Assembly (NCBI GenBank): GCA_051362555.1 | Contig: CM120641.1 | Coordinates: 43,530,401 to 43,594,400 of the forward strand | Direction of reading: 5' to 3' | Source: Lingula anatina | Taxonomy: Eukaryota > Animalia > Brachiopoda | DNA: 64,000 nt | Part shown: one piece after another, positions 1 through 64,000 of the stretch | Layout of the letters: the number at the start of each line of letters is the position of its first letter | How positions within the stretch are numbered: the stretch's first letter is position 1 | Position numbers and translations under genes: made by a program | Notes under the pieces: generated by a model | Databases searched by the model: none | What the model was told of the DNA's origin: nothing | The model's input: the letters and a program-made list of their open reading frames with translations, nothing else

Positions 1-162
1 GCTTCATTCGTAGTAATAACCTTATTTAAGATATCTAGTTTAATAATGATATATATTTAGTTTTAGTTTTAATATCATTTAAAATAAGTGGCGTATTTTT
101 GTCAAAAAGGCTCCTCACGACAAATGTAACTTAATCATTTTATATATGCACTTTCGTTTCAG

Positions 163-377
163 AAAAAATGGAGGTGCCAAAAGCCATGAAATCAACAATT
201 TTTACAGTGACGACTATTGCCCTGGCGTGTCTGTTTCTGGCTGCGGTCGCAACTGTTATCATCGTACCTCTCCGAATGTTAAAATTGCGCCGTCAACTGA
301 GAAACTCCACTCAGCTGCATCCTGACGCCAGTTTCAACACTCCTGTTCACATTCCAGTCACTATTCTCAGACCTTAA
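163..377 (+). CDS. Terminal (transmembrane + cytoplasmic tail) exon of a divergent upstream paralog of the Sushi-ZP-TM family (copy 0); rest of gene lies left of the window
   Basis: Acceptor tttcag at 157-162 then aa aaa atg, the same phase and context as the last exons at 15449, 31808 and 46070. Translation (E)KMEVPKAMKSTIFTVTTIALACLFLAAVATVIIVPLRML.. aligns with (E)KMTVGPKSRMSTIFTVSTIAVVCLILTAGIIIIIVIPLRK; stop TAA 375-377; AATAAA near 440. Confidence 0.85.
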
Positions 378-1778
378 TAAGATTATACTGCAATTTGTAA
401 TGTAATCCATATATTTGAGTCACAAAAAAGATATATCTAAATAAATAAAGGAATGGCAGGTAAAATATTGAAACACGTTCTTGTTAACATTGACTTTCAC
501 GGGATTAGATCGGGACCAAGGTGATTTTGAGTCGTGATGCACACGAACTATCTATTAAAGTGCTGGCGACATTCTCTCAGTTCGACTGAATGTTAATATT
601 TCTGTGACTGTGACAAGTCACGGTCTGTATAGTGTTGAGTGCACTGCGGCACAACCCCCTCCCCACAAAATAAATAAATAAATGAATAAAAAGGTGTAGA
701 TAGCAAATTTCTAAAACTGCGCACTGCACGTATTTCAAACTAATTTACACCGGTTGTTTGGACCTGAATGAAAATATTAAAAAAACGTGGTCTTTTTGGT
801 ACACGTGCCCACTAACGATGACAGAATAAAGTAAGACCGAAAGTTGGTACACACTTGTTTATAGCACAAAAAATTATTCTATTTTAAAGCAAACATAAGT
901 AGCCCCTATTGAGCCATTGATGTGAAATGATCCGCCTTTGTTTTGAAAATGTACTTTAAGCGAAGAAGTGTTTTGCCCAAGCCGGTGTGACGAAACTGAG
1001 CAGGGTCCGTGTAACAGAGAATCCATTCTCCCTTTCTTTATGGAAGTTGGGGTTAGCCTGACTGAAAAATATAAAAATTTAAATCTAAAGCTTTGCACGA
1101 TTATTAATAAAAAAAAAAAAATGATAATAAAAGCACCGATTCCAAGTCAACTATTCTTCGAATTTCTGCCATAATCTACTTACATTATACATCACCATAT
1201 CTTACGATTAGGAATTTAAAAGAAAAATTAAAGAATTTAAAGTATTTAAACCAGAAAAACACTCAAAGAAAACAAATCTCTAGCAAGGCAGCTCAGTTCT
1301 TCTTTTTCTTCTTCTTCTTAGTAGTAGTAATCCTGGACTAATTAGTTGATAAATCAACTCAATTTTCAATATCATTAATAATTAATTTATCCACTAATTG
1401 ATAAGTTAAACACTGATAATTATCAATCAAATAACTAATTAAAATTAATAAACTAATCTAATGATTAAAACATCTAGCCCATTTCTCTCCAGAAATTTTA
1501 TCAAATTCCCTCCACAGCTTTTTGCATAATGTTGCTAACAGACAAAGAGATTTAATTAATTACCTAAAACTGCAAATCTACTCGTTTGTTACTTGATTTG
1601 CTCTCGATAGTGTGTGAAAAAAACTAGGAAAATCCTTCCACAACTTTTTTCTAAAATGTTGTTAAGAGACAAACGCAGGTAATGAAAGATTACTTAAAAC
1701 TACAATCCAATTTTCTCACCGATCCAATTACGACGACGATCTGAGCTCATGACAATGGCCCCATTCAGAATAGGTGAC

Positions 1779-2004
1779 TAAGGCTGTATTCCCAGAGCTT
1801 TTAGATCGATCTATCCCCGCGGGGAGTCTTACTAGATTACTGTCAGATAATCCGGCTTAAATGTCCGTCCCGCCTACTACAAGCTGTAAGGGGGTAGGCC
1901 TATATAACTTTCGTGTCCGCCCGGCTGACAGCTATATGGCGTGAACCCCCAGGGAGTTAGGTCGATCTAAAGTAGATCGATGTAATCTCTGGTAATGGGG
2001 TCTA
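1779..2004. mobile_element. Degenerate palindromic MITE (~225 bp)
   Basis: Imperfect terminal inverted repeat (taaggctgtattcccagag / ctctggtaatggggtcta) plus inner inverted pairs (tttagatcgatcta / taggtcgatctaaa; ctgtcag / ctgacag). Termini resemble the MITE at 17181-17440. Confidence 0.55.
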
Positions 2005-2162
2005 ACTAGTTCGAGGGCCAAATATGGCCGACCTACTTGAATACTTCCCCAAGAGAAATCGATTCATTGTCTGGCCCTATGATTCTTTTCAGGAAAGAGC
2101 TTTTCTAAACGCCTTTACCCTAGAGCCATGCTGGAGTTTCACTGACCCAGGGCAACATGTAA

Positions 2163-2385
2163 AACGGTTTCTTGGAAAACTGTAGATCTAAACTACCGTC
2201 TTCGGTGGCGTCGCTGTGATTGGTCAGTTTGTTGAGAAGCTATCACTCAGCGCTGTGTATAAATTCACACGCAGCTTCCTTTGCCGTGTTGGACAAGGAA
2301 GGGAGTGGCTTTAATCGCTTTTTTTCGTATTTTGAGGATATTCGCAGATAATTCGAGTGTCAAACGGATCGGTAAAGAGGTAGGT
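2163..2385 (+). promoter_or_regulatory. Putative core promoter and non-coding first exon of Sushi-ZP copy 1
   Basis: TTCTTGGAA (GAS/STAT-type) 2169-2177, inverted CCAAT (ATTGG) 2219-2223, TATAAA 2258-2263, then a donor-like gag/gtaggt near 2380. The block is conserved upstream of all three copies. Confidence 0.55.
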
Positions 2386-3646
2386 TAAATGTGGTTTGAG
2401 GATTACTGTTGCCAGGAGGCTTCCTGCTCCAAACAGCCTCGTACAATATTTGATCACCAAGTGCAGGTCAAACTTAGTGCCGTTCAGTGTTGTGCAAGTT
2501 TTTGAACGTCGGGGGGAGGGGGGAGCTCTTTTTGGGTCAATTTTGGACCATACTTGAAATAAGGACGCCGTTTTCATCTTATAAGGATGTGGTCGGCTCT
2601 TGGCCACAGGGACGGCACAGGGTCGGCAACATGGCTGCGGCTAATTTTGGTAAAATTCTGGAAGTAACGTCCGATGCCAGAATGGACCAGAAGAACAAAC
2701 TCTGTGTACGGTTTGATTGTCATTGATATCTCAGTCTCTGCTATTCTAAACTAATTTATTTTAAATTTCATTCAGAGCTCAGAGGGACAATAGTTCCTTT
2801 GCAGCTAGATGACTAGACGCTGACTTCTTTTTGAAAAGCTTGCTTTCCAGATTTCTTTTGTTTACTGGAGAACAGGGTAGTCACCTGGCTTCAATAGGCC
2901 TACTGACAAAAAAGTTGTTAAAACGGATGATGGAATTAGAGGAAAAGGCAAAACTTAATAGAAAGATACACAAATTCAGAAAGCACTCAGATTATCTATC
3001 TGAACATGTGAGTGGTTTGCATCATTTCAACAAAATGAATGAGAGACTAAATACCAATTAGAAAGGCACTCAGAGAACACAAACCATTGCCCAGGGCACT
3101 CAATTCTCATTTCTTTTAACTATTTATCAATAAGTTAATCAATTAAGTTATTAATATCTAACTTTTCGTCATAATTGCTAATTTATTATTAGTTATTAGA
3201 ATTTCACATTTTATTCCAGTTTCAAGTACTAAGTGGTCTTCAATGAAACCTTTGAAAGTTATTTTGGTAATGTGAATTTGTTTATTATTACCATCTTAAT
3301 TAAATTTTTGATACCTACCTTCACAAATGAAGTTTACCATCTCCATCTCCATTATAAAATAAAAAATTCAGATCTCAGAAACTACTTTCTAGAAAATAAT
3401 TTTATGAGCAGTTTTGGCAATGAAGTACCTTGGTGATTATGGGTAAATTATTCACAAAAAATTAATTTTATCTGTATAAAGGTAAAGGACTCATAGCATG
3501 ATTTTAAAAAACATATAGATGTTGCTTCATACGTATATTCTAGAACAAAACTGTTCAACTTGATGTCGGTATAACAATTTGGAGTGTGTTGAAGTGCATA
3601 ACTGTGTTTGTCATATATTGATTGTAAAGATTTTTCATTATTTTAG

Positions 3647-6600
3647 TCTCTTCTTTATTTTGCTGTTTTAATCCATGACGCAACGTGTGGTAAGTTTTGG
3701 TCTCTCTCTTTCTCTCTCTCTGTCCATTATGATAATTTAAACTATTATATTTATTTATCTATTTCCAAGGTAGCTAAATCTTAACATACAATGTATGGGA
3801 ACATTTCGAGCATTTGTATATTGAAACGTTAATTTAAAACAACAACAACGCTAAATCAAAGTAAAAACGTAAAAGTTCAAGCTAGTAGCAGGTGAAGAGA
3901 GATCTAATTTAGCACTGCTTTGGTTCCTCTTATGACAAAACTGATGCTGTTGAATTTTTGTTTTATATCTTGCAGCTCGAGCTTGCATAGAGCCCACCTT
4001 AGAACATGGCCGAATCACTAACCCTGCAAACTATTATTTAAATGGATCAACAATACACATAGTGCCTAATGTTGGATACTTCTTGGATGGGGATTCTATT
4101 GCAACTTGCGATGTAGATCATGGTTGGATTAATCTTCCAACAATTAAAGGTACACACATATGCTTCAGTGCTTCTTGTGCATTGTTAACTGACATTATGA
4201 TATTAATTTTATTATGCAAGACGATGTTACCCATGGAAGCACATGTTTTTATAAAAAGCATACTGTATGTATCAGAAAATTTGTCATAGTCATATTTTAT
4301 CATACAAATCCTATATTTGTATATTGAAACATTAATTTAAAACAACAACAATGCTAAATCAAAGTAAAAAAAGTAAAGTCCAAGCTAGTAGCAGGTGAAG
4401 AAAGATCTAATTTAGCACTGCTATGGTTCCTCTTATTTATAACTGATGCTGTTGAATTTTTGTTTTATATCTTGCAGCTGCAGTTTGCCCAGAGCCCATC
4501 TTAGAAAATGGTCAAATCACTAACCCTGCAGATGAGTACATTAATGGCTATACAATACACATAGTTGCTAATGATGGATACTTCTTGGATGGGGAGGCTG
4601 TATCCTTCTTGGATGGGGAGTCTAGAGCAGACAGCACATGTGATGCAGTACATAATCAATGGATTAATCTACCAACAATTAAAGGTACACACATATGCTT
4701 CAGTGCTTCTTGTACATTGTTAACTGACATTATGACATTAATTTTATTATGCAAGATGATGTTACAGGTACCCATGGAAGCACATGTTTTTATAAAAAGT
4801 CTACTGTATATATCTGCAAATTTGGCATAGTTATATTTTTCATACAAATCCTATAAAGCTACTAATCTCTCTCAATTCAGACCTTGAAAACTATAAACCC
4901 CTCAGATAAAAGTACTTGGCATTGGTAGTTCCTTCTGGAATGTACACTAAGACATGACATTCTAAATGCCTGACAAGTCATTTAGAACTTTATCTTTAGT
5001 TAAAATTAAAATGGATTAAACAATAAAGGGAACCGGAGAAGATCAGCATTGGTCAGAATTGTGCCGGAAGTGACGTGCAGTGGTGTTAGAAACGAAGCTG
5101 AGTGATCATTTAACATAGAGGTGAACGGCAGTGAAGACGGGTTGTCGGAGGAAAAAGAAGTTTTCTAAACAACATGGTAAGATAACACTTTTTCTTTACG
5201 CATTTTGGGCAGAGAAAACTTGTAGATATAATAAATGCATGATATGAAAACGTGACACGGAACTTGAAGGTGCAAAATCGTGCTTAATTGGCGGTCAACT
5301 TGTTTAGAAATAAATGCTGCGTCGACCGCCAGCGCGACAAAAAGCGTAAAGGGGAAATAATTCCCGGGAGTCTATAAATCATTGTCATGTGGAAATTTGG
5401 CATTAATATAATCCGATATGTCCATATCTAAGTATTTTTGGGTGTTTTATGGTATGGGCTGCAATTACAACGATGTTTTAGAGGTCTTGAAGGACCTTGT
5501 GAAAACCAGGAAGTAGTTCGTAACTAACAAGCGGAATGTACCGATCTCCGACTGCTGTGCATAGCTGTATCTTTTTTTCAATATATTGACGAATTTTAGA
5601 TCTTTATATGTCCATCTGGCATGAAATTCCACACACATGATCACACTGATATACCTTTTACACTGGGGAAGGCGCTAATCAGTGACAAATGCCAAGACAA
5701 AGGTGACATTCTGACAGCCTCTTATCTGAGTTATAGCTTAAAACAATTTCCTCTATTACCACTGACAAAAGAGACTGGCAATCAATTTCCTCAGGCTGGC
5801 AATCATTAGCCTATAGAAATTGGTCATGTTACATCTTATCTACCTGTGAGAATCGTTTTACCAACTGAGTATTGCATAATAATGTAAATTATTAGTACTT
5901 TGAGCTAGTCTTAATTACCTGTCAGCTCACCTGAATTCTCTTTTTGTCTTTTTGGGAAGATCTTGTCAGTGAAATGTTTTATTTGTCCTGTGACAAAAAT
6001 TCGTCAATATATTGAAAAAAAGATACAGCTGTGCACAGCAGTCGGAGATCGGTACATTTCACTTGTTAGTTACGAACTACTTCCTTGTATTCACAAGGTC
6101 CTTCAAGACCTCTAAAACATCGTTGTAATTGCAGCCCATACCATAAAACACCCCAAAAATACTTAGATATGGACATATCGGATTATATTAATGCCAAATT
6201 TCCACATGGCAACGATTTACAGCCTCCCGGGAATTATTTCCCCTTTACGCTTTTTGTCGCGCTGGCGGTCGACGCAGCATTCATTTTAAAACAAGTTGAC
6301 CGCCAATTAAGCACGATTTTGCACCTTCAAGTTCCGTGTCACGTTTTCATATCATGCATTTATTATTTCTACAAGTTTTCTCTGCCCAAAATGCGTAAAG
6401 AAAAAGTGTTATCTTACCATGTTGTTTAGAAAACTTCTTTTTCCTCCGACAACCCGTCTTCACTGCCGTTCACCTCTATGTTAAAATGACCACTCAGCTT
6501 TGTTTCTAACACCACTGCACGTCACTTCCGGCACAATTCTGAACAATGCTGATCTTCTCCGGTTCCCATTATTGAATTTAACAACATATGAAATTGTGTA

Positions 6601-9600
6601 AAGAAATGATTGGTGAGAAGGAGAAAATTGTTTTTTCCTTGAAGTAAAATTAATTTTAGTGGGCAAATCCAACATATCTGTTGAGTACCTTTAACTTTAA
6701 AAATGTTTAGAATAATTTGGTAAACAACCTAACACAGATACCAAAATCTCAGTTTAAATGATGATGATGAGTTAATTCGTTGTAGTTATAGGCCTCTGGC
6801 CTAAAATACATAACAATCTGTCCAAATACAAAAGACATATACAATCAATGTTTTACATGTACATACAGAAATGAATTATATGACTACACCATACATGTAC
6901 AAGTATTTCATTTACCTATCCAGACAGTTAACGTTGTTATCTACAATATCACTTCTTAATGCAAAGGCGTACAATAATAATCTAGTCAGTGAGAAAAAGC
7001 TCTTTTCGTTCTTGTCAGACATTATACTTGTAAAGAAATGTTTATTTAAATGATGTTATATAATGATTATGTACTTTTCAGTACTACCATGTGACGAACC
7101 CCTGTCATTTGCTAATGGTGAGATAGTAACCCAAGAACCCTATGTTCGTAATCAAACTGTTCTGGCCCAGTGTGCACCTGGCTATGTGGCTGAGAATGGT
7201 CTGCAGAATGTTAATGTCACATGTTATATTAATGGAACCTGGGATCCCATGCCTATCTGTTCAGGTACTGTTGCTGAAAGTGCAAATCTTTGATTTTTAT
7301 AATTTTGGAAGATGAAGTTTGGAAGTCCTTAAGAATGCTGTTGTTTATATTATAAAGATAGGTGTACCAACTTATAATGAACCCCTATCCCTCACGAACC
7401 AACCATCCTATTGCTCTGCTCCATTTTTGACTGCGATATGCAGGTATACACCCGATAACAGGCCTTTGACAGAAGCTACACCATCCTACATGGTACAAAT
7501 GGAACATTCATACTTGTTTCAAAGCCATTACCTGCATGCGTCAATTGTTACCATAACAATGTATACACCTTCCTTTATAAAACTGTGCCATTCACATTAA
7601 AATGAATGTCCACAGTTATTATGGTACTAATTTAAAAACTGGTGGTGCTCTTAATATAACATAAATATAAAACATGTTGTGCACTATTTTTATTTATTTA
7701 TTTATTGGTTGTTGCTCATTTAAGACTGCTTTTATGTTACTACATCTATACCAGTTTAAACACATTTTATATGTCTGTCCTAATGACAGTTTTGCTGCCT
7801 GGTTTCTGTTAAGAAATTTTGACACTGAGGCTTAGTGCTCCCTTCATTTTTTTTTTCAATTTAGGGTATTTCATACAAAAACCTCACTGTTATTTGACAT
7901 CCCTATGTGTTTCTCTTTGTAGCACTACAAGATCTTTCCGGTAGGTATGCAATTCTCAGGTAAAGAGTCTATATTTTAAGGAGTATGTGTGACATCCTTG
8001 TGCCTGTCTGGCTGTCTGTCAGTGCCTGTTTGTCTTTCTGTACTAGCAAAACTATTAAGTTTCACTCATGTTGATATCTTTCATGACTGTAAGGATTAAC
8101 ACCCAGATGGTGCCAGAATTCTATGTTAAAGGAAAGACCTGGGTCGGAACAGTGTCAGTGATTTATACTTTGGTAATTCAGCAAGGTTCAACAATTAAAA
8201 CCATGAATAAAGGTGTGTTTAATAAAGATGAGATATGTACAGGATTTAAAAGAAAGAGTACATATAATTTTTTCATCATAAATGATGTACTTCTTAGGAT
8301 AGAAAAATAAATAATAAATAGAATGTTTGTCTACTTCAGCCACATATCGCTGTGGAGTGAACCCTAACGAAGTAATAATGATAGTAAAAAATAACAATAA
8401 CTACCAGGATGCTTACATACCTGGCTATAAAGATGATGGGAGTTGTCAACCAGATTTTAGTATGATGCCAGGAGGCTGGACACATGTGGCATTTCGACTG
8501 GCAGAAGGAACATGTGGAATGGTGACAACACCAGTAAGTGATGCCTATTTTTCCATACAGGTTTTTTGTCCTCAAAATTTTGGGGGTCCCACTAGCTTTG
8601 ATGACATGAATCCATCAGTGAATACATTCTTTCACCATATCCCTACTTAAATATCTCAATTTATTTCTGGTGTTCTTTATCAAGCTCAAAAATCATACAT
8701 TAGAAAATCTACCTAAAACATAAGGAAAATTAGCAGTTTATATAACTGAAGTGTGAATATCAATTAAACCATAATTTCTCTGTTTAAATATGTGTAAAAA
8801 AACTACTGGTTTTTAAGGCTATGGCAGATGGAAACTACAAAGGATAATACATTTTCAGAATGGTTTAAAAACATGGAATGTTTTAGCCACATACAGCCTT
8901 GTCATAGAACAACACACTGATGTTGAATTCACCACAGATCCAGGGTGCAATTTCACTGCAGAAGAGACAGAATTTGTAGAACTAACATCAGTTCGTGTGC
9001 AGAACATGTATGTACAATTAAATATTCATGTTATAGATAAATTTTGTTTTAAGTGATACTCTTGATTATAAATGAATGTACAGATGTTTGTATATGGGCC
9101 AATATGCCACAGTTGAAATTCAAATTCCAGCAGATTTGTAGTCAGCCTAGGAAAGTAACATATATTTAATATTTTACGTCTGCCTATAGTAATATGTGTC
9201 ACATTTGATAATTTTTCGTATGGTTATATACATTTGGTAGCTTTTGCTACACAGCGCTTACATGTTTTCTTGGCATTGGTTTTGAAGGGACTGTGGTTTT
9301 CAGTATATTTATTCTTTCCATTTGTCATTGCTCCTTGAAAAAATCAGAGGTTTAAAAGTGTAATTTCATTTTTATTTAGGATTTTTGCATGGACAAACTA
9401 CACATCTCTTAATAAATTATTAAAGTTACTCTAATCAAGCTTCCTCCAACAAGAAACATACACTTTGAATTCTTCATGAATAAACCCAAAACATCCATAA
9501 GTATCTTACCCATTAATTTCATCTACTTTCACATTAATTACAACTGAGACCCCCAGATAGACACATTGTACTAGTTAGGTCAGTTCAGCTGTTTGGGAAT

Positions 9601-12600
9601 TCTTGCTAAGTGCAATCATTGGAATCAGCTTAATTGTCTGACATGCTTCCTTGAGCAATTTGGGGGTAATTAAGCCGAGTACACATGGAAGAACTAGTAA
9701 TTACCCCTGAGCTGCTCAAGGAGGCGTGTCATTAAGTAAAGCAGAATGCACTTATTGAGAGCACCCCCCCCCCCCAGGGCTGGACCACCCCAACTAGTAC
9801 CCTATGTCTATCTGAATGCTCCCTGAGACAAGCTGTGGTTTTTGTTTTCAAATACCTTCCTGTATCTTAAATTATATCAGCTCTCGTGGTGGAGATACAA
9901 TTATACAAGGAACGGGACCATCTCTTAGGTAATGATGTTTATTAGTGGTGATTTGCCTCTTCTAATGTTAATGGACACTGTTCTTGAGGTATTGTTGAAA
10001 TTGTTTTATGAGAGTTTGAAAAATGAATAAGTGCATGTGTGTAAAATGTGTGTACCAGAGAATCACATCAGGAGTGTATGATGAGATAAAACCAAAACAG
10101 CAGGGAAAAATGACAATAAAATAGTATTCTCTAGTACGTATTCTGTAATTGGAAATGGCATATGCCCCTGGCATTCTATTTACCTGGTATTTTATCAGTT
10201 TTTTTCCATAACTTTGAAAAATTATTAAATTTTTTATAACAGCACCTTCCAACAAGGAGTTGCTAATATAGGAAGAGAAACTGTAACTATGGTAATGAAA
10301 AAAGCAAGTGGTGGGAGTGACACCAAAAGTTGCTACCTTGGCGAAGAAGTTCTGCTTGCCATGACCCTGACAGAATCAGACAGTAATCAAGCCCTTTCAT
10401 AAAGACATTTTAAAAATAAAGCAATACATACATGTTTTATTTTATCCATTTCTGAATTTTTGTATTGTTTGATCTCAATGAAATCCATCCATAAGGCTAT
10501 TATGAGCTTTGCTTGGTGACCTCAAATACTGAGTTTTTATTTGGAATAAATGCAGTTAAAATATTTAAACTTTTGCATGTTTAAGTTATAATATGCTAAT
10601 AAATCACAAAAATACTGCTCTGCCATAAAGTGAAAGTGTCAAATGATATTATATGAAAATATTGCCTGAAATCTTTTTTTCTTTTTTGCAGCTGCCTGGG
10701 GGATCAAAGTTTATCGGTGTATTGTAAAACCAACAAGAGATTCACCAAATAATGAAACATTTGTTCTTTTGAATGATAAGGGGTAAGTTTATTTTACTGA
10801 ATTTAAATAAATAAAATGAAGGGCAACTTTATAAAACAAGTAAAAGGGTTTTATTCTTTAAGCTTTTAAATATTCAACTTAGTGCAGTTCCATAAAATGT
10901 TTTTTAAAAAGTAATTTCTAATTGTTTAACAGGTATAGTTTCCCATTATTCACATTTCTATAAAAGTTTGTGTCTGAAATATAAACATTGTCTTATAATT
11001 TTCTGCAGGTGTCCTGATGACCGGCAATTCATAAATGCCCCATTTCATGGCCAACTGAGACAAGCACAAACTGTAAAAAGTGGTTCATTCAGGTGTTTCA
11101 AATTTCCAGAAAAAGAAACACTATATTTCAACTGTGAGATTGGGTTTTGCACCTCACAACATAAAAGGTGTTTTCAGGTAAATTCTCACTCTGATGCATT
11201 TATTACATTAAGCATTATTATTATTATTTATTAATCAATTTGGCAATCCATGAAGAATTGGATAAATGTTTCTAATGTTTAGAGGCTGCAATGGCACAGG
11301 TACACCTGTTTTATGATTTTCTTTGTTTACATTGACACAAGTATAATGGAAGAGGAAATAAGGCAAAATACAGCACAGCACAGAGCACTTGTGCCTTGAA
11401 AAAAAAAGAGCATGAGACCTTTGTAATTTAGGACAAGGCAGCAAAGCTGTCAAATGTACAGACAAAAAGCAGGAAATAACTATGCACAAAATAGGCTACT
11501 GTCAATTCTGATGCAAAAGTACATTATGTTAAACTGCAAATTCAACATCAAATTTTAATTATGCTCAACAGGTAATACCAATGTAAGTAAAACGTGTAAC
11601 AAGCATAAGGCTTCAGGCCCATGGGAGTTCAAGTTCACACTTTGAAAATGTATAACTTCCAGAAAAAGAAGCCAATTAGACTACTTTTCCAACCCAGGCT
11701 GCATTTTAGTCCTGCATTTCTTTTTTGAACATTTGGCAATCATAAGCAACATGGTTTTCCCATAATGGTCATCATGGCAGCAGCACCCATAATTGTTTTC
11801 TTCTATTCTGATGCAATATTACATATTGGTTAACAGCATAATGACCGTCAATTTTTAATAATAAAATATACGTATCATGGATTTTCAGAAAATGTGACTA
11901 GCATGGGTCTTCAAGCATGTAGAACTTCAAAGTCACACCTTGAAAATGCCAATATGTGAAATATGCTGAAAAGTGAAAAAACAGCATAACTTCTACAATA
12001 ATGGCCCCATCATGCTGATTTTCGAACTTGACCTGCGTTTTATGAATATTCATCGGCTCTGTAAATATAAAGCCCAAAAGTAAAACTGCCTTCCACTTAT
12101 CGTGTTTACAATGAAAGTGCAAGGCGCCGCTGACGGCGGTGACAGCAAAGACAGACGCAGGTGATGGCAATATGTACAGACACATTTTTGACACATCTGT
12201 ACATATTTACTGTACTGTTTGAGAACAGTAAGTGACATGGTTTTTCTTAAATGGTCATCATGGGAGCAGTGCCCAAAGTAGGTTTTTTTCAAATTTTGAT
12301 GCAATATTACATAAATTGTAACAGCATAATGACCATCAATTTTTAATAATAAAATATTAGTATCATGGATATTCAGAAAATGTGACTAGCAAAGGTCTTC
12401 AGGCCCATGGAACTTCAAAGTCACAACTTGAAAATGCCAAAATGTAAACAAGACAGCACTGTTCTGAAATGTTTTTTTTTTTTTTCATTTTTAACAATTT
12501 TTAACATAAAACAAAATTAACAGCTTACTGCCATTTTTATATGATCAACTAAGAAAATTGATGAGATGGGAAAAATATCAATAGAGCAGTGTTAAATGTC

Positions 12601-15600
12601 CAATTTCTTCCATTCTGAGATTCTGAACATAGTGAATGATTGAATCTGACAAACTGCAATGATATGAGTTTATTTCCACTTTTGAAACTTTATTACACAA
12701 TACACGATAACAAATTAACCATCATTTGTACAAAATCAACTAACAATGTTATAAAGATGCAGGAAATGTCAAACAAACACTTTTAATATCTCATTAATTA
12801 AATAATGAAACTGTTAACATGCCTAAGAATTGAATCTGAGGAAATGTGTAAAAACAACATAACTTCTAAAATAATGGCCTGATTATGCTAATTTTTTAAC
12901 TCAACCTGCGTTTTAGCAGGATTGACCACTCCTGTGAGTTTAATGACAATTGGCCTATCTGTTTTTCGTATATTGTGTTTACAGTGTTGCATATATGCTG
13001 AAAAGTGAAAAAAAGCATAACTACTAAAATAGTGGCCTGATCATGCCGATTTTCGAACTTGACCTGCGTTTTAGTAAGATAGATTACTCCTGTGAGTTTC
13101 ATGACAACAGGCCTATCGCTTTTCCTTGGAATGTGTTTACAGTGTTGCATATATGCTGAAGAGTGAAAAAAAACATAACTTCTACAATAATGGCCCGATC
13201 ATGCTGATTTTTGAACTTGACCTGCATTTTATGAATATTCATCAGCTCTGTAAATATAAAGCCAAAAAGTAAAACTGCCTTCCACTTATCGTGTTTACAA
13301 TGAAAGTGCACGGCGCCGGCGATGACGGCGACGACAGATGCAGGTGATGGCAATATGTACAGACACATCTATATATATATATTTACTGTACTGTTTGAGA
13401 ACAGTAAGTGACATGGTTTTTCTTAAATGATCATCATGGGAGCAGTGCCCAAAATAGTTTTTTTTCAAATTTTGATGCAATATTACATAATGTTAAACAG
13501 CATAATGACCATCAATTTTTAATAATTAAATATTAGTATCATGGATATTCAGAAAATGTGACTAGCAAAGGTCTTCAGGCCCATGGAACTTCAAAGTCAC
13601 AACTTGAAAATGCCAAAATGTAAACAAGACAGCACTGTTCTGAAATGTTTTTTTTCCCATTTTTAACAATTTTTAACATAAAACAAAATTAACAGTTTAC
13701 TACCATTTTTATATGATCAACTAAGAAAATTGATGAGATGGGAAAAATATCAATAAAGCAGTGCTAAATGTCCAATTTCTTCCATTCTGAGATTCTGAAC
13801 ATAGTGAATGATTGAATCTGACAAACTGCAATGATATGAGTTTATTTCCATTTTTGAAACTTTATTACACAATACACGATAAAAAGTTTACCATCATTTT
13901 TACAAAATCAACTAACAATGTTGTAAAGATACAGGAAATGTCAAACAAAAACTTTTACGTATCTTATTAGTTTAATAATGAGACTGTTAACATGCCTAAG
14001 AATTGAATCTGAGGAAATGTGAAAAATATGCTGAAAAGTGAAAAACAGCATAACTTCTACAATAATGGCCTGATCATGCTGATTTTCGAACTTGACCTGC
14101 GTTTTATGAATATTCACCAGCTCTGTAAATATAAAGCCAAAAAGTAAAACTGCCCTCCACTTATCGTGTTTACAAAGAAAGTGCACGGCATCGGCATTGC
14201 CATCGGCATCGGCATCGGCGATGACAGACGCAGGTGATGGCAATATGTACAGACACATCTGTGTCTGTACATAATAATTATACAAAATTTCAACTACTCT
14301 CTATATGCTGCCTTCTAAAAGTTCTAAATAACAAATCTGTCATCGATATTCTTTTCATTCACGTAATCTATGGGGTCTCCTTGATTGGTGGAACCTTGAC
14401 AGTTTCTGCTGCCCTCTGGCAGCCACCATGTGCATGCACGTTTCAAAACAAAGTACCTAATCAACTTTTGATTTCATTTATTTTGCATGTGTATGATAGA
14501 ACTCCCAGTAAAGGTTTGCTGATCCACTTGCTAGAATAACCATGGATTCACCAAAGCAATAACAACCAAGAACTAGAAAAGCACTCTGAGAGCGCAGACC
14601 TCCGCCAAGGCAGTAAAGTCTCCATCCAATGCCGTTTCAACCCTATATTTTCATTCTATAATGATTTATTTTTTTGATTATTGATTGATTATTGATCTGG
14701 ATCACCACAAAACTAATCATCTATTCCTTGGCCCACTTCTGACGGTTCCTAAAAATTTCATTAAAACCGGTCCATAATTTTTTGAGTTATGTTGATGACA
14801 GACAGACAGACAGACAGACAGGGCTGAAAACATAACCACCTTGGCGGAGGTAACTAACAATAAAATGGCATATACAACTGACAGGAGTATAATTATCAAT
14901 CATTAGCTAACAAGAGCTTCCTGACATGGACTCAAAGCTTTTAGTTGCTTGTACTGTAGCCAAGGCAATTGCAAAAATTTAGACCCAGAAAATTTAATTT
15001 GTGAAAGTGACATTCGCATTGTTTTTCATAAGATATTAGAATGCTATGTCCTTAAATCATTATCAAATGTACGATAAGTGTATAAATAATACAGCAACCT
15101 TTTCTTTCAGGGTCCAGTTGACATCTGTCAAAGAGATGAGAGGACAAAGAGATGGGTGACCAAGGAAGACATGCATTTTGCTATAGGTTTACAAGTTTCT
15201 GTTACCCAAAATCCTGGCGGAAATGTTCTCAGTAACAATGAAGGTAAGAAGAGACTTATGAACACTAATAGGTGCCTTGGTTGTAACCTAATTTTGCCCA
15301 ATTCTCAAGTATAAAAATTCAACAAGTTAAATGTGTCTTGTTTATAAATATTTAATAAATAAAATGTTACAAATTTTTCAGGGACCATATTTTAAAAGAC
15401 AGATGGTATTCTGTGAAAATAACTAAAACAAGTATTTTTTTATTTCAGAAAAAATGACAGTTGGACCAAAATCCAGAATGTCAACAATTTTCACAGTGTC
15501 AACTATTGCCGTGGTGTGTCTCATTCTAACAGCAGGAATCATTATCATCATCGTCATACCTCTACGAAAGTGTAGAATTTTGCCAGCCATTAAAAACAGA

Positions 15601-15636
15601 TGTTCCAATACAGCAATCTCAGGGTCATTGCTATAG
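3647..15636 (+). CDS. Sushi(CCP)x3 + ZP-domain type I membrane protein, copy 1 (start codon exon unresolved)
   Basis: Frame-consistent GT-AG exons: 3647-3689 (signal-peptide-like SLLYFAVLIHDATC), 3976-4149 and 4478-4684 (2-Cys CCP-like), 7082-7264 (canonical 4-Cys CCP), 7923-7940 (microexon), 8340-8533 and 8859-9007 (ZP-N, 4 Cys), 9881-9928, 10243-10382, 10692-10782, 11009-11177 (ZP-C, GCPDD..FRCFKF..LYFNCEIGFC), 15111-15243 (furin site RTKR, then hydrophobic patch MHFAIGLQVSV), 15449-15636 (TM, tail ..GSLL*). Confidence 0.88.
3813..4852 (+). repeat. Tandem duplication (~0.5 kb unit) of the first CCP exon with its flanking introns
   Basis: tttgtatattgaaac..aaacaacaac..gctaaatcaaagtaaaaa starts near 3813 and again near 4316. 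Post-exon intron text gtacacacatatgcttcagtgcttcttg occurs at 4150 and 4685. Copies 2 and 3 have a single unit. Confidence 0.92.
5021..6574. mobile_element. Foldback-type non-autonomous DNA transposon with ~575-bp near-perfect inverted arms and ~400-bp spacer
   Basis: Left arm 5021-5597 (caataaagggaaccggagaagatcagcatt...gacgaatttt) is the reverse complement of right arm 5996-6574 (aaaattcgtc...aatgctgatcttctccggttcccattattg). Absent at the paralogous intron site in copy 2 (~23570). No transposase ORF. Confidence 0.93.
9546..9822. mobile_element. Old palindromic MITE shared by all three gene copies (also 26263-26540 and 43635-43906)
   Basis: Nested inverted pairs: cagatagaca..gtactagtt / aactagtac..tgtctatctg, and tgacatgcttccttgagc..ggggtaatt / aattacccc..gctcaaggaggcgtgtca. 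Confidence 0.7.
11270..14560. repeat. Copy-1-specific intronic block of Helitron/Helentron-type repeat fragments with an internal ~1.18 kb direct duplication
   Basis: Absent from the equivalent introns (31021-31460, 45287-45726). Segment ~12040-12900 recurs at ~13230-14110. The module aaaaacagcataacttctacaataatggcc..ttttcgaacttgacctgcgtttt recurs at ~11978, 12850, 13010, 13168 and 14040. Family assignment is by motif resemblance only. Confidence 0.7.
14571..14853 (-). mobile_element. Short Helentron-associated interspersed element (HINE/DINE-1/Pearl-like MITE)
   Basis: Subterminal inverted repeat acctccgccaagg (14598) / ccttggcggaggt (14839), a (GACA)n microsatellite at ~14797-14820, and a terminal hairpin gcactctgagagcgc next to aactag (CTAGTT end on minus). 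Confidence 0.8.
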
Positions 15637-15709
15637 CAAAACTGTTCACATTTAAGTCCTAGAACTCTCACAAAATATAATGTAAATTAATGGTCTTTGG
15701 AGAGAAAAA

Positions 15710-15751
<42 letters not shown>

Positions 15752-15752
15752 C
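15710..15752. repeat. (ATT)n microsatellite in 3' UTR of copy 1; shorter in copy 2 (~32074-32104) and copy 3 (~46331-46341)
   Basis: Direct reading of the trinucleotide run. Confidence 0.95.
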
Positions 15753-16604
15753 AAAATTATTATTTATCATCATTATTATCCACCATGGGCTCATTTAAAA
15801 CGGGATGTTCCTTTTGTGCTAATCAAAATGCTGTACAAAGCACTTGCAGCATCAAGGACTACAAATGTATGCAGCACCAGTCCTGGGAGAAATTTTACAG
15901 TTCAAGTCAAAACTTTTCTGGTCTTCGTTTCTATAGCATACCTGACACATAATTGTGGGTTAAATGCTCAACTTGCATACACCAATGTATCAATTGTGAC
16001 AACGTGACACAGCAGGAATATCGTTACAAACACAAAGTGACTGTACACTCCATCCATGTGCACCACCCTTGTTGACCCAGCGGTTTTATGAAGGAATGAC
16101 CACCTATTGTTTACTTTTTTTCTTTTTAAACTGTTTGAAAAATGAGAACAAACACAAGAGTTAGTATGTAGCACCATCTATGATGTATTGCATTTTGTGG
16201 GATGTGTGAAAATAAAGAATTGCTCATGAAAGAACGTGGTCATATTCATTTCATTCTTGGGAAATGACAAGAAGGGGTAAAACTAAGGATATGATGACAA
16301 AAAATACAGCTTGTACTTCTGTAATTTTTTTCTATGCTATTTTGTACAAAATAACTTCTAGTAAGTTTATGATATTAAAGATTTAAAATTTTAAATCAAA
16401 GATTGACTGAATTAAATGTTTGTTCGGGGATATATCGTGTACTATTCCATCAAGCTGACAAGTTTTATAATTGGCAGCCATTAAGTATATACCAATTATA
16501 CATATCCTGGCCAAATTTTTGCCACTTATGGGAGAGATTTGCAAACAAGGTACTATCAGACACATAATGCTACAAGTTCATAAGTATTATGAAATAAAGA
16601 CGCA

Positions 16605-16750
16605 TTTGTTTCTTTGATTGGCGGTGTGTATGCCACTGTGACGCCTGACACCGAGCTTGGCTTTTCTGTCTCTCATTCAATTCTCCGACACCAGCTCTAT
16701 CCCAACCGAGTTTTAGAATATAGTAGTGGCATTTGTTTTTTCCATTCCAT
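16605..16750 (-). pseudogene. UBA5: Decayed fragment of UBA5 (penultimate coding exon plus adjacent intron)
   Basis: tttgtttctttgattggcggtgtgtatgccactgtgacgcctgacaccgagcttggcttttct..gacaccagctctat..ttttaga..agtggc..tttttccattccat aligns to 48506-48666. Minus strand reads [26 protein letters not shown] versus functional [26 protein letters not shown], with internal deletions and both splice sites lost. Confidence 0.88.
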
Positions 16751-17180
16751 TCTATCCCTCTCTCATGTCTGTTCTTAAACTCAACTATCATGAATTATTG
16801 CATTTAAATCAAAGCACTGACAGTCTGTCAGTCATTCAAAGAATCTATTCACGCTGTCTGATTCCACTCAGGTTCTTCTCTCCACTCCCTAGCCGTACAC
16901 TTTTCCATATGCCCAAATGAAGTCTGTGAAGTGCTGCAATTTACCGATTTAAGTAAGACGTATTATTCCTGCTTTGATCTCCATATTAAAATTTTACAGC
17001 CAAGAACTTTTTAGAAACTAATTTTCCCGACATGAATGGCGGTCAGAGCACCTCATCTCTAGTTTCCTATAGAGTGGACAGAAAATGTTTAAATTAATTA
17101 CAAAACATCAATTATTTCTGCCACCTATCGCTGCGGAGTAAATATTCGTAGTAAACGACGCTAGTAATTACGCAGACACT

Positions 17181-17440
17181 TAGACCCCATTCCCATAAAC
17201 ACACGTACCTTTGGTCTACGTGGATTGACCCAACTCTGCGGGGTTTCCTGCTAAGTGCAATCAGTTTAATTGAATGCCACACATCTTGTTTTTACCTTGT
17301 TCTTATAATCACCAGCTTTTCTGTATTCTTCTTAACGCCAGCAGAGGGAGGGGATAATTTGTTAAGATGGTGAGACTTAGCGAGAGTTCCCGCAGAGTTG
17401 AACCGATCCACGTAGGCCGAAATGTCTATGGGAAAGGTCT
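17181..17440. mobile_element. Palindromic MITE (second copy 33426-33681)
   Basis: agaccccattcccata..ctacgtggat..caactctgcggg..gctaagt is mirrored by acttagc..cccgcagagttg..atccacgtag..tatgggaaaggtct. Confidence 0.75.
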
Positions 17441-17769
17441 CTTACATCCTGGATTATAAAAACTACTCCAACTGTCCACCAGCGTTTACTAGCTCACCAT
17501 CAAACTGGACTTTAGCAACAGTCACGTTGGCAGAAAACTCCTGTGGAACTAACAGTTTCGCGGGTCATATATTGCCAACCCACTTGAAACCTTACCGTCT
17601 AATCCCCGCGAGGAATCCATAATTGTCTTTTAGGGAATTATGCAGCAAGCTTTCAAGTGGTTCGGTCATATTTTATCCGTGATCTGTTAGTCCGCGGATC
17701 AACTTGTTATGAATGCACCTTTACTTTAGCTGCTGCTTGTGGAAGTGATTGTTGAAACTTTATGTAGTA

Positions 17770-18796
17770 GGGGAGACCGGGGCTAGTTGGACCCCGGGGT
17801 AAGTTGGCCCCCCGTCATTTTCTGAAAAAGTAACTACGAGGTAAAAAAATTGGCCACATACTCTTATAAAGTGACCGTAGCCTACAATGCTACGGAAGTG
17901 TCGGCCGTTAAAAAGTTTTAATTAAGCGGTGAGTCCAAATAAACTATTTTTGCACCTAAAAGTAATTTTGTTTAAGAGATTTAAAAATCTATTTTCATAG
18001 GCTTTTGATCGAATATAAGATATGTTTAGGGCATCAAACTGAAGCTCATTGTTTCAAGTTTCAGAGAGATGTATCATCGTTGCTCATTCTAGCACTATAA
18101 ATGGCTGCCATCCCTTAAAATAAATAATGTGCAACCGGGGCTAGTTGGCCCCCTTGACTCGGGGCAAGTTGGACCCTCATATTACCCACAATCCTTTGCG
18201 CAACGCTGTTTGAAATAAACGAGAAGTTGTAACTTCTAGCACAAGCTTCAAACAACTGCGCATGTGCGAAAAGTGCGCTGTTTGAATAAACAAGTTGGTG
18301 AAATTGACAAAGCTTGCCGGTGTTTACCGTCTGATTGATTTTTTTTTAATTTGCTCTCTGGTGTCTTTTCGAAAATTTATATTAGAAATGTTCTGTTGAT
18401 TGTATGTGACGTACGGAAACCTCAATAAATCTGCCTCATTTGAACTATTTATTCATCAAAGACTCACAAAAATCAATTTAATAAATTAAAAATGTATAAA
18501 AATGTATTCTAAGGCGTTAACATGGGATATATACTTCATTTTCGTATAGGGGGGCCAACTTGCCCCGACCCTGGGGCCAACTTGCCCCGTGGCGGGGCAA
18601 GTTGGCCCCCTGACGTCAACTGCGTTTTTTGTCAAATTGTGAGCCGTCTGGCATTATATTTGAAAAATAATGGCGTTGCATACGTAGCTTAGGTCATGGG
18701 GCTTACTTTGAAACCGGTTTTGTGACTCTAACCCATTCCTAGTTGGCTCTACAAGGCCAAGAGTGTCTAACTGGGCCAACTAGCCCCGGTCTCCCC
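17770..18796. mobile_element. Non-autonomous DNA transposon with TA target duplication (Tc1/mariner-type insertion signature)
   Basis: Perfect TIR ggggagaccggggctagttgg / ccaactagccccggtctcccc, flanked by TA at 17768-69 and 18797-98. Repeated subterminal ggggcaagttggcccc motifs. Empty paralogous site tatgtagcaatgttatt at 34001-34017. Confidence 0.92.
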
Positions 18797-18974
18797 TAAT
18801 GTTATTTTAAAATTTCGACGGCGTTCATCGTACATCATGTTGCTGTGGAAAGAATACGTTGACAAAAGAGCAGAGTATACACAAAGAACAGGGGCGCGTT
18901 TGCTTAGTTTACAAATGAAGTAGGTAAATCTTTTTTATCATTGAAGCTATATGAGCACAATACTACACAATACT

Positions 18975-19227
18975 CGGGGGCGGATCCAGGATTTGAAGAG
19001 GGACGCGAATGCAACCCCCCTTCCCCCCCTCCCCCCCCCCCTCCCCCGTTCGGCGTGTGGTTCAGGGGCCCGCTGAAGACCCCGAAAAATTTTGGAACTT
19101 TGATTCAGCTGGTCAATATTCTAATTTCAGGAGGAGACCATTGGTGTGATTTATTTTTCAGAAATCGAAAGGGGGGGGGGGGGTGGGGGGTGGTCAGGAC
19201 CCCCCTAACCCCCTAAATCCGCCGTTG
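18975..19227. mobile_element. Short GC-rich MITE with 5-bp target duplication ATACT (related, 5'-altered copy ~34180-34401)
   Basis: Imperfect TIR cgggggcggat / atccgccgttg; atact at 18970-74 and 19228-32; internal poly-C and poly-G tracts. Confidence 0.7.
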
Positions 19228-20222
19228 ATACTACATATTTCCATTTTTATCAGGCAACTACAAATACTTATAGATATAACCTCAAAAGATGAATTTCAAA
19301 TATAGAAAAAGGGGGCTTATTATACCACAGTCATTCACTAATAAGTTGATTAATCAATTTATTAACTCAATTCTCAAGATTATTAATCATTTATTTATCC
19401 ACTTATTGCTAAATTTTGATAATTGTTAATTACATAGCCCAAAGCAATCAAAATTAAGTAACAAATCGATAGACTAAAACATCTAGCCCATTTCTATCCT
19501 GAAATTTCACTAAATTCCCTCCATAGCTTTTTGCGTAGTGTTGCTTACAGACGAAAAGATTAAATTAATGCAAATCTACTCGTTTGTTACTTGGTCTCCT
19601 CCGATCGAAAAAATTAGGAAATCAATCCACAACTTTTTCCATTTAGTGTTGCCAAGAGACGAACGGAACCAAACACATGACCTTTTGGGTGAAGGTAATA
19701 AAAGATAACTTAAAACTACAATCCAATTTTCTCACAATAATCCGATACACGGACCCTCATTTTTTTGTTACAATCGTACTCAGGCAGTCTGTTTTTCACA
19801 AAACAAATTCAGTTTTGTACAATTTCTAATAAGGAGAAGGAAGGGAATATCGCCATCAGAATCTTTTATTTCGAAGGTTTTATTTGATTTTTATGGAGTA
19901 TGAAAAAAATCCTGCATCCGTCACTGCATGTTATGTTAAATATTTCTCTTCCTTTCGGACACTGCCGCTGAAACTTTTGCCATGCTGGTGCCCTCCCTGC
20001 GAAAATTTCTAATTTTAATGCTCACTTACGGATGTCAACCTGTTCTAGACCATAATGTTTTTCTCTCTTAATGAAAAATGTTCTAAATCTGTTCTATGAC
20101 ATTATGAAGGACTTCTCAAAAAACAGTTCTCGAACGTTAACATTCATCACAGAACGACATTAGAACTGTAAAAAAATGTTCAAGAATAGATTGAGAACCG
20201 TAAGTGAACGTTAAATGAGATA

Positions 20223-20445
20223 CACGGTTTCTTGGAAAATTGTAAACGCCGTTGTCGCTGTGATTGGTCAGTTTCTTGAGAAGCTATCACTCAGCGCTGT
20301 GTATAAATTCACACGCAGCTTCCTTTGTCGTGTTGGGCAAGGAAAGGAGTGGCTTTAATCAATTTTTGTTGTATTTTGAGGATATATAGGATACTCGCAA
20401 ACAATTCCCATATCAAAAAGACCAGTAAGGAGCTAGGTAGGTTGA
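20223..20445 (+). promoter_or_regulatory. Putative core promoter and non-coding first exon of copy 2
   Basis: Same block as 2163-2385: TTCTTGGAA 20229-20237, ATTGG, TTCTTGAGAA, TATAAA 20302-20307, donor-like tag/gtaggt. Confidence 0.55.
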
Positions 20446-20515
20446 ACGTGACTTGAGGATTACTGTTACCAAGAGGCCTCCTTCACCAAAGCCTCGTACA
20501 CTATTTGATCACTAA

Positions 20516-21701
20516 GGGCCCCTTTACACTGGACGGCGTCCTTTCTGCGTCCCTTCTGCGTTCAAAAATGTGGTCAGGACGCTCAACGGTCGCCAAAGCA
20601 ATTAAATCGTGTCTCAGTGTAAAGGCGTCTGCGTCCCTTGTGCGTCCTTTGAACGACCGAATCTTGATTTTACCTGTAAAACTGCGAGCAACCTGCCTGC
20701 CTCCACTGTACGTCCCCTGTGCAACCCAAGGCATCCATTGCGATGTTTGAGCATTCTTGCTGCGTTCTCTGTACCTTCATCGGCGATCAGTGGCGTCTAT
20801 TCTACGATCATTCTGCATCCTGCTTGACCGATGAGCGTTGTTTGGGCGTCCTTCTCTATATTCTAACTCATATTTTTTCATCGGTTCTAACCAGGTTATC
20901 CAATAAAGAACATTTCCAGCACACAAAACAAATAAATGGGAATAAACGCTTTAAACTATAGTGATGCAAGGTCTGCATGGACTGATAATCAGCCAGATGC
21001 TCATTGTTTTCCTTATAAGAAGGATGGACAGGCGCCGAAAACGAGAAAGTATGACTGACACAACATAGAATGTTTGAATCCGTTTTCAAATGAAGCATTC
21101 AGCAAAAAGTTCTGACAATTAATGCATCTTGTAAAAAAGGAAAAAAATATTCGTTTTATAATAACCTCAAAAAAAAAAAAAAAAAAAATGGATCGTTTCA
21201 TGAATTTTAGGGGAAAAAACAATCGGAGGGTGATATGAGACCACTGTTGCCCTTAGAATTCCTGTCTGGTGAAAAATACCTCAGCACGGCCCCGTTTGAG
21301 AGTGAAAAAAAATAACGTTCTACGTGTCGAACACTGGACGATCTTTGAGTTTTCATTCTGCAACCAAAGCGATGCTTGTGCCTCCTTTCTACGACCGCGG
21401 CGATGCTTGTGCGTCCTCTCTGCGACCGCGGCGGTGCTTGTGCGTTCTCTCTGCGACCACGGCGATGCTTGTGCGTCCTTTCTGCGTCCATTGAGCGACC
21501 ATCCTCCATCGCGTTCTCTCTGCGATTGTTTTGAACATGCTCAAAACTTCGCGGCGTCCATGGCGTCCTCGGCGATGCTTGAACGTTCTTTGTGCGACCT
21601 TGGCGATCACTGTGCGTTCTTTGAGCGTCCGACGGCGTCCTGGCCAGTTTCATGGTCGCACAAAGGACGCAGAAAGGACGCCGTCCAGTGTAAAGGGGGT
21701 T
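20516..21701. mobile_element. PIF/Harbinger-type non-autonomous element
   Basis: TIR cccctttacactggacggcgtcctttctgcgtcc / ggacgcagaaaggacgccgtccagtgtaaagggg; 3-bp TAA target duplication (20513-15, 21702-04); empty site gatcactaagtgcagg at 35761. Internal ~31-bp tandem repeats (cggcgatgcttgtgcgtcct..) at ~21368-21490. Confidence 0.9.
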
Positions 21702-22865
21702 TAAGTACAGGTCAGATTTCTTGCCGTTCATAGTTGTCTTGTGTCAGTTTTTAAGGTTAGGAGGGCTCTTTTGGGTCAATTTTGAATCACCCTTGAAATT
21801 AGGAAGCCGTTTACATCTCATAAGGATGTAGTCGGCTCTTGGCCACGGGGAAATCCTGTCGGCAACGGACCTGCCGCTATTTTTGGTAAAATGTGATTGT
21901 CGGAAGTGAAGTCCGATGCCAGAATGGACTAGACGAACTAACTCTTTCATTGCAATTGATATCTCAGTCTGTGCCATTCGAAGCTGACGTTTTTGTAAAA
22001 TTTCATTCAGAGCTCAGATGGACAATAGGGCTTTTGCAGCTAGATGACTAGATGCTGACTTCTTTGTTTACTGTAGAGCTTGCTTTCCAGAATTCTTTTT
22101 TTTTTTTTAGCTATTCACCTGGTTTCAATAGATCTACTGACAAAAATGTTGTTGAAGGGGATGATGGAATCGGAGGAAAAGGCAAAACTTAATTGAAAGA
22201 TATTCAGGAAGCACTCAGATAATCTATCTGAACAAATACATGGTATGTCTCATTTTATTTCAACAAAATGAATGAGAGAATAAGTACCAATTAGAAAGGC
22301 ACTCAGAGAGCACAGACCTGCCCAGGCCACTCAATTCTCATTTCTATTAACTGTTTATTAATTAGTTAATCAATTAAGTTAATATTTTACTTTTCATCAT
22401 AATTAATAAGTTATTATTATTAATTAAATTTTCACATTTCATTCCAGCTTCAAGTACCAATTAAGTGGTCATCAATGAAGCCTTTGGAAATTATTTGGGT
22501 AATGTGAATTTGTCTATATATTAGCCATTTTCTTTAATTTTTGATTTTTTCCTTCACAAATGAAGTTCACCAATTTCCATCTCCATATTAAAATAAGAAA
22601 CTCGGATCACATAAACTGGTTTATGAGCAGTTTTGGCAATGAAGTACCTTGGTGATAAATTGTTGACATTTTCCCCCCAATAAATTTCATCTATATAGAG
22701 GTAAAAGACTCATAGCATGGTTTTTAAAGCCTATAAATGTTGCTTCATGTATCTATTCTAGAACAAAGCTGTTCAACTTGATGTAAGTATAACAATTTGG
22801 AATGTGTCATGAGTGTGTAACTGTGTTTGTCATATATTGATTGCAAAGATTTTTTATTATTTCAG

Positions 22866-25800
22866 TGTCTACTATATAATTTCTATTTTGCTGTTTTAAT
22901 CCATGACCCAGCATGTGGTAAGTAACAGTCTCTCTCTCTCCCTCTCCATTATTATTGTTTAACCTATTGTATTTGTTTATCTATTTCCAAGACAACATCA
23001 ATGCTAAATCAATGTAAAAAAGTAAACCTTAAGGTAGTAAAAGTGAAGAAATGGGTAATTTAATGAGTACTCCCATGGTTCCTGGTATGAAAAAACTGAA
23101 TATTTTCTTTTATATCTTGCAGCTGGAAATTGCCCAGAGCCCCATATAGAACATGGCCAAATCACGAACCCCAAGGAAGTTTACACTCGTGAGACAAGTA
23201 TATACATAATAGCAAATGAAGGATACCGCTTGGTTGGAAACCCTGTTGTAGTCTGCGATAATTTTGATCTTTGGACTAGGCTACCAACCTTTACAGGTAC
23301 CAAATATGCTACAATGCTTTTTATGCATTGTTTACAGACATAAATTTTCTATGCAAGATGACACTACCCATGGAAGCACACATTTTTATAAAAAGTATAC
23401 TGTACGTATCTGAAAATGTCATAGTCATATTTTTCATACAAATCCTGCAAAGCTACTATCCTTTTGGAATTCAGACCTAGAAAACTACAAAACCCATCCT
23501 TCATTTAAATTTTAAATGACTGACAAGTCCTGTAGAACTTAATCTTTAGTTAAAATTAAAAATGGAATAAACCACTGAGTTTAAATACATACATGTATTC
23601 AATCGCATAGAGCAATGATTTATGAGAAGGAGAAAATTGCTTTTTTCCTGAAGTAAAATTCATTTTAGTTGGTAAATCCTGTAGATCTATTGAGTACCTT
23701 TAACTTAAAAATTATTTAAATGTTATATTATGATTATGTACTTTTCAGTACTGCCATGTGTCAAACCCCAGCCATTTGCTAATGGTGAGATAGTAACCCC
23801 AGAACCCTACGTTCGTAATCAAACTGTACTGGCTCAGTGTGCACCTGGCTATGTGGCTGAGAATGGTCTGCAGAATGTTTATGTCACATGTTATATTAAT
23901 GGAACTTGGGATCCCATGCCTATCTGTTCAGGTACTTTGTGCTGTTGTTGAAAGTGCAAAACTTTGATTTTTATAATTTTGGAAATTGAAATTTGGAAGT
24001 CCTTAAGAATACTGTTTTTTTATTATAAAGGTAGGTGTACCAACTTATAATAAACCCCTATTCCTCAAGAACCAACCATCCTATTGCTCTGCTCCATTTT
24101 TGACTGCGATATGCAGGTATAGACCAGATAACAGGCCTTTGACAGAAGCTACACCATTCTACATGGTACAAATGGAACATTCATGCTTGTTTCAAAGCCA
24201 TTACCTGCATGCGTCAATTGTTACCATAACTACGTATACACCTTCCTTTATAAAACTGTGCCATTCACATTAAAATGAATGTCCACAGTTATTATGGTTT
24301 TAATTGAAAAAGTGGTGGTGCTCTTAATAAAACAAATATAAAAAATTTTGTGCATTACTTTTATTTCTTAATTGATTGTTCCCCTTTTAAGACTGCTTTT
24401 ATGTTATGTACTTTACTTTATGCCAGTTTAAACACATTTTGTATGTCTGTCCTAATGACAGTTTTGCTGCTGGTTTCTATTAAGAAATTTTGACACTCAG
24501 GCTTAGTGCTCCCTTCAATTTTTTTTTCAAATTGGGGTATTTCATACAAAAACCACACTGTTATTTGACTTCTCTTTGTAGCACCACCAGATCTTTCCGG
24601 TAGGTACTAGTATGCAATTCTCAGGTAAAGAGTCTATATTATAAGGAGTGGGTGACATCCATGAGCCTATCTGGCTGTCTGTCAGTGCCTGTTTGTCTGT
24701 CTGTTAACAAATTTGTTAAAAGTTTCACACGTTTATATCTTTCATGACTCTAAGGAGTATTGCACCCAGATGGAACCAGAAATTTGTGTTAAGGAAAGAT
24801 TGAGCTGGGTCGTTGATTTACATTTTTGATACATGCAGTTCAGCAAGGGTCAACAATCAAAACCATGAATAAAAGTGTGTTTAATAAAGATGAGATATGT
24901 TCAGGATTTAAAAGAAAGAGTCATATAATTTTTTCATCATAAATGATGTACTTCTTAGGATAGAAAAATAAATAATAAATAGAATGTTTGTCTATTTCAG
25001 CCACATATCGCTGTGGAGTGAAGCCTAACGAAGTAATAATGCTAGTAAAAAATAACAATAACTACCAGGATGCTTACATACCTGGTTATAAAGATGATAA
25101 CAGTTGTCAACCAGATATTAGTAGGACACCAGGAGGCTGGACGCATGTGACATTTAGACTGGCAGAAGGAACTTGTGGAATGGTGACAAAACCAGTAAGT
25201 GATGCCTATTTTTCCATACAGGTTATTTTTGAAAAAAACTACAGGCAGTTTGTCCTCAAACTTTTGGGGGTCCCACTAGCTTTGATGGCATAAATCCATC
25301 GGTGAATACATTCTTTCACCATATCCCTACTTTATCTCAATTTATTTCTGGTGTTCTTTATCAAGCTCAAAAATCATACATTAAAAAATCTAGCACCTAA
25401 AACTAAGGAAAATTAACAGTTTATATAACTGAAGTGTGAATATCAATTAAACCATACTTTCTCTGTTTAAATATGTGTAAAAAAACTGCTGGTTTTTAAG
25501 GCTATGACAGATGGAAACTACAAAGGGTAATACATTTTCAGAATGGTTTAAAAACATGGAGTGTTTTAGCCACATACAGCCTTCTTATAGAGCAACACAC
25601 TGATGTTGAATTCACCACAAATCCAGGGTGTAATTTCACTGCAGAAGAGACAGAATTTGTAGAACTAACATCAGTTCGTGTGCAGAACATGTATGTACAA
25701 TTAAATTTTCTTGTTATAGAAAATTTTGTTTTAATTAAGTGATACTCTTGATTATAAAAGAATGTACAGATGTTTGTATATGGGCCAATATGCCACAGTT

Positions 25801-28800
25801 GAAATTCAAATTCCAGCAGATTTGTAGTCAGCCTAGGAAAGTAACATATATTTAATATTTTACGTCTGCCTATAGTAATATTTGTTGCTTTATCACATTT
25901 GATAATTTTCTCATGGTTATGTACGTCGTACATTTAGTAGCTTTGCTGTAGTAAATTTTTTTGCTATACAGAGCTTACATCTTTTCTTGGCATTGGTTTC
26001 TTGGTACTGAAGGGACTCTGGTTTTCTGTATATTTATTCTTTCCATTTGTCATTGCTCCTTGAAAAGTTTAAAAGTGCGATTTCATTTTTATTTAGGATT
26101 CTTGCATGGACAAACTACACATCTCTTAATAAATAATTAAAGTAACTCAAATTAAGCTTCCTTCAACAAGAAACATACACTTTGAATTCTTCATGAATAA
26201 ACCCAAAACATCCATAAGTATCTTACCCATTCATTTCATCTACTTTCACATTAATTACAACTGAGACCCTCAGATAGACACATTGTACTAGTTAGGTCAG
26301 TTCAACTGTTTGGGAATTCTTGCTAAGTGCATTCATTGGAATCAGCCTAATTGTCTGACATGCCTCTTTCAGCAATTTGGGGGTAATTAAGCCAGGAACA
26401 CATGAAAGTAATTACCCCTGATCAAGCTGCTCAAGGAGGCGTGTCATTAAGTAAAGCAGAATGCACTTATTGAGAGCACCCCCCCCCCCCCCCGAGTTGG
26501 ACCGCCCCAACTTGTACCCTGTGTCTATCTGAATGCTCCCTGAGACAAGCTGTGGTTTTTGTTTTCAAGTACTTTCCTGTATCTTAAATTATATCAGCTC
26601 TCGTGGTGGAGATAGATTTATACTGGAAACGGGACCATCTCTTAGGTAATTATGTTTACTAGTGGTAATTTAGTTGTCTCGTCTAGTATTAATGGACACT
26701 GTTCTTGAGGTATTGTTGAAAGTGTTTTATAAGAGTTTGAAAAATGAATAAGTGCATGTGTGTAAAATGTGTGTACAAGAGTGACATCAAGAGTGCATGA
26801 TAAGATAAAAGCAAAACAGCAGGGAAAAATAACAATGAAATAGTATTCTCTAGTACATGTTCTATAATTGGAAATGGCATGATATCCCTGCCATTTGATT
26901 TACCTGGCATTTTATCAGTTTTTTCCATAACTTTGAAAAATTATTAAATTTTTTATAACAGCACCTTCCAACAAGGAGTTGCTAATATAGCAGGAGAAAC
27001 TGTAACTATGGTAATGAAAAAAGCAAGCGATGGGAATGACACCAAAAGTTGCTACCTTGGCGAAGAGGTTCTGCTTGCCATGACCCTGACAGAATCAGAC
27101 AGTAATCAAGCCCATTCATAAGGCCATTTAAAAAATAATGCAATACATACATTTTTTATTTAATATCCTTTTACAAATTTCTGTATTGTTTGATCTCAAT
27201 GAAATCCATCCATAAGGCTATTATGAGCTTTCCTTGGATACCTCAAATACCGAGTTTTTATTTTGAATAAATGCAGTTTAAATATTTAAACCTTTGCATG
27301 TTTTATTCTTAATATGCAAATAAATCACAAAAATTACTGCTCTGCTGTAAAGTGAAAGTTCCATTACAAATGATATTATGTAAAAATATTGCCTGATATC
27401 TTTTTTTTTTGCAGCTGCCTGGGGGATCAAAGTTTATCAGTGTATTGTAAAAGCAACAGGAGATTCACCAAATAATGAAACATTTGTTCTTTTGAATGAT
27501 GAAGGGTAAGTTTATTGTACCACCAGCGTTAGCGCTGGCGATACACATGGTTTTAGTCCCGTCCGGTCCGTTCCGCCGGCTCCTGCGGCTCCGCCGCCAT
27601 GTCATCGTTACCGCTTCTCCTCCTAGACGGTAAGGCCCCCTATACCCATCTCTTGGATTTAGGTCACCTATAATCTCAACTCGTTCCACGTAAAATTTGG
27701 GCTTTGTCGGTATTGGGGTCTAGGTGTGGCATTCATTGCAATGCACCCTTGTCCAAAAATGGCAAAATTAAATGCTAATTATCTACCCTACGGAAGGAAT
27801 TATGGGAAAAATTTCTACAGACGGCTTTCCAAAAGTCATATGTGTAGATTTCAAATATGCCCTTGGATTTGACCTTTGACCTTAATTTCAAGGTCAAACA
27901 GGCCAAATTTTTCAAAAAAATGAATTTTTTTACGAAAAAAAAATTATTTGCGCTGTTATTCAGACACCACACAGACTTAACCATTAATATTATTGGAAAA
28001 TGATACCCTTCAGGTTATCTTTCATCTCCGTGAATTTGGGGTCAATCAGTGCATTTTAACGGGAGTAGTGGCCATAAGATACCGAAACTGAAAACTGTCT
28101 CTAATTCGGGAACCGTTAATGCTAGAGACCCATTCTTTTTTGCATTTTGTAGAGCATGTAAAGCCCAACACTGGAGGTGGTCTCCGTTTTTTTGTATTCC
28201 ATACAGTTTTCGAGCTACGCTGTATCAAAAAGTACATATTGGTGGTGAAAGCAAAATGTGCAGTACGGTAATGGATAATAAATTTTGAACTCTGGAAAAA
28301 TAAAACATAAGGCTTGGCAAAGCAGACAACTTGTGGTCAAAAATGACATTATTTCATCAAATTTGAACTTCTGGAACTTCAGAGCACCTGCCATTTCAAT
28401 AATTTCGACCAAAATGACCTTTTCTTTATTTTAATTAATTTTTTCTGTAGGAAATTTATGGCACATTAAGGTAACTCCAAAATTATAACATTTAGTCCCT
28501 TATATCTCCAAAACTGGCAGAGATAGGTCCATAGTTACTATTGAACTTGAATAGGAAGTCATATACTGCCAATCTAAATGTGACCTTGAAATTGACCTTT
28601 GACCTACTTTTCACCATGAACTGAACTTTGCAAATTTTGCTTCCCTTTTATCTCCAAAACTGGCAGAGATAGGTCCATAGTTTCTATTAAACTTGAATAT
28701 GAAGTCATATACTGGCAATCTAAATGTGACCTTGAAATTGACCTTTGACCTACTTTTCACCATGAACTGAACTTTGCAAATTTTGCTTCCCTTTTATCTC

Positions 28801-31800
28801 CAAAACTGGCAGAGATAGGTCCATAGTTACTATTGAAGTTGAATAGGAAGTCATATACTGGCAATCTAAATGTGACCTTGAAATTGACCTTTGACCTACT
28901 TTTCACCATGAACTGAACTCTGCTAATTTCTTTCTCTTTTAACTCCAAACCTGGCAGAGATAGGTCCATAGTTACTATTGAACTTGAATAGGAAGTCATA
29001 TACTGGCAATCTAAATGTGACCTTGAAATTGACCTTTGACCTACTTTTCACCATGAATTAAACTTTGCAAATTTTGCTTCCCTTTTATCTCCAAAACTGG
29101 CAGAGATAGGTCCATAGTTTCTATTGAACTTGAATATGAAGTCATATACTGGCAATCTAAATGTGACCTTGAAATTGACCTTTGACCTACTTTTCACCAT
29201 GAACTGAACTTTGCCAATTTTGCTTCCCTTTTATCTCCAAAACTGGCAGAGATAGGTCCATAGTTACTATTGAAGTTGAATAGGAAGTCATATACTGGCA
29301 ATCTAAATGTGACCTTGAAATTGACCTTTGACCTACTTTTCACCATGAACTGAACTCTGCTAATTTCTTTCTCTTTTAACTCCAAACCTGGCAGAGATAG
29401 GTCCATAGTTACTATTGAAGTTGAATAGGAAGTCATATACTGGCAATCTAAATGTGACCTTGAAATTTACCTTTGACCTACTTTTTATCATGAATTGAAC
29501 TTTGCAAATTTTGGTTCCCTTTTATCTCCAAAACTGGCAGAGATAGGTCCATAATTACTATTGAACTTGAATAGGAAGTCATATACTGGCAATCTATTAC
29601 TGTGACCTTGAAATTGACCTTTGACCTACTTTTCACCATGAACTGAACTTTGCAAATTTTGCTTCCCTTTTATCTCCAAAACTGGATAGGACCATAGTTT
29701 TTATTGAACTTGAATAGGAAGTCATATACTGGCACATATTGGTGGTGAAAGCAAAATGTGCAGTACTGTAATGGATAATAAATTTTGAACTCCAGAAAAA
29801 TAAAACATAAGGCTTGGCAAAGCAGACAACTTGTGGTCAAAAATGACATTATTTCATCAAATTTGAACATCCGGAACTTCAGAACACCTCTTATTTCAAG
29901 AATTTTGACCAAAATGACCTTTTCTTTATTTTAATTAATTTTTTAGGTAGGAAATTTATGGCACATTATGGTAACTCCAAAATTAAAACATTTAGTCCCT
30001 TATATCTCCAAAACTGGCAGAGATAGGTCCATAGTTACTATTGAAGTTGAATAGGAAGTCATATACTGGCAATTTTACTGTGACCTTGAAATTGACCTTT
30101 GACCTACTTTTCACCATGAACTGAACTTTGCATATTTTTCTTCCCTTTTATCTACAAAACTGGCAGAGATAGGTCCATAGTTACTATTGAACTTGCATGG
30201 AAAGTCATATACTGGCAATCTAAGTGTGACCTTGAAATTGACCTTTGACCTACTTTTCACTATGAACTGAATTTTGCAAATTTCTTTCTCTTTTATCTCC
30301 AAACCTGGCAGAGATAGGTCCATAGTTACCATTAAAGTTGAATAGGAAGTCATATACTGGCAATTTACTGTGACCTTGAAATTGACCTTTGACCTACCTT
30401 ACGATGAACTTAACTTTGATTGTACCATTTTAAGTTATATATATTTTTTGCATATTTTGAAAATTCTTGTTGATTGCATTTTTACAGCTTGTCAAGCATA
30501 AGACTGGTGGCTGTGTCCCTTCTTTTGTGTATGTGGGGGTCTATACGAATGCGCTTGCTCCAGCTGGTGGTACAATATTCGGAGGCGGTATCGCCTCTCT
30601 GATCCTCTAGTTGAATTAAATTAACGGCAACTTTATGAAACTCTACAAGTAAAAATTGTAAAATGGTTTTATTCTTTAAGTTATTTTAATATTGAGAAAT
30701 ATTCAAAATTCTTTAAGTTATTAAATATTCAAATGTTTTCTTGGAAGTAATTTCAAGTTGTTTAGCAACAAGTAAACAAAGATTCCCATTTTTCATATTT
30801 CTGTAAAAGTTTGTGGCTGAAATATCAATGTTATGTCTAATATTTTTACAGCTGTCCTGATGATGGGCAATTCATAGATGCCCCATTTCACGGCCAGCTG
30901 GGCCAAGGAAAAACTATTGAAAGTGGTTCATTCAAGTGTTTCAAATTTCCAGAAAAAGAAACACTATATTTCAACTGTGAGATTGGATTTTGCACCTCAC
31001 AACATCAAAGGTGTTATCTGGTAAATTCTTACTTGAATGCATTTGTAACATTAAGCGTTATTATCACCAAATAATTTGGCAACCCATGGAGAATTGTATA
31101 TATTAAATACACATGTAAAGACATATTGGCATAGTCAGATAAAATTACTGAATGATGAAAATAAGATAAATTCTGACTTTATGACATTATACCAGTTGTC
31201 AAGAGTATAACCATTAATCATTAGCTTTCTGAAATGGACAGTTGTAGCCAATGGACAGTTGTAGCCTTGGCTACGAGTTATAGCCAAGGCAATTGGAAAA
31301 ATTATCACAGAATAATTCACCCAGTTTTGCTCTAGTTTAAAGACTCAGAAATTTAATTTGTGAAAATGACATTTGCATTGTTTTACATAAGATATTTGAA
31401 TGTCTGTCCTTAAATCATTATCAAATGCACGATATTGAGTTTATATGTAACTTTTTTCAGGGTCCTGACAGCTGTCCATTCCATGAGAAAAGGATTTCTT
31501 TAGCTGACAGGAAAAAGAGATGGGTGACCAAGGAAAACGTGCATTTTGCTATTAGCTTACAAGTTTCTGTCACCAAAAATCCTAGCATAAATGTTTTCAG
31601 TAACAATGAAGGTAATAAGAGACTTATGAACACTATCAGGTGCCTTGTAACCTAATTTTTCCCAATTCTCAAGTATAAAAATTAAGTTAAATGCGTCTTC
31701 TTTGTAACTATTTAATAAATGAAATGTTACAAATCTTTCAGGGACCATATTTTAAAAGACAGATGGTCTTCTGTGAAAATAACTAAAACGAGTATTTTTT

Positions 31801-31995
31801 ATTACAGAAAAAATGACGGTTAGACCAAAATCCAGAATGTCAACAATTTTCACAGTCTCAACTATTGCCGTGGTGTGTCTCATTCTAACAGCAGGAATCA
31901 TTATTGTCATCGCCATACCTCTACGAAAGTGTAGAATTTTGCCAGCCATTAGAAACAGATGTTCCAATACAGCAATCTCAGGGTCATTGCTATAG
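22866..31995 (+). CDS. Sushi(CCP)x2 + ZP-domain type I membrane protein, copy 2 (start codon exon unresolved)
   Basis: Exons 22866-22917, 23123-23296 (2-Cys CCP-like), 23749-23931 (CCP), 24582-24599, 25001-25194, 25542-25690, 26598-26645, 26962-27101, 27415-27505, 30852-31020, 31461-31611 (furin site RKKR), 31808-31995 (TM). All GT-AG, same phases as copy 1, no internal stop seen. Confidence 0.87.
27512..30612 (+). mobile_element. Helentron-associated (HINE/Pearl-like) element carrying a central satellite array
   Basis: Subterminal inverted repeat attgtaccaccagc (27514) / gctggtggtacaat (30563-30576); 5' hairpin ccagcgttagcgctgg and GTCC-type microsatellite; 3' hairpin gaggcggtatcgcctc then ctagtt. 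Inserted in a T-rich site; empty site gcaagtttattgaattaaa at 44862. Confidence 0.88.
28501..30412. repeat. 146-bp tandem (satellite-like) array, about 8 + 3 units, inside the HINE element
   Basis: Unit tatctccaaaactggcagagataggtccatagttactattgaacttgaataggaagtcatatactggcaatctaaatgtgaccttgaaattgacctttgacc..; tctcca at 28505, 28651, ... The array is interrupted at ~29733-30000 by a copy of the pre-array segment 28233-28500. Confidence 0.95.
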
Positions 31996-32070
31996 CAAAA
32001 CTGTTCGCATTAAAGTCCTAGAACTCTCACAATAAATAATGTGAATTAATGGTCTTTGGAGAGAAAATAG

Positions 32071-32103
<33 letters not shown>

Positions 32104-32854
32104 CAAGATATCCACCATGGGCTCATTTGAAATGGGATGTTCCCTTTGTGCTAATCCAAATTCTTGCAGGATCAAGGTCTTCATGTCTATAGCCTACCTG
32201 ATACATAATTTTGGGTTAAATATTTGACTTGCATACACCAATGTTACATCATAAAGCACAAAGTGACTTTAAACTCCATCCATATGCTCCACCCTTGTTA
32301 ACCCAACAGTTTTATACAGGGACGACCAACAATTGTTGACTTTTCTTTTCAGATCTTTAAATTACTTGAAAAATGAGAACAAACACAAGAGTCAGTATGT
32401 AGCACGGTCAGTATGTGCCACCTTCTATGATGTATTGCATTTTTGTGGGATGTGTGAAAATAAATAATTGCTTATGAAAGAACATGGTCATATTCATTTC
32501 ATTCTTGGGAAATGTCAAGAAGAGGTAAAACTAAGGATATGATGACAAAAAATACAGCTTATACTTCTGTAATTTTTTCTATGCTATTTTGTACAAAATA
32601 ACTTCTAGTAAGTTTATGATATTAAAGATGGAAATTTTAAATCAAAGATTGATTGAATTAAATGTTTGTTTGGGGATATATCTTGTACTATTCCATCAAG
32701 CTGACAAGTTTTATAATTGGCAGCCATTAAGTATATACCAATTATACATATCCTGGCCAAATTTTTGCCACTTATGGGAGAGATTTGCAAACAATTGAGG
32801 TACTATCAGACACATAATGCTACCAGTTCATAAGTATTATGAAATAAAGACGCA

Positions 32855-33000
32855 TTTGTTTCTTTGATTGGCGGTGTGTATGCCACTGTGACGCCTGACA
32901 CCGAGCTTGGCTTTTCTCTCTCTCATTCAATTCTCCGACACCAGCTCTATCCCTACCGAGTTTTAGAATATAGTAGTGGCATTAGTTTTTTCCATTCCAT
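32855..33000 (-). pseudogene. UBA5: Second decayed UBA5 exon fragment
   Basis: Near-identical to 16605-16750 with the same deletions; aligns to UBA5 exon 48506-48621 and adjacent intron. Confidence 0.88.
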
Positions 33001-35385
33001 TCCATCCCTCTCTCATGCCTGTTCTTAAACTCAACTACCATGAATTATTGTATTTGAATTAAAGCACTGACAGTCTGTGAGTCATGCAAAGAATCTGTTC
33101 GCGCTATCTGATTCCACTCAGGTTCTTCTCTCCACTCCCTAGCCGTACACTTTTCCATATGCCCAAACGAAGTCTGTGAAATGCTGCAATTTACCGAATT
33201 AAGTAAGACGTATTATTCCTGCTTTGATCTCCATATTAAAATTTTACAGCCAAGAACTTTTTAGAAACTAATTTTCTCGACATGAATGGCGGTCAGAGCA
33301 CCTCATCTCTAGTTTCCTATAGAGTGGACAGAAAATGTTTAAATTAATTACATCAATTATTTCTGCCACCTATCGCTGCGGAGTAAATATTCGTAGTAAA
33401 CGACGCTAATAATTACGCAGACACTTAGACCCCATTCCCATAAACACACCTTTGGTCTACGTGGATTGACCCAACTCTGCGGGGTTTCCTGCTAAGTGCA
33501 ATCAGTTTAATTGAATGCCACACCTCTTGCTTTTACCTTGTTCTTATAATCACCAGCTTTTCTGTATTCTTCTTAACGTCAGCAGAGGGAGAGGATAATT
33601 TGTTAAGATGATGAGACTTAGCGAGAGTTCCCGCAGAGTTGAACCGATCCACGTAGGCCGAATTGTCTATGGGAAAGGTCTCTTACATCCTGGATTATAA
33701 AAACGACTCCAACTGTCCACCAGCGTTTACTAGCTCACCATCAAACTGGACTTAAGCAACAGTCACGTTGGCAGAAAACTCCTGTGAACTAACAGATTCG
33801 CGGGTCATATATTGCCAACCCACTTGAAACCTTACCGTCTAATCCCCGCGAGGAATCCATAATTGTCTATTAGGGAATTATGCAGCAAGCTTTCAAGTGG
33901 TTCGGTCATATTTTATCCGTGATCTGTTAGTCCGCGGATCAACTTGTTATGAATGCACCTTTACTTTAGCTGCTGCTTGTGGAAGTGATTGTTGAAACTT
34001 TATGTAGCAATGTTATTTTAAAATTTCGACGGCGTTTATCGTACATCATATTGCTGTGGAAAGATTACGTTGACAAAAGAGCAGAGTATACACAAAGAAC
34101 AGGGGCGCGTTTGCTTGGTTTACAAATGAAGTAGGTAAATCTTTTTTATTATTGTAGCTATATGAGCTATATGAGCACAATTTGAAGGGGGATTTGAAGG
34201 GGGGCGCGAATGCAAACCCGCTGAACGCGGGCGAACGGTGCTAACGAACGAGGGCGAACGGTGCTATTTAATTGGCACGGTTTAGAACTATGATTCAGCT
34301 AGACAAAATTCTAATTTCAGGAGGAGACCGTTGGTGTGGTTTTTTTTAGAAATCGGAGGGGAGGGGGTCAGGACCCCCCTAATCCCCTAAATCCGCCGTT
34401 GATACTACATATTTCCATTTTTTATCAGGCAACTACAAATATTTAGATATAATCTCACAAGATGAATTTGAAAAGGGGGCTTTATACCACAGTCATTCAC
34501 TAATAAGTTGATTAATCAATTTATTAAATCAATTCTCAAAATTATTAATCATTTATTTATCCACTAATTGCTAAATTTTTGATAATTGTTAATTACATAA
34601 CCCATTACAATCAAAATTAAGAAATAAATCGATAGACTTAAACATCTGGCCCATTTCTATCCCGAAATTTCACTAAATTCCCTCCTTAGCTCTTTGCGTA
34701 GTGTTGATTACAGTCGAAGAGATTTAATTACTGCAAATCTACTCGTTTGTTACTTGGTCTCCTCTGGATAGTTTCCGAAAAAATTAGGAAATCAATCCAC
34801 AACTTTTCCAAAGTGTTGCCAAGAGACGAACGGAACCAAACACATGACCTTTTGGGTGAAGGTAATAAAAGATAACTTAAAACTAGGCTACAATCCAATT
34901 TTCTCACAGTGATCGAATACACGGACCCTCAGTTTTTGTTACAACCGTACTCGTGCAGTCTGTTTTTCACAAAACAAATTCAGTTTTTTACAATTTCTAA
35001 ATAAGTAGGGTCTACCTTGAATCATTCACATCGTTTAATATTTGAGAAGGAAATATCGCCATCAGACTCTTTTATTTCAGAGGTCTTATTTGATTTTTAT
35101 GGAGTATGAAATATCAAAAACCAAAATCCTGCATCCGCCACTACATTTTAATATTTCTCTTCCTTTCGGACACTGCCGATGCAACTTTTGCCATGCTGGG
35201 CGCCGGGGCTTCTCGCCTGCGAAAATGTTACATTTAACGCTCACTTACGGTTGTCAACCTGTCCTAGAACATAATGTTTTTCTCTCTTAATAAAAAATGT
35301 TCTAAATCTGTTATGGGACATTATGAAGGACTTCTCAAAAAACAGTTCTCGAACTGTAACATTCATCACAGAACAACATAGGAAC

Positions 35386-35421
<36 letters not shown>

Positions 35422-35472
35422 CCAAATGTTCTAGAATAGATTGAGAACCGTAAGTGAACGTTAAATGAGATA

Positions 35473-35692
35473 AACGGTTTCTTGGAAAATTGTAAACGCC
35501 GTTGTCGCTCTGATTGGTCAGTTTCTTGAGAAGCTATCACTCAGCGCTGTGTATAAATTCACACGCAGCTGCCTTTGCCGCGTTGGGCAAGGAAAGGAGT
35601 GGCTTTAATCAATTTTTGTTGTATTTTGAGGACATAAGATACTCGCAAACAATTCCCATATCAAAAAGGCCAGTAAGGAGCTAGGTAGGTTG
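35473..35692 (+). promoter_or_regulatory. Putative core promoter and non-coding first exon of copy 3
   Basis: TTCTTGGAA 35479-35487, ATTGG, TTCTTGAGAA, TATAAA 35552-35557, donor-like tag/gtaggt. Confidence 0.55.
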
Positions 35693-36812
35693 AATGTGAC
35701 TTGAGGATTACTGTTAGTGTTACCAAGAGGCCTCCTTCACCAAAGCCTCGTACAGTATTTGATCACTAAGTGCAGGTCAGATTTCTTGCCGTTCAAAGTT
35801 GTCTTTTGTCAGTTTTTACGTTAGGAGGGCTCTTTTGGGTCAATTTTGAATCAACCTTGAAATTAGGAAGCCGTTTACATCCCATAAGGATGTAGTTGGC
35901 TGTTGGCCACGGGGAAATCCTGTCGGCAACGGACCTGCCGCTATTTTTGGTAAAATGTGATTGTCGGAAGTGAAGTCTGATGCCGGAATGGACTAGACGA
36001 ACTAACTCTATGTGCGGTTTCATTGCAATTGATATCTCAGTCTGTGGCATTCGAAGCTGACGTTTTTTAAAAATTTCATTCAGAGCTCAGATGGACAATA
36101 GGGCTTTTGCAGCTAGATGACTAGATGCTGACTTCTTTGTTTACTGTAGAGCTTGCTTTCCAGTATTCTTTTTTTTTTTTTTTTTAGCTATTCACCTGGT
36201 TTCAATAGATCTACTGACAAAAAAGTTGTTGAAGCGGATGATGGAATCGGAGGAAAAGGCAAAACTTAATTGAAAGATATTCAGGAAGCACTCAGATAAT
36301 CTATCTGAACAAATTTTAAACACATGGTATGTCTCATTTTATTTCAACAAAATGAATGAGAGAATAAGTACCAATTAGAAAGGCACTCAGAGAGCACAGA
36401 CCTGCCCTGGCCACTCAATATTCATTTATATTAACTGTTTATTAACTAGTTAATCAATAAAGTTAATATCTAACTTTTCATTATAATTATTATTTATCAT
36501 TAGTTATTAAAATTACACATTTCATTCCAGCTTCAAGTACCAAGTGGTCATCAATGAAGCCTTTGGAAATTATTTGGGTAATGTGAATTTGTCTGTATAG
36601 TAGCCATTTTCTTTAATTTTTGATTTTTTCCTTCACAAATGAAGTTCACCAATTTCCATCTCCATATTAAAATGAGAAACTCGGATCACATAAACTGGTT
36701 TATTGATAATATTTTGAGCAGCTTTGGCTATGAAGTACCTTGGTGATTATGGGTAAATTGTTGACATTTCCCCCCAAAAAAATTCATCTATACAGAGGTA
36801 AAAGACTCCTAG

Positions 36813-39800
36813 TAGTCCAGGAATTTGGTGAAAAATTGTGCATTTTTTACCTACAAGCATGAAATATGGCACACTTATGGACAATGAAATTCTAACCATA
36901 TTTGAATATATGGGCATGTCTGAAAATTCCAAAATGGCCGTCAAATCCAAGATGGCCGCCAAAATACCTTTTTAAAATTAAAACTTTAAGTACATAGTCT
37001 TCTAATAACTTAAAATATCATATAAAGGTTAAAATCCTTCAGGTGTAAATCCTTCATGGTATAAATCCTTCAGGTGTATAAAATCCAAAATGGCCGCCAA
37101 AAGTAAAAAAGCAGGCCATTTATTCAAGATACCCATTAGAATGGTGAATTAATCATGCACTTAAAACTACAAGCAAAACGTTTGGCACATTTGTGGAAAA
37201 TGAAATTCTGAGCAAGTTTGGATGTATGGACATGTTCGAAAATTTAAAAATGGCCGCCAAATCCAAGATGGCCTACAAAAATACAGCTTCTACTTAAATC
37301 TTCAAGTATATAGTCTTTAAATGGCTTAAATATCATATAAAGGTTAAAAACACCACAGTATGAATTCAGCATCCATATCTGCTTCTTTAGGTGCATTAAA
37401 TCCAAAATGGCCGCCAATAGTAAAAAGCACTCTACTAATCCAAGATATCCAGCATAGTGGTGAATTCATCAAAAACTACAAGCATGGCATTTGGCACAGT
37501 TGTAAAACGGGATTCCAAGCACTTTTGGATATATGGGCATGACTAAAAATTCCAATATATGGCCCCCAAATCCAATATGGCCGCCACACATACCCGTTTA
37601 AATTAAAACTTCAAGTATATAATCCTATAATAGCTTAAGATAACATTTTATGGTTAAACAAAACTATGGTATGCATGAAGCATCAATATTTGCTTCTTTA
37701 GGTGTATAGAAATCCAAAATGGCCCCCAAAAATTAGAAAACAGACAACTCACAGCAGCAGTATGGTGAATTCATCATGCATTTAAAACTACAAGCATGAA
37801 AATTGGCACAATTGTAGAGAACAGGATGTTAAGCAATTTTTTTATATAGGGACATGTCTGAAAATTCTAATATGGCCACTAAAACCCTTTGAAAGTATAA
37901 ATTCTATGTCATAATCTGACTTATAACAATTTTTAATCTTTTTTCGTTTGAAAACAGAGCTCAGTTTAGATGAATTATCAAAAACCGCTCCTTTAGTTAT
38001 ATTAAGATCCAAATGACCATAAAAAGTGGAACAGGACTCCTTTTGGTCCAGTTGTGACACCACATGCAGCAATTATGTAAATGCCAAGGATATGAAAATG
38101 TCAAGGTATTTTCACAAATAAGTTTTCAAGTGGGTGTTGCACATTTTATGGGCGATCAACCTATTACTTTAGTAAATGGACAATATCTCAACAGAGGATA
38201 ACAGCTAGCTACACCGAAATTTCTACTTATTTGGTTAAATAATTTTCATTCATTAATGTGTGCCTAGCTTTAGTTGTGTTTCCCTCTGCTTTCCTAGAAT
38301 TTGCCTAAAGCTATAGCTTCTACATGTAATCCACTTTCCCCAACAAAATACCAAGAGGCATTGGTCATTTTTAACACCAGAAAGCATCAGTTTACATGCA
38401 TGAGGGGCAATAGGAATATGAAAGTGTGGTAGGGCATATAAGTACATGTAGGCTACTAGTGTGAACCCATATAGGACCAGTCTTCCAGTGCTTCTGACTC
38501 CCCTCACCACAGTTAGCAATTGCACACATAATTACAAACAAATGTGGTAGGAGCTACCTGCAAAAGGTAAGTTTTGTTATCTGGGTAAGTGAATACTCCA
38601 CATGGCTTCATTCTGGATTGTCCCACAGAGTCAATGATGCCGGAAATCTTGATGAATTTTTACCTTTCAAAGTCCATATTGCAGTAATTTCTTTATATGT
38701 ATTAACTTTCTGAAACATTTTAATTCTTTTGTTATCATGTTCAGTTATTTGAAAGTATAAGTTTGTAACTAAACAAGTCGCCAAATGATCAAATGAAAAC
38801 CAAAGTTTGGCGCCTACCAGTACTTCTTTTTAGTGCACGAAGTTTGAAGCCTGCAATGCAACTCTTGGATACAGCACGTATCAACACCTGCCCTCTGTTT
38901 GGGGTATTTCTTTGCTCATAAATTTTCACTAAATTCTCGGTAGCCATTACTGCAAATGTACTAAATCCATTTCTTGAAATTAGAAGCTTTTCTAATTTAC
39001 TTTTGAAGCACAAGATAACATCATAAGATTACCAAGTGCAAATGTGCTCCTGCTTTTAGTACTTTACCAATGCACTACACCAAATTGTTGAGACCTGTAT
39101 GTTTGATTAGCTGTCATTTTTGTTATATTTGTGAGCATTTGATGAAGCGCCATGCACTGAGCTAGCTGAAGAATCATAACCAACAGATAAAATTGGTACA
39201 CATGTATACCCCAAGCTTTTTTTTTATATTTGCCTCTTTGAGGCTAAGTTATTTTTGTGTTTCTTTCACATTTTATGGATTTTGCACGATACTTTTTTTT
39301 CTTAGAAAGGGGGAGTTGCCCATGAATGCCATATAAGTAGATCACTAACTGGGAATTGATCTAAATGAGAATCTAAAGCAAAAAGCCAAACTACTTATTT
39401 TGGTTTAGCAAAAAAAGGACTGTTTTCAGTACATAATAAATGTATCATGCTTGATGCTTTTTTACAAACTCTGTAGAATAGCTCCTGCACAAGTAGGAAT
39501 ATGCTGATTATACAGGTAGTTGCAAAGCCCACGTGCCTTTTCACGATTGATTACAATTCAATACTTGTGGCCCACTGACTTTTGGAGGCCATTTTGGAAT
39601 TTTAAAACCTAAAATGGCAGATACTGATGCTACATACATACTGTGGTATTTTCTAACCATTAGATGATATTTTCATCAAAGACTATACAAATAACTTTCA
39701 CCTTGAAAGGGTATTTTGGGGGCCATATTGAAATTGACTGCCATATTGGAATTTTCAGACATGCCCCTATATCCAATGTTGCTTAGAATCATGTTCTCCA

Positions 39801-40196
39801 GAACTGTGCCAATTTTTATGCTTGTAATTGTAAGTGCTTGATGATTTCACAAAACTACTGCATACTTTGAGTAAGTAGACTGCTTATTTTACTTTTGGAG
39901 GCCATTTTGGAATTCTATACACCTGTAGAAGCAGATATTGATAATTCATTCATAGCATGATATTTTCCAGCTATAAAATAATATTTTAAACCATTATAGG
40001 ACTATATATTAGAGGTTTTCATTGAAAAGAGTATTTGTGGTGGCCATATTGGATTTGGCGGCCATATTGGAATTTCCAGACATGCCCATATATCCAAAAT
40101 TGCTTAGATTTCATTCTCTACCACTGTGCCAAATTTCATGCTTGTAGGTAAAAAATGCACAATTCAGCCTTTTTTCTGCACCAAATTCTTGGACTA
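36813..40196. mobile_element. Academ-like DNA transposon, non-autonomous or decayed (3.4 kb)
   Basis: Termini tagtccaggaatttggtg / caccaaattcttggacta (TAG..CTA ends); 3-bp target duplication TAG (36810-12, 40197-99) against the empty site actcatagcatg at ~22708. Long inverted arms built from ~310-bp units rich in aaaatggccgcc; central 1.6 kb without an intact ORF. Superfamily is inferred from ends and TSD length. Confidence 0.82.
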
Positions 40197-40349
40197 TAGC
40201 ATGATTTTTAAAGCATATAAATGTTGCTTCATGCGTCTAATCTAGAACAAAACTGTTCAACTTGATGTCAGTATAACAATTTGGAGTGTGTCATGAGTGC
40301 ATAACTGTGTTTGTCATATATTGATTGCAAAGATTTTTCATTATTTCAG

Positions 40350-43300
40350 TGTCTACTATATAATTTTTATTTTGCTGTTTTAATCCATGACACAGCATGT
40401 GGTAAGTAACAGTCTGTCTCTCTCTCCCTCTCCATTATTATTGTTTAACCTATTGTATTTGTTTATCTATTTCCAAGACAACAACAATGCTAAATCAAAG
40501 TAAAAAAGTAAACTTTAAAGTAGCAAGTGAAGAAATGTGTAATTTAGCACTACCATGGTTCCTGTTATGAAAAAACTGAATATATTCTTTTATAACTTGC
40601 AGCTGGAATTTGCCCAGAGCCCCGTTTAGAAAATGGCTACATCACTAACCCCCAATCCGTTTACCCTCATGGGACATATATAAACATAAGACCAAATCAA
40701 GGATACTGGTTGGCGGTTGGGAGACTTGCTTCATACTGCAATAATAATGTTTGGACTAGGCTACCAACCTTTACAGGTACCATATATATATGCTATTTGT
40801 CATATAGTCATATTTTTCATACAAATTCTGCAAAGCTACTAACCTTTTCCAATTCAGACCTACAAAACTATAAAACCCCTCCTTCATTTAAATTTTAAAT
40901 GACTGACAAGTATTGTAGAACTTAGTCTGAATTTAAGTACAATAACATATTTAATTGTGGAGAGCAATGATTTGTGAGAAGGACAAAATTGCTTTTTTCC
41001 TGAAGTAAAATTCATTTTAGCAGGTAAATATATATTTGTTGAGTACCTTTATATTAAAAATTGTTGAGAATAAATTCGGTAAACAACCTAACACAGATAC
41101 AAAATTCTTAGTTTAAATGTTATATAATGATTATGTACTTTTCAGTACTGCCATGTGTCACACCCCAGCCATTTGCTAATGGTGGCATAGTAACCCGAGG
41201 ACCCTACGTTCGTAATCAAACTGTACTGGCTCGGTGTGCACCTGGCTATGTGGCTGAGAATGGTCTGCAGAATGTTAATGTCACATGTTATATTAATGGA
41301 ACCTGGGATCCCATGCCTCTCTGTTCAGGTACTGTTGTTGAAAGTGCAAAACTTTGATTTTTATAATTTTGGAAATTGAAATTTGGAAGTCGTTAAGAAT
41401 ACTGTTTTTATATTATAAAGGTAGGTGTACCAGCTTATAATAAACCCCTATCCCTCAGGAATTACCAACCATCCTGTTGCTCTGCTCCATGTTTGACTGC
41501 AATATGCAGGTATGGACCCGATAACAGGCCTTTGACAGAAGCTACACCATCCTACACGGTACAAATGGAACATTCATGCCTGTTTCAAAGCCATTACCTG
41601 CATGTGTCAATTGTTACCATAACTACATATACCCCTTCCTTTATAAAACTCACATTAAAATGAATGTCCACAGTTATTATGGTACTAATTTAAAAACTGG
41701 TGGTGCTCTTAATATAACATAAATATAAAACATGTTGTGCACTATTTTTTATTTTTTTATTTATTGGTTGTTGCTCATTTAAGACTGCTTTTATGTTACT
41801 ACATCTATACCAGTTTAAACACATTTTATATGTCTGTCCTAATGACAGTTTTGCTGCCTGGTTTCTATTAATTAAGAAATTCTGAAACTGAGGCTTAGTG
41901 CTCCCTTCAATTTTTTTTTCAAGTTAGGGTATTTCATACAAAAACCTCACTGTTATTTGACATCCCTATGTGTTTCTCTTTGTAGCACTACAAGATCTTT
42001 CCGGTAGGTACGCAATTCTCAGGTAAAGAGTCTATATTTTAAGGAGTATGTGTGACATCCATGTGCCTGTCTGTCAGTGCATATTTGTCTGTCTGTACTA
42101 GCAAAACTATTAAGTTTTACTCATGTTGATATCTTTCATGACTGTAAGGATTAACACCCAGATGGTGCCAGAATTCTATGTTAAAGGAAAGACCTGGGTC
42201 AGAACAGTGTCAGTGATTTATACTTCGGTAATTCAGCAAGGGTCAACAATCAAAACCATGAATAAAGGTGTGTTTAATAAAGATGAGATATGTTCAGGAT
42301 TTAAAAGAAAGAGTCATATAATTTTTTCATCATAAATGATGTACTTCTTAGGATAGAAAAATAAATAATAAATAGAATGTTTGTCTATTTCAGCCACATA
42401 TCGCTGTGGAGTGAACCCTAACGAAGTAATAATGATAGTAAAAAATAACAATAACTACCAGGATGCTTACATACCTGGCTATAAAGATGATGGGAGTTGC
42501 CAACCAGATTTTAGTATGACGCCAGGAGGCTGGACACATGTTGCATTTCGACTAGCAGAAGGAACATGTGGAATGGTGACAAAACCAGTAAGTGATGCCT
42601 ATTTTTCCATACAGGTTTTTTGTCCTCAAAATTTTGGGGGTCCCACTAGCTTTGATGGCATGAATCCATCAGTGAATACATTCTTTCACCATATCCCTAC
42701 TTTATCTCAATTTATTTCTGGTGTTCTTTATCAAGCTCAAAAATCATACATTAAAAAAATCTAGCACCTAAAACTAAGGAAAATTAACAGTTTATATAAC
42801 TGAAGTGTGAATATCAGTTAAACCATACTTTCTCTGTTTAAATATGTGTAAAAAAATTGCTGGTTTTTAAGGCTATGACAGATGGAAACTACAAAGGGTA
42901 ATACATTTTCAGAATGGTTTAAAAACATGGAGTGTTTTAGCCACATACAGCCTTGTCATAGAGCAACACACTGATGTTGAATTCACCACAGATCCAGGGT
43001 GCAATTTCACTGCAGAAGAGACAGAATTTGTAGAACTAACATCAGTTCGTGTGCAGAACATGTATGTACAATTAAATTTTATTGTTATAGATAAATTTTG
43101 TTTTAATTAAGTGATACTCTTGATTATAAAAGAATGTACAGATGTTTGTATATGGGCCAATATGCCAGTTGAAATTCAAATTCCAGCAGATTTGTAGTCA
43201 GCCTAGGAAAGTAACATATATTTAATATTTTACGTCTGCCTATAGTAATATATGTGTTGCTTTATCACATTTGATAATTTTCTCATGGTTATGTACGTCG

Positions 43301-46257
43301 TACATTTAGTAGCTTTGCTGTAGTTAATTTTTTTGCTAAACAGAGCTTACATGTTTTCTTGGCATTGGTTTCTTGGTACTGAAGGGACTCTGGTTTTCTG
43401 TATATTTATTCTTTCCATTTGTCATTGCTCCTTGAAAAGTTTAAAAGTGCGATTTCATTTTTATTTAGGATTCTTGCATGGACAAACTACACATCTCTTA
43501 ATAAATAATTAAAGTAACTCAAATTAAGCTTCCTTCAACAAGAAACATACACTTTGAATTCTTCATGAATAAACCCAAAACATCCATAAGTATCTTACCC
43601 ATTCATTTCATCTACTTTCACATTAATTACAACTGAGACCCTCAGATAGACACATTGTACTAGTTAGGTCAGTTCAACTGTTTGGGAATTCTTGCTAAGT
43701 GCATTCATTGGAATCAGCCTAATTGTCTGACATGCCTCTTTCAGCAATTTGGGGGTAATTAAGCCAGGAACACATGAAAGTAATTACCCCTGATCAAGCT
43801 GCTCAAGGAGGCGTGTCATTAAGTAAAGCAGAATGCACTTATTGAGAGTCCCCCCCCCCAGGGTTGGACCGCCCCAACTAGTACCCTATGTCTATCTGAA
43901 TGCTCCCTGAGACAAGCTGTGGTTTTTGTTTTCAAGTACTTTCCTGTATCTTAAATTATATCAGCTCTCGTGGTGGAGATAGATTTATACTGGAAACGGG
44001 ACCATCTCTTAGGTAATGATGTTTACTAGTGGTAATTTAGTTGTCTCGTCTAGTATTAATGGACACTGTTCTTGAGGTATTGTTGAAAGTGTTTTATAAG
44101 AGTTTGAAAAATGAATAAGTGCATGTGTGTAAAATGTGTGTACAAGAGTGACATCAAGAGTGCATGATAAGATAAAAGCAAAACAGCAGGGAAAAATAAC
44201 AATGAAATAGTATTCTCTAGTACATGTTCTATAATTGGAAATGGCATGTCCCTGCCATTTGATTTACCTGGCATTTTATCAGTTTTTTCCATAACTTTGA
44301 AAAATTATTAATTTTTTTATAACAGCACCTTCCAACAAGGAGTTGCTAATATAGCAGGAGAAACTGTAACTATGGTAATGAAAAAAGCAAGCGATGGGAA
44401 TGACACCAAAAGTTGCTACCTTGGCGAAGAGGTTCTGCTTGCCATGACCCTGACAGAATCAGACAGTAATCAAGCCCATTCATAAGGCCATTTAAAAAAT
44501 AAAGCAATACATACATTTTTTATTTAACATCCTTTTACAAATTTCTGTATTGTTTGATCTCAATGAAATCCATCCATAAGGCTATTATGAGCTTTCCTTG
44601 GATACCTCAAATACTGAGTTTTTATTTTGAATAAATGCAGTTTAAATATTTAAACCTTTGCATGTTTTATTCTTAATATGCAAATAAATCACAAGAATTA
44701 CCTGCTCTGCTGTAAAGTGAGAGTGCCATTACAAGTGAAAATGAAATTTTGCCTGATGTTTTTTTTGCAGCTGCCTGGGGGATCAAAGTTTATCAGTGTA
44801 TTGTAAAACCAACAAGAGATTCACCAAATAATGAAACATTTGTTCTTTTGAATGATGAAGGGCAAGTTTATTGAATTAAATGAGCGGCAACTTTATGAAA
44901 CTCTACAAGTAAAAATTGTAAAATGGTTTTATTCTTTAAGTTATTTTAATATTGAAAAATATTCAAAATTCTTTAAGTTATTACCGGTAAATATTCAAAT
45001 GTTTTCTTGGAAGTAATTTCAAGTTGTTTAGCAACAGGTAAACAAATATTCCCATTTTTCATATTTCTGTAAAAGTTTGTGGCTGAAATATCAATGTTAT
45101 GTCTAATATTTTTACAGCTGTCCTGATGATGGGCAATTCATAGATGCCCCATTTCACGGCCAGCTGGGCCAAGGAAAAACTATTGAAAGTGGTTCATTCA
45201 AGTGTTTCAAATTTCCAGAAAAAGAAACACTATATTTCAACTGTGAGATTGGATTTTGCACCTCACAACATCAAAGGTGTTATCTGGTAAATTCTTACTT
45301 GAATGCATTTATAACATTAAGCGTTATTATCATCAAATAATTTGGCAATCTGTGGAGAATTGGATATATTAAATACATATGTAAAGACATATTGGCATAG
45401 TCAGATAAAATTACTGAATGATGAAAATAAGATAAATTCTGACTATATGACATTATACCAGTTGTCAAGAGTATAACCATTAATCATTAGCTTTCTGAAA
45501 TGGACAGTTGTAGCCAATGGACAGTTGTAGCCTTGGCTACGAGTTATAGCCAAGGCAAATGGAAAAATTATCACAGAATAATTCACCCAGTTTTGCTCTA
45601 GTTTAAAGACTCAGAAATTTAATTTGTGAAAATGACATTTGCATTGTTTTACATAAGATATTTGAATGTCTGTCCTTAAATCATTATCAAATGCACAATA
45701 TTGAGTTTATATGTAACTTTTTTCAGGGTCCTGACAGCTGTCCATTCCATGAGAAAAGGATTTCTTTAGCTGACAGGAAAAAGAGATGGGTGACCAAGGA
45801 AAACGTGCATTTTGCTATTAGCTTACAAGTTTCTGTCACCAAAAATCCTAGCATAAATGTTTTCAGTAACAATGAAGGTAATAAGAGACTTATGCACACT
45901 ATCAGGTGCCTTGTAATCTAATTTTTCCCAATTCTCAAGTATAAAAATTAAGTTAAATGCGTCTTCTTTGTAACTTTTTAATAAATGAAATGTTACAAAT
46001 CTTTCAGGGACCATATTTTAAAAGACAGATGGTCTTCTGTGAAAATAACTAAAGTATTTTTTATTACAGAAAAAATGACGGTTAGACCAAAATCCAGAAT
46101 GTCAACAATTTTCACAGTGTCAACTATTGCCGTGGTGTGTCTCATTCTAACAGCAGGAATCATTATCATCATCGTCATACCTCTACGAAAGTGTAGAATT
46201 TTGCCAGCCATTAAAAACAGATGTTCCAATACAGCAATCTCAGGGTCATTGCTATAG
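40350..46257 (+). CDS. Sushi(CCP)x2 + ZP-domain type I membrane protein, copy 3 (start codon exon unresolved)
   Basis: Exons 40350-40401, 40603-40776 (2-Cys CCP-like), 41146-41328 (CCP), 41986-42003, 42394-42587, 42913-43061, 43965-44012, 44326-44465, 44771-44861 (followed by GC donor gcaagt), 45118-45286, 45727-45877 (RKKR), 46070-46257 (TM). Same exon lengths as copy 2. Confidence 0.87.
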
Positions 46258-47858
46258 CAAAACTGTTCAAATTCAAGTCCTAGAACTCTCCCAATATATA
46301 ATGTGAATTAATGGTCTTTCTAGAGAAAAATATTATTATTATGATTAAAGTTATTATTTATCATCATTATTATCAAGATATCCACCATGGGCTCATTTAA
46401 AATGGGACGTTCCCTTTGTGCTAATCAAAATGCTGTAGCATCCTTGAGGACTACGAATGTATTGTATGCAGCACCAGTCCTGGGAGAAATTTTCCAGTTC
46501 ATGTCAAAACTTCTCTGGTCTTCATGTCTATAGTGTATCTGATACCGCACATAATTGTGAATTAAATGATTGACTTGCATACACCATTGTATAAATTGTG
46601 ACACAGAAGCACAGACATGTTACAGAGCACAGAATGCACCCCCCCCCCCCCCCCTTGTTAACCTGGCAGTTTTATAAAGGGATGACCAACAATTGTTAAT
46701 TTTTTTCCTATCTTTAAATTGCTTGAAAAATGAGAACAAACACAAAAGTTAGTATGTAGCACCATCTATGATGTATTGCATTTATGTGAGATGTTTGAAA
46801 ATAAATAATCGCTTATGTTAAGTCTTGGCAAATGACAAGAACAAGTAAAACTGAGGATATGATGACATAAAATACAGCTTCCACTTAATAATAACATGTA
46901 CTTTTTTATGTGCTATTTTCTAGAAAATAATTCCTAGTGAAATTATGATATTACTGATGAACTCTTTTGAAATAATATTATTTTACAACTTGCAAAATGA
47001 CTGCCATAAACAAATGTGAACAATTTTATAGCATACATCACTGTCCAGCTGTGTGAAAAATGCCAAAGCAACTTGCTGATAACATGGTCACATAATTTCT
47101 ATAAGAACAAGTACAAAACCATATGATTGAGCAAGAAAATGGCTTTGACTATAAGCCATAAACCTCAGACTGACTGAATTAAATATCTGTTCAGGGATGT
47201 ATGTCAAACTTTTCCATCAAAATGGCAAGTTTTAGAATTGACAGCCAGTATGTACCAATTATACTTATCCCGAGCAGTTTTTGCCAGCTGTTAAAGGAAA
47301 CATTTGCAAACAAGGTACTAATCAGACAAAGGCTGCTACAAGTTAATTATGTGATTAAGACACATTTGACTTCAAAATCACTCAATGTTAGACTTTTATG
47401 TAGCTAAAATGTACCCTCTCCTGGAAATTTCAGCACTTTAATCACCAATATATAGCCATATTCAGAACTACTGACAAAACATAAGCTTGTTATGGTGTTC
47501 CAATCTTCTAGATTTTGAGGCACTCTTGCTATGAAGATGGAGACTGGTAAATTTCACCCATTACAGCAAAAAGTAAGAATTAAAAAAAAAATCAAAAATG
47601 TATTCAAAGATTCTAATTTTCCAGGTATAGGATAGATTATATTTTGAAAATAAGGGAAAGCACCTTTTTTTTCTTTTGCTACATCAAGGCCTGACATGCA
47701 TTGTCTTTGTTTTTTGGGGCACAAGTTGTATGGCATTTGGTTTAATAGTAGCTTAGCCATCCATTCAATTATTTAACATGGAACCTGTCACATGGGCTGA
47801 ACTGATATACATTGGAATGAATGTATGTGACCTCCAACACTTAATCTTTGTTCTTCTG

Positions 47859-53394
<5,536 letters not shown>

Positions 53395-55791
53395 ACTGTA
53401 AACTTTAGACTGCTTTCCGTGCAAATGTTGTGTCATAAAACAGTAAAATAAGTCTACAGCTGGTACTTTCTGTTGATGAAATGTTTGACCGGAAGCTGAA
53501 CGTGTACGTGGGAAGCAACTGGCATCTGTTACCTTCTGCACGTACAATTCAAGACACGACCGTGCAAACCTTCAAATTTGATTATAATCAAACTTGTTAA
53601 CGTTAAATATGTTTAACTTTCAATTACTCCGTTCACACAATTTAGCATATATCAAAACCTCTTGAATAACAAACTAAAATATGAAATCAATACATTTATT
53701 TAGCATTGAAATACATGGCCACTTTCAAGTAAAATTTTTAGATAAAAAACATAATTTGAAACATTCCTTTCTGATTTAAAACGCATTATGAGCAATGACA
53801 CAGGCATGAACACATACTACAACCATTTCCTTGGTAATAATAACATTAGTCTTTAAATCAAAATGCACCTAGAAATGCAGCACTGTCATTTGTGATATGT
53901 CTGTAGATATACACGTATTTCAGTATTAGTTTCATTTTTCAAATGGCACAGGTAAGTTTAATGTTGTCCTAAAAGCTCCTAGCACCACTCGAAGCTAAAT
54001 GCACTGAAATGAGACTGTCAAATTATTATTTTTTTTTAAATCAACCATGTGAATGAACAAAGGAAAATGCATCAAACACTGACCATTTTTAGGAAAACCT
54101 GCACAAGATAATAATTTAAAGCAATTTGGTCAAATAAATACTTCAGTATGCAAAGGCATTCCAATTATAATTCAACATAAAAACAGCTATGTTAACCATA
54201 TCTTAAGTGACATCAGTGTCTGCACAAATTTGTGAATGGAAATCACTGATTGAATAATTTGATTAGGAAGATGACAGTAATCTTGCATGCACACATATTA
54301 CCTTATCTATGTACATCAATTAAAAGATTTGAGATCGCACTCCATTATCAAGTTTCTAAGAAACAAAAGTAGGACATATGGGAGTACCTTTCAAACTACA
54401 TTAAGCGTATGGGGAAACCATCAAGACTTAAAAGAATTCTCCAAGAATTTATATCCTAATATTTTTCAATTCAGACCTTAAAGACATTAAAACCCTTTGA
54501 ATAAAACCGTATTTGATGCATACCGTGTGCTGTTATTTCATTCCATGTCTTTTCAGATAGTCATTAAAGCTCGCAACTTCGTATTATACACAGGGCAGCA
54601 AAAACTAAACAATGCCCATTTCGTGTTGTGAAGTGATAACCATGGCCATGCTCAATGAATGTCAGTGAAAGACAGACGTCATTCTAAATCAAATGACTGG
54701 CCAGTCATTTAAAGAATCTAATAAATTATATTTCAATTCAAAGTGCAGAGATAGGTCTAGCAATGATTTGTGAGTAGGAGAAAATGCCTTTTACCCCAGG
54801 AAAAACCATTTTGGCAAGTAAATTCTATGGAGAGCGCCTTCAACATGTCAACACTGCTTTCGTGCAGGTAAGGGTGGAAGAAGTAGTTCTGGCAAAATGC
54901 CCTTAATAAAACCTGCAACTTGCTACTTTATTTTTTTAGCTAGGAATTAACTATTTCAACATATCTCAGATAAAATATCTATTCACAAGTGACAATGTCA
55001 AGATATCTCAGATAAATATCCATTCACCCAGTGGCAATGAAATAAAAAGGATAACAAAACTGCTGGCAATATACACACAATCACTTCAATATACATGATC
55101 AATTACTGTCGACTAGGATAGAAATATAACCAATTGTACACTACAAAATCCCCAGCAAGTTAAACATATAAAGCATTCAAGCTGACATCACTCAAGTTAC
55201 ATGTACAAATACATACTCCTATTTCATTTCAACAAACTTTGAAAATATGATGTTGAAAAATATATCTGACAGTAGATTATCATTCAGAAATTAAACAAAA
55301 TTGGAGATTACAGTATCATATGAACAATGTTATCAAAAACAATAAATCCTATTGATAGATTATAATCAGCAGGGCAGTTGAATGTCCTAGTTCCAAACAT
55401 AGGAAAATAAGACAGATATTCATAAAATAAAAACAAAATAAATATGGTTATAAAGCAAAATTTTAAAAATATTGATAAAGAGTTGTACATTATCTAAGCT
55501 TCAATGGTTCTCAATGCCTTATCAAAGAAAAAGGGAAACTAACACAACATAGCTAGGATAACTATCACTTTTAGATATAAACAATTCACCAGGGTATCAG
55601 TAAAATCAGTGTATCTATTTATATTGTATATCATAATTTAAGTAAATATTGTGATCTTCAGTTAAAAAGGGAATCATTCATTAACAAAAATGGAAACTGC
55701 AAATGGTAAGAGAACAAGTTGAATTATAACTATGTGTGACCTTTTATAAAAAAGACCTAAGCACAGACTCCACCTATAAGTATTGTGTTAT

Positions 55792-57465
55792 TCAGTGTCT
55801 ACCGGGTAATTTAGGACGAAAATACAAGTCCTTAGTGAGCATGGAGGTGATACAAGGGATTTGCTTCTTTTTACTCATATATTCCTTGTTTGCATTGGAC
55901 TCGTAGTCAAATGCTACCATCCTGTTCACTCGGGTCATCATGGTCATGATGTCCAGCGTATGACCAAACTTCTCTAAGACTTTACACAGAGACTGGATAA
56001 ACCAGGAACCATTAGTGGAATTCCTCCATGAGAAATAGCCTGTGAGAAATATAGTGATATTTAGTTATTTCTTCCTTCATTATCAATCCCTCTCTATTTT
56101 TTATATATCTCTCTCCCTCTCTCACACCAAGGCAAAAACAAAGTACCTATTACACAAAACATGTAGTAAATGCACACCGATATGTATATGCTCTTTAAGC
56201 CCCCCCCCCCCAAAAAAAAAATCAAATTAGATAAAAACACACATAAAGAGAGATCAATGCACATTTCATATATGTCATCAAGTGATTAGTTGGAAGTAAA
56301 AGTCAGTTACTTTCACACTGATGTCTTAATAGCTGCTGACATTTACCTGGTACAACTGAGTAAGCCATGAGGAAGTCGGCTTCAGAAGGGACCCTGAACA
56401 CCGTGGCAGCATCTGGTTCATCCTTGACAACTTCTGCATCACATACCTCTACACCATGGTCTAATTTATTACCACGACAGGCCTGAAGAATAATATATTG
56501 GCGGGATAACAAATAATCAAGCTTCAAATTAAAATTTCACCCAAATGGTCTGACATTTGAAAAAATTTTGAACTTCAAACTTATATTTCTAAAAGATATC
56601 AACTTTAATTCACTTGATACTGCTACATAGTATCAAATGTGTCTCTGTTAAGTTTAGACTGGGTTGTAATTAGAACTTTTGTGTGGCATTCAATATTTTA
56701 CAATATGTTAACAGACTACTATTAATCAATTTATCCTCAGATTGCCCGGGAAATATCAAAACCCCACCTGGACAAAGAAAATCTTTGGTTTTCCAACTAG
56801 AGTTAAACATTTATCTCCCTTAAATGGTGCCACCAGCTTTTCCAGTTCGATCCATCCATCAACACCATAGACCACACCCTCTTCCCCATGAGTGAGGATA
56901 GCTACCACAACACAGTCATTATCTGAATGGTTACGCTTGGCAACTGAAATGATTGAAAGATTAAACACCACACCCTCTTTTCACTTTATTAAGATGGCTA
57001 CTAATGATGGGCAGTAATTGTCAGAACGGTTATGCTCAGCTACAGAAATGACTGAGACTTTAATATGAGTTTCCTGGTACAATAACCTTTTTGCCACAGC
57101 ATTTAAAATTTAAAAAGTTGTACCTTCTTCAAGTTTGCTCCGCATCTCTTCTCTTCTCAAATTATTGACCAATTCCACTTTAAAGTCAAGAGCAGATAGT
57201 CTTTGGTACAGAGCTGCAGCATCCAGGTCCGTTCCATTTCTCTCTGGCATTTCAGTGTGATGTTCAAATTTTCTGTTATTGATGATGATGGCATACCCTC
57301 TGTTGGGGTGGTTGAAGTTGTACTCATTTTCAACAATCTCTTCTGGAAGTCTTGCTCTTTGAGATCCTGGGTAACTGGAGGGAAAAGAATTAAGCAATTT
57401 ATGAAAGTAACGATCTTTAACATGCAATTGTAGATGAGAGGGGTTGATTATTATTATTATTATTT

Positions 57466-57515
<50 letters not shown>

Positions 57516-58211
57516 TAAAAAAGCAATTTTTACTATAATGTGGATCAACACAAGGACTTATAAATATCATGGTGTGAGATAGCAATAAATTTGGCAAAAC
57601 AAACACAAGAAAAAATATTCTGATACATTGTGCTGAATGAATGGAATAGCTAAAATTGAGAAAAGTCACCTAAAATGATTGAAAAGTGATTCAAAATCAA
57701 CATTTTACCCAAGAATTTGCTCTACATGTTTAAAGCTTGAAGAATAATAAAATGAGCTACATGTATGAGACCTACATTTAATGCTGAAGCTGCACAAATT
57801 GATAAAACTCAAATCTTGGAAATATTACTGTTTCAGTGATACTGAACTCACCCTCCTGCTGCATGAGCTAGGTTTGCATCCACTGTAAGTGATAAAAGTT
57901 AAAAGATAACCCTAAATTATAAAGCTAATATAATGGAAAAGTTTCTCATACTTTTTTGTTGTTATTAATTTACCTGTAAAGGCAATTTATCTACATGTTC
58001 ATGAAAAACATCTTAGCACATTTGCAACACTCCCCAAACTGCTTTATCGCTTTCTCTCTCCCCCCCTCCAAAAAAAAAAAAAAAAATTAAAAAACAAATC
58101 TAAACCTTACATGTATGCCGTTATAATAAATCTGGGAAATATTACATAACGGTTTTGAATTACTCTTCATATTATCACTACTTTACCTAGGTCTGGCTCT
58201 GAATCATCCAT
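55792..58211 (-). CDS. Effector caspase (caspase-3/7-like, short prodomain)
   Basis: Exons 58211-58187 (MDDSEPDL), 57882-57852 (VDANLAHAAG), 57374-57124 (YNFNHPNRGYAIIINN..RNGTDLDA), 56943-56768 (ILTHGEEG..GKPKIFFVQ), 56482-56347 (ACRG..DEPDA..PSEADFLMAYS), 56039-55792 (GYFSWRN..GSWFIQSL..KQIPCITSMLTKDLYF). Intact His-Gly and QACRG; candidate cleavage sites DLVD/A and DEPD/A. The first two small exons are less certain. Confidence 0.95.
57468..57509. repeat. (GT)n microsatellite in caspase intron
   Basis: Direct reading; preceded by a short (ATT)n run. Confidence 0.97.
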
Positions 58212-58600
58212 ACTTCTTCTAGGCGTAGCTTTGAACGATACACACAGAGCAGACAGACAGCGGCAGTCCAAATTTTGGAACTTAGACGAAACACTTGTCC
58301 TAACAATGTATTGCCGAGGCGTTTGACTGTTAGTGCATCAAGATTTTATGAATATCAGAACGTATTCTTGTCTTCCTTACACGCAAATAGACAAACATTC
58401 AATCGAAGAGAAGAAATAATATATCCCAACAAACGCTAGAGTGTATCTCTATTTACCATCAGTGCCTCTACTTCTCGAAAAATCTCGAGTGGTGCTCGAG
58501 ATTTCGTTCTTTGACAATTTACATTCATCACCTGCGGAAGAAAACCTAAATATGTCAATGATGTGTTCTCTGATCAGCCGTGGAGCTGGTCCCTGCTGAG
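58212..58600. promoter_or_regulatory. Probable shared bidirectional promoter of caspase (-) and PSD (+), with PSD non-coding exon 1
   Basis: Caspase ATG at 58211; strong plus-strand donor gag/gtgagt at 58601; locally CpG-enriched; matching acceptor tattctttcag at 59711-59721 upstream of the PSD ATG. Confidence 0.55.
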
Positions 58601-59857
58601 GTGAGTACTTGTAAATTCAACACAACGTTTTGAAATGATTAAAAGGGTATCAAAAACTGAATTATATGCCATTTTTATATTCATTCATTGTCGGCCTTCG
58701 TTGAGATTTGAGTGGCACGATTATCATGCACCTGCCATCTGCTGCTGTGTTTGTGTATTTTCAAACCGCTGCCTGCTTACAAAAGTCTGCTGTGTGCATC
58801 TGAGGTAGACGATGGTGTCTACGTGTTTTACAGCTTTCGAAAATCAAAACGGATGTTTTGGTTCAACTGTTCAAGACATCTTGTATTCATGTTTTAGACA
58901 AGCATTGAAACCAACGAACAAAAAATGCAGCGTAAACATGCATATATCTCATGGACTTGAAATGCGGTCAATGATGAATATGGTAGGAATTTTATTCATG
59001 TCACTCATCTCAACTGATGCAGTAGTAGTATGTCTGAATTATTTTTGTATGTCGTGGTCATGTGTATATTTCATATAATATTTGGATTCACAGCTCCAAA
59101 ATTGATACTGTACTAACATGTATATGACTTTCTTTTGTGATGCAGAGAGTCGTTTAGATGTGAGTGGTTGAAGTATTGATTGGGCCATTTATGGAGAAGT
59201 ATGCAGAGGTTTAACCACATAAATGTTGCTTATCAGTAGTTAGACATCTCCAAGTCAATGTAATGAGCACTGAAAGTGGCCACATAGTGGTTCATTATTC
59301 AGTGTTAATCACCTGTTTCCTTATTAATTCAGACTTTTTCCTTTTATTTATTTATTTTTGGGGTGATTTTATTTTATTTTTGCCAGTCCTTACATAATAA
59401 CATTGAGTTATAGCATTTTAATGACTATAGTTTTTTTCTCAGGGCATTTCAGGTTGTTTTTCAATTACATGGCTTAAGTTCTCTTAGATTTAAGCCAAAA
59501 GGGCAAAAGTTGAGAATGTGTCAAAATAACAATTCATTCTCCTTGCTTTTATTGAGCAAATATCTTGTAGACACTTTTCATGCTCTGGTAAACATTGATT
59601 ATTAATAATTGTAAGTGCACAATGATAAGAAAGACAATTTGTTTAATTCTTTTTCAAGAAGAAGGACAAAGGCATTTGTGTTTGATTTGTCATATATTTA
59701 TTGCTTTCGCTATTCTTTCAGATTCTTCTTAATAAAGGTTTCTGGGCAAAGTTTAAGCAGTGAACAAACAAAAACAAAACACTTTAACAAGAAAGGCTGA
59801 AGGAAATGGAATGAAAGTGCTGTAATAAATTATGCTGCTTGCTTAAAGGCTGACAAC

Positions 59858-62800
59858 ATGTCTGCAAGTTCTCTGGATAAGAACGGCCATCTACATGGGT
59901 CCAATGGTTACTCTAACCCTAATCCCAGTGGACGCAATGAAGAACCTGTGCCTGTGAAACAACAGCGGTTTGAGACATTCGTCATGACTGGAGATATGAT
60001 AATCCGCACGTCATCGAATGAAAAAGCGTCAAAACTGCCTGTGAGACAGACTCAGAAGAGAGAAGACTCGGCAGTTACAATACAGCGCTCCACAGTGACC
60101 AGATCCTCCGGTCAAGGGAGAAGGGTAGCAAAACAAAAGAGTGAAAAGATAGCACAGAACGACCTCCCTGCACCACTGCCAGCACCATCTGTCGTTAATT
60201 CGACAGATCAGAGTAGTTCTGATACTGGGTCTGTTGACACACTGCCCAGCCCAGCCCACCGCCACACAGACCACCTCACAGCATTAGAACCAGAACTGGG
60301 ACAGTCGAAGATTCCAAGCCCTGCTCATGTACATATTGACAATCCAAAGACTATGGACCTTAAAATGACTGGTGAAGAACCAGTGGTGCAGCCTTTAGAT
60401 TTGAGGACTAAGCCCTCTGGAATTCCTGTGTTTTCGGCCAGGAGTCCAGGTGATCAGAAGAGAACCCAGAGGTCACCGTCTGGTATCCCTGTCAAGAACA
60501 CTGAGACTATTTCTCCTACAAAGCAGGTGAAGACTTCTCCATGTAAAGAGGCAGAGCCAGTAACGAAAGTGGACTCTGAAATCACTGATGCAGTCAAAGA
60601 GAGTCAGTCTAGTCCCAGCAGTGACAAAGGGTACTATAGTCCTAATGGTGCAAGAACTATCCCTGTGGTGCGGTCTACTCGCAGTCAGGAAAACTGTTTT
60701 GATAGTTCTGATTTGAGGCTAGTTGCTGTAGATATAGACGATAAAGCATCTTCTGTGGATGTCTTGAACTATGATGATAGGTCTGACAGTGTGCACCTTG
60801 CTAGCCCCACGTCTAGGAGTGTGGAGAGCTCTCCTGAACACAAACTCTATAGTCCACAAGCTAAACAGGATCATGATCGTGATCTTCCAGCATTCATCCC
60901 CTTGGGAGGAGGAGAACATGATAGGGACCAGGATGAGGAATCTAGTAGCCGGTCAACAGGGAGCAATGATGGGGACATGGACGGTGCAGGTGCTCTCATC
61001 TTGACTGAGCAAGATGACAATATGGACAATAATGTGGAGCAAGTGTTGGAACTTCAGAGGGAACTTACAGTGATAGAGCCGAAGAACGGAGATTACAATG
61101 AGATAGAGACTTCACGTGATGCTGTAGATGGGTGCGTACAAAGTACCCATGATAGTTCTCCCTCAAGGAGTCAAACTGGCCCTCCCACCGGTGCTAAAGG
61201 CAGTGACTTCCCAACAGACCGCCCCCTTAGTCCAGGGTCGGACTCTGTGGTATCCTCAGGCAGTGAGGACTCAGATAATGTGTACTTTCAACCAACAAAG
61301 AATGCAGATTACCCATCTGCGTACAGATTAGCCAAGAGACTCTATGATCTAGAGGGCTTCAAAAAGGCAGATGTGGCAAAACATTTAGGAAAGAAGTGAG
61401 TACTAGTAGCTGTCCATCTTGCTTTTTATACCTTCCATTTTCTTTCTATATCAAATAAACATCTTCAATTGTCTCTACTGCTGTAAACCACAATATACTC
61501 AATACCACAATAATGATTTTGCAAACTTGATTTTAAGATGTACTCCTCATTTGCATCCAAATAGAGTGGATATGGAATTAGAAAGAATTACATGGATTTA
61601 AGAAAGATTACGCATCTGTATTGATCATGTGCCCTTTGGTCCAGTAACTCCAGTCACATTATTTGATATTATATTTATCTATATAGAGATGATAAAGGTG
61701 CCCCCAGTAAGGGCATCTTATCACACATAAACTCAATGAACCATTTAAACCGCAAACCAATATTTTTGTTTACTCTTGTTGCATTGGAATGTCAGGTTTA
61801 CATACATTCATTGTTTGAGCAAGAGCTCTAGTCTCACTCATCCAAGTTGAAGTGTAACTCACCATGGAAGATTGCATAAGCACAGTATAGCTTATTTGAT
61901 TAAGGGCATGGGATTTATTGACTTCAAAATGGCCTGAGCTTGGTTATATAGATGGCATGAATAAACTGCAGGAAGTACTTAACAATAAACAAAACCAAAA
62001 AAATTCTGTTTAACAAAATTGAAACAAGGTCCCCTACCAAAGAAAACTTGTTTTGCTTTAAAGAGAAATGTGCATAAACCCCCTGCGAGATAATAGAGGT
62101 TTTACTAATTTACAGGACTGTAATTTAACATAGATCTGAACTTTTTTACAAGCACTGTGGAAGAAATAGTTGCTTCAAGTGACTTGAGCTTTGTAGAAAA
62201 AATATTAAGATTGTAATTGAAAACAATTTATTCATTGACTTAGTTCATATTCTTGATTCCGGATCAATGGAAGCAATCAGTATAATACTGTCACAGCATT
62301 TCATTGCCCCTGTATTTACAGTGTATACTGCTAACTAAAAGTCCATGACAGCCCACTTGAGAAGCCAGGCTCTAACTGGTGCATGATAACAAAAGGATAA
62401 TATGGAGTGTCAGTGTAATGACACATAGAATTCACTTGTTCTGCTCTGTCACTTGACCATTATATGCTGGGAGGGGACCAGAACAATATCAGACAAATAA
62501 AACAATTATATGTCTGTTAGTAAATCGGGTTAAAAGTTGTATATTTTACAATTTTTGCATTTAAACTGTGCAGTGGGATTAATCTACCCTTTACTGTGAC
62601 ATTGCAGCAGCATTCCACCTATAGACTCTACACTGTCACGGTTTGATGGAAGCTATTATAGCTATACCATGTTGTACATGCACAGACAATTACATTAATA
62701 GAATAATATATAGGCTTTTTTGATGCTGTGGCAGAAATTATAGATCCTATAACAGGCCCGTAGCTTGGGGGGGGGGGGGGTGGGGGGGGTCAGAAAAAGG

Positions 62801-64000
62801 TCCATTCTGGGTACAATTTGATCTAGGTACACAAAGATTTCATTATAAAAGGTCCACTTTTTCAGAAAAAGAACCTCCCCCTTTTCAATTTGCTGGCTAC
62901 GGGCCTGCCATAATGTTAAGTGTCTGAAGCAGATTAGAATATAACATGTAGGCCACCTTCTGGGTGTTATAAAAGATGTGTTAGTGGTATTTTTGAACCT
63001 ATTGTAAAACAAGCCCAATTCTCATTTAAGTGGACTGATAACAACTTATTTTTGGACCAATACACTAAAATTTTGGTTTTAAATGTATCACCAACATATG
63101 ACTTATTTAATTTTGTGCAACCTCTCACAAGATTACTGAAGAGATTACATGGTTGGTTGTTGCTTCTAAAACCAGTAATTCCTGAAGTTGGGACTACTAA
63201 AACATTAACCTACATGTAAATCTGAACCACGTCTAATATTTAGGCCATTATGAAATGGATATGTCTATAGCAGGTAAGGAGAACCATATGATATTCATAA
63301 AATTAATGTGCTACTTGTGGAGATTAAGTAGTATACAGTAAGTAGCCCAAGCAGAATCTTACAGTCGGAACTGCAGCTTTGATAAGCAGGAAGGAAAACA
63401 GGCAAGAAAAAAGATTAAACATAATGCAGCCTGCATAGTCTTAACAAAGTCAACACATTTGTATTGCCTAGCTTTTTTTAACGGTGTGAAACTCTGCAGT
63501 GTATTTGCAGTGTACCTGAATGACTAATGTCACCAGTACGTGACTCACCCTCCACTGTCAATATATTGGCCAGGTAGTAGTTGGTAAAGTGCTTCAGGGG
63601 GGTGCGATTAGAATGCCATGGTAAAGTGGATCGCAATAGCTAAAATATTAACATTATTTAAATGCCTTAAAGTAAGAATAATTTTGAATTTGGGGTAACA
63701 GCAAAAAGGTGGTTGATCTTATTAAATGTTAGCCCCCTTTCTCCCCTTCTGTTTGTTTTCATCAAGTTAAGCTTAGTGAACTTTAGATCCATGACTTGAA
63801 GAAAACAATTTTTCCTCAAATTGTTTAAATTTCGCACTTGAATTCATTAATTCCACTCTGGAAAAAAAGGACCCTGAAATATCTACAACTACATTTTTTC
63901 CATTACAGAAATGACTTTAGCCAGTTAGTTGCAGAGGAATATCTGAAATTCTTTGACTTTGTTGGCATCCCGTTAGATGTAGCCCTTCGCCAGTTCCTCC
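59858..64000 (+). CDS. PSD: PH and SEC7 domain-containing protein (EFA6/PSD family Arf6 GEF), 5' part; runs off the window
   Basis: Large exon 59858-61395 (donor gtgagt) spliced to 63909-64000 gives [56 protein letters not shown], the start of the EFA6-type Sec7 domain. The N-terminus is long and Ser/Pro-rich with an RFETFVMTGDMII motif. Confidence 0.95.
62753..62907. mobile_element. Short MITE in PSD intron
   Basis: Perfect 12-bp TIR caggcccgtagc / gctacgggcctg, internal poly-G, near-identical 6-bp flanks ctataa / ccataa. Confidence 0.7.

Follow-up and report, generated by a model that had tools for sequence, protein, structure and literature searches.

Three tandem genes of the brachiopod Lingula anatina encode membrane-anchored ZP proteins of a known kind, in which the new part is a Sushi cap with a diversifying tip. 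The genes, designated B, C and D, lie head-to-tail on the + strand of the window, the 64,000-nucleotide stretch of contig CM120641.1 analysed here, and their domain architecture of Sushi modules, ZP module and membrane anchor is real. All three splice with no internal stops, in agreement with the open exon chains described in the first-pass annotation. The private multi-kb insertions described there are likewise present in the introns, at 5021-6574 and ~11268-14980 in B, 27518-30613 in C and 36813-40195 in D. The same annotation counted at least four Sushi-ZP paralogs; the Sushi-bearing ones number three. The window covers the last exon alone of the fourth gene, A (TM and tail; 163..377, + strand), which matches RefSeq LOC106165968 at 98.6% over 71 aa. 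The rest of A was read from that RefSeq model, a ZP-only paralog comprising a signal peptide, ZP module and TM with no Sushi match.

Gene B (3243..15636, + strand) has 14 coding exons and encodes 586 aa. It corresponds to LOC106165944, with one residue different from RefSeq XP_013399766.1. A predicted signal peptide is followed by two distal Sushi modules, a proximal Sushi module, the ZP module, a furin site and the TM. Distal Sushi 1 (3976..4149) is a phase 1-1 exon with two Cys; distal Sushi 2 (4478..4684), also with two Cys, carries an 11-codon insertion and alone gives no Pfam match. The proximal Sushi (7082..7264) has four Cys and three N-glycan sequons. An 18-nt microexon (7923..7940; homologues at 24582-24599 and 41986-42003) lies between the Sushi modules and ZP-N, which spans 8340..9007 (exons 8340-8533 and 8859-9007). 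A 48-nt alternatively used exon (9881..9928; homologues at 26598-26645 and 43965-44012) lies in the ZP-N/ZP-C linker and precedes the ZP-C exons 10243-10382, 10692-10782 and 11009-11177. The furin site and hydrophobic patch are encoded by exon 15111-15243, and the TM by exon 15449-15636.

Genes C (22475..31995) and D (36554..46257), both on the + strand, each have 13 coding exons and encode 526 aa with two Sushi modules, a distal one with two Cys (23123..23296 in C, 40603..40776 in D) and a proximal one with four (23749..23931 and 41146..41328). Residues 1-290 of C equal LOC106165946 isoform X2 without substitution, and its last 168 aa equal the partial LOC106168627 with one substitution. D is identical to LOC106168630 isoform X1 (XP_013403227.1) and uses a GC donor at 44862. 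Alternative start codons at 3563, 22781 and 40265 were rejected: the chain in C meets a stop, and both the RefSeq proteins and the RNA put the first exons at 3243, 22475 and 36554.

The domain scan that the first-pass annotation had proposed gave the expected outcome. ZP-C (PF00100) scored 45.7-49.9 bits against a cut-off of 24.6 in the three full proteins, and Sushi (PF00084) and VERL_C also exceeded their Pfam cut-offs in all three; the Pfam ZP-N and EGF families gave no match in them. The ZP-N region has four Cys spread over two exons, and residues 145-248 of the model align with ZP1 ZP-N1 at a middling score (Z 6.8, rmsd 3.7, 95 aligned residues). Residues 146-440 align with the ZP region of uromodulin. 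The top structural matches of the model are uromodulin, ZPD, betaglycan ZP-C (Z 10.4, rmsd 4.3, 147 aligned) and ZP2 ZP-C (Z 10.2, rmsd 3.6, 133 aligned), and a predicted strand at 427-436, the putative external hydrophobic patch, falls within the range aligned to the ZP-C structures. ESM Atlas returned generic ZP clusters (<0.9) and nothing usable for residues 24-260. The C-terminal layout claimed earlier was recovered in the four proteins checked, each with one R-x-K-R furin site and one 19-residue window at a hydropathy of 2.8-3.2, the TM stretch. The N-terminus is hydrophobic, and the signal peptide is predicted by hydropathy alone.

The distal Sushi modules are unusual in themselves, as each is predicted from its Cys pattern to have only one of the two disulfides that are canonical for Sushi. 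All four distal exons retain Cys1 and Cys3 alone, with Cys2 and Cys4 gone. Among 939 aligned Sushi stretches this pattern occurs in nine, all from the B/C/D-type family. The three proximal exons encode canonical Sushi modules with four Cys and the Trp (Pfam E ~1e-7), and a Pfam Sushi match was obtained for three of the four distal exons. In the full-length model the Sushi region has a pLDDT of <50. The D distal module modelled separately reached a pLDDT of 96.3 and matches solved CCP modules (factor H: Z 9.2, rmsd 1.4, 56 aligned), and this model, built from an alignment that included canonical Sushi rows, suggests that the Sushi/CCP fold is kept despite the paired loss of Cys2 and Cys4.

Identity between the copies, measured between paralogs in one genome, is 42-67% for the distal Sushi, against 85-90% for the proximal Sushi and 88-96% for the ZP module, which bears out the hypervariable tip of the first-pass annotation. 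The distal exons differ by 21-40% and are more diverged than their flanking introns in the three pairs tested. Between C and D, 31 of 127 non-synonymous, 4 of 41 synonymous and 54 of 520 flanking-intron sites differ, so that amino-acid-changing divergence is 24% versus 10% in the introns (p=1e-4), or 20% versus 10% on indel-free codons (p=0.008), with a dN/dS of 2.83 (bootstrap P=0.009). The exons of the two distal modules of B (B1/B2) are 23% diverged and the introns around them 7.1-7.7%; here the synonymous sites too exceed the flanking introns (24% versus 7%). Over the six distal pairs dN/dS is clearly >1 in one, 0.93-1.10 in four and 0.62 in B1/B2, with an M0 value of 1.06 for the four modules, and in the ZP module it is 0.31-0.56.

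The formal selection test on the distal modules is not robust. The four-copy comparison of M2a with M1a gave 2dL=10.5 (p=0.005), a value reached in 0 of 102 null simulations, and ~30% of the distal sites are under strong constraint. Removal of 11 indel-adjacent codons changed p to 0.26, restriction to the first 36 codons gave p=0.12, and in none of the six pairs, compared on 44 indel-free codons, was dN significantly above dS (best p=0.13). The same site test gave no significant signal in the proximal Sushi (p=0.23) or the ZP module (p=0.18). Recombination is able to inflate such tests, and the scaffold is a recombination mosaic (maximum chi-square 93.6 versus <=18.7 in 300 shuffles). The earlier picture, in which the scaffold is constant and the tip varies, finds real support in that the distal exon outpaces the introns while the ZP module is constrained, and is weakened in that selection is not robustly detected and the scaffold is constant partly because the copies exchange sequence. 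The first-pass annotation did not mention this mosaicism, the Cys loss of the distal Sushi modules, the two alternatively used exons or the dead ZP-N exon present in each spacer.

The first-pass annotation would have been undermined by silent genes; the family is transcribed. Spliced RNA is abundant in one of four runs, which carry no tissue label. The D distal exon attracted almost no reads in all four, and some reads skip the 18-nt microexon of B. The dominant junction types of run X1 combine a B-type tip with a C-type microexon and a LOC106165946-like 3' end, a combination present in no window copy. Copy number and mosaic could in part be an assembly artefact, in which allelic copies from a heterozygous genome were joined one after the other; we consider this very improbable. 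Heterozygosity is reported as 1.6% (PMC4595640), the 3' half of LOC106165946 differs from window copy C at 41 residues, and in RefSeq B shares a 417,721-base contig with the 5' part of C, and D sits with the C 3' end on another of 16,660 bases. However, the 21-40% differences of the distal exons far exceed such heterozygosity, each copy has its own insertions, the RNA of another sample shows yet another combination, and the two RefSeq contigs themselves hold B- and C-type 5' ends together on one and the C 3' end with D on the other.

The reading that we tentatively prefer, while giving it less than an even chance, is a shed coat in which the distal Sushi attaches to a changing external partner, with microbial adhesins at an exposed epithelium as the likeliest candidates. 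Putative recognition of any sort, of microbe or gamete, is somewhat probable, and the microbe as partner is our best guess, drawn from the analogy with uromodulin/GP2. According to established ZP biology, cleavage by furin would free the hydrophobic patch and polymerisation would begin, with the N-terminal modules sticking out from the filament. Through conversion or unequal crossing-over the scaffolds would stay similar and the tips would be reshuffled, and selection would hold the distal exons distinct. A more elaborate, brachiopod-specific version is rather doubtful; in it, gene conversion maintains a uniform ZP scaffold, the exchangeable one-disulfide Sushi tip is under diversifying selection, and recombination in the array yields individual tip-scaffold sets that recognise microbes or gametes. 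Uromodulin and GP2 resemble the Lingula proteins in having an N-terminal module, a ZP module and a C-terminal anchor; they are GPI-anchored, whereas the Lingula proteins are TM-anchored tandem paralogs with divergent tips, whose branch is Sushi with no decoy module, the Sushi exons and microexon filling the stretch from signal peptide to ZP-N. DMBT1/gp340 similarly presents, at mucosal surfaces, a ZP scaffold with a variable number of recognition modules, but these modules are SRCR and CUB rather than Sushi and belong to a single gene instead of an array. Three genes are a small family for an immune repertoire, which counts against microbe binding. Filaments of GP2 and UMOD are reported to act as decoys for FimH (PMC8930769).

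The anatomy and divergence would serve equally well if these were egg-coat (vitelline envelope) proteins whose distal Sushi bound sperm proteins and diversified by gamete competition, like the first repeats of abalone VERL. We regard this as unlikely, with the variation known between paralogs of one genome only. VERL_C is matched by all three proteins, the RNA is limited to one run, and abalone VERL/VEZP also combine fast-evolving distal modules with a conserved remainder; VERL repeats 1-2 are reported to be under positive selection and nemertean ZP-module genes to be expressed in oocytes (PMC11673550). VERL differs in its 22 ZP-N-like repeats, compared with two or three Sushi modules and no N-terminal ZP-N repeats in Lingula. 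Lingula may have separate sexes, in which case self-sterility would be unneeded and the ascidian type a poor fit. Luo 2015 mentions only 'mature male gonads'. Alternatively, these may be ZP proteins that play an ordinary structural part in an apical matrix (cuticle, chaetal follicle, pedicle or mucus), with a loosely constrained distal Sushi that looks hypervariable mainly because conversion homogenises the rest. Invertebrate matrices are reported to hold ZP and Sushi proteins commonly (PMC11291548), and the M0 value near 1, the high synonymous divergence of B1/B2, the strong mosaicism and the disulfide loss, which relaxed constraint could explain, all accord with it. Relaxed constraint would nonetheless bring divergence up to that of neutral DNA and not beyond; between C and D, divergence at non-synonymous sites is about double that at synonymous sites and about double that of the flanking introns, and constraint at a part of the distal sites is strong. 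This structural role is also improbable, if less so than the egg coat.

Other systems share single elements with the array. Ciona vCRL1 and Botryllus fester are polymorphic membrane proteins with variable Sushi modules; to our knowledge neither has a ZP module. The highly polymorphic vCRL1 was proposed for self/non-self recognition and shown not to serve it, a precedent that counts against the preferred reading, and it is treated, with no role in self-sterility, apart from polymorphic ZP proteins, HrVC70 being polymorphic (PMC9265791). Ascidian HrVC70/VC120 and the lophotrochozoan LEZ, EGFZP and NeZPL resemble B, C and D in placing small disulfide modules before the ZP module, but in the EGF-ZP proteins (HrVC70, LEZ, EGFZP) EGF stands where B, C and D have Sushi. 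Lingula is reported to have 10 EGF+ZP proteins (PMC9290575), and the nemertean ZP set to carry EGF, CUB or VWD (PMC11673550).

Matches in word-index searches were limited to the B/C/D cluster (3/6, 4/3943 and 1/2 candidates). With HMMER, 54 of the best 150 of 180 matches were put through Pfam, and in no case did Sushi and ZP occur together. Home-made profiles applied to 163 proteins found the two together solely in the seven cluster proteins and, weakly, in P0136, which was rejected (Sushi E=0.004, no Pfam support). A conserved one-to-one ortholog, which the first-pass annotation had named with a missing ZP match as contrary evidence, was not among the matches listed from the word-index and HMMER searches, and the ZP match is present. 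The literature searched, outside which subscription papers such as Lingula immunity surveys may fall, describes neither these loci or accessions nor a ZP module with a complement control protein. 'Sushi' and 'CCP' do not occur in the main text and supplement of PMC9290575. For the Lingula shell proteome, the accession prefixes are not listed in the supplement of PMC13425148 and no ZP term appears in the text and supplement of PMC4595640, where non-detection does not equal absence. The literature searched also turned up no molecule for recognition in brachiopod immunity or fertilisation, which makes an array of three genes whose variable exon is defined a cheap, testable candidate.

In the ZP tree the Sushi-bearing proteins nest within Sushi-less Lingula ZP proteins (96/96 and 96/94). 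This topology suggests that a Lingula ZP-only gene gained symmetric phase-1 Sushi exons and that the Sushi-ZP unit later duplicated in tandem. The array would show on a small scale how a ZP protein acquires a module by exon shuffling, with the sister gene that lacks this module adjoining. Two dead gene-A-like ZP-N exons lie on the + strand of the spacers, one between B and C (17117..17547) with a frameshift and an interrupting small inverted-repeat element, and one between C and D (33362..33788) with a frameshift, an element and a stop.

Self-comparison of the window reveals three long homologous blocks spaced about 17 kb apart. The first-pass annotation had claimed at least four Sushi-ZP paralogs with open exon chains, and splicing by coordinates indeed yields complete open frames for gene B (3243–15636, 586 residues), gene C (22475–31995, 526 residues) and gene D (36554–46257, 526 residues). 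Intron borders are GT-AG throughout, the sole exception being a GC donor in D. A ZP-N exon, used as a query, retrieved three Lingula anatina RefSeq proteins, each containing the Sushi and ZP Pfam families and each named "uncharacterized protein". The B protein differs from XP_013399766.1 at one residue and D is identical to XP_013403227.1. C exhibits no substitutions relative to XP_013399769.1 up to residue 290 and differs at 41 positions beyond it, and its C-terminal 168 residues match the partial XP_013403226.1. The claimed fourth paralog, gene A, is represented in the window by its last exon alone, and in its RefSeq model the signal peptide leads directly into ZP-N with no Sushi match. Thus, the Sushi-ZP family in the window comprises three genes, accompanied by a Sushi-less sister. 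The array is real, annotated earlier yet uncharacterised.

The testable features of the B, C and D proteins place them in the ZP-module family, the signal peptide being assigned from hydropathy only. Sushi and ZP, both expected after splicing, are recovered by Pfam, with Sushi and ZP-C above cut-off in all three full proteins; Pfam ZP-N has no match in the three. The four proteins checked each have a single R-x-K-R site and a single TM-like stretch. The predicted D structure is confident across most of the ZP region, with uromodulin, ZPD, betaglycan, ZP2 and ZP3 as top structural matches, and residues 145–248 match ZP1 ZP-N1 with a middling Z score of 6.8. The proximal Sushi, which adjoins the ZP side, contains four cysteines and carries 2–3 sequons. 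All four distal modules, nearest the N-terminus (B1 and B2 in gene B, one each in C and D), retain Cys1 and Cys3 only; therefore, one canonical disulfide is gone as a pair. This pattern occurs in 9 of 939 aligned Sushi stretches in the proteins examined, all nine belonging to the Sushi-ZP family, and the one-disulfide Sushi tip is unusual. The D distal module is predicted as a CCP (pLDDT 96; Z score of 9.2 and RMSD of 1.4 over 56 aligned positions) in a model guided by canonical Sushi rows.

Identity across the copies is 42–67% for the distal Sushi, 85–90% for the proximal Sushi and 88–96% for the ZP module, where dN/dS is 0.31–0.56. The clearest case of divergence is the C/D distal exon, in which 31 of 127 non-synonymous and 4 of 41 synonymous sites differ, together with 54 of 520 in the flanking intron. 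The non-synonymous excess is significant against introns (p = 1e-4) and synonymous sites (p = 0.03); over the 44 indel-free codons the former is kept (p = 0.008) and the latter is gone (p = 0.13). Non-synonymous divergence also exceeds the flanks in B1/B2 (p = 0.012) and B1/C (p = 0.002). Synonymous sites in B1/B2 are likewise above the flanks (p = 0.004), which would fit exons that escaped a homogenisation affecting the introns. A codon site test on the four copies yielded p = 0.005, a level reached by 0 of 102 null simulations. The first-pass description of the tip as hypervariable holds in that the distal modules are the most divergent. The site test fails once 11 indel-adjacent codons are removed (p = 0.26; first 36 codons alone, p = 0.12). 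Because of this loss, and because dN/dS is at most 1.1 in five of six distal pairs, diversifying selection on the distal tip is likely but not proven, the evidence overall being moderate.

The scaffold is mosaic. Of the three copies, compared over 291 informative sites, C stands apart at about 7550–8550 and B from about 8800 onward, with a maximum chi-square of 93.6 against 18.7 for the highest of 300 shuffles (40.4 versus 18.6 when thinned to 174 sites). Either sequence exchange among copies or haplotypes joined in the assembly may account for it. In a midpoint-rooted tree that retained all 32 ZP regions, the Sushi-bearing proteins (96/96) are placed next to gene A (100/99) inside a Lingula ZP group (96/94). 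No Sushi match was present in the surrounding Lingula ZP proteins scanned (three of five in one Pfam scan, one in another). Since the Sushi-bearing proteins nest among Sushi-less ones and the Sushi exons are phase 1-1, the simplest reading of the sequences is that Sushi was gained by exon shuffling. A dead gene-A-like ZP-N exon is present in both spacers; thus, the duplicated unit contained that exon. Four related Lingula ZP proteins (P0020, P0021, P0158 and P0159) have a long N-terminal region that belongs to no Pfam family and bears cleavage-like basic sites of its own.

Reads from four of the nine RNA runs on record were mapped to 32000–47000 at 88% likeness, so that they may derive from any paralog. 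With that proviso, transcription is evident in run X1 (12.4 million records), whose spliced reads follow the exon chain common to the copies in the expected orientation, with three GT-AG joints covered by 70, 49 and 130 reads. Gene-joint reads number two in run X4 and one each in X7 and X9. An alternative 48-nt (16-codon) linker exon between ZP-N and ZP-C (9881–9928, 26598–26645 and 43965–44012) is entered by 19 X1 reads and skipped by 22, hence included in X1 about half of the time; variable linker length could alter filament geometry. A microexon is included by 51 X1 reads and skipped by 6. X1 depth is below 1 in the D distal exon bin and 31 in the neighboring bin. At the signal exon, the loose ends (66 and 67 reads; agreement 0.97–0.99) are identical to the opening exon and distal Sushi B1 of gene B. 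The microexon has the sequence of C, and loose ends on the 3' side (53 and 111 reads) are similar to LOC106165946, the RefSeq gene matching the 5' part of C. This combination suggests a dominant X1 transcript matching no window copy, its phase lying beyond short reads. Another 22 X1 reads connect the dead spacer exon (33786) to a D ZP-N exon (42957) and are likely gene A transcripts placed by likeness.

Their N-terminal modules set the B, C and D proteins outside VERL, the EGF-ZP proteins and uromodulin/GP2. No further convincing Sushi + ZP protein was found among 163 proteins examined, a limited sample, and no paper found in the literature search names these loci, in line with the earlier failure to recognise such a family. 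The proteins were also not found in the searchable text and supplements, figures and picture tables aside, of two Lingula shell-proteome papers (PMC4595640, PMC13425148). We could not find the Sushi + ZP architecture elsewhere in the material searched.

Furin cleavage, ZP polymerisation and projecting N-terminal modules are established in ZP biology and outlined in PMC11673550. Correspondingly, furin cleavage would free the protein, polymerisation of the freed ZP modules would follow, and the N-terminal modules would stick out from the polymer, the conserved proximal Sushi with its sequons serving as a putative stalk and the distal Sushi as a candidate contact surface. By analogy with uromodulin/GP2 (PMC8930769), the product is tentatively a microbe-facing coat. 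An ordinary structural matrix is nearly as probable, and an egg coat somewhat less so. The microbe-facing coat is placed above an egg coat by analogy only. Ascidian-type self-sterility would suit Lingula poorly if its sexes are separate. An assembly artefact is improbable. Ciona vCRL1 (PMC9265791) is a cautionary case: polymorphism in a Sushi protein does not by itself make it a determinant of self/non-self.

Downstream of the array, on the opposite strand, lies a caspase gene, with a caspase domain exon at 57113–57463 (minus strand; PF00656, E = 1.3e-11). A low-complexity open frame of 532 codons (59801–61396, plus strand) has no Pfam match, and its end looks like the opening part of an EFA6/PSD-type Sec7 domain. 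A B intron contains a 1.55-kb element (5021–6574) with long terminal inverted repeats, 96–98% complementary, and smaller inverted-repeat elements occur at 17768–18797, 20520–21701, 17210–17421 and 33451–33662. The C insertion includes a 146-bp satellite (28350–30418), and the D insertion contains 316-bp repeats in inverted arrangement (36851–40164), which attract many reads in runs X7 and X9.
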